A stretch of DNA of 55,724 bases, from IMG/VR virus record IMGVR_UViG_3300014822_000096, positions 1 through 55,724 of that record. One strand, written 5' to 3'. Under the pieces are notes generated by a model, which searched no databases, had not been told where the DNA came from, and worked only from the letters and a program-made list of their open reading frames with translations. This stretch comes from a virus. Its lineage: Duplodnaviria > Caudoviricetes. A program made the position numbers and the translations under genes. Shown one piece after another: positions 1 through 55,724 of this stretch; position 1 is the stretch's first letter, and the number at the start of each line of letters is the position of its first letter.

Positions 1-99
1 CATGAGCGGCGACGTGTACGTTGGGATGTTTCGGAATCGTACGGTGCAGCTGGTGGATCAGTGCATTTTGTCTGCTGTTGAGACAGGTGACGAGATCGC
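1..99. repeat. 99-bp terminal direct repeat (circular assembly overlap), copy 1
   Basis: 1-99 is identical to 55626-55724. Confidence 0.97.
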
Positions 100-577
100 T
101 GAAGGTGTGATCAGACCGGCTGCGATTGCGATCATCGCTATGCGGAAGGATGGATCAGAGAGCGGTTCGGACTATGTTGCGCTCTTTGAGCACAACGACG
201 ATGTGCTGAATGGCTGTGAAACGACGCGGAAGATCACGGATGAGGGTCAGCGTGAATCTATGGAGGGACTTGCTCTGGCGTATTCACTGGGAATCACTGA
301 GCAGGCTGTCGCGCTGGCTGTGTCGGCGGTGTTTCATGCGGCCATGAAGAATATGATGAGCGACATGATTCAGGATGGCAAGGTGCTTGATAAGCAACAA
401 TATCGTGATGTGGTGCGGGGTACTCTTCAGATGGTCAAGGAAGGCGTGGACGAAGCTTTAGATGTGAGTTATGAGGCGTTCTCGCGGCACGCTGATGCGT
501 TCCTGGAGCATGTAAAGCAGCTGAAGGATGCTGGAAAGGGCGACGACGCTGGAAATATTGGGCGTGGTCGGCTATAG
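2..577 (+). CDS. hypothetical protein at the circular junction
   Basis: 191-aa ORF; upstream context at the other end reads GGAGGT-ATG-ACC-ATG (55615-55629). Confidence 0.75.
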   Translation: MSGDVYVGMFRNRTVQLVDQCILSAVETGDEIAEGVIRPAAIAIIAMRKDGSESGSDYVALFEHNDDVLNGCETTRKITDEGQRESMEGLALAYSLGITEQAVALAVSAVFHAAMKNMMSDMIQDGKVLDKQQYRDVVRGTLQMVKEGVDEALDVSYEAFSRHADAFLEHVKQLKDAGKGDDAGNIGRGRL

Positions 578-676
578 TTGAGGCATATGGGCCTGGTCCT
601 GTGCCCCGAGGCGTCGCGAAAACAGGACCTGGTGGAGGCTCGGGGAGCACGGACACGTGCACCCTGCGCGGCCCTG

Positions 677-706
677 GCCCGTCGGGGAGACTCGGCGGGC
701 TATTTT
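677..706 (+). terminator. intrinsic terminator
   Basis: GCCCGTCGGG-GAGA-CTCGGCGGGC hairpin followed by TATTTT. Confidence 0.65.
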
Positions 707-858
707 ACTTTCGGGGCGGTTCAGTATCGTTAGCTTGGGGTAACGATACTTTCGGTCACGTTTGGCGAGCTGATCGAGGTCGTGAGGTGAAACGACGGCG
801 GACGCGTCGGTTGCGCGCCCGCCGCCGTACTGAGGGGCAGATGCTGGTTGTGTTGTGA

Positions 859-930
859 AGCGGCTGAGAGGAGTCGAACCTCCGTCTTCGGATTATTGCA
901 TCCGAGGCTCTGCCGTTGAGCTACAGCCGC
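859..930 (-). tRNA. tRNA or tRNA-like gene with 8-nt anticodon loop, identity undetermined
   Basis: Reverse complement folds as a cloverleaf: acceptor GCGGCTG/CAGCCGC, TA, D-arm GCTC-AACGGCA-GAGC, anticodon stem TCGGA/TCCGA with loop TGCAATAA, T-arm GGAGG-TTCGACT-CCTCT, discriminator U, no encoded CCA. Confidence 0.85.
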
Positions 931-1269
931 AAAACCGATGGTGAGCGCGAACCCGCCTCCGGCTGGAGAGAGCAACCCTCGCAAGAGGGCAGATGCGGGA
1001 ACCCGTCGGCGAGAGTGGCGGCCCTCGCCGACAGGGAAGAATAGAGAAAGGCCGTCGGCAGGATAGGGTGGCTTGGGGGCAGTGTCAAGTGCAGGGTAGC
1101 TTTGTTAGGGAACGGGCGTTTTCTAAAAAAGCGTCGTGGGCTTTGATAGTAAACTTGCGGTGGCCTGGTGTGTGGTGGAGGTGTGGGTCATCGGTAGAGA
1201 TGATGGGATGGGGTGTTGGGCGGGGGTTGGGCGGGGTGAACAGCCCGTGTGGATGGATGCGGTGGGGGT

Positions 1270-1590
1270 GGTCTTGCGCGCTTGCATGCGCGCTTTGCGC
1301 GGGTGGAAATGGGCGTGGACCCGCGATTGGAGGCTGTGAGGGGCGATTTTGTCTGGTTTGCGCGCTTTGCGCGGTTTCCGGCTCTATTCTTTTTATATAA
1401 GCGCGTACGCGCGTGCGCGCGGGCGCGCGTAGGTATATAGGGAGTCTCGCGCTTTCTCTTATATATATATTTTCTTCTAGGCGCGCAAAGCGCGCAAAGA
1501 GGACATAGAAATGGGCCTGGGAGGCTGTGAGGGGCGATTTTGGGGCCGAGGCGGGGAGGAGTAGAAGTGGACAAAGCGCGCAAAGTGGAC
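1270..1590. other. probable replication origin or genome-end processing region
   Basis: AT-rich TATATA tracts (about 1390-1478) in a GC-rich genome, flanked by GCGCGCTTTGCGC on the left and inverted GCGCGCAAAG on the right; direct repeat GGAGGCTGTGAGGGGCGATTTTG at about 1329 and 1520; lies downstream of the helicase. Confidence 0.5.
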
Positions 1591-2126
1591 ATGTGGATGG
1601 GGTGTATGACTGGGTAGGATGGATTGGGGCGTGGATGGGAACGGTATTGGGATGGAGGCATTCTGGTGGGGGGAGGGCTTCGGAGGGCTGGCTGTGGCGG
1701 CGATGGGTGGGGCAGGGAGGGGTCAGGATAGGGTGCGGGACGGATGGCGTGAGACGGCGTTCTCGTGGCTCTGACGGGATGTTAGGTGTGTGTGGGGGAG
1801 ATGGGTATGGGATGCGGGGTGCGCTGGGGTAGGGTGAGAGGTGTGCGCCTGTGGGTGTGGTGTGTGGGGACCGGTGAGAGGTGGGGGAGGGGTTTCGTCC
1901 CCCATCCACCGCCGCGTCGCGGGGGGTGCTCGCCCCCCTCCTCCTACGATTCCGTCGGACGATAGAACGCTGGGTGATATAAACTGCCGCCTTTCTATTG
2001 GGCGATTGTATGGTAGGCGGTTATTGTCCTACGTATGTATGCGCCGATGCGGCTACCCGATCGGATGCCGAACGGATCGCGCGCATGTTAGGACATGCAA
2101 ACTTGCACTTTTTTTCAACTATTCAC

Positions 2127-2154
2127 TTGACAATCGCCGATGCTGTGGTATAGT
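2127..2154 (+). promoter_or_regulatory. sigma70-type early promoter
   Basis: TTGACA-16 nt-TATAGT, TG extended -10, T-rich upstream tract. Confidence 0.75.
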
Positions 2155-2239
2155 GATGATGGTCGGGCAGCGTGCCCGATCGACGCACGCACCAGCGCCG
2201 TCTCGGCAAGCGTCGAGGCGGCGCACTGGAGGATCGACA

Positions 2240-2668
2240 ATGGCGACGACGACGAAGCAAGCGCCGAAGCAGGTGCCCGAGCAGGCGGTGACGCCAACAA
2301 GCCTTCGGAAGGCGTATGACGGCTTCCTGAAGGCGACGGGAGCGCTTGAGCAGGCGGCGTCGGCCGTCAGGGCGCCTGCTCAGGCGTCGAAGCTCAGCGC
2401 CTACTTGGAGCTGAGCGCTGAGAGCACGGTGGAGGCTGTCGAGCAGGCGCTTCCGCGCTTGCTGGCAGCAATCGAAGGCGCAAGGCGTGCAGCGGAGCAG
2501 CTGCATGCTGTCGCCAGTCAGAGTCCGTCTGACTGGAACATCCATTCCAGTACTGGCGCGCAGTTGAACCCGCAGCGGCTCGTGAACATCGCACGCGGAT
2601 CGGCACTTCGCAGCGAAGCTACCGAAAACGCCCGCATCGTGCGGGCGGATCGGGCGTCGCTCAATTGA
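2240..2668 (+). CDS. early hypothetical protein (142 aa, helical)
   Basis: GGAGG then ATG at 2240 (MATTTKQAPK), downstream of the promoter. Confidence 0.8.
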   Translation: MATTTKQAPKQVPEQAVTPTSLRKAYDGFLKATGALEQAASAVRAPAQASKLSAYLELSAESTVEAVEQALPRLLAAIEGARRAAEQLHAVASQSPSDWNIHSSTGAQLNPQRLVNIARGSALRSEATENARIVRADRASLN

Positions 2669-4051
2669 GCGATAGCGCGTCTACGCCCAACGGCGTAGGC
2701 GTGCTTTTACATAGTCGGCAGCGTGCCGCCTACGCTGCCGACGTACGGAATAGGCGGCCGCCTAGTCGGCGCAAGCGGCTTGGCGACGTACTGGACGGGC
2801 TTCGCGCATCGCCTATAATGCGCGCAGTCTATCCGGTCCGTCGGCCGGGCTGGGCGGCCTGCATCGGGCGCGATAGCGTCTACGTCGGCCAGTGATTCGC
2901 TCTACCTACACTGGTATAGTGGATCGCTTGCCCGCGGAACCCGCGCTATTCCCCACTACATCCTCTACGAATAGCGCATCGCGTAGTCGGCGACAGCCTG
3001 CTACCTATTATCCTACGGTAGTATGGCGCAAAGCAGGCCTGCCCGCACGTCGAGCCGTGCGCATGGTAGCCGATGATTCGCCTGTCGGATAAGCTCGCGG
3101 TCCCGCCGCCTATTCCGCCGAGTAGGCGGCGTGGAAGGGGCGCATCGGCGCGCGTCTAGCGTCCGGCGCCACCCGTCCGTACCCTGGCCGCATCCGCTAC
3201 CCCTATCCAGCGGACGGCAAACCCTCACAACGGACGGTCACCGGCCCGAGGCGCAGGGCCCCTATACGCGACCGCATAGCCCTACACGGGGCGAATACCC
3301 CGATCCGGTATTCCCTCGGCTCCCTGCGGTGTAAGCCGTACTACGCCCGACGCGACCACTCCACCTCATCCCATGCCCTACTGCCCGCATCCCCGCACGC
3401 TCCGCGCACAGCGCGACCATGCGGCCCATGCGGACCCTGGTAGGGCGACAGGACCCATAGGCCCCGCCCGTCCTACCGGATGAGCGGGGCCATTCGCACG
3501 CCCCCTCCCGTAGCGGAGCGGTTCCGCCGCGAGAGGCCTACACGGAGGCTCTCTATGCAACACCTCCGTAAGTCCGGCCCCGTCTACGGGGCCTGCCCTG
3601 TGCTCCGTCACCCGACGGAGGCATACCACAGCGCCCCCCTCCCCCGTCCCCGAGGCGGGGCGCCCACGGTGGACGACATACCTGCAGCCCGTGCCGCCCG
3701 CGCACGGGTCCGTCGTTCACCGCGTCGGGGCCAGATCGAAACTCGAATCTGGCCCCACCCGGCCACGGGACGGCGTCGCCCGCGCCGTCCCCGCAACCGA
3801 ACGGCGCGGGCCCGAACCCGCGCCCACGCGGCTCTCGAGGCCTGGGCCCGTGACGCCGCCCTGCAGGCCGCCCTGGCCCGCATCAGGGCGGCCCGCTGAC
3901 CCCCTACCCCCTACCCCCTATCCTCCTACGCAGTCCACCGCTGCCTAGGTGTTTTCCATGCGCCTGTGACGGTCACCGACGCACTGCACGCATCGCCCCT
4001 CTACCCACACACCCTGCTGTGGGAGGGGGGCCTTACTCCAAGGAGTCCGCT

Positions 4052-4384
4052 ATGGCCATTCGCGGAGGAAACGTGTATCTCCCGTCCCCCACGACGGTAG
4101 TCATCGCCCGCTGGCTCTCGTCGATGTACGAGGACGCCAGCCCTCACATGGACTACCACCACTGCCCTCCGGAGGAGCAGCCTCCGGAGGTGCAGCTGTC
4201 CTATGCTCGGCGTATTGTTGCCGAGCTGTCGCAGCAGGAGGCCGCCGGTCACCTCTGGGGCCTGGAGCAGCTCCAGATGGGCGAGACTGCCCTCGCCCAA
4301 GCCCTCCGCGAGAGGGCGGGAAGGCTCCGATATTCTCCGGAGCGGAGGGACTACATCGAGGTTCAGGAGGAGGTGCAGACATGA
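4052..4384 (+). CDS. hypothetical protein
   Basis: AAGGAG then ATG at 4052; ATGA-coupled to the next gene. Confidence 0.75.
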   Translation: MAIRGGNVYLPSPTTVVIARWLSSMYEDASPHMDYHHCPPEEQPPEVQLSYARRIVAELSQQEAAGHLWGLEQLQMGETALAQALRERAGRLRYSPERRDYIEVQEEVQT

Positions 4385-4665
4385 CTCCTCCGCCACTCAT
4401 CGTCACCCGCCACTCCGGCGTAGTCGAATGGCTGCGCCAGCGTGGCATCGAGGGCGAGGTCGTCTCCCATGCCTCGCCCGACACCGTGCGGGAGCGCGTC
4501 GTCTACGGCGTGCTCCCACTCCACCTTGCGGCGGAGGCGGAGGAGGTCATCGCTATCGACCTCCCCAACCTCCGCCCTGACCAGCGGGGCAAAGACTTGA
4601 GCCCCGCCGAAATGGACTCGGCCGGCGCTCGTCTGCGCCGGTACCGCGTAGAGGCGCTAGATTGA
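4381..4665 (+). CDS. csx16: Csx16-like (VVA1548 family) protein, candidate cyclic-oligoadenylate ring nuclease
   Basis: 94 aa with IVTRHSGVVEWL, VYGVLPLHLAA and RGKDLSPAEM..AGARLRRYRV, the Csx16 family pattern. Confidence 0.8.
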   Translation: MTPPPLIVTRHSGVVEWLRQRGIEGEVVSHASPDTVRERVVYGVLPLHLAAEAEEVIAIDLPNLRPDQRGKDLSPAEMDSAGARLRRYRVEALD

Positions 4666-4755
4666 CTGCCACCCCTCGTCTGGAGTCTCCAGACGAGGGT
4701 TTTCATGGGCCTGTGTGGCCCGCAGGATAGGAGATGCACAAGTAAGGAGGTGCAC

Positions 4756-5196
4756 ATGAATCTGCCAGACGGCAAGTGGCTGATCCTCGATGACGATCGC
4801 GGGGACCGCTATGTGGAGGTGCTCAACGGCAAGGTTCTGCCTGAATCCTCGCGGGTGAAGGTGCGGAACTTGCTGTTGGATTGGATGACGCAATACGTCC
4901 ATGAAATGAGGACATATCGCGTCGTCTGCCCGCATAGGGCAGACAGGCCCGCCATCCGTCTGACGCGTGAGCAGGCTGAAAGCGCCATCCAGGGTCCCTA
5001 CGAGGTGGTCCCTTGGTGGCGTGATTCCTCGTTCCTCTACGACGAGGAAGGGAACGTGTACGTCGAGGTGTACCTCGACGACGATGGCCCTGCCTCGTTG
5101 GTGCGGGTGGAGGTGTCGCCGATCCCTTCGCCAAGCGCGTCGAAGACCGAGCGCGAGTTGGTGGAGGAGGTGCGTGAGTTGTCCGAGGTCGAATAA
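4756..5196 (+). CDS. hypothetical protein, paralog of 5980-6474
   Basis: AAGGAGG RBS; LPDGKWL...YVEV...AIQG...YVEV shared with the paralog. Confidence 0.8.
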   Translation: MNLPDGKWLILDDDRGDRYVEVLNGKVLPESSRVKVRNLLLDWMTQYVHEMRTYRVVCPHRADRPAIRLTREQAESAIQGPYEVVPWWRDSSFLYDEEGNVYVEVYLDDDGPASLVRVEVSPIPSPSASKTERELVEEVRELSEVE

Positions 5197-5208
5197 GGAG
5201 ATGCTGGC

Positions 5209-5391
5209 ATGACTCGCATCGAGCGCGACCTGATGGAGTACTGCGGTCTGACTCGCGCTGAGGCGGAGCAGGCGCAGGACGATCTGTGGGACTTGGCCAA
5301 GATTGCCGCCGAGACTGGCGACGATGGCGTGCTGATCGAAGATCTGGAGAGCTTCGGTCTCGACGAGAGGTACGCAGATGACCTTCTCTGA
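5209..5391 (+). CDS. small acidic protein
   Basis: AAGGAG RBS; 60 aa, D/E-rich. Confidence 0.7.
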   Translation: MTRIERDLMEYCGLTRAEAEQAQDDLWDLAKIAAETGDDGVLIEDLESFGLDERYADDLL

Positions 5392-5442
5392 TGACTGTGG
5401 GAGGGAGGTCACACCCGCACACACCACACAGGAGGACCACAT

Positions 5443-5847
5443 ATGACCGATCCTCAACAGCGCGCCGATGACCTCTGCATCGACGACGCACTGGACCTGC
5501 TGGACCTCGTCGGCGACGAGGACTACCGAGCACTGGCCAAGGCTGCGGACGAAATCCGCATCGTCTCCAAGCTCCAACGTGGCGCCTATCTCCGCACATC
5601 CCGCGGCCAGGCCTACGCCATCGACGAACCCGCCTACGAAGGCGTAATCATCCGCCGCATCGGCTACAAGATGCCCGACGGCTCCCTGGAATACGAGGTG
5701 CGCAGGGTCCCCGACCCCGTCCCCGACGCCGTCGCAGCCATCGAGCGCATCCTGGCCAAATACGGCCTGCGCTTCGAGCGCGCCCCCAACGATTCCGCCT
5801 CCGTCGGCTATGCTGTCGGCATCAACGGGAGTCGCATCCCCGTCTGA
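5443..5847 (+). CDS. hypothetical protein, paralog of 6461-6886
   Basis: AGGAGG RBS; DAVAAIERILAKYG matches DAVNSILRIYG. Confidence 0.8.
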   Translation: MTDPQQRADDLCIDDALDLLDLVGDEDYRALAKAADEIRIVSKLQRGAYLRTSRGQAYAIDEPAYEGVIIRRIGYKMPDGSLEYEVRRVPDPVPDAVAAIERILAKYGLRFERAPNDSASVGYAVGINGSRIPV

Positions 5848-5979
5848 CCTCGCTCTCTCTCCCTCTCCTCCGGAGGGCTCGGGCCTAGCGGCTCGGGCCC
5901 TCTGTTGCCGCACACCACAGCACGCACCCTGCACGTCCTCACCCTCACCCTCGGACGTGCACACACAGGAGGATCACAC

Positions 5980-6474
5980 ATGATCTCTCTGCCCAATGGT
6001 AAGTGGCTTGTCCCCAAGCCAGACGGAGACTTCAGCTACGTCGAAGTTGTCGATGGAGAAGTCGTCATCAACGACGACGACAAGATCGTCCGAGACGTAA
6101 TGCGCAACTGGGCATCCCGCTACAACAAAGACCGTGACGCGTACCGAGTAATCGCACCCAAGTACGGCGACATTCACCCACACAAGCTCAACGAATACGA
6201 GCTTCTCAGCGCCATCCAAGGCCTCAACGTGGAAGTCCACCCGTACTGGCCTGGACGTTTCGGACAAGACGAGCTCGGCGACGCCTACGTCTTCATCGAC
6301 ATCAGCCCTGACGATTCCGGCGATTACCACTGGGTCGAAGTAAAAGTCAACCCAGTGCCCAGCGACGGGCTCGTCGGCGGACCTGTCGGCGTCGAACGAT
6401 TCCGCCGGCAGGTGCGTGACCTGCTGGACAAAGCACGCACCCCCAAAGAGGAGCGCACCCATGCCGAAGCATGA
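5980..6474 (+). CDS. hypothetical protein, paralog of 4756-5196
   Basis: AGGAGG RBS; MISLPNGKWL. Confidence 0.8.
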   Translation: MISLPNGKWLVPKPDGDFSYVEVVDGEVVINDDDKIVRDVMRNWASRYNKDRDAYRVIAPKYGDIHPHKLNEYELLSAIQGLNVEVHPYWPGRFGQDELGDAYVFIDISPDDSGDYHWVEVKVNPVPSDGLVGGPVGVERFRRQVRDLLDKARTPKEERTHAEA

Positions 6475-6886
6475 CAAGACCAGCACAGCGAACGAGCTGC
6501 GAGTGACCCTCCAAGAGGCCATCCCAGAGCTGCTCACCTCTGACCGTATCGCCCTTCGCAACTTGGCACGCAGACTTCACGAGATCGACGAGTACGCGTG
6601 CGGCATGCACTGCAACACACGATTCGGTCGTGCCCTGGTCGTCGACGAGTACGACGACGACGGCAAACTCTGGCGATGCTACTACTACGAGCGCAACCTC
6701 CCCACCCGCCGCATCCCGCTCAAGCGAGGGGACGATCCCGATTGGGTCTCCGACGCCGTCAACTCCATCCTCCGCATATACGGCGCAACCTTCCACAAGA
6801 CGTGCCGTGACCCCCGAGGACCAGTCGGCTACATCCGCCGTGAGCGTGACGGTCAGGTTCTCGTCGCCGCCCTCGTCTGGTATTGA
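6461..6886 (+). CDS. hypothetical protein, paralog of 5443-5847
   Basis: GAGGAG RBS; ATG at 6461. Confidence 0.8.
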   Translation: MPKHDKTSTANELRVTLQEAIPELLTSDRIALRNLARRLHEIDEYACGMHCNTRFGRALVVDEYDDDGKLWRCYYYERNLPTRRIPLKRGDDPDWVSDAVNSILRIYGATFHKTCRDPRGPVGYIRRERDGQVLVAALVWY

Positions 6887-7566
6887 CGCTACCATTCAGC
6901 GTCATGGGCGACACAGGCCTGCTCCAGCCTGCCTCCATCACGTCCGTAGCGCCGGGCAAGCCGTGGACCTCGCTATCCCTTGGTCGTGTGATCGACGCAC
7001 AACTCGCCATCGCCACGCTCACCGGCGACAACGTGACCACCGTTGACGAAGCCGAACACGTCCGTTACTCCGGCCTCACCTTCCCGCCCAACGCCACGCC
7101 TGAAGACACCGCAGCCATCGTCGGCGTCATCGTCTCCTACACCGCCTCCTACGTCAAAGACATCCCACAATGCATCGTGGCCGGCCTGGTCCAACTCCGT
7201 AAACCCGACGGCTCCGGCGGCTCCACGCTCGTCGGCGACGTGAAGGCCAACAACTGGCTCACCCTCTCGGGCTCCTCCTACTCCCTCGGCGGCGTTTCCG
7301 ACGATTGGAACGCAGGCCTCCTAGGCTGGCACGTCAAGGACCCCGCCTTCGCCGTCGAACTCACCGTCCGTGGCTTGCGTGACGCAGGCAACACGGGCAC
7401 GTGGCAGTGCCGAGCCCTCCTCGACGGCCTCCTCATCGAGTTCATCTACGACACGCCGCCTCCGCCTCCTCCTCCTCCGCCTCCTCCCCCCGTGGCGCCC
7501 AACACGCCCTTCCTCTACCCCGCCCCACGCACAGCGCCCGGCAATCCACGCATCGGACTCGCCTGA
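6883..7566 (+). CDS. beta-rich domain protein with P12 linker (paralog 1)
   Basis: AAIVGVIV and LGGVSDDWN motifs shared with 7594-8343 and 25913-26560; start uncertain (TTG). Confidence 0.75.
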   Translation: MTLPFSVMGDTGLLQPASITSVAPGKPWTSLSLGRVIDAQLAIATLTGDNVTTVDEAEHVRYSGLTFPPNATPEDTAAIVGVIVSYTASYVKDIPQCIVAGLVQLRKPDGSGGSTLVGDVKANNWLTLSGSSYSLGGVSDDWNAGLLGWHVKDPAFAVELTVRGLRDAGNTGTWQCRALLDGLLIEFIYDTPPPPPPPPPPPPVAPNTPFLYPAPRTAPGNPRIGLA

Positions 7567-7593
7567 CCTACACCCACGGACACACGCATCGAC

Positions 7594-8343
<750 letters not shown>

Positions 8344-8406
8344 CCTGTCCCACTCAACGGGAGTCGCACGCACTCGGGACACGCCCATACGGGCACGGAG
8401 GACATC

Positions 8407-9288
8407 ATGTCCGAGACCAAACTCGACGCCACTGTCGGCGCCAACTTCGGCTCGATCGTCGTGCCGAACATCTTCAAGCATCTTCGCGCTGGCCTCAAGG
8501 TTGACAGCGATGACAATACACCGATGGCCAGCGCCTTCCGGTCCATCTTCATCCAGCGCACAGCCGACGGCAAGTGCTACATGGCGTCAACTGGCGGCAA
8601 AACTCTTCGCGTCGTCCACTGGTGCGAGACGCCGCCTGATGGCGCACCGCCTTATCCGTTCAAGCCTCTGCGATTTCTGATAGACTCTGCAACATCAGAC
8701 ATTTGCAAGGACCGATCCGGCAGTAATGAAGTCGCTGAGATCACACTCCTCAGCGAGCCATCGGAAATCACGCCCGCACAGGTCACCATATCCGGACCAC
8801 GCAATTCCGCAACAAAACACTATGACATCATTACAGATCACGACGTGCTCAGCGTTTGGGACACGTCGTCAACGAGCAAGACTCCTATGTGGTTTTCCGT
8901 ACTGCCGACACAGAACACATATGACTATTCCTACAAAGCCCCGCACCACATGACTGTCAACCCAAAATATCTCTACGAGAGCAGCAGGTTCTTCGTCTCT
9001 CTCTACAAACACTTCGGCATACACTACAACGAATCCGTCGTTGTCGGTGTGCCTCGAAAGGAGACTGGAGCCACACTCCACCTCTCCGAAACTTTGAACG
9101 CCGACGACGATCGCTTTGCTTCCATCATCGTCTCCGTTATAGTCGTTGGCATCGACGACACAGCGGAGGACGGCGTAATCGTCCACCTGCCTCGCGAACT
9201 CCCCAACCCATCACCTGACACACAGGAATCGCAGACAACCACCCCCTCCCCTGCTGTGGGAGGGGGGTCCACAGGGGACACACCATGA
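8407..9288 (+). CDS. hypothetical protein, possibly a divergent sliding-clamp (beta) fold
   Basis: GGAGG RBS; MASTGGKTL resembles VATDGHRL and VNPKYL resembles FNxxYL of DnaN. Confidence 0.45.
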   Translation: MSETKLDATVGANFGSIVVPNIFKHLRAGLKVDSDDNTPMASAFRSIFIQRTADGKCYMASTGGKTLRVVHWCETPPDGAPPYPFKPLRFLIDSATSDICKDRSGSNEVAEITLLSEPSEITPAQVTISGPRNSATKHYDIITDHDVLSVWDTSSTSKTPMWFSVLPTQNTYDYSYKAPHHMTVNPKYLYESSRFFVSLYKHFGIHYNESVVVGVPRKETGATLHLSETLNADDDRFASIIVSVIVVGIDDTAEDGVIVHLPRELPNPSPDTQESQTTTPSPAVGGGSTGDTP

Positions 9289-9809
9289 AACTTCCAGAAC
9301 AATGGGAGATATGTCCTGTCTTGAAGTCTGAAGAAGACGCGGATGCATATATCCTTAGACTAGCGAATGCGATTCATCTTGGATATAACAGCAAAGCAAG
9401 AATAGTGACTACAGATGTAAGTCCACATCCAACGAACTGCGGTTTCGAGTTGTCAGCATATGATGTAATGATGGACTTCAGAAAGACAAACGAAGGATTT
9501 TATGTCGTATATCCCTGGATAGTGAATTCCGTAGTTCGTTCCTTGTCTTGGCCGTTTGACATTGAGGAAAAAGCCAAGACCGTGGACATCAAGTCTCGCT
9601 TGTTGCGTGCATACATAATGACAGGATGCTTCTCGATAGACGCTGCCGTTGAACTGTGGGAACAAGCGCCGGTGCATTTATATGATGACGATTGGGACAA
9701 TATCGAACAAATGTGTCGAATCATAGAGATTGTACAAAGTCGCGCTGAGTTTGAGAATGTCGCTCGAAAGGTGATGGACGCTGTCAAGTCTATCATATAT
9801 CCCGATTGA
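9285..9809 (+). CDS. hypothetical protein (lower GC)
   Basis: ATGA-coupled ORF, 174 aa. Confidence 0.7.
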   Translation: MKLPEQWEICPVLKSEEDADAYILRLANAIHLGYNSKARIVTTDVSPHPTNCGFELSAYDVMMDFRKTNEGFYVVYPWIVNSVVRSLSWPFDIEEKAKTVDIKSRLLRAYIMTGCFSIDAAVELWEQAPVHLYDDDWDNIEQMCRIIEIVQSRAEFENVARKVMDAVKSIIYPD

Positions 9810-9836
9810 TGCCAAGAACTGCTAAGGAGACACGCC

Positions 9837-10163
9837 ATGACCACACTATCAGCGGATGCGCTCGCCGTAGCGGACACCATCCTATGCGCTGAACGCAAGA
9901 TGCTAAATGAATGCACATCGATTCGGTCTATCTGGCGTCGCACGTGGTCTCGCATTCGGCGCATGAAGGACTGGATGGACGACGAATATTGCGGCTACGT
10001 GAAGTTGCATCCCGAGACTGCGTTAGCAGTGGCTCTCTTGTGTCGTGATCCAGAACGGTCTACCTACGCATGCAAGGCTGCGTTGATCCTGTCCTCACGG
10101 CGGTTGTGGTTACAGACAATCTCGAACCCCAGTGTTTCACTGTATAAAGGAGGAATAGCATGA
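9837..10163 (+). CDS. hypothetical protein
   Basis: AAGGAG RBS. Confidence 0.65.
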   Translation: MTTLSADALAVADTILCAERKMLNECTSIRSIWRRTWSRIRRMKDWMDDEYCGYVKLHPETALAVALLCRDPERSTYACKAALILSSRRLWLQTISNPSVSLYKGGIA

Positions 10164-10456
10164 ACAAGCAAGAAATCAATATATTCAAAGCGATGCACGA
10201 TTTTATAGTGTCGGCGCGAACTGCGTCATTGTCCATTCGTGTAGTCTTGGACGAACTGAAAGCGCCGGAGATGGATTCATTGGAATCGAAAGTCCAAGCG
10301 ACATCAAAGCCTGTCATCCCTACTGCGCTAAGAGATGTAGCGACGCCGTTGACGATGCGATCTTGGAGCCGACGCCTAAATGACGCCAAAGTATGCCTTG
10401 ATGACATCATCGCAATCCTGGAAGATGGCATCAAAAATGAAGGAACGCAGCCATGA
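10160..10456 (+). CDS. hypothetical protein
   Basis: AGGAGG RBS; ATGA overlap. Confidence 0.7.
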   Translation: MNKQEINIFKAMHDFIVSARTASLSIRVVLDELKAPEMDSLESKVQATSKPVIPTALRDVATPLTMRSWSRRLNDAKVCLDDIIAILEDGIKNEGTQP

Positions 10457-10644
10457 CCATCGAGCGCTACAGCGAACGAGGCGCTTACGTTCCATTGTCT
10501 CCGCCTACGCCCGAAGGCAAACAGCGGGCGATTGAGTTTCTGCGGAGATGGGTTAAGACCCCAGACAACAGAGGCAAAGACTACTGGGACGAGTTCGAGC
10601 GGGAGGTATTGGAATGTCGCAACAAACCGAATACGACAAGATGA
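10453..10644 (+). CDS. hypothetical protein
   Basis: AAGGA RBS; ATGA overlap. Confidence 0.6.
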   Translation: MTIERYSERGAYVPLSPPTPEGKQRAIEFLRRWVKTPDNRGKDYWDEFEREVLECRNKPNTTR

Positions 10645-10910
10645 TCGCTGACCCGCATAAGCGGTTTCACTTGTGCGTCGAGTTGAGCATGATCGAGCCC
10701 ATCGAAGCTTTGTGGCGTCTGCTCGAAGAGCACAACGTGACCCTGGGCGAACTCGCGCTCCGCGCCAGAATGCGGTTGTCTACGGTGACAGCGATCATGC
10801 ACGACGAACGTCCACCTGATCTACGTGAACTCGCCCAACTGTTTGCAGCTCTCGACCACGTTATCACCGCAGATGGAATCAAACCATTGAAGGAGGACAG
10901 TACGCCATGA
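10614..10910 (+). CDS. XRE/Cro-C1 type HTH regulator
   Basis: LLEEHNVTLGELALRARMRLSTVTAIMHDERPPDLRELAQLFAAL fits the XRE pattern. Confidence 0.75.
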   Translation: MSQQTEYDKMIADPHKRFHLCVELSMIEPIEALWRLLEEHNVTLGELALRARMRLSTVTAIMHDERPPDLRELAQLFAALDHVITADGIKPLKEDSTP

Positions 10911-11194
10911 ACGACTTGGGTCCTGTCGCAGAATGGCTGGTGTACTTCGGCGTGGGCGTTGTGCTGCCTGTCGCCATCGCACTTCTTGCGGCTGCTCTTG
11001 CAGGCGGTCGCAAATACTTTGCTCTGAAGGGGAAGGATGATGATGCAGCGAATGAGGCTTTAGTCATATCGACTGTAGTCTGCATGTTGGTGTGGATGGC
11101 GGCGCTGTTCATATCGCTGAATGTTCTCATAGACCATCCGCCGCACAGGCAACAGCAGGACGGTGACCAATGCCCCCCGACAGCAACCCAATGA
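10907..11194 (+). CDS. membrane protein with two TM segments
   Basis: two hydrophobic segments; AGGAGG RBS. Confidence 0.7.
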   Translation: MNDLGPVAEWLVYFGVGVVLPVAIALLAAALAGGRKYFALKGKDDDAANEALVISTVVCMLVWMAALFISLNVLIDHPPHRQQQDGDQCPPTATQ

Positions 11195-11655
11195 TAGACG
11201 ACTACGCGCGCAGTCTATTACACCTCTGTACCTTGTTTAGCCAGCACATTGGAAATGAATCCGCTGTCGCCATGCGCATCATAAACCCAATCGCTGACTG
11301 TAGAGGTTGCGAAATCAACATTGAGGCTGACGCGGGCTCTGCGAGAATCCATGCATACCCTGAAACCCTGGACGAGGGCGAAGAGGTTCTCGATTTTATT
11401 GTGTGCAACCTCACTAGATACCACGGGCAGTGTCGTTTATGTCCGATTGTCGCTGTTGTCTTGTCAGCTGCATGGAGTCTCGACGCAGCCAATGCCATAT
11501 TATCCAGCCGTTACATTTACCAGAAACTCATGATGCGCAGCGAGTTCAACAAACTACTACGCCTATGCACACGGAAACCCGAAACGATATCTGGTTGGTA
11601 TCGGACTCGTAGTCAAATCTTGTCTTGCACAAACACAAACACCAGACTCACGTGA
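11170..11655 (+). CDS. hypothetical Cys-rich protein
   Basis: ORF in operon; start may be 11191. Confidence 0.55.
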   Translation: MPPDSNPMIDDYARSLLHLCTLFSQHIGNESAVAMRIINPIADCRGCEINIEADAGSARIHAYPETLDEGEEVLDFIVCNLTRYHGQCRLCPIVAVVLSAAWSLDAANAILSSRYIYQKLMMRSEFNKLLRLCTRKPETISGWYRTRSQILSCTNTNTRLT

Positions 11656-11742
11656 TCGCCGTAAAGTCTCTCCACGCCCGAAGGTCGGGTGCGGAGATGA
11701 ATCGGCATGGGCTAATCAGCCCGCAAGAAAGGAGGATGCACA

Positions 11743-11868
11743 ATGCATCTCACCGGCGAACTGGTGTCGGAGACGGTCGAGCCCAAGACTGTCTTCGACG
11801 AGGAATATGAGGAGCTGGAGCAGACTCAGCAGGAGGCACAGGAGGCACACGCTGGCGTAGGGGCATGA
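11743..11868 (+). CDS. 41-aa acidic peptide (not in the ORF track)
   Basis: AAGGAGG RBS; MHLTGELVSETVEPKTVFDEEYEELEQTQQEAQEAHAGVGA; followed by a terminator. Confidence 0.6.
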   Translation: MHLTGELVSETVEPKTVFDEEYEELEQTQQEAQEAHAGVGA

Positions 11869-11884
11869 GACTGGAGGCCCCCCT

Positions 11885-11922
11885 GGCCCCTGCGGTCGCA
11901 AGGCCGCAAGGGGCCTTTCTTA
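11885..11922 (+). terminator. intrinsic terminator
   Basis: GGCCCCTGCGGTC-GCAA-GGCCGCAAGGGGCC then TTTCTT. Confidence 0.65.
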
Positions 11923-11967
11923 TGCAGTCGTTCGATGGTCGAACGCTGCACTTGCAAGGAGACGGTT

Positions 11968-12282
11968 ATGAGCAAGAAAACAAGCGAGTAAGAAAAGGAC
12001 TTGTTGAAGTCGCTGGCTACTGAGGTCGCACACCTCCAGAATGCCATATCGGATCTGACCCACACCGCAATGGATGTTGCAATGTTGGTTCATACCGACG
12101 ACTACCAGCAGCGTCTGGAGCTGGTTCGACACATTCTGTACTACGTGAAGGAAGCTACAAGCCCCTGGATGAATCAGCGCGTCGGAGACTTCTGCCGATA
12201 CTTGAGCGCCAGCAAGCGCGACGCGGCCCTTGAGGCTATCGCATACGTGGATGAGGAGGAGGAGGAGGAGGACGACACCTGA
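11968..12282 (+). pseudogene. paralog of 14215-14541 with in-frame TAA at codon 8, or a TTG-start gene from 12001
   Basis: AAGGAG then ATG 11968, TAA 11989-11991, frame continues; DDYQ.R..L.RHI..YV.E...W...RVGDFC shared with the paralog. Confidence 0.55.
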
Positions 12283-12300
12283 CGGGTGAGGAGGTAGCTG

Positions 12301-13200
12301 ATGTCCAACGGACGCATTGATGTATTCAGGTCCTACAAGGACCTTTGCAGGTGGCTCGGACACGAGCCGCATCGCAGGCCGATGACTCTGGAGGAGTATC
12401 AGCTGTGGAAACTCGCTGCCGAACGACTACCGCTCGCCCACCGCGTCCACGGGCTCTTCGGCTTCGGCGTCGATCAGCACTACGAGAAGCATCTGGCTGA
12501 AATAATGATCCGGCGTTCAATGCAGTTGCGTTACAGTCGCAGGCTCGACAGGATCCGAGTCTATACCCGTACTGTGTTCCGGCGCTACCGCGATGGGTTA
12601 CGCCTGATCGCGGAGCGCGCGGAGATGGGCGCCACACCGATGTGGCAGGTGGAGCGCGGCTTTGTGGAGCTGTCGCCGCGATCGTTCAGCGCACGGCGTG
12701 CTGTCAGACACGTAGCGAGGGATCGCATGCAGTCTCGCACACGGCGCGGTCTGCGCGCTCCCGATGGCGGCCTATGGGGCGTGCGAGAGTTTTCCATAGG
12801 AGGCGGCAAGCTCATCTCGCCTATCATGAAAACGGTCTGGGAACGTCCTGCTCTTGTAGCCAACACGTTCGATGACTCGACTGAGGTGAAGGGCGCTGCT
12901 GGCATCCATGCATGTTGGCCAGCGTGGCCTCACGCATGTCGTGATTACTCTGCCGCAGTTTATGGATTGGTTCGTGGCTATGGCCGCACCGTACAAGGCG
13001 ACAACGGCTGGCGCGCCGAGCGCGTCATCATCGAGGCGCTGCTGGTGCGATCCAGGGATCTGGAGAAGGAGCTGCGCCGGTCATACCCCGAGGCGTTGGT
13101 GCACTACATCCCGATCGACGAACGCATCTGCATCCGGAACGATCCGTTCGAGCGGATCATGCTTCATTACTCTATTCGCATGAAGGAGGAGGTCGCGTAG
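12301..13200 (+). CDS. conserved hypothetical enzyme-like protein (tandem paralog 1)
   Basis: GAGGAGG RBS; DGGLWGVR, GIHA and LVRGYGRTVQGDxGWRAERVIIEA. Confidence 0.8.
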   Translation: MSNGRIDVFRSYKDLCRWLGHEPHRRPMTLEEYQLWKLAAERLPLAHRVHGLFGFGVDQHYEKHLAEIMIRRSMQLRYSRRLDRIRVYTRTVFRRYRDGLRLIAERAEMGATPMWQVERGFVELSPRSFSARRAVRHVARDRMQSRTRRGLRAPDGGLWGVREFSIGGGKLISPIMKTVWERPALVANTFDDSTEVKGAAGIHACWPAWPHACRDYSAAVYGLVRGYGRTVQGDNGWRAERVIIEALLVRSRDLEKELRRSYPEALVHYIPIDERICIRNDPFERIMLHYSIRMKEEVA

Positions 13201-14145
13201 ATGGGCCGGCACCCCGCACTACGTTCATGGGATGACATGATTGAGTATTACAACTTCATCGGCGACACAATCTTCGAGCCGCAAACATGCACGGGTTCGT
13301 ATATTGCCAGCCGTGCTGCGTGTCTGCCATTGGGCCATCGTGTCTTCCGGCTCAATGCGTTCGGTGTGCACGCAGGAGAGGTGTCTGCCCTGAATGATCT
13401 GCTGGCGAAGCGCCATGCTCTGCTGTCGGAACGGAGTATGCGTCGACTCCGTCGTGACACTCCTGACTGGGAGTTTCCCGTCCGTCGCTATCGCTGTGGA
13501 GCCGTGCTGGCCGCGAGGCGCATGAGGTTTGGAGGCCCGTACCTGTACCGCGTCTACATGGATGGTGCGCCTGTCGTCGATCTATACTACCACGATAGGC
13601 GCACCGCATTACGATGCGCGGTCTACGCCCTCCAATGCACAGGCCGACACAGATATCGCCGTGGCGCCAAGTCGTCTGACGGCGGCCTGTGGGGTGTGCG
13701 GACATTCGAGACTGTCTGGAAGCATGGCCGGCGCTGGCTTATGTCCCCTTACACACACACCCTATGGACAACACCAGCGCTCGCTGAACGAAGGTTCGAT
13801 GATTCGAACGAGGTGCGCGAAGCACGCGGTATACACGCCAACTGGCCAGGACGGAGGCATGCGTCCAGAGGAGTGAGCTGGCTACCCCTGTTGGAAGCAC
13901 ACACGGCTCTGGCGCTGGTTCGTGGCTACGGTAGGACAGTGCAAGGCGACGAAGGCTGGCGCGCCGAGCGCGTCATCATCGAGGCGGTGCTGGCGCCTGA
14001 AGAGCGCATGGCGCGCGAGCTGCGCCAGACATACCCAGAGGTCAACGTGATCCTGTGGAAGGACGGATACGAGAGCATCAATGCGTTCAACGACCCCCTC
14101 GACGCAATCATCCGAAATGACGCAAATCAGGCGAAAGCGACATAG
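13201..14145 (+). CDS. conserved hypothetical enzyme-like protein (tandem paralog 2)
   Basis: same motifs; 33-nt exact identity between 13006-13038 and 13954-13986. Confidence 0.8.
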   Translation: MGRHPALRSWDDMIEYYNFIGDTIFEPQTCTGSYIASRAACLPLGHRVFRLNAFGVHAGEVSALNDLLAKRHALLSERSMRRLRRDTPDWEFPVRRYRCGAVLAARRMRFGGPYLYRVYMDGAPVVDLYYHDRRTALRCAVYALQCTGRHRYRRGAKSSDGGLWGVRTFETVWKHGRRWLMSPYTHTLWTTPALAERRFDDSNEVREARGIHANWPGRRHASRGVSWLPLLEAHTALALVRGYGRTVQGDEGWRAERVIIEAVLAPEERMARELRQTYPEVNVILWKDGYESINAFNDPLDAIIRNDANQAKAT

Positions 14146-14214
14146 CACTTCCGCATGCCCGACGGTCGGGCGTGAGATCGCACGCAGTATCGGCCAACAT
14201 AAAGGAGCCACAAA

Positions 14215-14541
14215 ATGAGCGAAAAGTCGAAAGCCAAACGCGACGCCAAACAAGAGGCCGTCATGGACTCGCTTGCAAACAGCGTAGATGCCGTAGTTAC
14301 TTCAAAATGGAATCTGGCCAAATACGCCATGCGTTTCGCAGCCTTGGTCGAAGATGACTACCAGCTCCGCGTCTGCCTGGCAAGACATATCGTGAACTAC
14401 GTGTGCGAGTCCAGTCCACTTTGGCCGTCGATACGCGTCGGAGACTTCTGCGAGAACTTGCGCGCTGGGAACATCGACGACGCTATAGCCGCCATCGGCT
14501 ATGACCCTGACGAATGCGAGTGCGAGGAGGAGTCATGCTGA
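14215..14541 (+). CDS. hypothetical protein, paralog of 11968-12282
   Basis: AAGGAG RBS; acidic C-terminus. Confidence 0.75.
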   Translation: MSEKSKAKRDAKQEAVMDSLANSVDAVVTSKWNLAKYAMRFAALVEDDYQLRVCLARHIVNYVCESSPLWPSIRVGDFCENLRAGNIDDAIAAIGYDPDECECEEESC

Positions 14542-14912
14542 TAGAATCATGGAAAATAGATAAAATCAAACCCTATAACAATCACCCACGGGTGAACGAG
14601 TTGGCGGTGGCCGCAGTCGCCAAGAGCATCCGGATGTTCGGCTTCCGCCAACCGATCGTCGTCGACACCGATGGCGTGGTCCTCGCAGGCCACACCAGAC
14701 TCAAGGCCGCTTCGATCCTTGGTATGGAATATGTTGATGTGGATGTGGCGATTGGGATCGAAAGGGAGAAGTTACGTGCCTTTCGGCTCGTAGACAATGC
14801 AATCCACGAGTTATCACGTTGGAACAAAGACCTCTTGGCGCGCGAACTTGAAGCTGTTCGCACGGCTGGAGTTGATGTATCACAGATGGGATTCGATCGT
14901 GATACTCCATAG
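14535..14912 (+). CDS. stand-alone ParB/Srx N-terminal domain protein
   Basis: IKPYNNHPR, SIRMFGFRQPIVVD and LAGHTRLKAA. Confidence 0.88.
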   Translation: MLIESWKIDKIKPYNNHPRVNELAVAAVAKSIRMFGFRQPIVVDTDGVVLAGHTRLKAASILGMEYVDVDVAIGIEREKLRAFRLVDNAIHELSRWNKDLLARELEAVRTAGVDVSQMGFDRDTP

Positions 14913-15155
14913 GGACCCAAGGAAACCGAGGGCTATGACGAATGACTAAGAATATCGCACAAGGCAACACTGCTGCAGATATAAGCGTGCCGGCGCACAT
15001 CTTCGTTAGACGACCGAACGGCAAACTCATAGATTTACATATTCGCAAGGCGTCTTCACGGCCGAGAGGCCGCGCTGAGTCTTTTCCCTGCGCTCGACGT
15101 TCGGGTGCGGAACCACACACGTGCGATAACACGCCCTAACAAAGGAGGTACACCG

Positions 15156-15419
15156 ATGTACACAGCATCGTCAGTTTCCATGGAAAAACTGAAAGAGGAT
15201 TTTGCTGCTGTCGCCGAGGAACCTGAGATTCTTCAGCGGATGTTGGCGTACCAAGGCGCACGAACGGCTTTGGTCGATGCGCTCGTGAGCCGTTATGGCG
15301 CAGCGCCTGAGCGACATCTTCCTGCTGCTCGTGTGCTAGATTGGGCACGAGGTCTCTCAAGCGCTAGCCTCATTGTAGTCGCAGAGGCATATCTGCAAGA
15401 GCAGGAGGATCAACAGTAA
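15156..15419 (+). CDS. hypothetical protein
   Basis: AAGGAGG RBS; ATG at 15156. Confidence 0.7.
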   Translation: MYTASSVSMEKLKEDFAAVAEEPEILQRMLAYQGARTALVDALVSRYGAAPERHLPAARVLDWARGLSSASLIVVAEAYLQEQEDQQ

Positions 15420-15461
15420 CCTGAACAACATATGGAGATGCATAAATAAAGGAGCAACCAA

Positions 15462-15929
15462 ATGAGCAATAAGACGGAAGAAGCGAGTGAGAATATTTAC
15501 ACTGTTCCTATTGACGATCAAAGGGCGATGACTCTAGCTTACATCGTGTGGGATATTTTCTATTACCTTGAAGGAGCAGTCACAAAGATCAGGCTAAGAG
15601 ATTCCCTGATTGAAGCACTAAAGGAACAAGGTGTTCGATTGTATCCAGGTTGGTATGTAGGTGTCTTCGGCGAAAAGAAGATTTCCCTGATGCGCATAGG
15701 TGAAAACAACACAGTGTTGGCAAATGACGTTTATGACGATATGGAATCTGCATGTAAGCGTGTTGGCGTCTCTATCGAAGATGCTCCTGGGACGGACCAG
15801 GCTGACTGGCTGCACGGAGCCAAGCATCTTCTCATGTGGTTGATCTTCGATGTTGCTTTTATACCGCCCGACGCCGTCGTTTACGCACCTTTGCTGTTGG
15901 GTGGTGACAAGGACGAGACAAATGGCTGA
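15462..15929 (+). CDS. hypothetical protein
   Basis: AAGGAG RBS. Confidence 0.75.
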   Translation: MSNKTEEASENIYTVPIDDQRAMTLAYIVWDIFYYLEGAVTKIRLRDSLIEALKEQGVRLYPGWYVGVFGEKKISLMRIGENNTVLANDVYDDMESACKRVGVSIEDAPGTDQADWLHGAKHLLMWLIFDVAFIPPDAVVYAPLLLGGDKDETNG

Positions 15930-16293
15930 TCTGCAAACGTTACGGCGAAGGATGCCTCGTCCTCCACTACGCACTATCTCCGCAGCAACCGCAGGCGCCG
16001 CGGTCACCGCAGCCGCAGTCTACTTCGCAGGGCCCGCCGCATTGTCGCGCGTCTTGTCGAACTACGCATCCCCTATGGCCGTGGTCGTCGCAGGCGACGA
16101 GGTCATCATCGAGGTTGACGACTGCTACTGGTATGCCCGCATCACGACGACGGCGCCTGCCCGCGTCCAAGGAACCAATGGCCGACCTATCTGGATATTC
16201 CGCGCTGACCCTCGCTCACGGTGGGCGCAGGGCTCCGCGGGCGTCCCCGCAGCGCCGGGCTGCTCGCCCGAGTGGCTCTCAACGCTGCCATGA
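15922..16293 (+). CDS. hypothetical protein with N-terminal hydrophobic segment
   Basis: ATG at 15922 overlapping the previous stop. Confidence 0.55.
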   Translation: MADLQTLRRRMPRPPLRTISAATAGAAVTAAAVYFAGPAALSRVLSNYASPMAVVVAGDEVIIEVDDCYWYARITTTAPARVQGTNGRPIWIFRADPRSRWAQGSAGVPAAPGCSPEWLSTLP

Positions 16294-16307
16294 CACGGAG
16301 GCTTCTC

Positions 16308-16766
16308 ATGCCGAAGACAAAGCAGAGACCGAAGTCCACACCCGCAGACGTGTTCGATGTCTACAGCCGTGCGGGCAGACTACAGAGCCAACTCGACATC
16401 GCCATCGCCTCCTGCGACCCTGACGTTCGTCGATGCTTCGAAGCGCTTCGCGAACGTCTCACACGTTTCCATCCCTCGGACTACCCAACGTCCGCTCTCG
16501 ACCAGGGCGTCTACTTCTATGAAGTATGGGCCATTCTTGGCTCTGTGCGCCGCATACTCCGCGTTCTCGAAGAGCCCAACAAGATGGCCCGCCGCTACAA
16601 CCGTGCATCCGAAGACGACATGTATATACTGCCCGTCGCCACAATCACCCGTCTAAACCGCATCGCTGTGCACTGCGACGCCATGCTCGACGAGGCCGAA
16701 TCCCTATTGACCACATTGACTGACAACGCTCGTAGGAGGAAGCAACCATGTCCCGCGAAGACCTGA
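16308..16766 (+). CDS. hypothetical protein
   Basis: GGAGG RBS; ATG at 16308. Confidence 0.7.
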   Translation: MPKTKQRPKSTPADVFDVYSRAGRLQSQLDIAIASCDPDVRRCFEALRERLTRFHPSDYPTSALDQGVYFYEVWAILGSVRRILRVLEEPNKMARRYNRASEDDMYILPVATITRLNRIAVHCDAMLDEAESLLTTLTDNARRRKQPCPAKT

Positions 16767-17164
16767 TCCGTCGATACGTTCACTGCCTCATCGAACTCTT
16801 CGCAACACTGCAAGAGCACACGCTGACCGGACTCATGCGTCTGATCCCCGACACGCGTATGGGCATCATCTCACACGAAGATGTCTCGAAAGCCCTCTCC
16901 CGACTTACAGAAGACGGAGCCATACGCAAAGTGTCTGCGCTCGAACCTCCCCTATACACGCTCCTGAAACTGCCGGAATACAACAGCGAACTACCCCACA
17001 TCACATACAACTTCGAGGTCTGCGACGCACAGAGGATTCAGCGCATGGTCTCACGAGCATTCTGGGCCATTGCATACTTACCACGTTGCACACCATCACC
17101 CCCAGAGGGGCTACGTTCACTCATCGACGAGCTCATCAAGACTTACCAGAATCGCGTTCGTTGA
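16748..17164 (+). CDS. hypothetical protein, possible winged helix
   Basis: AGGAGG RBS; VSKALSRLTEDGAIRKV resembles a wHTH recognition helix and wing. Confidence 0.6.
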   Translation: MSREDLIRRYVHCLIELFATLQEHTLTGLMRLIPDTRMGIISHEDVSKALSRLTEDGAIRKVSALEPPLYTLLKLPEYNSELPHITYNFEVCDAQRIQRMVSRAFWAIAYLPRCTPSPPEGLRSLIDELIKTYQNRVR

Positions 17165-17191
17165 CGCGACGCACACAGGAGGACTGCAGCC

Positions 17192-17599
17192 ATGCCATAC
17201 CCGTCCGACGACTACCTCGAACCCGCTCCCATCGACGACGACACATCCGTCGAAGATCCGTGGGACGACGACGACTACTACAACCATTCACGCTACGACG
17301 ACAGCCCCGCAGACCCAGACAACGAAGACCCTGACCCATACGACCCCACCGAGTGGCATCCCGACTACGCTACGCCCGCCCGCAAAGACGCGCTGGACCC
17401 CGAACACATAAGCCAAATCCTATCCCGCTACCTTTCAGGCTTCGATCGTGACACACTCGCTGAATCCGCAGCCCTGGCCCTCTTCAAGAAACTCGATTCC
17501 TACGTCGCCGCTCTACGCAAACACAACATCACCCACAGAGAAGTCATCAATCACCTCACCGAATACATCGAAGCCCGCGAACGGAACGAATCAGCATGA
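17192..17599 (+). CDS. hypothetical protein with highly acidic D/P/Y-rich N-terminus
   Basis: AGGAGG RBS. Confidence 0.75.
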   Translation: MPYPSDDYLEPAPIDDDTSVEDPWDDDDYYNHSRYDDSPADPDNEDPDPYDPTEWHPDYATPARKDALDPEHISQILSRYLSGFDRDTLAESAALALFKKLDSYVAALRKHNITHREVINHLTEYIEARERNESA

Positions 17600-18018
17600 G
17601 CGACCCCCCTCCCACAGCCGGCCTGCACTCACAGCACGACATGGACGACGCCGCGATCAACACCTACCTCATGAACAAAACACCTCCACACCTCAAACCC
17701 TACAACATCACAAAGGATGAGATTATCGGTGATTCCTACACGGCATACTACAAACGCATCCACAACATCATAGCGATGTGTCGTCTATACACACGAGACG
17801 CATCTTTCTATCCACGCCTGAACGCATACCTCAACAACGCGATAGCAGCCACAGATGCAGCCGTCCACGAATACCACACCATGCAAGACTCCCCATCTTA
17901 CGCTAAGTTCGCATCTATCGCAATCACACTTGAACTACTGCGCCAATATGCCAAAGAGTATAGATACAGACAACACTGGCCCGACTGCCTGTTCACGGAA
18001 CTGCCTCGCCGCAACTGA
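17596..18018 (+). CDS. hypothetical protein
   Basis: ATGA-coupled ORF. Confidence 0.65.
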   Translation: MSDPPPTAGLHSQHDMDDAAINTYLMNKTPPHLKPYNITKDEIIGDSYTAYYKRIHNIIAMCRLYTRDASFYPRLNAYLNNAIAATDAAVHEYHTMQDSPSYAKFASIAITLELLRQYAKEYRYRQHWPDCLFTELPRRN

Positions 18019-18050
18019 TACGCGCCCTCAACCCACAGGAGGATACAGCA

Positions 18051-18380
18051 ATGACCGACGACCTTCGCAAACTGAGCGGATTGACCATCTCAGAAATCCT
18101 CGACAAGAGCGCACGATTCCCTCTTCCCATCTCCACCGTCTTCATTCGCATCGTCGAGGTCGCCGTGGACTATGTTCTCAAAAGCCCCGCGCCCGACACC
18201 GAAGCGGTCAACGAAATGCTCACATCCCTCGTAGACCTCATCTATGAAATGGCAGCTGTCCTCCCACATGGAGAGTGGTGGACCAAGAAGTTCATCAACG
18301 ACATGGACCACATGGGCAGCATCGCTCACGCCATCCAGCGCCTCTCGTTCCTGACGAACTCACCTGACTCCTCTGACTGA
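18051..18380 (+). CDS. hypothetical protein
   Basis: AGGAGG RBS. Confidence 0.7.
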   Translation: MTDDLRKLSGLTISEILDKSARFPLPISTVFIRIVEVAVDYVLKSPAPDTEAVNEMLTSLVDLIYEMAAVLPHGEWWTKKFINDMDHMGSIAHAIQRLSFLTNSPDSSD

Positions 18381-18392
18381 TCACCCTACCCC

Positions 18393-19259
18393 ATGTCCAA
18401 ACAGCGAACTGCGACCACCATCGTTCCATACTTCGGAGCAAAGGGACGCCTCGGCTCCAAGATCGCAGAACTGCTCGGACAGCACACCACCTATTTCGAA
18501 CCGTTCTGCGGCTCCCTCGGCGTATTCCTGGCCAAGCCACCCTGTCGCATCGAGGTGCTCAACGACGCCTACGCCGACCTCATCAACCTTATCCGCATCA
18601 TAGCGCATCCAACGCTCCACCTCCGCCTCTACCGCATGCTCCGCCGCCTACCCTCCTCCGAAGACCTCCACCGCGAATACAGACAACTCCTCACGCAACC
18701 ATTCGATCTCTCCTCACCAAACCTCGAACGCGCCGTCGCCTTCTTCTACGTCTCCTTGACCTCTCTCGCAGGCACAGTAGGTGTGCGAACAAAGCCAGCG
18801 TTCGCCGCCAGATATGACATGACAGGCGGCACATCCGTCTCTCGCCGCCGCTGCGCAGTCAACTCCATCCCGTTCTTCTTCCGCCGCCTCCGCGACGCAA
18901 TCATCATGAACCGCGACGCCTTCACCCTCATCGACCGCATCCCTGACACACCCGCCACCGCCATCTATTGCGACCCACCCTACCTCTCCAAGAAAGGCTC
19001 CTACATCCACGACTTCACGGACGACGATCACGCACGCCTGTCCGACTCCCTCTCCCGCTTCAAGCACGCCCGCATCGTCGTCTCCTATTACGACGATCCA
19101 CGCCTCCATGACCTCTACCCCAACTGGACATTTGTTCCCGCCCCCATCCGCGCAGGCCTTTCCTCACGTATGGCTCCGGAGATGCTCATATGCAACTTCG
19201 AGCCCCCCTCCCACAGCAGTGATGATTCGCCGCTATTCACACCAGGAGAGACGCAATGA
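18393..19259 (+). CDS. dam: Dam/D12-family N6-adenine DNA methyltransferase
   Basis: PYFGAK, YFEPFCGS (SAM binding), EVLND and YCDPPY catalytic motif. Confidence 0.93.
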   Translation: MSKQRTATTIVPYFGAKGRLGSKIAELLGQHTTYFEPFCGSLGVFLAKPPCRIEVLNDAYADLINLIRIIAHPTLHLRLYRMLRRLPSSEDLHREYRQLLTQPFDLSSPNLERAVAFFYVSLTSLAGTVGVRTKPAFAARYDMTGGTSVSRRRCAVNSIPFFFRRLRDAIIMNRDAFTLIDRIPDTPATAIYCDPPYLSKKGSYIHDFTDDDHARLSDSLSRFKHARIVVSYYDDPRLHDLYPNWTFVPAPIRAGLSSRMAPEMLICNFEPPSHSSDDSPLFTPGETQ

Positions 19260-19750
19260 CTCCGTTGGACAAGACGCCAACGTCTGTGCCTCTCCACCTC
19301 ACACACCTGTGGCCATCCTTCTCACGAGCCGCAAGAGTCCTCAACCTCGACCCCGCCGAAACCTACGCCACGCTCTACAACCGTCGCATACGCACAACGG
19401 TCGGCGCATGCATCCATCGATACTCACCCACCGAACGCGCCGTGATCTACATCATCATCGAACTCATGCAAAGCGCCATCATCTCCCCATCACTCAAGGA
19501 ACTCTCGGATTTCCTGCACATTCCCCGCTCCACCATCAATACCTGGCGCGTCACCACAAACCGCCACTCCATCGATCTCTCCCGCATCCGCAGTCGCTAC
19601 GCCAACTACACGCCAGACACCGGACCAGCCCCAGCCGACGACATCAACGAAGCCATCATCGCCACCATCAAAGCGTACACGCCCAAGGTCCGCCAACGCC
19701 GTTCACGCAAACCCAAGCCCAAACCCGTCGTATACTCACCGCCAACCTGA
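19256..19750 (+). CDS. putative HTH DNA-binding protein
   Basis: PSLKELSDFLHIPRSTINTW; basic C-terminus. Confidence 0.55.
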   Translation: MTPLDKTPTSVPLHLTHLWPSFSRAARVLNLDPAETYATLYNRRIRTTVGACIHRYSPTERAVIYIIIELMQSAIISPSLKELSDFLHIPRSTINTWRVTTNRHSIDLSRIRSRYANYTPDTGPAPADDINEAIIATIKAYTPKVRQRRSRKPKPKPVVYSPPT

Positions 19751-19762
19751 CGGAGGGAGACC

Positions 19763-20023
19763 ATGTCCAACCTCACCGTAGAGACGGATGTCGGTCCAGT
19801 TCCCATCCGCGTCACGCTCTTCGAACACGTCGGCTACATATGGCACGTCACCGCGCGCTACGGCGACCTTCCTCCACACTATCACGCCTGGATGGCCAAG
19901 CGCCACGCCGAACCACACCCGCAACTCGCCTTCGGATTCCGCACAGCTGACGACGCCATAGCGTGGCTCATCGACGAACACAACGCACAGAAGACGCAGA
20001 ACGCCACGGAACCCGATCCATGA
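19763..20023 (+). CDS. hypothetical protein
   Basis: GGAG RBS. Confidence 0.65.
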   Translation: MSNLTVETDVGPVPIRVTLFEHVGYIWHVTARYGDLPPHYHAWMAKRHAEPHPQLAFGFRTADDAIAWLIDEHNAQKTQNATEPDP

Positions 20024-20844
20024 TGAACCGCCAACCGTCCAAGCCTGCGGTACGTCTTGAGGTGTTGCCCCCCCTCCCACAGTGTAGGGACTGCGACACC
20101 CACATCACGGCCCACAATCCTGGCGTGCCGCTGCGACGCATCCCATCCAACGCGCCGTCGGACGCGCCAGCCATCCTCTTCGTCGGCCAGAATCCTGGCT
20201 ACACCGAGGACACGCACAACGCCGCCTTCATTGGCCGCTCGGGCGTCATCCTCTGCGGTGGTTGGCGTAGCGACAACGAGCACCGCTTCGATCTCCACCC
20301 ATCAACGCCCAATCCGCCCTCCACCTTCGTACCAGGCCCCTACGTAGACGGCGCTCGGCTCCGCGACCGAGCTCACCTCTACGTTGTCAACGCCGTCCGC
20401 TGCGCCACACCGTCCAACTCAGTTCCACCCGAACGCTCCCTCGCCGCCTGTTCACGCCACCTCATCCACGACATCCATGCCCTTGCCGCCCGCCACGACC
20501 GCCTGGCCATCGTCTGCCTCGGAGCAGTCGCAGTCCGAGCCATCTACAAGCACATCCTCGGATGGCCCTCCAAGCGATGCACGCAGACCGAAGCCTTCAC
20601 CGTCAACGGCGATCCGCAACCCATCATCGCGGGCCGCCCCATGCCCGTCTTCACGACATACCACCCCGCCTACATTCTCCGCAACCCCAACGCTCTCAAT
20701 GCAGTCAAGGACCATCTCACGCTTCTCCACACGCACTTCCTCACGACCGCAGCGTCCTCGATCCCGTCCCTGAATATCGTGGAGCCAGGACCGCCATGCC
20801 CCCCGCAAACCCAACGTCCCAACCATCCCAACCATCACGCATAA
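20020..20844 (+). CDS. uracil-DNA glycosylase superfamily protein (family 4-like)
   Basis: CRDC, ILFVGQNPG..ED...FIGRSG, NAVRC and TYHPAYILRNP. Confidence 0.88.
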   Translation: MMNRQPSKPAVRLEVLPPLPQCRDCDTHITAHNPGVPLRRIPSNAPSDAPAILFVGQNPGYTEDTHNAAFIGRSGVILCGGWRSDNEHRFDLHPSTPNPPSTFVPGPYVDGARLRDRAHLYVVNAVRCATPSNSVPPERSLAACSRHLIHDIHALAARHDRLAIVCLGAVAVRAIYKHILGWPSKRCTQTEAFTVNGDPQPIIAGRPMPVFTTYHPAYILRNPNALNAVKDHLTLLHTHFLTTAASSIPSLNIVEPGPPCPPQTQRPNHPNHHA

Positions 20845-23009
20845 TCTCGCTCGACATCGAGACCTACGGCATCGCAGCGACGAACTGGAAGGGAGCCCCC
20901 CTCCCACAGCAGAGGCACATGCATCCCGCCCGTTCGCTCGCTCAAGACGGCGTGTCCCGATCCGACCTCATCCTCACGTGCGCCGTCACCCGCTGCACCA
21001 TAGACCAACCACAGGACCATACCCCGCAACCCCAACTGTGGGAGGGGGGTCCTTGGCCTGCCAGAATCACGCCTCGCGAGACTCGGGTCTTCCGCCTGTG
21101 GAACCCCACGCACAAGCGGTGGCTTTGCGATTGGCTTACATGGTGCGATTGCATCATCGGCCAATCGCTCCTCTTCGACCTCTCCTATCTGCGGGCGTTG
21201 CCCCGCTTCGCCAAGCATCTGCCTTATGACAAACTCCTCGTTGATCTGACCGTCCTGAACTTCCTTGATGACGAGTCTCGACCTGAACGTTCCCTGAAAG
21301 CGTTGTGCCGCCTGCTCGGCGTCGCACGGTACGACGAGAAGGCGATGCTCGCACGCTCCGGCGAGTCCCGTTACCCGTCCGCGGACGATCCCGCCCTCGC
21401 CGAGTACAACGCGCAGGACTCGCACAACACGGCTGCGGCTGTCGCCATACTCACTCAGCGATTCATGGAGCGTGAGCCCGCTCGGGCCAAGGTCGCATTG
21501 TCCAACCGGACGCTCGCGTTCTACTCCGACTTGATCTGGTCCTGCCTGCACATGATCGAAGCGGGCATTCCCATGTCCCGCAACGCGTTGGAGTCCCTCC
21601 ACGCCAAGTGCGCAGCGGAGCTCGAAGCGTCGCGCAAGGAACTCATCGAACGACACAACATCCAGATTTCCGGCGCAGGCTCGTCCATCACAGCCAACGC
21701 AGTCGCAGCTCCCGACACACCATCGCTCTCCGACGATCTCGCCAAGCCCAAGTCACGCATTCAATGGATCGAGGAATCGTTCAGGGCTGTGCCTTCGTCC
21801 ATGTGCCGCAACGTCTTCAACGTGGACTCACCCGACGACATCCCCCTCCTCAAGTACACGAAGACAGGCTTCATCTCCACGGACCGCACGAATCGCGCAG
21901 TGCTCAAGTCGCTGCGTCCCGACCTCGCCGACGCCATCGACGCATGGGACCGGCACGACAACGCCAAGAGCCTCATCACCCGCTACCTCGATCCGCTCCT
22001 GCGAGACCACACCTCAACCACCATCGACAACCGATCCTGCGCTGTGCATGTCGGACCTGACGATCCCGATCTCCTGATGGGCTGGCCCTCCATTTTCATC
22101 GTGCCTGCGCCCGAGAAACACGGACGAGCGTCGGGCGGCCAGCGGCACATGCGATGCTCCTTCAAGCGTCCCGCGGCTCAGACGTTTCCTCCGGTGATCA
22201 AGGCATGCATGCGCAGCCCGTGGCCCGACGGCTTCATCGTCTCCTACGACTTCTCTCAGATCGACCTCCGCGTCGCCGCTCTGCTCTCCGGAGACGAAAC
22301 TCTCGTCCGTAACTACAAGGAGGGCAGAGACCTCCACGCAGACCGCGCCATTTCCATCTTCGGCAAAGACATCGTGAACGATCCGAACTTCGGTTGCGGC
22401 GACATGTCCTGCGATCCCCGCCAATGGGCCAAGCGGATCAACTTTTCTGACCTCTACCTCTCCGGCCCGCACACCATGCAGAAGAACCTCTACGTGGAGT
22501 CTGGCGTGCTGTTCCCTCTGGACTTCTTCAGACGCATCGTAGATGAGCGGAAACTACTCCGTCCTGGCCTTACTGCGTGGCAACAATCCCTGCTCCGCGA
22601 GGCTGGTCGCACGGGTCGTGTGTGGCTTCCTCTCCTCGGCCAGGCGCGCACATTCGCCACGGACAACACGACCCCACACAAGAGCGAGATCGTGAACTTC
22701 CCAGTCCAATCCGAAGCGTCCTTGACCACGATGTCCATGCAGATCGCCGTCCACAAACGCCTCACGAACCGCGGCGCCCTCCATCCCGCCGTCCGCATGT
22801 TTCTCAACGTCCACGACGCAAACTATTTCGTGGTCGCCAGTCGAGACGCCTACGACAATGTCCTCAAGCCAGCCATCGACGATGCCTTCGAGGAGCTGAC
22901 GACGACCGGCCACTGGTCTGATCTCCAGCGTCACTACGGCCACGATGTCCCATTGGCCATGTCCATCTCAGTCCCCGAGCCTGCTGAGGCTGTGGGAGGG
23001 GGGCGATAA
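20796..23009 (+). CDS. polA: family A DNA polymerase with 3'-5' exonuclease
   Basis: ExoI LDIET, ExoII FDLSYL, ExoIII YNAQD; motif A DFSQIDLR, motif B RQWAKRINFSDLY, motif C VHD; start inferred from AGGA then ATG 20796. Confidence 0.93.
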   Translation: MPPANPTSQPSQPSRIISLDIETYGIAATNWKGAPLPQQRHMHPARSLAQDGVSRSDLILTCAVTRCTIDQPQDHTPQPQLWEGGPWPARITPRETRVFRLWNPTHKRWLCDWLTWCDCIIGQSLLFDLSYLRALPRFAKHLPYDKLLVDLTVLNFLDDESRPERSLKALCRLLGVARYDEKAMLARSGESRYPSADDPALAEYNAQDSHNTAAAVAILTQRFMEREPARAKVALSNRTLAFYSDLIWSCLHMIEAGIPMSRNALESLHAKCAAELEASRKELIERHNIQISGAGSSITANAVAAPDTPSLSDDLAKPKSRIQWIEESFRAVPSSMCRNVFNVDSPDDIPLLKYTKTGFISTDRTNRAVLKSLRPDLADAIDAWDRHDNAKSLITRYLDPLLRDHTSTTIDNRSCAVHVGPDDPDLLMGWPSIFIVPAPEKHGRASGGQRHMRCSFKRPAAQTFPPVIKACMRSPWPDGFIVSYDFSQIDLRVAALLSGDETLVRNYKEGRDLHADRAISIFGKDIVNDPNFGCGDMSCDPRQWAKRINFSDLYLSGPHTMQKNLYVESGVLFPLDFFRRIVDERKLLRPGLTAWQQSLLREAGRTGRVWLPLLGQARTFATDNTTPHKSEIVNFPVQSEASLTTMSMQIAVHKRLTNRGALHPAVRMFLNVHDANYFVVASRDAYDNVLKPAIDDAFEELTTTGHWSDLQRHYGHDVPLAMSISVPEPAEAVGGGR

Positions 23010-23022
23010 CGGAGCGACGGTC

Positions 23023-23535
23023 ATGGAGCGACAGGAGCGATCCCCGATTCATCCCCAGTGGCATGTGTCCCTGCTCAAGCGGCGCATCCGGCTCTCGATC
23101 TTTCTGACGTGCGGCGTCCCGCTCCGCGTTGCCGCTGCCTTGTGCGACTGCAACGAGCGCACGGCTCGGGACACGGCGGCACAACTTGGGCTGCCCACGA
23201 ACCCCCCGCTCGACAAATGCGCCATGCGTGCCATTCGAGGCGTTCCGCCCTCCCAGATGCTCGATATGGCTGCGTTCCTGAGGACATCTCCGGCGGTCGT
23301 GGCTCCGCTGATCCGCGGCGTGGACCCTCCTGACGTGCTGTCTCGCATCGCCATGGCCATGTCGGTGACGGCCTGCTGGGCCAGGCTGTGGGAGGGGGGC
23401 CCTCGTCTCTCTGTGACGCGGGATTGGGGCACGGCGTTCGGCGAGGCGTATCGAGACTCGCACAGGCGGGCTATGGCCGCTATACTCAGGGGCAACCCGT
23501 ACCACACGCGACCCACGGGAAGCAGGTCCACGTGA
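23023..23535 (+). CDS. hypothetical protein, possible HTH
   Basis: GGAG RBS; PLRVAAALCDCNERTARD. Confidence 0.5.
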   Translation: MERQERSPIHPQWHVSLLKRRIRLSIFLTCGVPLRVAAALCDCNERTARDTAAQLGLPTNPPLDKCAMRAIRGVPPSQMLDMAAFLRTSPAVVAPLIRGVDPPDVLSRIAMAMSVTACWARLWEGGPRLSVTRDWGTAFGEAYRDSHRRAMAAILRGNPYHTRPTGSRST

Positions 23536-23556
23536 GAGCGGTGGTGAGGCGACGGC

Positions 23557-24165
23557 ATGGCTGCTCTTCCTCCGATAACGGTTCTCATCGATTCACGGGA
23601 GAAGACGCCGCTGCCGTTTCCTGCACGGATGACGTGTCTCGATCCGAGGCATTCGCCCACGTCGTGCCGCAAGGTCTCGGTCCGCGTTGTGACGAAGAGA
23701 AAACATCTGGAGACCGCTGATTATGTGCTTGCGGATGAGCCTGGCGTGGTGTATACTGCAGGCAGGGGGGCGAGCGGAGTCGGCGTCGTGGAGACGAAGC
23801 GATCCATCGACGAGCTTGCGGCGAACTGTCTCTCGGCGTCGGGTCGGCGTGCGTTTTCGCGGATGCTGGCTCGAATGCGAGAGGCGTTCCTGAAGCCATA
23901 CCTGATCGTGGAGGGAGGTCTCCACACGCTGGCCATGCCGCCGAGGCACTTCCCCAAGGTGATCGAGCCTGGGTTGGTGGTCGACGCCCTGCTCCGCCTA
24001 ACGATGGAAGCAGATATTCCAGTGATTCCGCTGGGCACGGTTTCTCTCCAGGGGCGTAGACGGATGGGAGAATATGTCGCTAGAATGCTGCTGAACGCAG
24101 CGTTGGCGGCAAAGCCGACGCAAGAGCCAGCGGAGGCAGGACTATGCCAAATCCAACGTTCATAG
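23557..24165 (+). CDS. ERCC4 (XPF/Mus81-like) nuclease, probable resolvase
   Basis: IDSRE, LETADY, VETKRSIDEL and YLIVEG. Confidence 0.85.
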   Translation: MAALPPITVLIDSREKTPLPFPARMTCLDPRHSPTSCRKVSVRVVTKRKHLETADYVLADEPGVVYTAGRGASGVGVVETKRSIDELAANCLSASGRRAFSRMLARMREAFLKPYLIVEGGLHTLAMPPRHFPKVIEPGLVVDALLRLTMEADIPVIPLGTVSLQGRRRMGEYVARMLLNAALAAKPTQEPAEAGLCQIQRS

Positions 24166-24773
24166 GAAACATGCCGGAGCCTGTGGCGAATCCTCAGGTG
24201 GCGATCTCCGCCAATCACGGCCCGCTCATCATCCTCACAAAGGGCGCCGCACAAGCGCAGGATGATCCTGATAATCCTTATGAAGTCGCTTCAGGTGTCG
24301 ACGCAAGAGCAAACAATGTGTTCATCACACGCACGCAAAACTATCCACTTCTGAATCTGTATTTGCTTATCGAAGGAACGCATACGCCAACGCAGTCATG
24401 TATCGCGCATGCATATGGTCTGGTGCCCATACCACCTATAGGAACACCACGATTGGATGGTGTGCCTCTACAGTTGAGTGATGTTTCCGTGATTGCAACC
24501 GATTTCCGCACAAACTCTGAGGTGGCCAACGTTGATGAGTCTGTGCCCAGGGGATACTGGGTTCCGCTGCTGAGACCCACCGATGGCGCGCACGATCTTG
24601 ACTTCGGACTCACGCCCGAGGTGTTCATGGATGGCACGTCGCTTGATTTCCGCATCTACCACAACAACGCGTTCGTCTATTGCGGCAATGTGGATTATGT
24701 CATGGTGCTCATCAAGCAAGCATATGTTCCTGCCGTGACCGCAAGCGCTATCGCTGGTCAGTTCTACGGATGA
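24144..24773 (+). CDS. hypothetical beta-rich protein
   Basis: GGAGG/AGGA RBS; 209 aa. Confidence 0.7.
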   Translation: MPNPTFIGNMPEPVANPQVAISANHGPLIILTKGAAQAQDDPDNPYEVASGVDARANNVFITRTQNYPLLNLYLLIEGTHTPTQSCIAHAYGLVPIPPIGTPRLDGVPLQLSDVSVIATDFRTNSEVANVDESVPRGYWVPLLRPTDGAHDLDFGLTPEVFMDGTSLDFRIYHNNAFVYCGNVDYVMVLIKQAYVPAVTASAIAGQFYG

Positions 24774-24791
24774 TAGTTATGGTCGTAATGG

Positions 24792-25214
24792 GTGATCGTC
24801 ATCATGGCGTCTGATCCGTTTGGTGTTCCTGTGGATGGTTTGTTGCAACTCGGCGCTACGGGGATACTCGCGGCATCGATATTCTACATGATCAAGACGT
24901 TGATCCCCGCCATGAACAAGAGGACGGATGAGGTCACGGACCGCATCATCGATGATCTGAAGAACGATCGGAAGGCTTTTCTTGAGCATATGCAGGAGAT
25001 GTCGCAACAGTCCCACCAATGGCAGACTGAAGTCGTCGATCAACTGCAGTTGCTCTCCAAATCAGTCCAGCGCATGGCGGTCGCCATCGCCATCACGCGG
25101 ACGGCCAATGAAGGCAATCCCGAACAAATCATGAGAGACATCGACGCCATCGTCAACGGCGTCAAGGGCGTCAGGCAGGCAGAGAACACGACAAAGCAGG
25201 AGGACGCATCATGA
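24792..25214 (+). CDS. holin-like membrane protein (one TM plus coiled coil)
   Basis: LLQLGATGILAASIFYMI followed by a helical domain. Confidence 0.5.
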   Translation: MIVIMASDPFGVPVDGLLQLGATGILAASIFYMIKTLIPAMNKRTDEVTDRIIDDLKNDRKAFLEHMQEMSQQSHQWQTEVVDQLQLLSKSVQRMAVAIAITRTANEGNPEQIMRDIDAIVNGVKGVRQAENTTKQEDAS

Positions 25215-25501
25215 GCGTCACACATATCGCAAGCGTCACGAGAATCGTGAAGCATGGCAGGATTCCAGGCATCGCCTGGGTTATCGGACTGTCCGCCGTG
25301 CTCGCAGGCTGCGGCGGTTGTGTCTGCGTGGACTCAACGACTGCGAAGGCATACGCCGACGCCACGGCCACGGAGTATCGAGCCTACGTGGAGAACGATC
25401 CCAACTTGACGCAAGAGCAGAAGGACCGTAGACTCCGCGCGATCGAAGCGTTCGTGCGGCTCGCCGATCAGGTCGAAGGCAAGAAGAAGAGCGGATCGTG
25501 A
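25211..25501 (+). CDS. putative lipoprotein
   Basis: hydrophobic signal ending in lipobox LAGC. Confidence 0.65.
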   Translation: MSVTHIASVTRIVKHGRIPGIAWVIGLSAVLAGCGGCVCVDSTTAKAYADATATEYRAYVENDPNLTQEQKDRRLRAIEAFVRLADQVEGKKKSGS

Positions 25502-25508
25502 GGACGCC

Positions 25509-25823
25509 ATGAACGATCTCGAATCCTTCATCCAGGAACTTCTCGAATCCTCTCAGGACGCGCTCGACGAAGTCCTCGACGGCATCGACGACCCGCAGAC
25601 GAAAGACGCCGTCCAGGCAGCCGCGTCCGACATCGCCAAACTCACGGCGCAGTGGATCGCCAACCCAGCCAATCGACAGGACATCGAGCGAGAGATGCGC
25701 TTCGCGGCCTCTACGATCGCGAGCACGCTCAACTTTGAACGCAATGAAGCGATCAAGACCTTCATGCATAAGCTGGAGGAGCCGCTGGGGAGGCTCGGCT
25801 CCATCCTGCTGTCGCTTGTGTAG
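25509..25823 (+). CDS. hypothetical helical protein
   Basis: GAGGA RBS. Confidence 0.7.
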   Translation: MNDLESFIQELLESSQDALDEVLDGIDDPQTKDAVQAAASDIAKLTAQWIANPANRQDIEREMRFAASTIASTLNFERNEAIKTFMHKLEEPLGRLGSILLSLV

Positions 25824-25912
25824 ACTGGTTTAGACCCCCCTCCCACAGCGGTGGGGGTGAGCGCCAATGTGCCTCACCCCCACCATTCTTTCCACGGTGA
25901 CCCAACGCTGCG

Positions 25913-26560
25913 ATGGCAATCACGGCTACGAGGTCGGCAGGCAGTGAAGAAACGATCGCCAACGGCGATGTGGCCTGGTCTCTGTCCGGCGACATCACAA
26001 TAGACAACAGTTCACCTCGCACAGCGTCCGCCTCTGGTGACGATGCAATCGTCACGGAGCAGACGTTCCACGAGATTCGCGGATTCAACTTCGGGTTCTC
26101 CGTTGACAACATTCCCAATGACGCCACGATCACTGGCGTCGAGGCGCGCATCAACCGGTGGTACACGGAGGATACAGCAGATGCCGAAGTCGTTGACGTG
26201 TCCGTCCGCCTCGTTGTCGATGACGGCTTCGGCGGACGAACGACCACAGGCACATCGCAGTCAGCGGCCACATGGTCCACAACGTTCACAACGACGGACA
26301 CCATAGGCGGCGACGGCAACACATGGGGTGCAGCACTGACTCCAACCGATGTCGCCAACGCGAACTTCGGCGTCTCCATCATCGCCAAGGGCAAGCAGAA
26401 ACTGTTGAATGTAGGCACATGGGCGGCCACAGCCAACATCGACTTCGTGGAGATGCTGGTCTATTGGACGCAGCCCGCAGCGCCGATCTCCGGAATATTC
26501 GGGTGGCTCTGCAACAAGAACAAGCATGGAGGTCGTAAACTCTCCATCCTGAACCCTTAG
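25913..26560 (+). CDS. beta-rich domain protein (paralog 3)
   Basis: IPNDATITGVE and IGGDGNTWG..LTPTDVANANFGV. Confidence 0.8.
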   Translation: MAITATRSAGSEETIANGDVAWSLSGDITIDNSSPRTASASGDDAIVTEQTFHEIRGFNFGFSVDNIPNDATITGVEARINRWYTEDTADAEVVDVSVRLVVDDGFGGRTTTGTSQSAATWSTTFTTTDTIGGDGNTWGAALTPTDVANANFGVSIIAKGKQKLLNVGTWAATANIDFVEMLVYWTQPAAPISGIFGWLCNKNKHGGRKLSILNP

Positions 26561-26588
26561 CCTGCGCACGCACGCACGGAGGACGCAC

Positions 26589-27950
26589 ATGACGACATCT
26601 CAGCACAAAACTTCGATCGTTGACGCTATGGCCGCTGCGGGCGTATCGCCCGTTGTGCCGGACATCCGTTCATCTGATGCGGGAATGCTCAACGATCCGT
26701 TCAAGTACATGCTCTCTCGCAGATTTGGACTCGTCCCCCTGCTCTGGTTCTCCGAAGCGCTCTCCATAGGCACATGGTGGCACCTCTGCGCTGAGGGCGT
26801 CTACGAGAAGGACTACGGCGTCAGCGAGTTCCAACGCCGATCCGCCGCTCGTCTGGAGGAGATCGAAGCATTGCTCAAACTCCACGGTGTGCAGGAAGAC
26901 GCCATCGTGGACATCATCGAGCGTGAGCGTAAGAGCGCTCTCAAGGCTGCTGCGTGCTACGAAGCCACCATCAACATGCCTGTGCACATCGGCTCCATGC
27001 TCAAACACGGCTTCGGCACATGGCTGCGGCAACACGACCGCAGACCCCTTGCCCGCGAGCGCGATCTGCGCATCGAGATGCCGGACCTTGCAACCAACCT
27101 CGTCGCCAGGCCGGACATGCTCGTCTACGATCCAAAGGCTGGTGGCGTGTGGATCATCGACTACAAGACCACTGCATCCTCCGCCATCGACTATTGCAGG
27201 TACGCCGCCGCCCGCTTCCAGACGATGCACTACATCCGCGTGACGCATTGGGCATTGCAGCTTGGCGCCTTGGCCGAAGAGCTTGCCGCCATCGGAGCGC
27301 AGAAGAGAACCGAGTGTCTCGGCATGGTGCACTTCGTCGTTCGCAAGCCAACCATCTCGCCAAGCTCAGTGGACTGCCCATACGTCTACGAAGCCGAATC
27401 CGCCAAGACAGGCTACCGCGGCTTCGCAGAGAAGACGCCCAAGGGCTGGCGCGTCGTCGTCATCGACGCTGACGGTGTAGAGCATCCCAAGACAGCGTCC
27501 AACGAAGATGACGCTGTGGAAATCCTGTGGACTGGCGTTGGAAAGAAACCATCCAAGGTCCGCTCCAGCGTCCACGACTACCATGCCTACCTCGCGCGCG
27601 TCCGCGACTGGTACTCGTCTTCCGAGCGAGTCGCCGCCGACGTGGTCAACATGTCCATCACGCCAGCCGATTGGGTTCTCGACCCCAGCCGTGACGCCGA
27701 GTACGCCGGAATCATCGGCTGGGTGGCCCGACTCGCGGACGCTCCGCTGGACTTCGAGCACTACCCCCGCATAGGATCGTCGATCCAAGCGAACATGAAC
27801 AGGAGGCCAAGCCCATATGCAGACTTCTACATCACAGACCCAGAAGAGTGGCCGGAAGTCATCGCCCGCAACCGATTCATCGTCTCCCACAGAGACCGTA
27901 AAGACCGAGCGGAAGACTTCGCGGAAGCCCAAGCCAAAGCGGAGGCATGA
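26589..27950 (+). CDS. PD-(D/E)XK nuclease (RecB/Cas4-like exonuclease)
   Basis: GTWWH, ARPDML, WIIDYKT and QTMHY. Confidence 0.85.
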   Translation: MTTSQHKTSIVDAMAAAGVSPVVPDIRSSDAGMLNDPFKYMLSRRFGLVPLLWFSEALSIGTWWHLCAEGVYEKDYGVSEFQRRSAARLEEIEALLKLHGVQEDAIVDIIERERKSALKAAACYEATINMPVHIGSMLKHGFGTWLRQHDRRPLARERDLRIEMPDLATNLVARPDMLVYDPKAGGVWIIDYKTTASSAIDYCRYAAARFQTMHYIRVTHWALQLGALAEELAAIGAQKRTECLGMVHFVVRKPTISPSSVDCPYVYEAESAKTGYRGFAEKTPKGWRVVVIDADGVEHPKTASNEDDAVEILWTGVGKKPSKVRSSVHDYHAYLARVRDWYSSSERVAADVVNMSITPADWVLDPSRDAEYAGIIGWVARLADAPLDFEHYPRIGSSIQANMNRRPSPYADFYITDPEEWPEVIARNRFIVSHRDRKDRAEDFAEAQAKAEA

Positions 27951-27972
27951 CCCCCCTCCCACAGACCAGTCT

Positions 27973-28500
27973 ATGAACAATGCATCCGCCAAGCCTTCCG
28001 CCAAGCCTTCCGCCAAGCGCACCGTCTTCGATGCGTTGCTCGAAGCGTCTGCGGACACCGTGCTCAAGCCTCTCATTCGACGCCTTGCAGCCGAACGCGA
28101 CGCAGACGGGCGTGGGCCCTACACCTCGCTCACCGAGCTGCGACGCGACATCGAAGCCGCACTCAACGTGGCCATTCCTGAGAACCGATTCGCCGCTCTC
28201 CGCAAAGCGTGCGGGCTCACCACCGTTCGAGTGCTCGACATCCTCATCGATGGACAATCCATTTACACGCCCGCTGAGATGATGACCCCCCTCCCACAGC
28301 CGAAGGTTGAGCCGCAGACGGCAGCCATGAATGTCTCGGATGGCGACTCGATCGGTCAGACCGCCGACCTGATCCGTGAAGCGCTTCGCGCGTCAACGTT
28401 CACGAAGAGAGAGCAGGACACCGGTCAGCCGAGCGTTCCCGACGACATACCGCCGCCGACCACCGTGGACGACCTCATGAACATGGAGCGTATTCCGTAA
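27973..28500 (+). CDS. hypothetical protein
   Basis: ORF between the nuclease and the ATPase; start uncertain. Confidence 0.6.
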   Translation: MNNASAKPSAKPSAKRTVFDALLEASADTVLKPLIRRLAAERDADGRGPYTSLTELRRDIEAALNVAIPENRFAALRKACGLTTVRVLDILIDGQSIYTPAEMMTPLPQPKVEPQTAAMNVSDGDSIGQTADLIREALRASTFTKREQDTGQPSVPDDIPPPTTVDDLMNMERIP

Positions 28501-28560
28501 TCGTCAGTCGCACGCACCACGCATCCGGCGTAGCGCGTCGGATAGCAAAGGAGGACAAGC

Positions 28561-29685
28561 ATGGCAGCAACCACAGTGCCCAAACAGTCAGCCAATCGTC
28601 CCACAATGGACGCTGCGCCGCCTGGCTCGCTTCGCAAGTATTCCCGCTTGCGGGGCATCTCGGGCGTGCCCATCGTCCCGCCGCTGTCGAAGCAGACCAT
28701 GATGATCGCAGGTCGAACCGGCGTCGGCAAGACCGCGTTCATCCAGTCGTGCCCCACGGGCTACATCATCAACACGGACCTGTGCGGAGTGACCACGCCC
28801 CACTTCAAGGCGACCATCTGGCCAGCCGTCTCATCAGACATGCGTCCATGCGAGGCCGCGTCGCCCCGCGAGGTGGGCGCGTTCAAGGATGAGGAACTGT
28901 CCGAGCAGGTCGGCTTCGATGTGTGGCTCAAGCCAGTCGAGATGACGTGGGACGCAGTGCTTGAACAAGCCAACATCCTCGTCAGCCTCGCCAAGCAGAA
29001 CGTGCCTGACCGTCCCGAGATCGTCTTCCTCGACACAGTGGACAGCACGATCCGCATGCTCCAACCGTGGGTCGCCGCCAAATACGGCAAGGATTCGTTC
29101 GACGCGTTGCACGGCAAACTCGGTTGGCCCGCCATCTGGGATGAGGTCACCGGTTTGTGCCGTCGCCTCACTGCGGCAGGCTACGGCTTCGTGTATGTGC
29201 TCCACCTCACGGACAAGATCGTCTACGAGAACCAGGAAGCGTCGATCCTCCGCAACATTCCGCGCATCACAGACAACTTCAGCCTGCAGATTCAGGCCAC
29301 GTGCGGCATCTGCGGCGTCATCGACATCACGGAGGAATCGTGCACCGAGAAGGTTCCGCTCAAGGATCGCAACGGCAATCCGATCCTCAACGCCCAGGGC
29401 AAGCCACGCACTCGTGATCGCGTGGTGACCGAGCGTGTCCATACGCTCAGTTTCGACGCCAAGGTGAATCGCTACGCGGCCAAGAACAGAGTCGGGTTGA
29501 CTGACTTCCTCGGAGCGTCTAAGCTCCGCCTCCCACTCGACGATGGATGGGGCGCGTTCGCAAACGCCTACAACAGCGCACGCAAGGCGTTCATCGAACG
29601 CATCAAGTCCGACATGACCGGACCCGCGTCATCCGAGAACGCAGCGCAGGACGCTGCACCGGACACTGATCCAAACGAGTCTTGA
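28561..29685 (+). CDS. AAA_24/Sak4-like recombination ATPase
   Basis: Walker A GRTGVGKT, Walker B IVFLDTVD, C-terminal AKNR; lies between exonuclease and probable SSB. Confidence 0.8.
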   Translation: MAATTVPKQSANRPTMDAAPPGSLRKYSRLRGISGVPIVPPLSKQTMMIAGRTGVGKTAFIQSCPTGYIINTDLCGVTTPHFKATIWPAVSSDMRPCEAASPREVGAFKDEELSEQVGFDVWLKPVEMTWDAVLEQANILVSLAKQNVPDRPEIVFLDTVDSTIRMLQPWVAAKYGKDSFDALHGKLGWPAIWDEVTGLCRRLTAAGYGFVYVLHLTDKIVYENQEASILRNIPRITDNFSLQIQATCGICGVIDITEESCTEKVPLKDRNGNPILNAQGKPRTRDRVVTERVHTLSFDAKVNRYAAKNRVGLTDFLGASKLRLPLDDGWGAFANAYNSARKAFIERIKSDMTGPASSENAAQDAAPDTDPNES

Positions 29686-29709
29686 CTCTCCCGCCGAGTT
29701 GCGTATACT
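29682..29709 (+). promoter_or_regulatory. sigma70-type promoter
   Basis: TTGACT-16 nt-TATACT. Confidence 0.6.
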
Positions 29710-29751
29710 CGGACGCTCGGGAGAGCACGCACCACAGACCGAAGGAGGTCT

Positions 29752-30318
29752 ATGATGGAAGGCATGCAAGACAACCCCATGTTGGCCATGTTCCGCGACG
29801 CTGTGCCGTCATTCGGCGGCGGCGCTCGCTGGCCAGGAGACGAGACGAAGCGCTCGTCGGTTCACATCGTGACGCTCGTTGACGCCATCTCCGAGGAGGG
29901 CGAGTACACCTACAACGACGGGGAGGTCCGCAAGATGCTCCCCTGCCACATCGTCCATCTCGTCTACCGCTACGACGACGACGACACCGGCCTCTCCTAC
30001 GAGTTCCACGGTCGTCCCGTCTACGTCCCCACAGATGATGTGACGCCGGAAGAGTTCGTCGCCATTCCGCAGAACATCAGCACATTCCTGGAGATCGGCG
30101 CGAGGAGATTCAACGGATGGGTCACTCACTTCCACAGTGATCCGACGGTCCCGCCGATGAAGCGGTTCGAGGCTGTCAAGAACGCCATCAACGCCGCCCA
30201 CGAGTCCGGTTCGGAGGTTCTCGTCGAGCTCTTCATCCAGCGTCGCCGTGGGGCGGGCGACTCTGAGCGAATCTATCGTGACGACTACATCCAGAGAGTC
30301 GTCAGCACCTCGGCGTGA
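29752..30318 (+). CDS. putative single-stranded DNA-binding protein
   Basis: AAGGAGG RBS; position after the Sak4-like gene; beta-rich; function inferred from synteny. Confidence 0.45.
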   Translation: MMEGMQDNPMLAMFRDAVPSFGGGARWPGDETKRSSVHIVTLVDAISEEGEYTYNDGEVRKMLPCHIVHLVYRYDDDDTGLSYEFHGRPVYVPTDDVTPEEFVAIPQNISTFLEIGARRFNGWVTHFHSDPTVPPMKRFEAVKNAINAAHESGSEVLVELFIQRRRGAGDSERIYRDDYIQRVVSTSA

Positions 30319-30374
30319 GCACGCAGTCGGGGGATTGCACTGAAACATGCCTACGTCCTCCGTAGGTGCGTGCG

Positions 30375-30408
30375 GCTCGGCCGGGTGTAAAATCCCGGCC
30401 GGGCTTTT
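30375..30408 (+). terminator. intrinsic terminator
   Basis: GCTCGGCCGGG-loop-CCCGGCCGGGC then TTTT. Confidence 0.7.
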
Positions 30409-30440
30409 CAACGGCGACAACCGCCCAAAGGCGCAATCAC

Positions 30441-31226
30441 ATGCGCATCGACACATCAACGCACAAAGGGCACATCGAATACGCTCCTGGAAGGTATTCC
30501 AAGCGCATCCCATTCTACATTGCGGAAGAGCCGGTCTTCGCTCGCATTCCGTACAAAGTCACCAGACACAAGAGTGACGGATCGCTGGACGAGATCACGT
30601 TGCACGCCCCTATTGGGCTCAAGGGTCTCTCCAAGAAACAGTGGTCCTCGGGCCGCGCAATCCTCGGCAACGCTTGCTTGACACTCGGATGCCGCACGAT
30701 CGTCAACACGACGCCCATCGTGCGTTGGCTCTGTTGCGCAGCCGTCTTCTCAGGTCCCCACTGCGGCGACGACGAGCATGCACGCCGTGGCGTGACGGAG
30801 CACATAGCCGCATCGAATCCAAGCGTCTTCGACGAGATGGCTATCCGTCTCATGGACTGGTCTGAGAACCCGCCGACTGACAGTTCCTACGAGGTGGGGT
30901 GGTCGCTCAAGCCTCCTCTCCCACGCATCAATGTCCGCTACGGTAGACTGCCCTACCAGAACATGGACGACCCAGCAATCGTCGATCGCGTTCTTTCACG
31001 GGTGCGAGACACCGTCCGCATCTCCACGTCACGCGACTCCCTCATCGCAGCCGAGGAGTCAGGCGCGTGGCCAGCGCCAGACGTGTACACTCTCACGACG
31101 AGCGGTCCATCCACAGGCGTGGTCGGCGTGTTCCCAGCCATCCACGCCATCGCCTTCGCGATCCCCACGCACCGCAGTCCATACGCACAGGCATACGCAC
31201 AGCAATCCCTGGAGGCACACCCATGA
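30441..31226 (+). CDS. hypothetical protein
   Basis: ATG at 30441; ATGA-coupled to groES. Confidence 0.65.
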   Translation: MRIDTSTHKGHIEYAPGRYSKRIPFYIAEEPVFARIPYKVTRHKSDGSLDEITLHAPIGLKGLSKKQWSSGRAILGNACLTLGCRTIVNTTPIVRWLCCAAVFSGPHCGDDEHARRGVTEHIAASNPSVFDEMAIRLMDWSENPPTDSSYEVGWSLKPPLPRINVRYGRLPYQNMDDPAIVDRVLSRVRDTVRISTSRDSLIAAEESGAWPAPDVYTLTTSGPSTGVVGVFPAIHAIAFAIPTHRSPYAQAYAQQSLEAHP

Positions 31227-31558
31227 GTCAACCCATCAACGATTCCATCTCCGTGACCATGCTCAACGGTTCGCTGCTCGTCTGTCAGGACGACCTGCCG
31301 GAGCAGATCGGAGAGATCGCCGTGCCCGCCGCCATGCGTCAGGCGTCCCGCCCCCAGACCGGCGTCATCGTGGCGCTCGACGAGTCGGCCTCGCCCAACC
31401 TCTCCGTGGGCGATCGCGTCGCCTTCGCCGCCTACGCAGGCTGCGTCATCGCCCTCGGCGGCGAGCGATTCCTGATCCTCGACGCCGCCAACGAGGTCCT
31501 CATGAAGATCGAGGGGGACTACAAGCCCGAGCTCAACATCACGCCCAACCTCTCGTAG
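31223..31558 (+). CDS. groES: GroES/Cpn10-like co-chaperonin
   Basis: LNGSLLV, GEIAVP, PQTGVIVA and LSVGDRVAFAAYAG..I..GGERFLIL. Confidence 0.85.
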   Translation: MSQPINDSISVTMLNGSLLVCQDDLPEQIGEIAVPAAMRQASRPQTGVIVALDESASPNLSVGDRVAFAAYAGCVIALGGERFLILDAANEVLMKIEGDYKPELNITPNLS

Positions 31559-31586
31559 GAGCCCCCCTCCCACAGCCAGTGGCGGC

Positions 31587-34500
31587 CTAGAACGTGTCGA
31601 ACGGAACGTTGGCCGAGAACGGTTGAAATCCTGGCTCCTGAGCCACCGCCTCCCTCGGCAGCAGATTGCGCCCCCCTCCCACAGCATCCCGCACTGCGGC
31701 AGTGTTTGCACCTCCTCGCTGATCCGCAGGCTGACCTGACTGGATAGGCAGGGCTGTGGGAGGGGGGTCTTCCACGCCCAGCGCTCGCCTGAGCTCAGGC
31801 GGGAGGCTCTTGATTGTCCGTTCGAGACCCGTCGTCGTCAGTTGCCGCTCGAAGGACCGGAGCCGCTCGCGGGAGATTTGCATGGGCACACCAAATCGCC
31901 GTTCGAAGTCGCGTGCGATCTGGTTCGCCTTGTCGATCCGTCCGATGGAGACCTCGCGCAGGTATGCCCTCTTGAGCTGGTTCGCGGTGTCTCGCTGCTG
32001 GAACAGACGCCTGACCTGATTGCGACGCTCGCGGAGGCGACCGAAGTCTAATCCCAGACCGCCCAACGCCAGCGTAGCGGCGTCTTCGAAGCCGAGCAGG
32101 GCGCCGGTCCTCGCGTCGAAGATCGGGATGCGCCCGTCCTCCGTCCGCTGCGAATAGTCCGCGAACGTGTCCTGCAGGGGCGCAAGGATAGGGACCAGCG
32201 ACTGTTCCTGGTCTGGCAGCACGTCCGCCAACCGATCGAGCGCGATGCCTGCGGGAAGCACACGCGAAGCCGCACGACCGAGCCGCTTGGAGAGTCGCAC
32301 ATCGGTGTCCGTGACGATGCCCGCGAAGTCCTTGAGCACGCCTGTGATGGGCGGCGCAATGCCTCGACCTTCGGCTCCGAACAGCAACCCAGGAAACTCC
32401 AGCGTGATCTCCGTGAACCCCTGATCACGCAGGTCCGCGTTGAGCAGGTTCCTCGCCAGCGAGATGTAGATGGACGAGACGCCGATGCCGCGGATGATAT
32501 CCGTGGCCATGCCCAACAATCGGCTCTCCCGTCCGGCCAGCGTCGGCGACGTGATCGCCACGCCCGTGAAACTCCGCAGAGGAAACTGCAGAAACTGCCG
32601 GAAGACCTGATTGGCAAGAAACTGCGGCGTGACCCGCTGCGTCCCAAGCGCAGGCTGAAAGATGAGCGGCGTGTTCAGGAACGTGGCGCCGAACTGCGTC
32701 TCGTTGACGAACTCGCGCACCTCAGTCCGGAACCCTGGCGGAGCCTTGCCGAGCTTCGCCGCTCCCTGCTCTACACCCCTCGCGATCCTGATGGCATGCG
32801 CGGCGACGTTGCGGTTCAGAATCTCCACCGTTTGGAACGGAGCCAGCAGAAAGTTCAGGGAGAGCAGCTCATCACGCACGCCCGACGGCCTCGTGAGCGC
32901 ACTGAAGCCCTTCGGGCCAGTGAACGCAATCGAGTCCAGCAGTTCCAGAGCCTCCTGACCGGCGCCGATCTCGTCGAAGAACTCGAACGCCTCACGCCCG
33001 ATCTGCGCACGCTCGATGTTCGTGATCGGGCGGAATCCGAACCTGCGGAACCGCTCCTTGAAGTACGTCCCGAACTCAGACAACGCAGACGAATACGCCT
33101 TCACCACATTGGACACGCCGCCGAAGACAGTCGCCAGCTGGAACGGCTGCAACGCGTTCTTGGCAACCGATTGCAGATTCGCTCCAAGCGCGCTCTTGTA
33201 GATCAGGGACGCTGCGAATCTGCTCGGCAATCCCTTCACGGAGTCCTCGTCGATGGGCCCACGCGCAAGCCTCTCCAAGCGGCTCACCAATCGCTCAGCC
33301 ACGCCGCCAGTCCGCTTCAGAGCCTGGAACGCGTCCGTGCTCACCAGCGCATCGAGCGTCTGCCTGCCCGTATGAAACGCTGCGATCGTCGTCGCATGCT
33401 CCAAGGACAACCGCCCCATGAGCCGAGGCACGACCACATCCGTCACCACACGCCGCGCGTGCGGGTCCTGCAGTAACTCGAAGTCCCTGCGTATCGCATC
33501 AGCGACCGAGAATCCACCGATCGGCGCACGATCCGGTTGCACCTCCGAGAACACCTCATCGAAGCCTGCTGCGCCCCGCCGTCCTCGCTCGAAGCCAAAC
33601 GTGCCGACACGCAAACCCCGCCGCTTGGCCTCCTCCACAGCCGCCTTTGACCTGATCTGCGCAGCGAACACATCGTCGCCAGGCGTTCTCGTAAACAGCG
33701 CGAACGTTCGGCTGTTCTCCTGAATGTACTTCGGCACAGCCTTCGCAGGATTGATCGTCTGGAACAGCACGAAGTTCCGATCCTCTTGCGCAGCCTTCTC
33801 TATCTCCGCAAGCACACGACCCTTCGCCTTCTCCAAGTCAGCCGTCGCCCCGAACGTCTCCTCTATGTACTTCAGATCATCAGGATGGAACACCGGCGAC
33901 GCCGACGACCTCAACACAGCGCTGCCGCCAGGCGTGAGCTTGATCTTGTCCTGCACAAGCCTGCGCACCTGATCGCCGGTCAGCGTCTTCCCCGTCGTAA
34001 TGTCGTACCCAAGCCGCGTGTTCCTGGGGAAGAACGAGATCGAGTTGTCCTCCAGACCCTTCAGTATCCTGCCCACGATCCCACGGAACTCGTCGAACGA
34101 CACCTCAGCCTCACGCACCCTGTTGAGCGTGTCTCCGAGCAGCGATCCGATCAACTCAGTGCCAAGAACCGGATCACTCCTGGACGTAATCACAGGGTCC
34201 TTGATCCCGCGGAACACACGCAGCAACGCATCCTCATCCGAAAACACCTCCCGCAACGTATTCGTGAACGATCCCCTCAACGCATCCCTCAGCGTAACCA
34301 GGCCCGACTCCCGCAGCGTCTGCTCCACCACAGCCCTGTTCGCAAGCTGCGGCACATCCTTGGCGATCTGCTTGAGCCTGCCATCCGCCGTAAGACTGTG
34401 AATCAACTCCTGCGCGCCTGGTCTCGCCATCCCCGCAAGGTCCAGATATAACGCAGTCATCGCCTTACGAACCCTATCCGCCTGCTCCACATTCAGCGCA

Positions 34501-35129
34501 GGATTCGTGTAGTCCAGCGTGTTCACGCCAAGCGCACGACGCGCCTCCTCCAACGCCGGACCCAGCTCATCAGCCCGCCTCCTGATGAACGCCGCCATGT
34601 CGTCCAACGCCTGGAACGACGCTGCTCCTATCCCTGTCCCCCTGAGCGACTGAAGCGGCGACGCCAACCCCAACGTCTGCAGGAACCCAGCATTCTCCCG
34701 CACAAACGGGTGATACTTCGTCGCCACGTCGAACAGACCCGTCTCGACAACCTTGCCGCCGAGTCTGCCCACCACACGCTTGCCCTTGCCCGCAGCCTGC
34801 TCAATAGCCGACAAACCCAACGCCGATGTGGCGAAGAACAACAACGTAAACGGGTCCGTCGCAATGTCAATCAACGCATCAGTGATGGACCCCCCTCCCA
34901 CAGCCTGCTTGAGGCGTTGGATGATGGAGTCCTGCTCGCGCACGGACAGCGTGCCAGGCGCAAGCACCGTGCGGAGAGCACTGCCCGCCGTCAACTCACC
35001 GTCGATTGCCTGCGTGAAGATCGTCTCGGGAGCGTCCGCCAATCGCGGCGGACGCAGCCCTACGAGACTCCTCAGCTGCAGCTCACGAGCCGCAGCCTCC
35101 TCAAGCTGTGCAGGCGACAGACCCTCCAC
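31587..35129 (-). CDS. large internal virion (ejection) protein
   Basis: 1180 aa, helical, last gene of the structural operon; synteny. Confidence 0.55.
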   Translation of the reverse strand: MEGLSPAQLEEAAARELQLRSLVGLRPPRLADAPETIFTQAIDGELTAGSALRTVLAPGTLSVREQDSIIQRLKQAVGGGSITDALIDIATDPFTLLFFATSALGLSAIEQAAGKGKRVVGRLGGKVVETGLFDVATKYHPFVRENAGFLQTLGLASPLQSLRGTGIGAASFQALDDMAAFIRRRADELGPALEEARRALGVNTLDYTNPALNVEQADRVRKAMTALYLDLAGMARPGAQELIHSLTADGRLKQIAKDVPQLANRAVVEQTLRESGLVTLRDALRGSFTNTLREVFSDEDALLRVFRGIKDPVITSRSDPVLGTELIGSLLGDTLNRVREAEVSFDEFRGIVGRILKGLEDNSISFFPRNTRLGYDITTGKTLTGDQVRRLVQDKIKLTPGGSAVLRSSASPVFHPDDLKYIEETFGATADLEKAKGRVLAEIEKAAQEDRNFVLFQTINPAKAVPKYIQENSRTFALFTRTPGDDVFAAQIRSKAAVEEAKRRGLRVGTFGFERGRRGAAGFDEVFSEVQPDRAPIGGFSVADAIRRDFELLQDPHARRVVTDVVVPRLMGRLSLEHATTIAAFHTGRQTLDALVSTDAFQALKRTGGVAERLVSRLERLARGPIDEDSVKGLPSRFAASLIYKSALGANLQSVAKNALQPFQLATVFGGVSNVVKAYSSALSEFGTYFKERFRRFGFRPITNIERAQIGREAFEFFDEIGAGQEALELLDSIAFTGPKGFSALTRPSGVRDELLSLNFLLAPFQTVEILNRNVAAHAIRIARGVEQGAAKLGKAPPGFRTEVREFVNETQFGATFLNTPLIFQPALGTQRVTPQFLANQVFRQFLQFPLRSFTGVAITSPTLAGRESRLLGMATDIIRGIGVSSIYISLARNLLNADLRDQGFTEITLEFPGLLFGAEGRGIAPPITGVLKDFAGIVTDTDVRLSKRLGRAASRVLPAGIALDRLADVLPDQEQSLVPILAPLQDTFADYSQRTEDGRIPIFDARTGALLGFEDAATLALGGLGLDFGRLRERRNQVRRLFQQRDTANQLKRAYLREVSIGRIDKANQIARDFERRFGVPMQISRERLRSFERQLTTTGLERTIKSLPPELRRALGVEDPPPTALPIQSGQPADQRGGANTAAVRDAVGGGRNLLPREAVAQEPGFQPFSANVPFDTF

Positions 35130-35134
35130 ACGCC

Positions 35135-35554
35135 TTACACCTCATGCGTGTGGTACCGAATCGCCACATCAAACGGCATCGAGGCCCCGGTCGTCGGCGT
35201 GCTGTTGAGTCGCAGCACGAGCGTCTGACCCTTCGTGACCTTGTTCGCCCCCTCCACGCCGTACGCCGAGACCACAGTGTGCGACGATCCGCCGGCGCCG
35301 TCGATGGCGACAGAGCCTGTCACAGCCGTGCCCGCAGTCGCAATGGGATCAGAGCCCGCAGCCACCGCATTCAGCGTCGCGCTCGTCACAGTCGGCGCAG
35401 ACCCTGCGCCATATCGCACCGTGACCTCATCGACGTACAAGTCCTCCGGCGCGATAGTCACGATGTAGTTCCGGTCCGTGGTGTTCGCCGTTGCGCTGCC
35501 TGTGAGCACACCCACGTGCGCAGGTGTCTCACCATCTCGAAATGCAACCGTCAT
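35135..35554 (-). CDS. small virion structural protein
   Basis: T/A/G/V-rich, beta-type; AAGGAG RBS. Confidence 0.6.
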   Translation of the reverse strand: MTVAFRDGETPAHVGVLTGSATANTTDRNYIVTIAPEDLYVDEVTVRYGAGSAPTVTSATLNAVAAGSDPIATAGTAVTGSVAIDGAGGSSHTVVSAYGVEGANKVTKGQTLVLRLNSTPTTGASMPFDVAIRYHTHEV

Positions 35555-35583
35555 GGTTGTCTCCTTGTCTGTCTGTCCCTCGA

Positions 35584-36504
35584 TTATATCCCGAGCAAGT
35601 CCTCACGCAACGCTTCCTCGACACGCTGCCTCGGAGTCCCCTGCGCCACGTTGGCGTTCATGGCCATCGCCAGACTCAGCTCCTGCAGCAAGTCCCTCCT
35701 CGGCTCTCCGATCGGCACAGCGCCCCTCGGCAGCCTCCGCCCTGCCCGCAAAGCAGCCGCAAGCTCAGGATTCGCTTGGGCCATCCTCGCCTGATTGATC
35801 GCCGCAAGCTCAAGCAACCGCTCCGTCTTCAACGTCGCACCAAGCCGAGCCGCAGCCACCGCAGGATCGAACTGGGACCCCCCTCCCACAGCCTCTGCGG
35901 ATAGACCCCCCTGATCCAGACCTGACGCAGACCGGAAGAATCTGTCCGCAACGAACAGCCCGCCAGCGCCCGCCGCCAGACCCGTCCCCACCGGATTGTC
36001 CAGAAACGCGTTCCGGCTACGTTCGAACGCCCTACGAACGATCCGCTCACCGAACCCTCGCCTGCCCGCTGCAGCCACAGCCCCACCCGCAACCGTCTCG
36101 CCCACAGGCGTCGTCTGCGGCACACGGAGGAGCCGACGCAATGCCCGAACCTGCGCGTCCTGACCCGTGATCCTCGCGTTCAGACGCTCTGCTGCCGTGA
36201 CCGCTTCGAGGTCCGCCTTCCTCACCGAAATGAACCGGAACGGCGTACGCGATCCGTCAGGCCTCAGGAACGACACCTGCACACGACCAGGCGCCTTGTC
36301 CGAAATCCGAATCGCCGCGACACGAGCATCCCTCGGCAGACCCAACTTCTCAGCCACAGAGCCCACCGCACGCAACACGTTCTCCCGTGCAGCGAACCCC
36401 GCAGCCACACGCGAGCCGACACGACCCAGCGCAGCCCTACCGCCGCCCAGCGCAGATCGACCAAGACGCTCCAGAAGGCCAAGACCAACGCGAATCTGGC
36501 TCAT
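35584..36504 (-). CDS. putative internal virion protein
   Basis: R/A/G-rich; position in operon. Confidence 0.6.
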   Translation of the reverse strand: MSQIRVGLGLLERLGRSALGGGRAALGRVGSRVAAGFAARENVLRAVGSVAEKLGLPRDARVAAIRISDKAPGRVQVSFLRPDGSRTPFRFISVRKADLEAVTAAERLNARITGQDAQVRALRRLLRVPQTTPVGETVAGGAVAAAGRRGFGERIVRRAFERSRNAFLDNPVGTGLAAGAGGLFVADRFFRSASGLDQGGLSAEAVGGGSQFDPAVAAARLGATLKTERLLELAAINQARMAQANPELAAALRAGRRLPRGAVPIGEPRRDLLQELSLAMAMNANVAQGTPRQRVEEALREDLLGI

Positions 36505-36505
36505 G

Positions 36506-36970
36506 TCACCGGCCTATCCCCGCCACGCCCAGCACCGCCAACGTGTCCAGCAACGTCGGCCTGTCACGCACAGCGATCGCATGGATCAACGCCTTGTTCT
36601 GCTCCACCAGATCACGCAACTGCAGCAACTCACGAGCACCGCGAACATCACCACTCAGCAGATCAGCAACATCGAGCAACTCGCTCGTCGCCTCCTGGTC
36701 AGACAACGCAATGTCCAGCAACGTCCTCTGCGTGGCGTCGCTGAACACAAAACCGGCCCTCGCCTGCCCTTCGATTGCCCCCCGCGCAGCGCCGCGTCGA
36801 GCCCCTGATATCGAACCCGTGATCCCGCCTATGACGGCTCCGGCTCCTGCGCCCAACGCTGTCGTCAGCGGATCAGGCAGGATGCTCCCCACCAGAGCGC
36901 CAGTCAAGGCACCGCTCGCCGCGCCGCTCGCCGCGCCGCCGAGAGCGCCTCCAAACGCACCGTCAGCCAT
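36506..36970 (-). CDS. glycine-zipper virion protein
   Basis: GGAGG RBS; GALGGAASGAASGALTGALVG...GAGAGAVIGG. Confidence 0.65.
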   Translation of the reverse strand: MADGAFGGALGGAASGAASGALTGALVGSILPDPLTTALGAGAGAVIGGITGSISGARRGAARGAIEGQARAGFVFSDATQRTLLDIALSDQEATSELLDVADLLSGDVRGARELLQLRDLVEQNKALIHAIAVRDRPTLLDTLAVLGVAGIGR

Positions 36971-37349
36971 AGCACACCTCCTCCACCTCACACGGCTCTC
37001 GGATCAGTCTGCGCACTCTGGGTTGCGCCACGCCGAGAAATGTGAACTGCCCGCTGCCCGACACGTACTCACTCGGCACGCGCAATGCCCACAAGCACAA
37101 GCCTCGCACACGCTTGAGCTCGACCGGCAACGACCACAGAAACGAGCGCACACAGCGCTTCGCTGTGAACGGACCTTTGTATGGCTTTGCCTCAAGCAGG
37201 TCTTCCAATCCGACCACGCTGGGGTCGAGAGCCTCCAGCGTGCGCATATCGACCATGCCCGAGTCCGCCCTCTCCATGATCCGGACCATCTTGTGCGACA
37301 GCCTTCGCACATGATCGGACGGCAATATGTGCTTCGACGAGCAACCCAT
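36963..37349 (-). CDS. hypothetical protein
   Basis: fills the operon gap; GAGG RBS. Confidence 0.5.
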   Translation of the reverse strand: MGCSSKHILPSDHVRRLSHKMVRIMERADSGMVDMRTLEALDPSVVGLEDLLEAKPYKGPFTAKRCVRSFLWSLPVELKRVRGLCLWALRVPSEYVSGSGQFTFLGVAQPRVRRLIREPCEVEEVCYG

Positions 37350-37359
37350 GCCGACGACC

Positions 37360-38922
37360 TCACGGTCTGCTCGCAGAGCCGGACCTCAGCGCACGCTCCG
37401 AGAATCTACGAAGCAGATCAGCCTGCAGCTCCGTGGACTGGACCTGACCTTCGGACACCGCTCGACTCTGCTCATCCTCGAACGCGGAGATCAACGCCTG
37501 CAACTCTTCCTGACCCGCCATCGCAAATCCCAGTCCATCCGGGCCGAGGAACGACTCGGGATTCGACACGCCCGCGGCGCGCAACTGCTGGCGCACTCGC
37601 TCCTCCATCAGATCGATCGTCCGCTGCGCCTTCTCCGCCAACGTCGGATCAACACGCCTCAATTGCGCAACGAACGATGCGACCTTGTTCGGATCGCTTG
37701 TCAGCACACCCGCCAACTGCGACACGTCCTCCAGCGTCTGCCTCAGGATGCGAATCTTCCTCTCAGGCGGGTCAACGGGGATCGCCAGCCCGCCCAACTC
37801 AGCCGGAGCCGTGATACCCATGAGGGCCCGGCGCAGCTGAGCGGCGCGCTCCTTCGTGAAGCCACGCACCTTCTCCGATCCAGGCGTCACGGAGAACTGT
37901 TGCAACTGCTTCTCGATGCCCGTGATGATCCCATCGAGCGCAGCCTTATCGACGCCGTTGTCCGCCAACGACTCGATGATCTGCCTGCCGAGGTCAACGC
38001 CGACCTGTCGATCCGCTGGCAATGCCTGTCCCGCTGCACGCAGCCTCTCGACAAGAGCAGCGCGGTTCGCGGCGGTCGTGAAGAGCCGCTTCAAATCCGA
38101 CCTTGCTTTGTCCACGTCCCTCGCCCCCGCCTCATCCAGGGGCAACGCATCGACGAGGGCTGAGATGAAGTCCTTTCCTGCGAGCGGGAATCGCTTCGAC
38201 GAAAGAACGCCAGGAACGACCTCAGCAGTCGTCGTGGCGAACTTCGTAAAAAGCTCATTCTGTCGCGTGAGAACGCCAGGATTCTCTTCATTGCCGATGA
38301 ACGCATCTTGCAACTCCGAAACCAGTCCGACATTCCCCTCCTCCACAATCTGCTTCGCGAGGTTCTGCGTCACCAGCGCCTTCTGCGCCTGCTCCTCACG
38401 CTCCTGCGCCTTGATGAGCCGCTCCTGCACACTCTTGGCGATATCGACCTGCCCCTCAAGCGCAGCCGCCTGCAGTTCAGTCTGAGTCCGCAGCATCTCA
38501 CGCTGGGCTTCCCGAGCCTCCTGCGCAAGGCGTTCCTGCTGCTGTCGATCCAGCTCAGCCTGCTGCGCCGCGAACTCCTGCTGCGCCTGCAGCCTCTGCA
38601 TCTGCGCCGCTTCACGCTCACGATTGATCTGCAGGTTCGTCTCGTTGAGCCTCTGGAACTGTTCGCCCCTCAGCTGTGCGAGCTCCTTGTCCGCTTTGAT
38701 CTGCTCCTGCAACGCCGCCTGCTGCGCCTGCAACTGGGCCTGCGCGATCCGAAGCCGCGTTGCAGCCTGAATCCTGGCTGCCAGCAACTGTCGATCCGCA
38801 ACCCCCAACCTCGTCAGCGCATTGACGCTGGATGCAGCCGCAGGCGTAACAGGATCGACCACGTTGACCGCAGGTTGCGGCGTCGGCCTCGACAATCCAA
38901 CGGCGTCGACGAATCTGCTCAT
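37360..38922 (-). CDS. coiled-coil internal virion protein
   Basis: Q/A/E-rich, 520 aa. Confidence 0.65.
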   Translation of the reverse strand: MSRFVDAVGLSRPTPQPAVNVVDPVTPAAASSVNALTRLGVADRQLLAARIQAATRLRIAQAQLQAQQAALQEQIKADKELAQLRGEQFQRLNETNLQINREREAAQMQRLQAQQEFAAQQAELDRQQQERLAQEAREAQREMLRTQTELQAAALEGQVDIAKSVQERLIKAQEREEQAQKALVTQNLAKQIVEEGNVGLVSELQDAFIGNEENPGVLTRQNELFTKFATTTAEVVPGVLSSKRFPLAGKDFISALVDALPLDEAGARDVDKARSDLKRLFTTAANRAALVERLRAAGQALPADRQVGVDLGRQIIESLADNGVDKAALDGIITGIEKQLQQFSVTPGSEKVRGFTKERAAQLRRALMGITAPAELGGLAIPVDPPERKIRILRQTLEDVSQLAGVLTSDPNKVASFVAQLRRVDPTLAEKAQRTIDLMEERVRQQLRAAGVSNPESFLGPDGLGFAMAGQEELQALISAFEDEQSRAVSEGQVQSTELQADLLRRFSERALRSGSASRP

Positions 38923-38938
38923 GGTTCAAGCCTCCGGC

Positions 38939-40126
38939 TCACGCCCTCTTCGCCGCCTCGAACGCCGACAGCGCGCTGAACAGCGACACCACGGACTCGG
39001 GATTCGCACGGACCAGCTCAGCCAACTGCGCCCTGCCCTGCAACTCGAACTGCAACGCCTGCGCAAGCGCACTGGATCGCAGCGAGGCAGCCGCCTGCGC
39101 AAGAGCCGCCTGACCCTGCTGGGCCTGTGCAAGCTGACCCGCAGCCGCCAACCGCAACTGGGCCCTCGTCTCATTGAACCGTGACAGCAACTGCGACGTT
39201 ATCTGGCTTGTCTGCCGATCCACCTGGTCCTGCAACTGCGCTCTGAGCTGAAACGCCTCTCCAGGCTTCAACTTCTGCCCCGTCTGCGGGTCGAATCCAG
39301 CATTCAACGCTCTCAGGTTCCGCTGCAGGTTCCGCTGCAGATTGCCCGTGACCTGACTGATCTGCTGCGACGTGAGGTCCTGGAATCCCTCGATCGCCTC
39401 ATCCAGCCGTGCCTCAACGTCGCCGAGCTGCTCCTGCCCCAGCTCAGACAGCGACGACGCAGCCTCCTCTGCGCCCTCCAGGAACCTGTCCACACCTCCA
39501 GTCAGCGCACTCTCGAAGCTCTCGATCTGCTCCTGATTCCGCTCGAACTGCGTGTTGGCCGCTTCCTGTTGCCGTTGCACGTCCAGCGAGATCGCAGGCA
39601 GCAGCCGATTCCCAGCCCCGCCAGGCCTCTCACCCAACGCCTGCACGAGCACATCGAGATTGCCCTCACCCCTGCGGATCGCGTCCAGATCGAGCTCTGT
39701 GGGGTCCTGCCCGCTCCTCGCCGCCGCGAACGCAAGCTCTGCATCAGACGGCGCTTGTCCGAGCACGGGGAATCCATTGTTGCTTGGGAACAACCTAAAC
39801 CTGAACGGACTCCCAAACGGATCAAGCGCATCAACTCCGACTTCACGCCCCGTCAACGCCAGCTTACGCGCAAGATCAATGCGTTGGATTATCGCAGGAT
39901 TTTTGGTCTGCCGTAGACCTAACGATTCTGAAATTTGCCTGAGTACATCGCCAAGCAATCCTGTGTCTGATGCAGCGGACAATGGGTCTATGCCCAAAAG
40001 CGCATTATTGAAAAGCCTCCCAGGGCTAAATCCATTTGAGATGCTAGTCCCAGGCTCAAATGCATTACGAACATTTCGATTAAGGCCGAACTGGCCCAAC
40101 CCGAACAATGTCTTGAATGCGGTCAT
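38939..40126 (-). CDS. coiled-coil internal virion protein
   Basis: Q/A/L-rich, 395 aa. Confidence 0.65.
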   Translation of the reverse strand: MTAFKTLFGLGQFGLNRNVRNAFEPGTSISNGFSPGRLFNNALLGIDPLSAASDTGLLGDVLRQISESLGLRQTKNPAIIQRIDLARKLALTGREVGVDALDPFGSPFRFRLFPSNNGFPVLGQAPSDAELAFAAARSGQDPTELDLDAIRRGEGNLDVLVQALGERPGGAGNRLLPAISLDVQRQQEAANTQFERNQEQIESFESALTGGVDRFLEGAEEAASSLSELGQEQLGDVEARLDEAIEGFQDLTSQQISQVTGNLQRNLQRNLRALNAGFDPQTGQKLKPGEAFQLRAQLQDQVDRQTSQITSQLLSRFNETRAQLRLAAAGQLAQAQQGQAALAQAAASLRSSALAQALQFELQGRAQLAELVRANPESVVSLFSALSAFEAAKRA

Positions 40127-40131
40127 GGCGG

Positions 40132-40167
40132 ATGCCTCACGGCGTATGCCTCACGGCGTATGCCTCA
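40132..40167. repeat. 14-bp tandem repeat, about 2.6 units
   Basis: ATGCCTCACGGCGT twice plus ATGCCTCA. Confidence 0.9.
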
Positions 40168-42909
40168 TGTGCCAGGCCTCGCGGTCCGTTGCGTCTCCTC
40201 AATCCTACCCTTGGCACGGACTGCGAGCAACTTGTAGTCCAGCTCAGGGCAGAACGTCTGAACGCCCATAGCCGCACTGTTCGACCGTGGCGACGACTTC
40301 GCGCTGATGTTCGGATCAATGCCCGTCGCCGTCAACGGAGCGTCCCACGTGCCCGATCCGTCGACGACGCTGCCCACTGACGTGTTCCCCTGGGCCATCG
40401 GCGTGCCCACCACAGACGCCGATGTCTTGTCGCCCTCATAGAACAGACCCTGAAACTTGGCGTCCACCGACCCCGCCGCAGCGCCCCCCACATCCGTGAA
40501 CGCAGCCTGGATGCTCTCCACCTTCTTGATCCGCATGTGGTCATTGTCCTCCAGCGTCACCCTCTCGTTCACCTGCACAGGCAACGCTGGAGACACCACG
40601 CGACACACCACAGGATTGAACCCGATGCGGTCCCCCCCTCCCACAGCAGAGGGGTCTGCCACCGTCAGCGTCGTCCCATTCACGCGTGCCGTGACCGTCG
40701 TCGATCCGCCGATTCGAGACGGCGTCGCCGAGTCGAGCACATAGACCTTCAGCCCCACCACAGCGTCAGTCGAGATCGAGTCCGCAATCGTGATGTTGGA
40801 CCCATTCACCGCGCTGACCGTGGTCCTGAGCACATCCAGACCCTCATCCAGCCACTGTGACTGAGCCTTCGATCGGTCCACATCCCAAACATACACCGTA
40901 TACGTGCCCGTCGAACCCGATCCCGAGTTCCGCAGCGCAAGCGCACGATCCACCAGCGGAGAAGTGTCGTCGCCGATGAGTCTGTGCGTCGTTCCACGCA
41001 CGATCGTGGTGAACCCCATGTCCTCATATTCCACGATCCTGCCCGTGTTCAGCCACAACGCAGCGCCGTCCTGCGTCTGTGTGTTCACGATGAAGACAGC
41101 GTTCGCCACGGGGTCATACGCCATTCTGATCTTGTCCAGCGAACCCTGCCAACGCCTCCGAATCACCTCGTTCATGTTGGCGACATCCCTGAGGGCGCCG
41201 GAGGCATCGACCACCTTCAGCCCATTCTCGCTCATGTAGTACACGAGCGTGCCCGTAGCAGCGCTGGCGCCGGCTGACGTTATCCCGAATCCCTCATGCG
41301 CCGGCGTCACGTCGAGCAGGAACCCCTCCCTCTTGATGAAGTAAATCCTCGTCTTCGCCAAGCCTATGACGATGTCGCCCAACCGCACGAGCTCAACAAT
41401 CTCATCCGAAATGCTCTCAGGCACGTAGATGTTCGCCACGGGGAACGCTTCGGAGTTGCGATCCTCGAACGACGACCACATCAACGCGCCTGAGTCGAGC
41501 CCGAACTTCGTTGTGTCCACGTCCTTCGGGTCGAGCGTCGTTGCCACATTAGGATCGCCCTTGATCCGAGACACCAACAGAGTCCCGTCGTATCCCACAC
41601 ATTCACCGCCACGCGGCGGCTCCAGCAGAAACTGCCTCGTCTCGTCAAGCACTGCCGACAACGCCAGCGACGCATCGCTCTTCTCGTAATAAATCGCCGA
41701 GATTTCCTGACCCGAAGCCTTCCCAAATGTCGCCCCACTATTGGACGCGACCACCGCATTCTTGAGGTCATAAATGCCGTCCAGGAACAGAGTCGATGAC
41801 GTGAACGTTGCGTCCTGCAGCAACGCCGATCCAGGCTCGATCGAACGAAAGAGCATCACGGAATCCCAATCATCAGGATCATACGAAATGACGAAGTAGA
41901 ACACGCTGTTTATCGGCGAACCGTCATCGTTATTCCATGCGACATCGTTGCTGGTGACCGTGATCTTGTTGGACAGCGGACTCTTCCTGCCCGTCCGTGA
42001 GTCGAGCATGGCGAACGCGAACGTATAGGTCCCCACGGGCACTGAGCCCTTCTTGGGCGATCCGCTCATGGCGTCCACCAGACCATCGATGTCCTCCGTG
42101 TTCTGATATCCCTCCGTAACCCACGGCCCAGAGAAACTCGGATCAGCAGGAATCGCAGACTGACCGTCCGACGTAAGCTCATACACATTCACCGCATCGG
42201 GCCCGATGACGGACAGTCTTGCGAACGGTGGGTCTTTCTGCGTCGTTGAATCAAAACGCACGTGTCCCCAGAATGTCTTGCCCTTATAGTCCAGCGTCGG
42301 TCTTGGGCCAACGCCCACGGAAACCGTTCCGTTCGGTCCGCCTGCAAGCGTGTGCGACAAAACGCCAGCGCCGTCCACATCGAATCGCAAGATCGTGATC
42401 TGCCGTCCACGTATCCCTATGAACAACTTCCGATCGAGCGTCGTTGCGTCCCACGGCTGCGTTTCATCGACGCCGAAGTCAGCCTCGATGGTCAGGTTCT
42501 GGCTGGCGTCGGACCCCTTCCATGCGCGCACCCACACGTTGTCCCGAGAACCAGCAGGCTTGCTCGGACTATGCGTCCGCACGACCACCCCGTACACCTC
42601 ATCGTTCTCCCCTGCGCGCATCACGAACGACCGCATATCCGTAATCGTGTAGTCGTTCGGAGGTCCTGCCGTTCCGCCGTCCCACGACGATGCTCCAGTC
42701 GGCAGCGTGATCGTGATCGCCTTCTTCCACCCAGGCGCAGGCCGCAGATGTCCCTCCGTAGACCCGTCCCATCCGGTCAACTCTGCGACCACCTGATCTC
42801 CGTCACGTGTCCGCCACGGAGCCCCTGCGCGGGACAGCGAGCCAGCCACACGCAACCGTGTCGTGGGCATCGTCCATTCCGATCGCAGGCCAAGGTGCTC
42901 AACCGACAA
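40165..42909 (-). CDS. tail nozzle/tubular protein B-like
   Basis: 914 aa, beta-rich, downstream of the adaptor; synteny. Confidence 0.55.
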   Translation of the reverse strand: MSVEHLGLRSEWTMPTTRLRVAGSLSRAGAPWRTRDGDQVVAELTGWDGSTEGHLRPAPGWKKAITITLPTGASSWDGGTAGPPNDYTITDMRSFVMRAGENDEVYGVVVRTHSPSKPAGSRDNVWVRAWKGSDASQNLTIEADFGVDETQPWDATTLDRKLFIGIRGRQITILRFDVDGAGVLSHTLAGGPNGTVSVGVGPRPTLDYKGKTFWGHVRFDSTTQKDPPFARLSVIGPDAVNVYELTSDGQSAIPADPSFSGPWVTEGYQNTEDIDGLVDAMSGSPKKGSVPVGTYTFAFAMLDSRTGRKSPLSNKITVTSNDVAWNNDDGSPINSVFYFVISYDPDDWDSVMLFRSIEPGSALLQDATFTSSTLFLDGIYDLKNAVVASNSGATFGKASGQEISAIYYEKSDASLALSAVLDETRQFLLEPPRGGECVGYDGTLLVSRIKGDPNVATTLDPKDVDTTKFGLDSGALMWSSFEDRNSEAFPVANIYVPESISDEIVELVRLGDIVIGLAKTRIYFIKREGFLLDVTPAHEGFGITSAGASAATGTLVYYMSENGLKVVDASGALRDVANMNEVIRRRWQGSLDKIRMAYDPVANAVFIVNTQTQDGAALWLNTGRIVEYEDMGFTTIVRGTTHRLIGDDTSPLVDRALALRNSGSGSTGTYTVYVWDVDRSKAQSQWLDEGLDVLRTTVSAVNGSNITIADSISTDAVVGLKVYVLDSATPSRIGGSTTVTARVNGTTLTVADPSAVGGGDRIGFNPVVCRVVSPALPVQVNERVTLEDNDHMRIKKVESIQAAFTDVGGAAAGSVDAKFQGLFYEGDKTSASVVGTPMAQGNTSVGSVVDGSGTWDAPLTATGIDPNISAKSSPRSNSAAMGVQTFCPELDYKLLAVRAKGRIEETQRTARPGT

Positions 42910-43117
42910 GCTTTTCGTCTCCCAATCGCTCGTCAGGCGACCACAGCAGCATCGCCCTCATCCCATTCAAGTCCTCAGCTCCTGGCGTTCTCACACGCAG
43001 CCCAAACGCGTCTCGCAGCGTGTCCAGGCTCGCCACCATCACCGGCCGCGCCGACGCCTTACGGAACCGTATACGATCCCTCGACCGATCAGCGTCATCG
43101 TCGTTCACGATGGCCAT
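42899..43117 (-). CDS. hypothetical protein
   Basis: overlaps both neighbours; GGAGG RBS. Confidence 0.55.
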   Translation of the reverse strand: MAIVNDDDADRSRDRIRFRKASARPVMVASLDTLRDAFGLRVRTPGAEDLNGMRAMLLWSPDERLGDEKLVG

Positions 43118-44037
43118 ACTGTCAGCGCCTCCACATTCCGCGAGTCATCCCTCGTGAAGTGATCGTGCAACACACCATCCATGTTCGTCACCCTATCCGA
43201 AACCGCCTTCGCCGCAGACGCGAACAGCCGTGAATGCTGCCGTTCGAACTTCTCAGACCTGCCCAACGCCACGCCCCAGCTCACAGCAGCAGCCTGCTTC
43301 ACCGCCTCCGCCGCATGCGAAAACTCCATCGGCGCAATCTCATATTTGATCCCCCCTCCCACAGCAGTGGTCATGGCATTCCTCACCGTCAACGTTGCTG
43401 TGCCCGCGTTGTAGTTATTCGACTGCGCCGTGATGATCCGTTCCTCCCACACGCCCGTCGCTCCATTGAGGATGCGGAGATAGCAGCCCAGATACGCGTT
43501 CTCACGCCGATCGAACAGGCCCAGCGAGGGACTCATGGTCGCCTTGAACGTGGTCGATGTCAATACCTCACCCAGATTGTTCGTCCCGTCGTGGTAGTGC
43601 ACCCACACATCGCCAGTCGGTATGTACCACAACTCCACATCGGAAACATCGGCTGTGGGAGGGGGGTCGAACCGCAACATCGAGCCTTCCAACCGCCACA
43701 CCGGCGACGATGCGCTGCGTATTGTGCGGTGGTCCACCTCACCGACGATGACTCTCGGTCCCGTCTTCGACATGAGGTAGATGCCTCGCACCTCACCGAC
43801 GTTGGGCGGCAACTGGTAGTCTGCCTGATCCTTATTGAGAGCGAGCGGCATCCGCATGACGACTGGAGCCGACGAGACCATCTGCACCATCGACCATGTG
43901 CTGGCGATGGCGGGCTGCACGAACTTGTTGACGATGTCCTGCGGCGTGTACTTGCCCTGCCCAAACGCCTCGTCGAAGTGATCGGCGAGCCCGTCGAGAA
44001 TGCTCCAGAGGATCGAGCCTGTGCTGTGCATGGTCAA
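43105..44037 (-). CDS. head-tail adaptor-like protein
   Basis: QADYQLPPNV and LRFDPPP...VELWY pattern; synteny. Confidence 0.55.
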   Translation of the reverse strand: MTMHSTGSILWSILDGLADHFDEAFGQGKYTPQDIVNKFVQPAIASTWSMVQMVSSAPVVMRMPLALNKDQADYQLPPNVGEVRGIYLMSKTGPRVIVGEVDHRTIRSASSPVWRLEGSMLRFDPPPTADVSDVELWYIPTGDVWVHYHDGTNNLGEVLTSTTFKATMSPSLGLFDRRENAYLGCYLRILNGATGVWEERIITAQSNNYNAGTATLTVRNAMTTAVGGGIKYEIAPMEFSHAAEAVKQAAAVSWGVALGRSEKFERQHSRLFASAAKAVSDRVTNMDGVLHDHFTRDDSRNVEALTVWPS

Positions 44038-44047
44038 ATCCCCGCCG

Positions 44048-44644
44048 TCACACGCCTCGTGACTTGAGGCCGCGCTTCACGGTGTCTTCCACCTCTTCGG
44101 TTCGCTCATGCTCAGCCGAGATGGCGACCTGACCCCGCTCCAGGATGTACGCAGCCTCCTCGGCGCCCTTCTTCCGCATGTGCTTGGCAAGACTCATGCG
44201 ATACTCCCTCCGCGCGTCACGGTCCGCCTGCTCACGCTTGGCCTTCTCCACGATGCGCCGAGACACCTCCTCCGCATGATGATGCGCAGGTCGCAGCCGG
44301 TTCAGCATCACGCTCATGGAGGGCACATTGCCTGCTCCGCCTCTGTTCAGCGACCCATTGAAGAACCACAGCGGCGTGACATATCGACGCCACACGGAGT
44401 CGCGACGCCACATGCCCAGGACCCACTGACCCGTTTCCCGCACGATGAACATGTCCAAGTCGCGCCACCACCGCAGACCCGCCCTGCGACACGTCTGCCG
44501 GAGCACGTCCAACCAGCGACACCTCGCGACTCTGAGATGACTCTCTGGGTGGAAGACGTGGAAGTCCATGCCCTTCCTGTCCTGTGTGGCGTCATGGTCC
44601 CAGCGCATGCCCAAGTATACACGAACCCCGCCCCCACCGTCCAC
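44048..44644 (-). CDS. hypothetical protein
   Basis: ORF downstream of the capsid gene. Confidence 0.6.
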   Translation of the reverse strand: MDGGGGVRVYLGMRWDHDATQDRKGMDFHVFHPESHLRVARCRWLDVLRQTCRRAGLRWWRDLDMFIVRETGQWVLGMWRRDSVWRRYVTPLWFFNGSLNRGGAGNVPSMSVMLNRLRPAHHHAEEVSRRIVEKAKREQADRDARREYRMSLAKHMRKKGAEEAAYILERGQVAISAEHERTEEVEDTVKRGLKSRGV

Positions 44645-44652
44645 GGCGCATG

Positions 44653-44684
44653 AGAAACGGGCGTGCAGTTACCCACACGCCCGT
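44653..44684 (-). terminator. probable terminator after the capsid gene
   Basis: ACGGGCGTG/CACGCCCGT stem followed by TTCT on the minus strand. Confidence 0.45.
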
Positions 44685-44757
44685 CAGGGGATGCGTGACG
44701 CCTACGCGGCGTCCCGAGGTCCGCACTTACCTCGGCTGGCGGCGGCTGTGCCCCGCG

Positions 44758-46329
44758 TTACACCGACGCCAGAAGCACGTTGTCGGTCACGCCTTCGAGC
44801 ACCATGCCAGGAATCTGCACAGTCGGGCGCATCTGCATGATGATCTCGCCAGGAATCTGTGCAGCCTTGTAGAACGAACTTCCGGTCCCCGTCGGCAGCG
44901 GAAGCAGGATGCTGTCCGTGCCGGTGACCGCAGGCGCCCAGAAGTCCAGCGGAATCTTGGCGTTCGGGTTGAGCCGACCGTCGCCGCGCCGCACGCCGGC
45001 GGGCTGCGGCAGCGTCATGATGGACCAGTTCGGACCGCCGCGGATGCCGAGTACGACGCCAGACTCCAGGAAGTCGCTCGTGAACCCGCGCACGCGGCCC
45101 ATAGCGGTCTGAATCTCGAAGCCTTCCGTGAGTCCCAGACCAGTCAGCGCGCCGGGCCTGTTCGTCCGGTCGATCTCCGAGAACGCCTGTCGACCCGAGA
45201 ACGTTCGCAGCCAGATGCCCGGCGCAGCGATCAGCGTGTCGATCGTGTTCCCGTATCGCCGCAGACCCCGCCTCGCCGTCTCGAACGCACGAAGCAGCGA
45301 AGTCTCCGTCGCAGGACCGAAGTTCGAGCTGTGGAAGGACTTGAACTGCGTGTGATCCGTCACGTCGATGAACCGCGTCGCCGAAGCAGCGCTACCAAGG
45401 AGCCGCTTATCGGCGTCCGTGGCGCCGCCCCACTTGAGCCAGTCGCGCCAGCCATACAGCCCATCGAACGTGGCGCCGTCGCCGGAGATTTGCTTCGAGA
45501 GAACCACGTAGTCCGTGGACGCGATGTTCGCAGCCCACGTCGCGAAGGTCGTCGAAGCACCACCGACAGTAGTCTCCTCGAAGACGAGCGTGACCTTGTT
45601 CTCGAAGATGTCCACACTCTGCACGAATCCGATCGCAGGATCGTTGGCGTTGCCCGACCTGACCGCATTCGCAGAGGTCCTGATCTCCACAGCCACGCCC
45701 GCGTCGCCGTAGCGAGCCGCAGCGCCGTTGGGCGGTGAGAACGTGACCGTTTTCGCGCTGTTGTCGGTCGTAAAGCCCGTCCCGATGTCCGACAGCTTGA
45801 ACCGCTTCTCACGATCCGCATACCAGGAGAACGCGATCTTGTGGTCCAGATGCCTCGCGAAACCGTTGAACAGATCGGCGAGCTGCGTGGCGATGTTGGC
45901 CGAAAGCGCATCCTGACGAAGCAGCGCCAGCGGAATGGGGAGATTGGAGTCGATGGCGTACATGTCGCCTTCGATCTGGTAGAAGTTCTGCATGGCGCTG
46001 CGAAGCGGATCGGGCGACGCCTGCTGCAGAGTCTGACGAAGAATCCTGCTCGACACAGTGACGCCAGGATCACCGCCCAGCGTCGCATACGCAGGCGTTG
46101 TCGCCGCAGCGCCTTCGAACACACCGGCGAACGCCCCAGTGTACGTCTCGATCCACTTCAGGTTCCGGCCGATGCCCGCCTCCCGATCGCCCATGACGCG
46201 AGCAGGCTGCAGCACAATGTCCCGAAACACCTCATCCGTCTGCGCAAGGAATCGCTTGGCAGACGATCCGATGAGTTCCTGAACCACGTCCTTACGCAGC
46301 TCAAGGAACTGTCCAGTTTGAACCGGCAT
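44758..46329 (-). CDS. major capsid protein
   Basis: 523 aa; order terminase-portal-scaffold-this gene; GAGGTG RBS. Confidence 0.65.
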   Translation of the reverse strand: MPVQTGQFLELRKDVVQELIGSSAKRFLAQTDEVFRDIVLQPARVMGDREAGIGRNLKWIETYTGAFAGVFEGAAATTPAYATLGGDPGVTVSSRILRQTLQQASPDPLRSAMQNFYQIEGDMYAIDSNLPIPLALLRQDALSANIATQLADLFNGFARHLDHKIAFSWYADREKRFKLSDIGTGFTTDNSAKTVTFSPPNGAAARYGDAGVAVEIRTSANAVRSGNANDPAIGFVQSVDIFENKVTLVFEETTVGGASTTFATWAANIASTDYVVLSKQISGDGATFDGLYGWRDWLKWGGATDADKRLLGSAASATRFIDVTDHTQFKSFHSSNFGPATETSLLRAFETARRGLRRYGNTIDTLIAAPGIWLRTFSGRQAFSEIDRTNRPGALTGLGLTEGFEIQTAMGRVRGFTSDFLESGVVLGIRGGPNWSIMTLPQPAGVRRGDGRLNPNAKIPLDFWAPAVTGTDSILLPLPTGTGSSFYKAAQIPGEIIMQMRPTVQIPGMVLEGVTDNVLLASV

Positions 46330-46402
46330 GGTTCACCTCTCTTGACCTACGGCTCTACAGCCCAGGCCCATGTGTCGTGTTCATGCGGACGCCGTCACGC
46401 CA

Positions 46403-47443
46403 TCACACCGACATCTGCTCCCGCTGAGCTCTTGCGAGCTCCTGCAGGATTCTGTCCCGCATGTATTCGCGCTGGCGAATGTCCAGCTCGTTCGGCGGGA
46501 CTTCCTTCGGGTCAGGAGGCGTGATCTCCTTGTCCGCGATTTCGAGAAGTGAATCCTCTCCGTCGCCAGCGAACGTCGCACGACCGAGCAGGTCGGGATC
46601 GCCGCCAAGCGCACGGGCCTTATTCAGCACACTCTCCGCAGCTTCACGCACTGCGGGTCCGATCCAGTCAATGTCAAACACCTCCTCCTCAGCCTTCTTC
46701 TTCTCCAGAATGCGGTTCGCCTCGACCATGATGTCGCTTGCAAGAACCGCCTGCGCCTTCTCGGCGGCCCCCTTGCCCCTGATCCTCTCGTTCACGGAGA
46801 GCAGTTTCTTGAGCCCCTCGTGCTTGTCGAATATCCCCTCAACATTCTCCTTGAACATCTTCTGCAGCGACTGCCGCTGCAGATCGATCAGCCTCTTCAG
46901 ACTCTCCTCGTACTCCTTGGGCAGGGACCCCCCTCCCACAGCAGGGTTGGCGGCGGGGTTGGCGGCGGGATTGGCGACGCCATTGACGGCACCGTTGACG
47001 GAAGTCGGCGGCGTCTCTGCTGGGACTCCTGCGCCGGAGGGCGGCTGAGACTGCGGTTGGCCTACCTCTTGACTCATGACTCTGGCGACCTCCTGCTCGA
47101 TGGACTGCGGGTCCCACCCCGCCAGCGAAAGGGCTGCCCTGTATGACCGCTCGATCTGCTTCGGGTCTGCGGACGCAGCCTGATCTGGACTCGGGAACAG
47201 CGATCGCACCGTCCGTTCGAGCTGCTCAGCCTTCTGCGCACGCTCAAGCAGCTCCGCCACCGTGTACGACTTCCCACCTACGACGACCGGCACGTCCAGA
47301 TTGATGGGGCCCGTGGACGCACCGCCGCTGCCCGCAGAGCCGGACGACGCCGCAGTGGACGCAGGAGCCGTCGCAGGCGCAGTGTTGGCAGTCTGCGCAG
47401 GATCGACTGCAGTCTGTTCAGACGTGATCTGTTCGTCGGCCAT
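46403..47443 (-). CDS. capsid scaffolding protein
   Basis: low-complexity N-terminus, PVVVGGKSYTVAELL, charged helices; synteny. Confidence 0.65.
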   Translation of the reverse strand: MADEQITSEQTAVDPAQTANTAPATAPASTAASSGSAGSGGASTGPINLDVPVVVGGKSYTVAELLERAQKAEQLERTVRSLFPSPDQAASADPKQIERSYRAALSLAGWDPQSIEQEVARVMSQEVGQPQSQPPSGAGVPAETPPTSVNGAVNGVANPAANPAANPAVGGGSLPKEYEESLKRLIDLQRQSLQKMFKENVEGIFDKHEGLKKLLSVNERIRGKGAAEKAQAVLASDIMVEANRILEKKKAEEEVFDIDWIGPAVREAAESVLNKARALGGDPDLLGRATFAGDGEDSLLEIADKEITPPDPKEVPPNELDIRQREYMRDRILQELARAQREQMSV

Positions 47444-47481
47444 ACGGTCCTCCTGTCATCATCCCCAGTCACATCCCCAGT

Positions 47482-47510
47482 ATAGTACCCCGCAATCCTC
47501 GACCATGCAA
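47482..47510 (-). promoter_or_regulatory. possible sigma70-type promoter for scaffold and capsid
   Basis: TTGCAT-17 nt-TACTAT on the minus strand. Confidence 0.4.
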
Positions 47511-47523
47511 GTCCACGAAAGTC

Positions 47524-49536
47524 TCACTGCGGACCAGGCAACGCTCCCTGCGGACCAGCGGCGACTGCGGCTAGTTCATCGGCCTCTGGAACCTGCGGCG
47601 GCAGAATCGGTTGCAACTGCCTCACCAGCAGATCACGCCAGTCCAGAAATGCATTGATGATCCGCGGATCGGCGGCTCGCATGACTGGGCTGCCCAGCAA
47701 TGCGTCTAGCTCCATGAGCTGCAGACCAGGCAGCTCCAGATGCTGTCCCACGAAAATCTGGGCTCCCCGTTGACCGTCGCCGTATAGCGCAAGAGCGTTC
47801 TGCACGAACATCTCGTGGGCGCTCTTCTCGGATTCCATCCACATGGCCCAGTCGATGCCCTCGTTGACGGCGTGCAGCAGGAACCGCTCAGGAGACGAGA
47901 TGCCAGCCTGCAGCAGCGTCAACGCCTCCTGCTTACGAATGGCGTCGGACCGTGATGTCTCCTGACGCACAGAGATCGCGACGCGATCGGGATCGGGCAG
48001 CGAGTTCTCCGTGAATCGAATCTCCTGCCGATCGAAGTCGATCACGGCTCCAAGCAAGCCCAGCGACAACTCCTTGATGGGAATGGCGTTGATGGAGCCG
48101 GACAGAATCAACTCGCGAACAGTCTGCGACAACGCCCATCGGTAGAACCCCTTGAACACGTCCACGTAGCTGCGGAACGCAGGCGTCAGTGACTGCTTGC
48201 CACGCTCATCCAGGAACTGCAGACCCGACAGCGAGTCCACGCGTCCCTTGTCCCGCAGGATGTTGGAGATGGGCGACACTTCCTGCATGGCCTGCTTCAG
48301 GAACGCTGCGGTGCGGCCAGGAGTCTCACCTGCGTTGACGGGCTGGAGCACGATCGGGTTGAAGGTCTGCCCGCTCATGGTCAGCTTCGGATCGGTGCTG
48401 GCCATGATGAACTGCATCTTGCGTCCGTCGTCCTCAGCAAGCGTCCTCTTGTTGACAACGCCTTGCGGGATCAGGACCACGGGATATTGATCGGCGTCGC
48501 GGACGTTCTGGATCAGGTCCTCCATGAACTTCTCGAACTCACGCACATACGAGAAGAGCATGTCGAACATGCCTGCGCCGTAGGGATCGCCGGTGTCGAT
48601 AAACGACCGCCACGTCAACGGACACCGCACAGCCGCGCCGATCTCAGTGAAGTCCTGATCCTCGATGAGCGCAGAGCCCGACACGATCATGTACCGCGAG
48701 CACGCGCCGTCCTCAGCCTCCCAGAGCCACAGCTCGCGAATCTTGACGACGGACTCGACCAACTTCTCTGGATCGGCGACAGCCGTCTTCTGGAACGCAC
48801 GACCACGCCTGTCGAAGATCAGGTTGGAGCCGCCGGAGAGCGCCTCATCGATGCTGTCGCCAGGCATCAGACTGAACACGTCCATCAATGGCAGCAGCCG
48901 ATTGATCGCCCTCGCTCCGAACCTCTCACGGAGCCACGACACCGTGACTATCCGCTGTCGGACAACGCCCTGCTGCGTCGTGTAGTCCGTGGAGATCGAC
49001 GGCCACGGAAACACGTTCATGGGATGGACGACCTCGGGATGCCCGCTCAAACCGCCGCGCGGCGTGTTGGCCATGTGTCCATGCACAGCCACGCTGCCGT
49101 AGTACGTGAGAATGTGGGCAATCTTGCGACGTGCCGTCTCAAGGACAGACGTGTCCGTAATGGAGTCCAGGATGACCTGCGCGGTGGCGGCGTCCCTGAT
49201 GGATTGCAACGACGAGCCCACGCGCGACGTGACTGGTCGAACGTCGAGGCTCGCCAGCATCCCCTGCACCTCGTTCACTTGGGCCAGCAGATCACTGAGA
49301 GCGAGGGGTAGTCTGCCCTTCCGCTTGTCATCGTCTGCCAAGTGCAACACCGTCACGTCGCCTGTGGCGAAGTTCGGCTTCACGAACCGCCGCACACCAT
49401 TCAGGTACGCATGAGCCACACGCCACCGCAGTTTGCGCGGACCAAGGCGGGATTCAGCAAAGTCCGCATGACTGGAGACAAGAGCGGCCTTGTCCCTCGG
49501 ATCGTCAGGGAACTCGAATGTCAAGCCTGTGGTCAC
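47524..49536 (-). CDS. portal protein
   Basis: 670 aa directly after terL; size and synteny. Confidence 0.7.
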   Translation of the reverse strand: MTTGLTFEFPDDPRDKAALVSSHADFAESRLGPRKLRWRVAHAYLNGVRRFVKPNFATGDVTVLHLADDDKRKGRLPLALSDLLAQVNEVQGMLASLDVRPVTSRVGSSLQSIRDAATAQVILDSITDTSVLETARRKIAHILTYYGSVAVHGHMANTPRGGLSGHPEVVHPMNVFPWPSISTDYTTQQGVVRQRIVTVSWLRERFGARAINRLLPLMDVFSLMPGDSIDEALSGGSNLIFDRRGRAFQKTAVADPEKLVESVVKIRELWLWEAEDGACSRYMIVSGSALIEDQDFTEIGAAVRCPLTWRSFIDTGDPYGAGMFDMLFSYVREFEKFMEDLIQNVRDADQYPVVLIPQGVVNKRTLAEDDGRKMQFIMASTDPKLTMSGQTFNPIVLQPVNAGETPGRTAAFLKQAMQEVSPISNILRDKGRVDSLSGLQFLDERGKQSLTPAFRSYVDVFKGFYRWALSQTVRELILSGSINAIPIKELSLGLLGAVIDFDRQEIRFTENSLPDPDRVAISVRQETSRSDAIRKQEALTLLQAGISSPERFLLHAVNEGIDWAMWMESEKSAHEMFVQNALALYGDGQRGAQIFVGQHLELPGLQLMELDALLGSPVMRAADPRIINAFLDWRDLLVRQLQPILPPQVPEADELAAVAAGPQGALPGPQ

Positions 49537-49638
49537 GTGAGCCCCTTGCCCGAGCGCGTCTCGGCTGTGGACCCCCCTCCCACAGCAGTCCAGTCGGCAG
49601 TCCCCGCAGAGGCTCCAGACCGGAGGGCGGGAGGGGGA

Positions 49639-51615
49639 TCATAGAGCGGTCTTCACTTCACCCCCCGATTCTACTGTACGGAGCACTGTCCGTCTAGCGT
49701 CGCGTGATCGGAGGATTTCGGCGAGCACGTCCGCTCTGTGGGCGTAGGGAATGCCGGACTCGTCCACCGTGGCGCCGTTGCGGATGCGTTCGAGGATGTC
49801 TTCGAGCGATTCCTCCTCTGGGCCCGTGTCCGGTCGCTGCAGAGCTGCAGGCGTGCGCACGATGTGTTGGGGCATGGCGAGCACCGTGTCGATCAGGTCG
49901 TCGTGGCGGAGACCGCAGTCCTGCGCAGTCGGATTGAACCCTTCGATCTGGAGGAAGAGGTCAGACCACGGCTGACGGTCTCGCATGAAAAACGGCAACT
50001 TGATCTTGCCGTAGTCGAAACGCCACTTGGCGGACGCGATGCGGGACGCCTTATCCGTGAAGCCAGGTTTGTAGGGCACGATGGCCGGCGTGTGGGACAC
50101 GCCCATTGTGGAGATGGCGTCCGTGCGGATGGACGCAAGGAGTGCGTCGCACAACTGGATGCCCTCGCGGATAGCCTCGGGGTGGATGGTGGGGACACGC
50201 CACTTCTCCGCCATAGCGAGGATGGCGTGAATCTGTTCATCCAGCGTGCAGCGGGACTGCCACAGGTCGAGCACGAACTGCGAACCGGATGGATGTATGG
50301 CGATGACTGCGGCGGTCTTGTAATCGGACGTTGGACCTGTGGACCATGAGGTGTCCGAAGTCATGAAGACGAGGCATTGCGAGAGCAAATCGGGGAGGGT
50401 GGCGTCGTGGGTCTCGCCATCTTCCATCCACTCGATGACGGCGGACGACTTGAGCGGCTCGGTGTTCAGGAAGCCGTCTCCTGTGCCCTTGCGTATCCAC
50501 CAGCCGTGCGTGTGCTCCGAGAGTTCGCCGAAGTGCAGACCGTCTCCTGCGCCTGGCGCGCCCATCATCTCGGCGGCCCACACGTCAGGCCCCATCTCTC
50601 GCCTGACCTCGCCCACGGTGCGGACGGAGGCGTCGAGGCCAAGGCGTTCACGTTCGGCTGCGTCGATGGGGATGAGGTGAGGCCAGAACGAGTGTTCGCG
50701 TCCGTCCTTGTCCTTGTAGATGGCGGGCACGAACATCTTGCTCCACGAGCGGAAGATGGGCATTTCGCCGATCTGCGAGCCGTCTGGACCGACGACAGTC
50801 TGCATGGCCGACCACAGCAGGTGTCTACGGCTCACGAATGTGCCCAGCCACATGAGTTGGCTGTCCATGTGTGTCATCATGGGCAGGATGATGCGCGTGA
50901 TGAGGCGTTGCATCTGGGCGCGGAGTTTCTCCATCGACGTGGAGCCGGCGGGATCGTATTCGGGATCGTCGAGGACATAGAGCAGTGGGCGTAGGCCGCG
51001 CTGGCGGGAATCGACGCCCGTGAAGCGAATCTGCGAGCGGTTGACGAGCGAGAAGTAATCGACGCCCGTTGAGCCTTGACCGGACGGCGGCTTGAGCGTG
51101 CCTGCGTCGTATTCGGGTCCGAAGTCTTCAGCGATGCGGGGATTCATGTAGCACTGCTCGCGAAGCCTCTCGGCGTGTGGCTTGTAGACGGACTCAGTGG
51201 ACGTGCAATAGACGCACTTGTAGACGGGTCTTGTGACGAGTCGGAGCAGGATTTCCTTGAGCGTTGTCGTAGACTTGGCGGAGCCGCGGGGGAGGACAGC
51301 CATGCTCAGGCGGTGCGTGGCGTGCATCCGCATGAGGAGTTTGTGACACAGCGGTGTCGGCAGAGGATCGGCCTCGTAGAAGTACGAGTTGAAGATGGTG
51401 TTGCCGTCTTCGTCGTATTCGGGTCGGAGATAGTAGGAATCCATGAAGGTGACGGAGGCTTCGTAGAGCGTCGCCTTCTCTTCAGTCGTACGCGCCTTGA
51501 TGAGCCACTGTCTGCATGCGTTGACGCGAGCGAGCCGCTTGCCCTCCTCGGTCAGGGAGTCATAGTCGGGCGGCAGCGGCCAGTTGGGTCCATGCTTTAC
51601 ACGCTTCGCGAGCAT
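49639..51615 (-). CDS. terL: terminase large subunit
   Basis: Walker A LPRGSAKST, RGLRP..YVLDDPE, nuclease SDTS...SDY and HDDLIDT. Confidence 0.9.
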   Translation of the reverse strand: MLAKRVKHGPNWPLPPDYDSLTEEGKRLARVNACRQWLIKARTTEEKATLYEASVTFMDSYYLRPEYDEDGNTIFNSYFYEADPLPTPLCHKLLMRMHATHRLSMAVLPRGSAKSTTTLKEILLRLVTRPVYKCVYCTSTESVYKPHAERLREQCYMNPRIAEDFGPEYDAGTLKPPSGQGSTGVDYFSLVNRSQIRFTGVDSRQRGLRPLLYVLDDPEYDPAGSTSMEKLRAQMQRLITRIILPMMTHMDSQLMWLGTFVSRRHLLWSAMQTVVGPDGSQIGEMPIFRSWSKMFVPAIYKDKDGREHSFWPHLIPIDAAERERLGLDASVRTVGEVRREMGPDVWAAEMMGAPGAGDGLHFGELSEHTHGWWIRKGTGDGFLNTEPLKSSAVIEWMEDGETHDATLPDLLSQCLVFMTSDTSWSTGPTSDYKTAAVIAIHPSGSQFVLDLWQSRCTLDEQIHAILAMAEKWRVPTIHPEAIREGIQLCDALLASIRTDAISTMGVSHTPAIVPYKPGFTDKASRIASAKWRFDYGKIKLPFFMRDRQPWSDLFLQIEGFNPTAQDCGLRHDDLIDTVLAMPQHIVRTPAALQRPDTGPEEESLEDILERIRNGATVDESGIPYAHRADVLAEILRSRDARRTVLRTVESGGEVKTAL

Positions 51616-51628
51616 GGCGTGACGGTGG

Positions 51629-51925
51629 TTACGTCGGCTGATTCGCCGATTGGGGCGACAGCGCGAGCATGTGGAGCATGGAGCAGGTCATGCGGATGTA
51701 GAGGCGGAGGAGGCCGTAGACGGTTCGCGCTCCGTAGTTGTTGTTGGCGAGCGAGCGCATGCAGTTCTGACCGAGCTCGCCCTTGGCCAGCGCTCGGATG
51801 CGTTGGCAGTGCTGTTCGACTGCGTCTGCGGGTATGAGGGCGACGCTCTTCTCAGGCTGGTCATAGCCCAGGTTTTCGTAGTAGAGCATCATCTCGGCGT
51901 GGACTATGGAGACGAGGCGATCCAT
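51629..51925 (-). CDS. hypothetical protein (C-terminal part of the 51629-52501 frame)
   Basis: protein-like sequence from MDRLVSIV; true start unclear. Confidence 0.45.
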   Translation of the reverse strand: MDRLVSIVHAEMMLYYENLGYDQPEKSVALIPADAVEQHCQRIRALAKGELGQNCMRSLANNNYGARTVYGLLRLYIRMTCSMLHMLALSPQSANQPT

Positions 51926-51944
51926 CTCCAGGCTGCAGAGCGCG

Positions 51945-52511
51945 TCAACCGTCAACGCCACGATCGAGTCGATGGGAGTCGTCTGGGTCGTCTGGGGGGT
52001 CGTCTGGGGGGTCGTGGACGGCTGAGAGTCCGTTGTCTCCCTGGCTGTGGGAGGGGGGCTCTGGCGGGATGAAGGCGATGTGTTCGCCGGTGATGTCTTC
52101 CGCGATGTGGTCTTCGATGGCGGCATGGTCTTCGATCTCCTGTGTGGGCGTCGCCTTGTCGAGGATTTTACGGGCTGAGAGCCGCATCTCCACGGTGCCG
52201 TCGGCGTTCTTGCGGTATTCGGCGTGGGCCATGCGTCCGGAGGCTTCGACGCACGCGGCGATGACTGCGCGGAGTTCTCGGGATGCGGAGAGGGTTTCCT
52301 GCGGCTGGCCTGCGCGGAAGATGTCGATGAGTGTGGATGTCCACTCCTGCATTGTGAACCCGTTGCGTGCGCATGCGGCCTCGACGGCGGAGATGTCGAG
52401 GAGGGATTCGACGCGGTATGGCGAGATGGCCGCGGACGCCTTGGCGGCGGCCTTGGCGGCGGCGTTGGACGGGGCCATTGCACGGGGATGGTCAGGGTCA
52501 CGAACGGTCAT
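51945..52511 (-). CDS. candidate terminase small subunit
   Basis: helical core upstream of terL; synteny only. Confidence 0.4.
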   Translation of the reverse strand: MTVRDPDHPRAMAPSNAAAKAAAKASAAISPYRVESLLDISAVEAACARNGFTMQEWTSTLIDIFRAGQPQETLSASRELRAVIAACVEASGRMAHAEYRKNADGTVEMRLSARKILDKATPTQEIEDHAAIEDHIAEDITGEHIAFIPPEPPSHSQGDNGLSAVHDPPDDPPDDPDDSHRLDRGVDG

Positions 52512-52514
52512 GGC

Positions 52515-53072
52515 TCAGTCGTCGATGGGCTCTTCGGCGTCTCCGTTGACGTACGCTGTCACTGCGCCGTTGCGGCGTCTCTGGGAACGCTCCATGCGCA
52601 GTGCGCGGACGGTGTTGGCTGCGATGGAGTCTATGGCTGCTCCATACTGGGAGCGGAGGTTACGGAGTTCCTTGACTGTGCTCGCCTCCATACGATGCAT
52701 GGTCATGAGGTCGAGGATGGCGTCGCGCATGTCCTGGACTTCGGGATTGTCGAGGCGTGTGCGGAACGGGTGTGTGCGCCGTGATGGGTGCTTGGCGGGG
52801 TAGGAGCCGGGCGCGGCGAAGTCCCTCTGGCCCAATGCGGTGACGCAGTGGAGCGCGGCGGCGAGAGTGTAGATGTTGATGTGCTTTGAGCCGTTGGGCG
52901 CATAGATGACGGGCACGCCGATGGCGCGGAGGAACTTGTAGAACGTTCGCTTCGTCTTGAAGCCGAGGTCCAGGAAGTGTCTGTGAACGTCGTCCAGGTT
53001 GCAGAGCATGAGTCCAGGCGCGATGGAGACCATGCGCATGGGTCGCTCCGGATTGATGTGGGCTACGGACAT
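52515..53072 (-). CDS. hypothetical protein, possibly DNA-binding
   Basis: ATG at 53072 (MSVAHINP); basic segments. Confidence 0.6.
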   Translation of the reverse strand: MSVAHINPERPMRMVSIAPGLMLCNLDDVHRHFLDLGFKTKRTFYKFLRAIGVPVIYAPNGSKHINIYTLAAALHCVTALGQRDFAAPGSYPAKHPSRRTHPFRTRLDNPEVQDMRDAILDLMTMHRMEASTVKELRNLRSQYGAAIDSIAANTVRALRMERSQRRRNGAVTAYVNGDAEEPIDD

Positions 53073-53091
53073 GGGACGAGTCGGTGTTGCG

Positions 53092-53973
53092 TCACGGTTG
53101 CGCTGGCTGGGGAATGGGCGGTCCGACAGGCGGCTGAGCTGCAGCCTGGTTGAGGGCTTGTGCGGTGGGGAAGAGTCTGTTGAAAACCTCTGGATTGAAT
53201 GTGGACGCGTTGGCGGGAGGCACTGGTCCAGAGGCATTGAAGATATCGGTGGGATTGAGGTTGGAGGACGGGGGTAGGGACGCAGCGAAGGATGCGCGTC
53301 GGAAGGCGTCTCCGAACTGTGCGGCTGCCGCGAAGTCTGGTGTTGGCTCCTGTGGTATGATGACTCTCGCATCGGGCTGTGGGAGGGGGGGAGGGTTTTC
53401 TGAGTTGAGCACTTGCGACACAGCGTTGATGCGGGCGCGGCGGGCTGCGATGACTGCGGCTTGCCGAGCGGCGGATGGTGAGATTTCACCTGACTCGATG
53501 CGAGGTTGGAGGGTTTGGAGCGCGTCGGCGAAGGCTGCTCTGGCTGCGTTCTGGATGGAGGTCCTCGCCTGGTTGAAACGTTGCGCGGGTGTGAGGGACT
53601 GTTGTGCGGCTGGGGCTGCCTGGACGCTCTGTGGCGCTTGTGTCGCTGGAGCGTTTGGGCTTGGCTGTGGGAGGGGGACATTGAAGGGCGCCGTTGAGCG
53701 CGAGCCTGCGGTGGTCTTGGAAGAGGCGCGGGATGATTGTGCTGGCTTGGTGGGTGCGCTGGGTGGATTGACGGGATTGAGGACGACGGAGGGGGTGGAG
53801 GTAGATTGCTGGTCCGTCTGGGCTGGGGAGGGGGGTTGGCCTGGTTGGGCTTGTGGCGTGATGACGACGTTGACTGAGGGGCGCTGGTTGGGCTGGGGGA
53901 GGTCTAGTGTGAGGATGCCCTTGAGCGGCTCTGAGAAGTCGAGCATGGGCGTGGGCGTCGAGAATCCGGACAT
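53092..53973 (-). CDS. Pro/Gln/Ala-rich, largely disordered protein
   Basis: AGGAG RBS; ATG at 53973. Confidence 0.6.
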   Translation of the reverse strand: MSGFSTPTPMLDFSEPLKGILTLDLPQPNQRPSVNVVITPQAQPGQPPSPAQTDQQSTSTPSVVLNPVNPPSAPTKPAQSSRASSKTTAGSRSTAPFNVPLPQPSPNAPATQAPQSVQAAPAAQQSLTPAQRFNQARTSIQNAARAAFADALQTLQPRIESGEISPSAARQAAVIAARRARINAVSQVLNSENPPPLPQPDARVIIPQEPTPDFAAAAQFGDAFRRASFAASLPPSSNLNPTDIFNASGPVPPANASTFNPEVFNRLFPTAQALNQAAAQPPVGPPIPQPAQP

Positions 53974-53985
53974 GGAGGTTCTCCT

Positions 53986-55542
53986 GTGACGTACGCGGAT
54001 GATGAACATGATAGCAGGGAAGGCTCGACCGTGGAGCGAGGGTCTGTGCTGGAGTTGCGGTCGGTGGCGCCCATGAAGGTGGCGAGGGCGCTACTTGGCA
54101 GGATGGATGTGTGCCTGGGGGATGTGGCGGGTGTGCATGCGGTGTACGAGAAGGATGGGATGCACTACCTGTGGAGCGGGTCGCAATGGAAGGAGATCGA
54201 GGAGAAGGCTCTTGAGGACTTCGTGTGGTTTTGTTTGGAGGACGCGGTGGTCGTCTCGGGTGACGATGATGAGGGAGATGGTGAGGAGGGGCGGAAGAAA
54301 CTGAATCCTGGCGTGCACTATGTGTGGGAGGTCGTGAGGGCGTTGCAGGCGCTGGTGCGGTTCCCGTATGTGTGGGAGCCTGCGTGGGTGGGCAAGACGC
54401 CGGAGCAGCTTGAGGCGTTGCCGGACCCTGAGCATGTCGTGGCGTTCGAGGACGTGTTGGTGGACGTTGCGGGCTCGGCGAAGGCAGGAACATGGCGGGT
54501 GATGGAGCGAGGGCCGGACTTCTTCACAACGGCTGTGCTGCCGTGTCGGTGGGAGGATGCGCTGGAGTGTGGATGTCCGACGTGGGAGCGGGCGATGGAC
54601 GAGTGGGGGTGCGGCGATCCTGTGTGGACCGAGCTCAGGGAGCGGGTGTACGGGTATGGGCTGATGCGGACTCGGAAATATTCGAAATGGCTGCTTGAGT
54701 ATGGGAAGGTTAGGGGAGGCAAGGGGACTGGGACGAGGGTGCTGCGATGGTTGCTCTCAGGCAGTCAGTTCATGGGCACCAAGATGGATGAGCTCGCGGA
54801 CAGGTTTGGACTCGATGGTGTGGAGAACTGCCGCGTGCTCGTGATCAGCGAGGCGCATGATCTGGATGGGAGGACGGGGTCGAGGCTCGCCAGTGTGATC
54901 AAGAGCATCGTGGGCGGCGATCCCGTGGTCATCAACGTGAAGCATCGGCGACAGAAGGCGAACGTGGTGCTCAGGGCGCTTCCGATTGTGCAGACTAATC
55001 CGATGTTGAGTCTGCCGAATGACGCGAGGGGTCTGAGCAGCAAGATGCTGGCGCTTGAGTTTCGGCGGAGTTTTGAGGGCGCTGAGGATTTTGGGCTGGA
55101 CGAGAAGCTGCGAAAGGAGTTGCCAGGGATAGCGAGGAGGTTCGTGGAGGCGGCTGTGCGGCTGGAGGCGAGCGAGTCTGGAGAGAAGTTCGTGATGCCT
55201 GAGCGGAGCATGGCGGTGGTGCACAGGTTCGATGTGGAGAGCAATGCGTTCGATGCGTTCCTGAGCGATTGCTTCGTGCAGGCGCCGAAGGGGTGGGTGA
55301 ATGCGGATGAGATCAGGCGGTTGCGGCGCATGTGGGAGGAGGAGACGGGATGCAGACTGTTGGATCGGTCAAGGTCGTCCGTGAGCGACCAGATGCTGTT
55401 GCGGCGATTGTGCGAGTATTCGACGTGGAACCTCGCGATGGCGCGGCGGTCGTGGGTGGATGCTGAAGGGACACAGCGGGTTTCGCGTGGACTGCAGGGC
55501 TTGGCTGTGCGGCGTAATATTGAGATAGGCGAAATCGAGTAG
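53986..55542 (+). CDS. SF3 helicase (D5/P4-type) without a primase domain
   Basis: D5_N-like region (VAFEDVLVD, PDFFTT..LP), Walker A GKVRGGKGT, VISE, KSIVGGDPV.INVKH and motif C VQTN. Confidence 0.88.
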   Translation: MTYADDEHDSREGSTVERGSVLELRSVAPMKVARALLGRMDVCLGDVAGVHAVYEKDGMHYLWSGSQWKEIEEKALEDFVWFCLEDAVVVSGDDDEGDGEEGRKKLNPGVHYVWEVVRALQALVRFPYVWEPAWVGKTPEQLEALPDPEHVVAFEDVLVDVAGSAKAGTWRVMERGPDFFTTAVLPCRWEDALECGCPTWERAMDEWGCGDPVWTELRERVYGYGLMRTRKYSKWLLEYGKVRGGKGTGTRVLRWLLSGSQFMGTKMDELADRFGLDGVENCRVLVISEAHDLDGRTGSRLASVIKSIVGGDPVVINVKHRRQKANVVLRALPIVQTNPMLSLPNDARGLSSKMLALEFRRSFEGAEDFGLDEKLRKELPGIARRFVEAAVRLEASESGEKFVMPERSMAVVHRFDVESNAFDAFLSDCFVQAPKGWVNADEIRRLRRMWEEETGCRLLDRSRSSVSDQMLLRRLCEYSTWNLAMARRSWVDAEGTQRVSRGLQGLAVRRNIEIGEIE

Positions 55543-55625
55543 TGCGGCAGGTTGGATCAGGGTAAGGACCCCCCTCCCACAGCAGTGGTTGTTGTGGTGT
55601 GCGGGGTCTGGAATGGAGGTATGAC

Positions 55626-55724
55626 CATGAGCGGCGACGTGTACGTTGGGATGTTTCGGAATCGTACGGTGCAGCTGGTGGATCAGTGCATTTTGTCTGC
55701 TGTTGAGACAGGTGACGAGATCGC
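55626..55724. repeat. 99-bp terminal direct repeat, copy 2
   Basis: identical to 1-99. Confidence 0.97.

Follow-up and report, generated by a model that had tools for sequence, protein, structure and literature searches.

A 15-letter G-rich word in an uncultured hot-spring phage looks like a selected DNA signal and belongs to a clade-wide family of G-run dialects

Introduction

The uptake sequences DUS of the Neisseriaceae and USS of the Pasteurellaceae are host-genome signals that occur in both orientations, are read in several frames, some of them preferred, and have been substituted into tolerant sites.

Several kinds of dispersed sites are described in phages. Known Chi sites are 5–8 nt long (bioRxiv 10.1101/2020.08.13.249359). 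Phage LLS carries 23 of them at a density of one per 1.86 kb, which in P1 is one per 1.90 kb; the orientation is 20:3 in LLS and 32:0 for the 32 sites of Pseudomonas phage MD8, and Chi-rich lambdoid phages are described as mostly lacking recombination genes of their own (Zheng et al. 2025, PMC12315714). The nick-associated motifs of T5, phiKMV-like phages and tf have been obscure in function for decades. In phage tf, whose genome is terminally repeated and divided into two converging gene blocks, a 9-mer that carries nicks occurs 14 times; the nicks are independent of transcription direction, and all 17 sites and near-sites are on one strand (Glukhov et al. 2012, PMC3517423). The stoperators of Cluster A mycobacteriophages are asymmetric, predominantly one-way sites of ~13 bp found in temperate phages that encode a repressor plus either an integrase or parABS, and their consensus drifts among relatives in step with its reader (Mavrich and Hatfull 2019, PMC6550527).

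Here we analyzed a 55,724-nucleotide stretch of hot-spring phage DNA (the window), which is the complete 55.6-kb genome of a phage from an uncultured clade delimited by its DNA polymerase (polA) and which contains the 15-letter G-rich word GCTGTGGGAGGGGGG in 28 copies.

Results

Matches to GCTGTGGGAGGGGGG with no more than two mismatches were counted throughout the window. Twenty-three copies are exact, four have one mismatch and one has two, with 11 on the plus strand and 17 on the minus strand, for a density of one per 2.0 kb (Table 1). Copy number, strand split and coordinates are identical to those of a preliminary description of this DNA, which had allowed that a null model might match the count. 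This was not the case: 100 dinucleotide shuffles yielded a mean of 0.21 copies and a maximum of 2, and 20 order-3 Markov simulations gave 0, 0, 0.1 and 3.0 matches at 0, 1, 2 and 3 mismatches, compared with 23, 4, 1 and 5 observed. The copy set is all-or-none, without a tail of decayed copies. Sequences around the copies are unrelated except for a 3′ (T/C)C; this previously noted extension was seen but is weak, with TC directly following the word in 14 of 28 copies.

Table 1. Copies of the word and genes of the replication-recombination module in the window.
Feature	Coordinates	Strand	Context
Word, exact	4016..4030	+	Between genes; ATG 4052 starts 21 nt downstream
Word, 2 mismatches	5394..5408	+	Between genes; ATG 5443 34 nt downstream
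Word, exact	8259..8273	-	ORF 7594-8343 antisense, stop 70 nt on, PPPTA; Pro-rich linker adjoining
Word, exact	9253..9267	+	ORF 8407-9288 sense, stop 21 nt on, AVGGG; complementary C-run just upstream
Word, exact	17604..17618	-	Codons 3-8 of ORF 17596-18018, antisense
Word, exact	19203..19217	-	D12-class adenine methyltransferase gene 18393-19259, C-terminal tail, antisense
Word, 1 mismatch	20069..20083	-	Outside called genes; 19763-20023 on one side, polA on the other
Word, exact	20896..20910	-	polA antisense; conserved PLPxQ, exonuclease domain; length unchanged vs 10 homologues
Word, 1 mismatch	21035..21049	+	polA sense, variable loop, LWEGG
Word, exact	22989..23003	+	polA C-terminal tail, stop 6 nt on, AVGGG
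Word, exact	23385..23399	+	ORF 23023-23535 sense, LWEGG
Word, exact	25835..25849	-	Spacer between 25509-25823 and 25913-26560; GC-rich hairpin adjoining
Word, 1 mismatch	27951..27965	-	Immediately 3′ of PD-(D/E)XK exonuclease stop; ATG 27973 7 nt on
Word, exact	28286..28300	-	Antisense within ORF 27973-28500 (ORF uncertain)
Word, exact	31562..31576	-	28-nt spacer at convergence of two gene blocks
Word, exact	31671..31685	-	1180-aa protein sense, C-terminal region, AVGGG
Word, exact	31753..31767	+	1180-aa protein antisense; inverted pair with 31671
Word, exact	34890..34904	-	1180-aa protein sense; conserved peptide (G002 AAGGGS, G001 AGGTG); length unchanged
Word, exact	35878..35892	-	306-aa protein sense, variable segment
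Word, exact	40633..40647	-	914-aa protein sense; length unchanged vs 10 orthologues
Word, exact	43351..43365	-	308-aa adaptor-like protein sense, variable loop
Word, exact	43652..43666	+	308-aa protein antisense; conserved F-[DR]-P-x-P; length unchanged
Word, exact	46928..46942	-	346-aa protein sense; low-complexity linker, 6 residues longer than 4/5 orthologues
Word, exact	49572..49586	-	Between terminase and 670-aa genes; GCTGTGG pairs with CCACAGC just downstream
Word, exact	52044..52058	+	ORF 51945-52478 antisense, PPSHS
Word, exact	53376..53390	+	~750-nt stretch without codon-position signal, 5′ of helicase gene
Word, 1 mismatch	53664..53678	+	Same ~750-nt stretch, 288 nt from 53376 copy
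Word, exact	55569..55583	-	Helicase gene stop 26 nt before
D5/SaPI-Rep-like SF3 helicase	53986..55542	+	Candidate reader; in 9/10 related genomes
PD-(D/E)XK (RecB/Cas4-type) exonuclease	26589..27950	+	Candidate reader; in 9/10 related genomes
AAA_24 / Sak4-like recombination ATPase	28561..29685	+	Same conserved module as helicase and exonuclease

Nineteen copies lie in called genes and nine outside them. Among the former we found again all five reading frames reported earlier (AVGGG in 8 copies, LWEGG in 2, PPPTA in 4, PPSHS in 2 and PLPQ in 3). Codon-preserving shuffling, one of the checks proposed in the preliminary description, removed the in-gene exact copies: in 40 synonymous-codon shuffles a mean of 6.1 exact copies and a maximum of 7 were left compared with 23 observed, and all of the survivors were outside the shuffled codons. 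Alignment with orthologs, proposed as a means of distinguishing insertion from recoding, showed the same protein length at 7 of the 12 alignable sites, and three copies lie on conserved peptides (PLPxQ of polA, A-x-G-G-G-S of the 1180-aa protein and F-D-P-x-P of the 308-aa protein). The word depends on the DNA and not on the protein; frames, alignments and codon shuffles support selection, as proposed earlier, or another DNA-level process acting on the nucleic acid rather than the peptide, and GCTGTGGGAGGGGGG looks like a selected DNA signal. Since protein length was unchanged at 7 of 12 sites and three copies lie on conserved peptides, the copies do not appear to be insertions.

It is extremely unlikely that the copies arose from mobile insertion of 15 bp or as an artefact of adapters or assembly, even though 15 is a multiple of 3 and the segment carrying the 46928 copy is lengthened (Table 1). 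This explanation is refuted for most copies by the ortholog lengths, by the analogous words of relatives, which come from other metagenomes, and by Logan's separate assembly, in which positions 17000-36999 lie in one contig (depth 113, 2 differences) with 15 copies present, a recurrence in a second assembly that probably derives from the same run as the window. The 99-base terminal repeat of the window is an assembly overlap and does not contain any copy of GCTGTGGGAGGGGGG.

Relative to local gene direction, 10 copies in the window are co-oriented and 9 antisense, in agreement with the earlier statement that the word has no polarity with respect to transcription. The plus/minus ratio was 0.65, compared with 0.49 predicted from GC skew alone, and the strand bias of words pooled across the clade was 534/790. 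An even spread of copies, as the earlier figure of about one per 2 kb might suggest, was not observed: the gaps fit random placement (CV 0.885 vs 0.949; P of a gap ≥8351 = 0.32), and the strands of the copies do not alternate along the genome. Non-coding DNA was preferred, with 9 of 28 copies outside genes compared with ~15% expected (p = 0.018). The 53376 and 53664 copies are probably also non-coding, since the surrounding stretch has no codon-position signal.

Preference for non-coding DNA and occurrence in both orientations would be expected if the copies, like stoperators or the P1 C1 operators, were bound by a dsDNA-binding protein with a regulatory or compacting role, and the asymmetry, the ~25–30 sites per genome and the lineage-specific variants resemble those described for Cluster A stoperators (PMC6550527). 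However, stoperators are described there as predominantly one-way, whereas words in six genomes of the clade were co-oriented with genes in 65 cases and antisense in 69. In addition, no tyrosine or serine integrase was found in 5 of 5 complete genomes, and a search of the related genomes yielded no conserved helix-turn-helix protein. We therefore regard such sites as a decidedly unlikely explanation. The list of helix-turn-helix-like binders in the preliminary description (10614, 16748, 19256, 23023 and 52515) was not supported. Only 10614-10910 matched a helix-turn-helix, below threshold (21.1 bits vs a cut-off of 23), and the other four ORFs had no Pfam or PHROGs match; in ten related genomes only 52515 was matched, weakly (33% over 76–87 residues in 2 of 10).

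An over-represented 8-mer (top 8-mer z ≥9; null maximum 8.2) was present in 67 of 80 relative loci, with GGGG within 57 of these 67. Word-bearing complete genomes contain 14–54 copies of a word of their own. Those of the nearest relatives are ATCGGATGGGAC, GGCTTGGGCGGC, CCTTGAGTGGGGG, CGTGGGGGGAC and GGCTGGTGGGG (24–54 copies each), and G006 to G009 have shorter G-run words. About 30 bits are conserved over 14–15 word positions. Only G003 and a close relative of it carry the G003 word in multiple copies, and no word was found in the relatives G010 and HMO-2011. The clade as a whole has a set of G-run words, of which GCTGTGGGAGGGGGG is one dialect, and this pattern points to a reader that is conserved but shifts in specificity. 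An intermolecular G-quadruplex, as proposed earlier, appears unsupported as a general explanation, as there are too few G-runs in words such as ATCGGATGGGAC and GGCTTGGGCGGC.

The all-or-none copy set, the random spacing and an orientation that tracks GC skew could also reflect a functionless by-product of mutational or repair bias, such as short-patch conversion or polymerase error context. This is very unlikely, however, as no known bias produces 14–15 fixed positions, the dialects differ among relatives sharing the polymerase, no reverse transcriptase was found, and the conserved peptides carry their copies by way of particular synonymous codons.

The helicase, exonuclease and Sak4-like ATPase (Table 1) were all present in 10 of 10 word-bearing complete genomes and absent from the word-less G010 and HMO-2011, an association of 10 genomes versus 2 that is confounded with phylogenetic distance. 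The helicase matched only the helicase half of primase-helicase families, without a recognizable primase domain, and the C-terminal half of the exonuclease (~235 aa) is unassigned. In all four long-word genomes, copies lie within 400 nt 3′ of the helicase gene end (33, 397, 43 and 100/151 nt), and G002 has a further copy 43 nt upstream of the gene start; these positions may merely reflect the preference for non-coding DNA. No protein or domain stood out in a per-domain comparison within versus between word groups.

In each of 80 loci polA is followed by an ERCC4-type nuclease gene, as might be expected if the word were the cleavage site of a phage nickase acting on packaged DNA, like the nick sites of T5, phiKMV-like and tf/LUZ24-like phages. 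Further parallels are the 19 positions spanned by the phiKMV consensus and, in tf, the nicked 9-mer, the converging gene blocks and the independence from transcription (PMC3517423). We consider nick sites improbable all the same, because the tf sites and near-sites all occupy one strand, as opposed to 11 and 17 on the two strands here, and because G010 has the ERCC4 gene yet lacks a word.

GCTGTGGGAGGGGGG was not found at density in any of the hosts, metagenomes or unrelated phages sampled, so that the host-signal check proposed in the preliminary description was negative for the hosts sampled. Elsewhere the word occurred as single matches only (18 IMG/VR loci and 65 metagenome loci), as it did in the genome collection among the 80 of 120 loci listed, and none of the fetched single-match loci showed kinship to the window. 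Enrichment was seen neither in 5 test genomes nor in 61 Deinococcota genomes. Of the words, only the 9-mer CTGGTGGGG was counted in 301 Pseudomonadota genomes, and the 11-mer of G005 occurred ≤26 times in each of the five richest in CTGGTGGGG.

These results argue against host-signal mimicry, in which the word would be or contain a host Chi-like sequence read by RecBCD or AddAB, gathered by the phage to escape end-degradation and recruit host recombination, as in Chi-rich phages. Several properties are consistent with mimicry: the word is asymmetric and rich in G, its density matches that of Chi in LLS and P1 (PMC12315714), two relatives have words that include a known host Chi sequence (GCTGGTGG for G005 and its type, AGCGG for G007), and the clade-pooled words show strand bias. 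However, 14–15 positions and ~30 bits exceed the length of known Chi sites (bioRxiv 10.1101/2020.08.13.249359), the 11:17 orientation is about that predicted from GC skew and far from the ratios in LLS and MD8, and the phage has recombination genes, which are described as mostly missing from Chi-rich lambdoid phages (PMC12315714). We judge mimicry unlikely.

Discussion

The best explanation, which we advance tentatively and as something less than probable, is that GCTGTGGGAGGGGGG is a recognition word of this phage clade read by a protein of its own replication-recombination module. The word would have been formed by point substitutions at permissive places in the genome, that is, in spacers, in protein linkers and tails, and in peptides that already fit it, with each lineage of the polA-defined clade keeping its own G-run word. 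We infer that the reader is phage-encoded and belongs to the conserved module. The likeliest reader would be the D5/SaPI-Rep-like self-loading helicase, with the words as dispersed loading or priming sites; random spacing and the lack of strand alternation do not favor priming sites in regular use. Alternatively, the RecB-type exonuclease could act with the Sak4-like ATPase, making the word a phage-private Chi-like signal. The reader may instead be host-encoded.

The preliminary description did not recognize the word among stoperators, Chi sites or uptake sequences, and comparison with each class as defined, classical Chi included, bears this out; mimicry of host Chi, nicking and stoperator-like binding all fail one or more of their defining tests. 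Like DUS and USS, the word occurs in both orientations and several preferred frames and appears to be written by substitution at tolerant sites, but unlike them GCTGTGGGAGGGGGG was never present in more than one copy in any bacterial or metagenome contig found. With the Chi-enriched phages LLS, P1 and MD8 the genome shares an asymmetric G-rich word that apparently accumulated through substitution and is present about once per 2 kb in genic and intergenic DNA, and some relatives' words include GCTGGTGG or AGCGG; it differs in having 14–15 fixed positions rather than 5–8, weak polarity, its own recombination genes, lineage-specific words and no word-bearing host among those sampled. The nick motifs of T5, phiKMV-like, tf and LUZ24-like phages are likewise short, over-represented, lineage-specific and scattered regardless of transcription, and tf also has two converging gene blocks; compared at the level of sequence, those motifs keep to a single strand, whereas the word is on both. 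Finally, although orientation is free here and an integrase was not found, the word resembles the described Cluster A stoperators in its asymmetry, in the number of sites per genome and in a consensus that varies among relatives.

Abundance and placement of the word

The preliminary description had listed 28 copies of the word in the window, and all of them were recovered at their positions, 23 as exact matches, four with one mismatch and one with two. Dinucleotide shuffles of the window predicted 0.21 copies. Sequences with zero, one, two or three mismatches numbered 23, 4, 1 and 5, compared with 0, 0, 0.1 and 3 in Markov simulations, such that the copies constituted an all-or-none set. Sub-words were hardly present outside the full copies, and the sequences flanking the copies were mutually unrelated, with no conserved flank detected. 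The word has 14–15 nearly invariant positions, corresponding to about 30 bits.

Nineteen copies fell within called genes, where they were read in five reading frames, and their orientation with respect to transcription was unbiased (10 co-oriented and 9 antisense), both as previously claimed. Nine copies were situated outside the called genes, which is more than expected from about 15% non-coding DNA (p = 0.018), and two of the copies counted as genic fall in a stretch that lacks a coding signal. Eleven copies were on the + strand and 17 on the − strand; we rejected this difference as evidence of polarity because it approximates the GC-skew prediction in most genomes. Regular spacing and strand alternation of the copies were also rejected, as the intervals between copies agree with random placement and no alternation of strands was seen. 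Likewise, the copy-free zone at positions 9268–17603 was not a meaningful gap (P = 0.32).

The copies were written by substitution

An assembly artefact is very unlikely. Copies were also found in a separate assembly: a Logan contig with a depth of 113 covers positions 17000–36999 with two differences and contains 15 copies, although that assembly was probably made from the source run of the window. Runs X2 and X3, which belong to a set of three runs of one hot-spring study, contained contigs of related strains (about 87–97% identity) that span the positions of some of the copies. The cluster members included two variant proteins, too few to count, one of which retained AVGGG with a change three residues upstream.

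A second possibility is that the copies are miniature mobile insertions rather than recoded sequence. Orthologue alignments revealed no change in length at 7 of the 12 alignable sites, and three sites were on conserved peptides; together with the lack of conserved flanks, the absence of indels at these seven sites argues against mobile insertion. The polA copy at 20896 encodes PLPxQ, a motif with little or no variation among ten homologues, whereas the remaining two polA copies occupy a variable loop and the C-terminal tail. Five structural proteins were also aligned, using orthologues of as many as ten related genomes. Two of their copies, 34890 and 43652, coincided with conserved peptides, those at 40633, 31671, 31753 and 43351 added no length relative to the nearest orthologues, and the copy at 46928 was the sole one in a longer segment, a linker with six additional residues. 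The preliminary description had also called for a codon-preserving null model. Synonymous permutation with the proteins kept unchanged left on average 6.1 exact copies, every one outside the shuffled codons, as compared to 23 in the window. From the unchanged lengths, the conserved peptides and the loss of copies on codon shuffling we conclude that the copies were written by substitution and that they depend on codon choice.

Genome organization

The window is a whole IMG/VR virus record from a hot-spring metagenome, and a 99-base overlap of its ends indicates that the assembly is circular, with a length of about 55.6 kb. Its genes form two converging blocks, and the structural proteins of the − block were almost without family matches. 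By language-model features, the 1180-aa protein was closest to clusters that contain LPD38, LPD39 and LPD3, which are domains found in large polyvalent phage proteins (scores of 0.90–0.93).

Features of the window
Feature	Position	Strand	Observation
+ block	53986 through record end to 31558	+	D5/SaPI-Rep-like helicase, early genes, D12-class methyltransferase, family A DNA polymerase (polA), ERCC4-type nuclease, PD-(D/E)XK exonuclease, AAA_24/Sak4-like ATPase, Cpn10-like protein
− block	53237 down to 31587	−	Terminase, structural proteins, 1180-aa protein
Helicase	53986–55542	+	Matches limited to the C-terminal (helicase) half of primase-helicase PHROGs
Cpn10 (GroES-like) co-chaperonin, phage-encoded	31223–31558	+	Pfam E = 3.5e-06; closes the + block
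1180-aa protein	31587–35129	−	No Pfam or PHROG match; present in 10/10 related genomes
94-aa protein	4381–4665	+	Pfam Cas_VVA1548 (Csx16-like), E = 4.7e-21; no cas genes seen nearby
tRNA (ARAGORN)	859–930	−	Unclear identity; four-base anticodon (caat)
tRNA-Ser (CGA) (ARAGORN)	3798–3873	−	
Divergence point of the gene blocks, ~750 nt	53240–53985		Codon-position GC signal absent on both strands; ORFs open on both

The divergence point lies beside the helicase gene and might serve in regulation or as an origin. Scans of positions 51500–55724 for repeats, promoters and terminators identified nothing besides the word, and ORFs of both strands within 53092–53989 had no PHROG match. When the ORFs of this region were compared with the relatives by local tblastn, the sole match was to residues 214–300 of the ORF at 52515–53681.

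Related phages carry different words

Searches for close relatives, using the terminase and polA proteins against viral contigs of IMG/VR and polA against JGI metagenome contigs, yielded none, and megablast of positions 30000–50000 against GenBank phages gave no match. The identity of polA was below 60% in all 734 matching GenBank phage records and at most 30.3% among the 30 matches listed; the terminase and a 670-aa protein had no match among GenBank phages. Hundreds of polA homologues with 33–40% identity were found on contigs of about 50–60 kb. A profile search placed 145 IMG/VR loci in this clade, 80 of which were fetched and analysed.

Each of the two nearest relatives contained a different dispersed word. 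The words of the window (G000) and of five complete related genomes (G001–G005) have an information content of 18–30 bits.

Dispersed words of six genomes of the clade (copies with up to one mismatch)
Genome	Word	Copies
G000 (window)	GCTGTGGGAGGGGGG	28
G001	tATCGGATGGGACtc	27
G002	GGCTTGGGCGGCaag	28
G003	caCCTTGAGTGGGGGg	24
G004	CGTGGGGGGAc	30
G005	gGctGGTGGGG	54

Shorter words were present in four of five further complete genomes, with exact counts of 10 for AGTGGGGGA, 24 for AGCGGGGA, 20 for GTGGGGGGA and 15 for TGGGGGGA; the fifth genome (G010) was without a word. Among the 80 loci, the z-score of the top 8-mer was at least 9 in 67 (null maximum of 8.2), and GGGG was within this 8-mer in 57 of the 67. 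Words without a G-run were seen in locus L281, where a GATGCGGTGCTC-like word has about 15 copies within 14 kb, and in loci L253 and L207, with 9–10 copies of GCTGCGGTG.

Long words were mostly intergenic, as for 15 of the 24 copies in G003, and were often directly upstream of start codons. The in-gene share of the short words approximated the coding fraction, and these words strongly preferred certain frames. Intergenic long words and frame-biased short words would be expected if selection acts on the DNA within limits set by the encoded proteins. Over the six genomes, 65 copies were co-oriented with transcription and 69 were antisense. The pooled copies of the clade were biased toward the strand opposite polA (534 of 790), which is approximately the GC-skew expectation in most genomes.

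Two observations concern individual relatives. In G003 (loci L294–L295), a perfect inverted repeat of about 60 nt at 40677–40738 has a copy of the word at either end; it lies within a 790-nt spacer next to the helicase gene, where the gene blocks diverge. G002 (loci L289–L292, an IMG/VR record of 61,975 bases) contains 10 copies of GCGATCGC, the HIP1 word of cyanobacteria, compared with 0–3 copies in other clade genomes; its abundance could be a sign that G002 has a cyanobacterial host.

Occurrence of the words outside the clade

Among the matches listed, which included 65 metagenome loci, the window's word was at most single-copy in contigs of other viruses, of bacteria and of metagenomes, and the word of G003 was multi-copy in G003 and a close relative only. 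No host signal emerged from the bacterial genomes sampled. The window's word showed no excess over the control in five test genomes, and its 12-mer, with up to one mismatch allowed, was not enriched in 61 Deinococcota genomes. Similarly, CTGGTGGGG, a 9-mer of the G005 word, gave no host signal in 301 Pseudomonadota genomes, and GGCTGGTGGGG, an 11-mer of the same word, was not enriched in the five genomes richest in the 9-mer. One Pseudomonadota genome of 4.5 Mb (G129) had 945 copies of CTGGTGGGG, compared with 147 of the reversed control, and only 13 of GGCTGGTGGGG. A literature search for the literal word sequences returned only unrelated papers among the matches listed; as far as such searches reach, these words appear not to have been described in print.

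Candidate proteins that would recognize the word

Each of the ten complete genomes with a word encodes the helicase, the exonuclease and a Sak4-like ATPase. All three genes are missing from G010 and from HMO-2011, a distant cultured phage, neither of which has a word. Word copies were present within 400 nt downstream of the 3′ end of the helicase gene in 4 of 4 long-word genomes, and G002 contained an additional copy 43 nt upstream of the start of this gene, although these copies may reflect only the preference for non-coding DNA. No separate primase was recognized anywhere in the window genome, and no PDB relative of the exonuclease was found. When sequence identity inside word groups was set against identity across them, no domain of polA, the ERCC4 nuclease, the exonuclease, the Sak4-like ATPase or the helicase stood out. 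The helix-turn-helix proteins previously proposed as binders were not supported, as a match was obtained in one ORF only and was below threshold. Integrase, resolvase and reverse transcriptase genes were not found.

These sequence comparisons suggest that selection maintains the word in this phage lineage as a recognition signal, and service to the phage's own replication-recombination machinery is its most likely role. A more specific proposal, which we regard as unlikely, is that each lineage of this widespread uncultured clade writes a private 8–15-nt G-run word about 25 times, and that a co-evolving phage enzyme reads it as "self" to distinguish phage from host DNA. The enzyme would be either the RecB-type exonuclease acting with the Sak4-like ATPase or the self-loading helicase, and the word would then be a phage-encoded analogue of Chi. 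If a phage protein does read the word, the word would be a genome-wide cis signal of a class new to phages and would provide a handle on DNA replication or protection in an entirely uncultured clade. The dialects could serve as lineage markers in metagenomes, and perhaps as markers of host or immunity group. If the words instead mimic host Chi, the dialects would allow as yet unknown Chi-like sequences to be predicted for hosts that have not been cultured.

Comparison with known systems

The window resembles Chi-rich phages in word density and G-richness, and two dialects of the clade contain known Chi sequences. However, passages of bioRxiv 10.1101/2020.08.13.249359 put the length of known Chi recognition sequences at 5–8 nt, well short of the near-invariant core of the window's word. 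The strand ratios in an excerpt of PMC12315714 are 20:3 for phage LLS and 32:0 for phage MD8, whereas the 11:17 ratio of the window matches the GC-skew expectation. Moreover, Chi-rich lambdoid phages mostly lack a recombination module of their own, whereas the window encodes the PD-(D/E)XK exonuclease and the AAA_24/Sak4-like ATPase. Word length, lack of polarity, possession of recombination genes and the absence of a host signal from the genomes sampled argue against membership among the Chi-rich phages. DNA uptake sequences are abundant in the host chromosome; no multi-copy locus of the window's word was present among the genome matches listed or in the 65 metagenome loci.

Stoperators of Cluster A phages share with the word an asymmetric site of about 13 bp, a copy number in the tens and drift of the consensus among relatives. 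According to sections of PMC6550527, stoperators predominantly point one way relative to transcription, whereas the copies in the window and in the six genomes do so about equally in both directions. Stoperator-bearing phages are also temperate, encoding an immunity repressor together with an integrase or parABS, whereas the integrase domains PF00589 and PF00239 were found in none of five complete genomes. Nick-site motifs are independent of transcription, as is the window's word, but they are confined to one strand; the relevant part of PMC3517423 places every nick motif site of phage tf on the top strand, whereas the word occupies both. On the basis of its comparison with Chi, nick motifs and stoperators, we read the word as a probable selected recognition signal.

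What the first reader, a model, noticed from the sequence alone, without database searches (positions are those of the whole stretch)
4381..4665. Phage-encoded Csx16-like protein: candidate anti-type III CRISPR ring nuclease
Seen: a 94-aa protein with TRH, GVLPLHLAA and RGKDLS motifs in the early region, with no cas genes or array in the genome. Known: Csx16 normally accompanies type III CRISPR loci and is linked to cyclic oligoadenylate degradation; viral ring nucleases such as AcrIII-1, a different family, act as anti-CRISPRs. Inference: it neutralises host cOA signalling, and the neighbouring small genes (4052-6886) may be further anti-defence factors.
Basis: partly seen in the sequence, partly recalled or inferred. 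Interest (0 to 1): 0.75.

Follow-up and report, generated by a model that had tools for sequence, protein, structure and literature searches.

The report
Phage-borne Csx16 ring nuclease gene
A complete uncultured phage genome carries a small, intact gene of the Csx16 family, enzymes that bacteria use to destroy the alarm molecule of type III CRISPR immunity, so it probably switches that defence off, a known viral tactic that has not been tested for this family.

Summary
ORF 4381-4665 (+, 94 aa) carries the three motifs and matches Pfam Cas_VVA1548/Csx16 end to end (75.2 bits, cut-off 25) and three PADLOC Csx16 models. The window is a complete 55.7-kb tailed-phage record with no Cas10, RAMP or CRISPR array. 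Csx16 is a published cA4-specific ring nuclease, already counted in two phage genomes (PMC12409355, passages). This scan has also noted phage Csx16 on other DNA (26 earlier notes). The kind is therefore known and the anti-CRISPR role untested.

New here: the protein falls in a virus-associated Csx16 clade (23 viral contigs, the window and 4 cas-less cellular contigs; SH-aLRT 96). All 67 cas-linked cellular Csx16 lie outside it. 0 of 28 clade members reach the level of NCBIfam's Csx16 cut-off, against 67 of 67 cas-linked ones. The window keeps 13 of 14 positions conserved in both clades, folds confidently, is modelled as a homodimer (0.72 against best control 0.14) and closes a two-gene unit before a terminator-like hairpin. 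The idea that neighbouring genes are anti-defence factors has no support. The host is unknown.

The parts
4052..4384 (+). Upstream gene U (110 aa from ATG 4052; the longest frame starts at GTG 4019). Function unknown. It is translationally coupled to csx16 through an ATGA stop/start overlap.
   Evidence: ORF list. AAGGAG lies 7 nt before ATG 4052. The overlap is seen. No Pfam, PHROG or PADLOC family. The ESM Atlas gave no informative relative, best structural TM 0.47. No relative near other Csx16 genes.
4381..4665 (+). csx16: a 94-aa stand-alone Csx16-family protein, a candidate viral cA4 ring nuclease (anti-type III CRISPR).
   Evidence: PF09652 75.2 bits. PADLOC Csx16 best E 1.7e-20. TIGR02620 35.6 bits, below its cut-off of 46.35. 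AF2 pLDDT 97.2. Homodimer model 0.72 against best control 0.14. It keeps 13 of 14 positions conserved in both clades.
4673..4704 (+). Intrinsic-terminator-like hairpin (12-bp stem with 8 G-C pairs, 3-nt loop) followed by TTTTC. It ends the U-csx16 unit.
   Evidence: Terminator scan: 3 sites found in 2500-7200 against a shuffle mean of 1.5. RNA fold of 4660-4715: -25.5 kcal/mol, z -3.23, 1 of 200 shuffles as good.

Best explanation
The gene encodes a stand-alone, homodimeric Csx16-type ring nuclease made by the phage. During infection of a host whose type III CRISPR complex senses phage RNA and makes cyclic tetra-adenylate (cA4), the enzyme would bind cA4 in the pocket formed across the dimer. 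That pocket is lined by the family-conserved TRH loop after strand 1 and the RG loop after strand 4. The enzyme would cut cA4 to linear products, so cA4-activated effectors such as Card1, Csx1 or Can2 stay off and the phage escapes. In function it is an AcrIII-1-like enzymatic anti-CRISPR built on a different fold. Shown here: family membership, conserved residues, a confident fold, a dimer model that passes its controls, orphan status in a complete phage, recurrence in unrelated phages, and purifying selection. Taken from the literature: cA4-specific cleavage by a cellular Csx16. Inferred: that this viral subfamily cleaves cA4, that it is expressed early enough, and that the unknown host has a cA4-signalling type III system.
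For: Family: PF09652 at 75.2 bits against a cut-off of 25, nearly full profile length. Three PADLOC Csx16 models match, best E 1.7e-20. Conserved positions: 14 positions are >=85% conserved in both the viral and the cas-linked clade (R10 H11 G13 W17 G22 G38 V41 G43 L45 P46 R69 G70 G82 A83), and the window keeps 13. Fold: AF2 pLDDT 97.2, pTM 0.86, five strands alternating with helices. This fits the published description of a 5-stranded sheet flanked by helices (PMC12409355, passages). Dimer: ipSAE 0.72 (three runs 0.70-0.73) against a best control of 0.14. In the tool's calibration this mark was reached by 20 of 30 proteins solved as pairs of one chain and by 1 of 23 solved as single chains. 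The runs agree in at least 96% of contacts and the partner's pLDDT is at least 88. The interface is residues 44-60 and 86-94. My own alignment and two AMP were used, so the calibration holds only roughly. Activity of the family: Csx16 fully degraded cA4, not cA6 or cA3, in vitro (PMC12409355). Context: a complete phage (TerL, primase, PolA) with no Cas10, RAMP or array. Recurrence: 25 of 25 further IMG/VR records carry Csx16 above the Pfam cut-off, and 7 of them have terminal repeats. 0 of 25 have cas-gene neighbours, against 67 of 80 cellular loci. 0 of 25 have a detectable relative of this phage's TerL, and the positive control rang. Selection: dN/dS 0.22-0.25 in the 3 of 8 pairs where dS was computable. 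Cellular Csx16 neighbours include the cA4-activated nuclease Card1 in 30 of 80 loci.
Against: No biochemical or genetic test exists for any viral Csx16. Two library searches found none. The protein belongs to a subfamily that differs from the CRISPR-linked one. It scores 35.6 bits on TIGR02620 (cut-off 46.35). 0 of 28 clade members reach about that level, against 67 of 67 cas-linked ones. The clade lacks positions that are >=85% conserved only in cas-linked proteins, such as D39, C54, G57 and P65. The window also has E in place of the G38 conserved in both clades. Which Csx16 was assayed, and which residues the authors regard as key, is in supplements I could not open. The host is unknown, since TerL and PolA have only distant, uncultured or unrelated relatives. 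A cA4-signalling type III system in the host is therefore assumed. The timing of expression is unknown. No solved structure supports the fold: 0 Foldseek matches at E <= 0.001 in PDB or BFVD.
Confidence: 0.65

Rival explanations
1. It is an anti-defence protein with different chemistry from the assayed cellular Csx16. It could be a cOA sponge that binds without fast turnover, as proposed for Csx15. Or it could be a nuclease with a shifted or broader substrate range (cA3, cA6, CBASS-type signals).
For: The viral clade is separated from cas-linked Csx16 by a supported branch (SH-aLRT 96). It lacks several positions conserved only in the cas-linked clade, and 0 of 28 members reach the TIGR02620 cut-off level. 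Related small CARF-like proteins differ in activity: Csx15 is a good cA4 binder but a very slow nuclease, and Crn4 is broad-spectrum (PMC13148439 and PMC12830947, abstracts and passages).
Against: The positions conserved across both clades, including R10-H11 and R69-G70, are retained, which argues for the same core chemistry. The Csx15 paper argues that sponging is a poor strategy against the large cOA amounts made by type III systems, and notes that Csx15 was not seen in phages (PMC13148439).
Confidence: 0.2
2. It has no counter-defence role. It could be a recently captured host gene carried as a passenger, or a Csx16-fold protein used for a phage-internal purpose unrelated to host immunity.
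For: No functional data exist. The host is unknown. The gene is not linked to any recognisable anti-defence gene. Its neighbours are not conserved across phages.
Against: The gene recurs in 25 other viral records with no detectable relative of this phage's TerL. It forms a virus-enriched clade rather than scattered recent captures. It is under purifying selection where that is measurable. It has an SD motif, translational coupling and a terminator.
Confidence: 0.1
3. It is an ankyrin-repeat-like protein, as the PDB sequence search might suggest.
For: A profile of the family hit 223 PDB sequences at E <= 1, and the 60 shown were designed or natural ankyrin repeat proteins (best 2.2e-11). The cause is that the motif G-x-L-P-L-H-L-A-A resembles the ankyrin consensus (the consensus is from my recall).
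Against: Each match covers only about 30 residues, and the scores add up over repeats of the target. The model is a mixed beta/alpha fold, not helical repeats. Pfam reports no ankyrin family at E <= 1. No ankyrin structure appears among the listed Foldseek matches.
Confidence: 0.01

Closest known systems
Cellular CRISPR-associated Csx16 (Pfam PF09652 Cas_VVA1548; NCBIfam TIGR02620), a cA4-specific ring nuclease (Hoikkala et al. 2025, PMC12409355)
   Same: Same Pfam family over nearly the full profile. Same size class. It shares the positions conserved in both clades, including R10, H11, G43, P46, R69 and G70. The model has five strands alternating with helices and a homodimer.
   Different: It is not next to cas genes, whereas 67 of 80 cellular loci have cas neighbours. 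It lies on the other side of a supported branch and below the TIGR02620 cut-off. It lacks the positions conserved only in cas-linked proteins (D39, C54, G57, P65) and has E at G38. Its activity is untested.
Csx16 homologue gp03 of Methanobacterium virus Drs3 (NC_062738 / MH674343), the only cultured-virus match found
   Same: A small stand-alone Csx16 gene among small hypothetical genes in a tailed virus. It is annotated only as 'putative CRISPR-associated protein (Cas_VVA1548)'.
   Different: 42% identity only, in an archaeal virus. Hoikkala et al. count Csx16 in two phage genomes of the Millard set. Whether these are the two Drs3 records is in a supplement I could not see.
AcrIII-1 / Crn2 (DUF1874), the viral ring nuclease anti-CRISPR (Athukoralage et al. 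2020, known to me from the passages)
   Same: The proposed role and logic are the same: a small dimeric viral enzyme that degrades cA4 and so blinds all cA4-activated effectors.
   Different: It is an unrelated family. No DUF1874 match appeared at E <= 1 in Pfam, and none among the listed Foldseek PDB matches. AcrIII-1 has been tested in vivo and this protein has not.
Csx20, Csx15, Crn4 and the viral SAVED ring nuclease AcrIII-2: other small ring nucleases with phage copies or phage relevance
   Same: The literature makes the same point for them: phage or plasmid copies of CRISPR ring nucleases 'may function as anti-CRISPRs' (PMC12830947 abstract; PMC13148439 passages; PMC12751052 title and abstract start from the listing).
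   Different: They are different families. None matched this protein in Pfam or NCBIfam at E <= 1.

Membership tests
Csx16 (Pfam PF09652 Cas_VVA1548) | Profile match above Pfam's gathering score over most of the domain | tested here: met
   75.2 bits against a cut-off of 25, E 4.7e-21, profile positions 2-90 of 91. The genome-level search gave 74.5 bits, with 0 of 14 control genomes ringing. Three PADLOC Csx16 models match.
Csx16 in the strict NCBIfam sense (TIGR02620, hypothetical equivalog domain) | Score at or above the curated cut-off of 46.35 bits | tested here: not met
   35.6 bits. At E <= 4.6e-12, which is my conversion of the cut-off from the score/E pair, 0 of 28 viral-clade members match and 67 of 67 cas-linked ones do.
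Csx16 | Family-conserved residues (the authors screened candidates by 'absolutely conserved residues'; their list is in a closed supplement) | tested here: met
   In my own alignments, all 6 invariant columns of 28 diverse homologues are kept. 13 of the 14 positions >=85% conserved in both clades are kept, the exception being G38 to E.
Csx16 | Small CARF-like fold: a 5-stranded sheet flanked by helices | tested here: met
   The AF2 model has pLDDT 97.2 and five strands alternating with helices. The description comes from PMC12409355. No solved structure is available to compare: 0 Foldseek matches at E <= 0.001.
Csx16 | Homodimer forming the cOA site | tested here: met
   Score 0.72 against a best control of 0.14. 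The mark was reached by 20 of 30 solved pairs of one chain and 1 of 23 single chains. Contacts agree in at least 96% and pLDDT is at least 88. This is a model, not a measurement.
Csx16 | Encoded in or next to a type III CRISPR-Cas locus | tested here: not met
   No Cas10 palm, RAMP or array in the complete phage genome. 67 of 80 cellular loci do have cas neighbours. This is expected for a viral copy.
Csx16 | Cleaves cA4 to linear products | not testable with these tools
   Needs purified protein and HPLC. Published for one cellular Csx16 only.
Anti-CRISPR (AcrIII class, defined by function) | [quoted passage not shown] | not testable with these tools
   No report for any viral Csx16 in the library.
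AcrIII-1 / Crn2 (DUF1874) | DUF1874 profile or fold match | tested here: not met
   No such family at E <= 1. Not among the listed Foldseek PDB matches.
Ankyrin repeat | Helical repeat fold and an ankyrin profile match | tested here: not met
   Only motif-level hits of about 30 residues to designed ankyrins. The model is beta/alpha and Pfam reports no ankyrin family.

The most novel reading that the evidence does not exclude
The virus-associated Csx16 clade is a distinct, unnamed family of enzymatic type III anti-CRISPRs that spreads horizontally among unrelated uncultured phages. The clade here holds 23 IMG/VR contigs, this phage and 4 cas-less contigs, at least one of them with integrase and ParB-like neighbours. 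Its sequence differences from CRISPR-linked Csx16 (loss of D39, C54, G57, P65; gain of L18, V27, M78) would reflect tuning for attack, meaning faster turnover or a wider cOA range, in the way AcrIII-1 outpaces cellular ring nucleases.
Probability: 0.3. Interest if true: 0.6.

Novelty: new member of a known kind. Interest (0 to 1): 0.4.

Why it matters
Type III CRISPR defence depends on cOA signalling, and only a few viral counter-measures have been tested. Csx16 has been shown to cleave cA4 in vitro for a cellular enzyme, and has only been counted, not studied, in phages. This window offers a clean test case: a 94-aa stand-alone gene in a complete phage. The comparison made here suggests that phage copies are not occasional captures. 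They form their own clade, found in at least 25 other viral contigs with no detectable relative of this phage's TerL. If the clade is active, it adds a second widespread enzymatic AcrIII family and a compact cA4-degrading tool. It would also matter for guard systems such as Panoptes, which detect phages that deplete cyclic nucleotides (known to me from abstract starts in the listing and passages). The gain is incremental, because the concept, the family's activity and its presence in phages are all already published.

Tried and rejected
1. Megablast of the first 20 kb against 50,697 phage records gave no match. tblastn with PolA gave 716 records, all under 60% identity and none covering 80%. 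TerL relatives reach at most 44% identity and are all uncultured. So there is no close cultured relative and no host assignment.
2. The PDB sequence-profile search returned only ankyrin or DARPin proteins through a motif resemblance, and I rejected these.
3. Foldseek against PDB and BFVD gave 0 matches at E <= 0.001. A few CARF proteins (Cad1, Cam1) appear among non-significant hits, and I do not count them.
4. Neighbouring genes U, A1, S, B1, A2 and B2 have no family above a curated cut-off in Pfam and no match in PHROG or PADLOC. BLAST against all ORFs of 105 Csx16 loci and 87 homologues gave nothing better than E 0.23. The ESM Atlas gave nothing informative for U.
5. A2 against 1.84 billion representatives gave 6 hits. 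Only itself and A1 are full-length. The rest are short stretches in FG-GAP, PAS or unnamed repeat proteins, which I read as not homologous.
6. I tested the earlier-scan lead that an 'all-beta domain' accompanies phage ring nucleases, using a look-up by sequence with A1 and with Csx16. Nothing was found.
7. I checked whether the 150-160-aa Csx16 forms are fusions with something like U. 13 of 87 have an N-terminal and 10 of 87 a C-terminal extension of more than 40 aa, but none resembles U.
8. Ten further + strand ORFs had no Pfam family, and 8 of 10 large ORFs had no PHROG.
9. The promoter scan of 2500-7200 found 1 site against 0.6 expected, which is not evidence.
10. The ARAGORN tRNA-Ser at 3798-3873 was not confirmed by Rfam.
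11. The search for related loci with the 28-row alignment failed for lack of a conserved stretch. I repeated it with 11 closer rows.

Full report
**1. The observation**

- The + strand ORF 4381-4665 encodes 94 residues with TRH at 9-11, GVLPLHLAA at 43-51 and RGKDLS at 69-74.
- In DNA of 60.8% G+C, ORFs of this length occur in every frame, so length alone proves nothing.
- The protein matches Pfam PF09652 (Cas_VVA1548, Csx16) at E 4.7e-21. The score is 75.2 bits against a gathering score of 25, over profile positions 2-90 of 91.
- It matches three PADLOC Csx16 models, best E 1.7e-20, and the Csx16 part of two fused CARF models.
- 87 of 93 scored database candidates are relatives at E <= 0.001. 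All carry PF09652, and the best non-self identity is 76%.
- GAGGAGG lies before the ATG. The ATG overlaps the stop of the upstream gene (ATGA). A 12-bp hairpin followed by TTTTC begins 8 nt after the stop. Its fold energy is -25.5 kcal/mol, z -3.23, with 1 of 200 shuffles as good.

**2. What the window is**

- It is a whole IMG/VR virus record of 55,724 bases with direct terminal repeats and a CheckV completeness of 100%. The repeat is 99 bases. That is a common assembler word size (my knowledge), so the coordinate origin may be arbitrary.
- A large terminase (phrog_38, E 4.7e-33) lies at 49642-51615 on the - strand, and a DNA primase at 53986-55539 on the + strand. A family A DNA polymerase, a PD-(D/E)XK nuclease and an AAA_24 ATPase lie on the + strand.
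- From the ORF map, the + strand arm runs from the primase across the origin to about 31 kb. The - strand arm, 31.6-53.7 kb, holds the terminase and large unnamed proteins.
- csx16 therefore lies about 6 kb into the replication (non-structural) arm. 'Early region' is plausible but not shown.
- No Cas10 palm domain and no RAMP was found, while the controls rang in 6 and 5 of 14 known genomes. There is no CRISPR-like array.
- The phage has no close cultured relative. Its terminase relatives, at most 44% identical, are all uncultured. The host is unknown.

**3. What is known**

- I read passages of Hoikkala et al. 2025 (PMC12409355).
  - Csx16 and Csx20 were predicted ring nucleases and are now confirmed. 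Purified Csx16 fully degraded cA4, but not cA6 or cA3.
  - AF3 models show a dimer with conserved residues around modelled AMP sites.
  - Csx16 occurred in 68 type III loci.
  - Among 28,114 Millard phage genomes, AcrIII-1 was in 36, Csx20 in four and Csx16 in two.
- In my tblastn of 50,697 phage records, the only matches were two records of one virus, Methanobacterium virus Drs3 (42% identity). There the gene is annotated 'putative CRISPR-associated protein' and sits among small hypothetical genes.
- Later papers from the same group say that viruses encode ring nucleases as anti-CRISPRs, and cite Csx16 only as a cellular enzyme (PMC13148439 and PMC12830947, abstracts and passages).
- Two library searches ('Csx16'; 'ring nuclease' + 'anti-CRISPR' + 'phage' + 'type III', from 2024) found no test of a viral Csx16.
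- This scan has 26 earlier notes on phage Csx16 in at least 25 other genomes. It has none on this genome or on look-alike sequence.

**4. Relatives, and a virus-associated clade**

- A pattern search built from 11 close homologues found 25 IMG/VR contigs. All 25 carry Csx16 above the Pfam cut-off. Seven have terminal repeats and four are rated at least 90% complete.
- The same alignment found 132 relatives in GTDB species genomes, of which the tool kept the best 80.
- I clustered all ORFs of at least 150 aa from these 105 loci and the window. I named one representative for each of ten large clusters with Pfam. They were Cas1, three RAMP groups, Cmr3, Cas10/Cmr2, Card1 (the cA4-activated nuclease) and Cas_NE0113. 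Two clusters had no family.
- 67 of 80 cellular loci have at least one of these cas clusters. 44 have a type III core gene, 33 have Cas10 and 30 have Card1. 0 of 25 viral loci and nothing in the window have any.
- I built a quick maximum-likelihood tree of all 106 Csx16 domains, with no rows dropped. It uses 109 columns, SH-aLRT support only and a midpoint root.
  - One branch with support 96 sets apart 28 rows: 23 viral, the window and 4 cas-less cellular contigs (L027, L028, L029, L034).
  - All 67 cas-linked proteins lie on the other side.
- Exceptions to the pattern:
  - Viral L022 groups with cas-less archaeal contigs outside the clade.
  - Viral L023 sits just outside the clade on a long branch.
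  - 9 cas-less cellular loci, several on short contigs, fall among the cas-linked ones.
- Of the 4 cas-less contigs inside the clade:
  - L028 has an integrase and a ParB-like gene nearby.
  - L029 has a phage-type DnaB helicase.
  - L034 gave nothing informative.
  - L027 is only 2.7 kb and was not scanned.
- The sampling favours relatives of the window. Even so, the nearest cas-linked proteins remain outside the clade.
- NCBIfam's stricter model separates the two sets.
  - The window scores 35.6 bits on TIGR02620, whose cut-off is 46.35.
  - At an E-value I derived as equal to that cut-off, 0 of 28 clade members match and 67 of 67 cas-linked ones do.

**5. Is the machinery intact?**

- Fourteen positions are at least 85% conserved in both sets: R10 H11 G13 W17 G22 G38 V41 G43 L45 P46 R69 G70 G82 A83. 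The window keeps 13 and has E at position 38.
- Positions conserved only in cas-linked proteins (among them D39, C54, G57, P65) are not kept in the viral clade. The viral clade has its own conserved L18, V27 and M78.
- AlphaFold2 with 28 sequences gives pLDDT 97.2 and pTM 0.86, with five strands alternating with helices.
- A two-copy model with two AMP scored 0.72, against 0.14 for the best of three controls.
  - In the tool's calibration the mark was reached by 20 of 30 proteins solved as pairs of one chain and by 1 of 23 solved as single chains.
  - The runs agree in at least 96% of contacts, and the partner's pLDDT is at least 88.
  - The calibration holds only roughly, because my own alignment and a ligand were used.
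  - The interface is the GVLPLHLAA helix region (44-60) and the C-terminal strand (86-94).
- That TRH and RG line the cOA pocket is my inference, from their position after strands and from the published models. I had no coordinates to check it.
- No solved relative exists. Foldseek found 0 matches at E <= 0.001 in PDB and BFVD. The PDB sequence hits are ankyrin motif artefacts.
- Purifying selection is visible where synonymous change is not saturated. dN/dS was 0.22 (L004/L006, dS 0.61), 0.25 and 0.22 (window against L004 and L002, dS 1.2-1.5). The other 5 of 8 pairs were saturated.

**6. Surroundings**

- The upstream gene U (ATG 4052 with AAGGAG, 110 aa) is coupled to csx16, and the pair ends at the hairpin.
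- U has no family and no informative Atlas relative.
- Beyond the hairpin lies a tandemly duplicated two-gene cassette.
  - A1 (4756-5196) and A2 (5977-6474) are 37% identical (E 6e-22).
  - B1 (5443-5847) and B2 (6416-6886) are 30% identical (E 5e-6).
- None of these genes matches a family above a curated cut-off in Pfam, or any PHROG or PADLOC model.
- In the first 12 kb of the window, csx16 is the only gene shared with the 25 viral loci. None of the six neighbours has a BLAST hit better than E 0.23 in any Csx16 locus.
- A2 has only itself and A1 as full-length matches among 1.84 billion representatives.
- 0 of the 25 Csx16-bearing viral records has a detectable relative of this phage's terminase, and the control on the window's own record rang. 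The gene has therefore spread among unrelated phages.

**7. Verdict**

- The gene is a genuine, intact Csx16-family member in a complete phage. Its most likely role is to degrade cA4 and so blunt type III CRISPR signalling (confidence 0.65).
- It works like AcrIII-1 but belongs to a different family.
- It meets the Pfam definition of Csx16 but not NCBIfam's equivalog-level cut-off, and it lies in a virus-associated subfamily.
- The concept, the enzyme family and its presence in phages are all published, so it is a new member of a known kind.
- What this analysis adds is the virus-enriched clade and its clean separation from CRISPR-linked Csx16. That deserves a biochemical comparison.

Noticed in passing
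window 859-930 (- strand): A tRNA gene confirmed by Rfam (RF00005, 56.4 bits). ARAGORN assigns it no amino acid and a four-base anticodon 'caat'. Reading the sequence, the anticodon stem encloses an 8-nt loop instead of 7. It may be a quadruplet-reading or otherwise unusual phage tRNA.
   Followed up: partly
window 4756-6886 (+ strand): A tandem duplication of a two-gene cassette lies just after the csx16 terminator: A1 4756-5196 / B1 5443-5847 and A2 5977-6474 / B2 6416-6886. A1/A2 are 37% identical (E 6e-22) and B1/B2 30% (E 5e-6). The family is essentially orphan: only self and paralogue are full-length hits among 1.84 billion representatives.
   Followed up: partly
window 6883-7566 and 7594-8343 (+ strand): Two adjacent ORFs each contain a long poly-proline run (12 and about 20 P), encoded by CCG/CCT repeats. 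Neither has a Pfam or PADLOC family.
   Followed up: no
window 2668-4019: About 1.3 kb upstream of the U-csx16 unit has no convincing ORF. ARAGORN calls a tRNA-Ser(CGA) at 3798-3873 on the - strand, which Rfam does not confirm at gathering score. One promoter-like site lies at 2792-2819, no more than expected by chance.
   Followed up: partly
Csx16 family alignment A1; window residues 43-51: The Csx16 motif G-x-L-P-L-H-L-A-A resembles the ankyrin-repeat consensus closely enough that a family profile hits designed ankyrin proteins in PDB at E down to 2e-11. This is a trap for automated annotation.
   Followed up: yes
L028 (Planctomycetia MAG contig), about 9872-15910: A viral-clade Csx16 in a 'cellular' contig lies within 5 kb of a ParB-like gene and an integrase. 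This suggests an integrated or plasmid-like mobile element carrying the same candidate anti-CRISPR.
   Followed up: partly
proteins P0002-P0087: Csx16 homologues come in two length classes. 13 of 87 have an N-terminal and 10 of 87 a C-terminal extension of more than 40 residues. I did not test whether these are real extra domains or start or stop miscalls.
   Followed up: no
L022 (viral record G021, terminal repeats): One viral Csx16 lies outside the viral clade and groups with cas-less contigs of methanogen MAGs (Methanoregula, Methanobacteriota). This hints at a separate archaeal-virus lineage of Csx16, as in Drs3.
   Followed up: no
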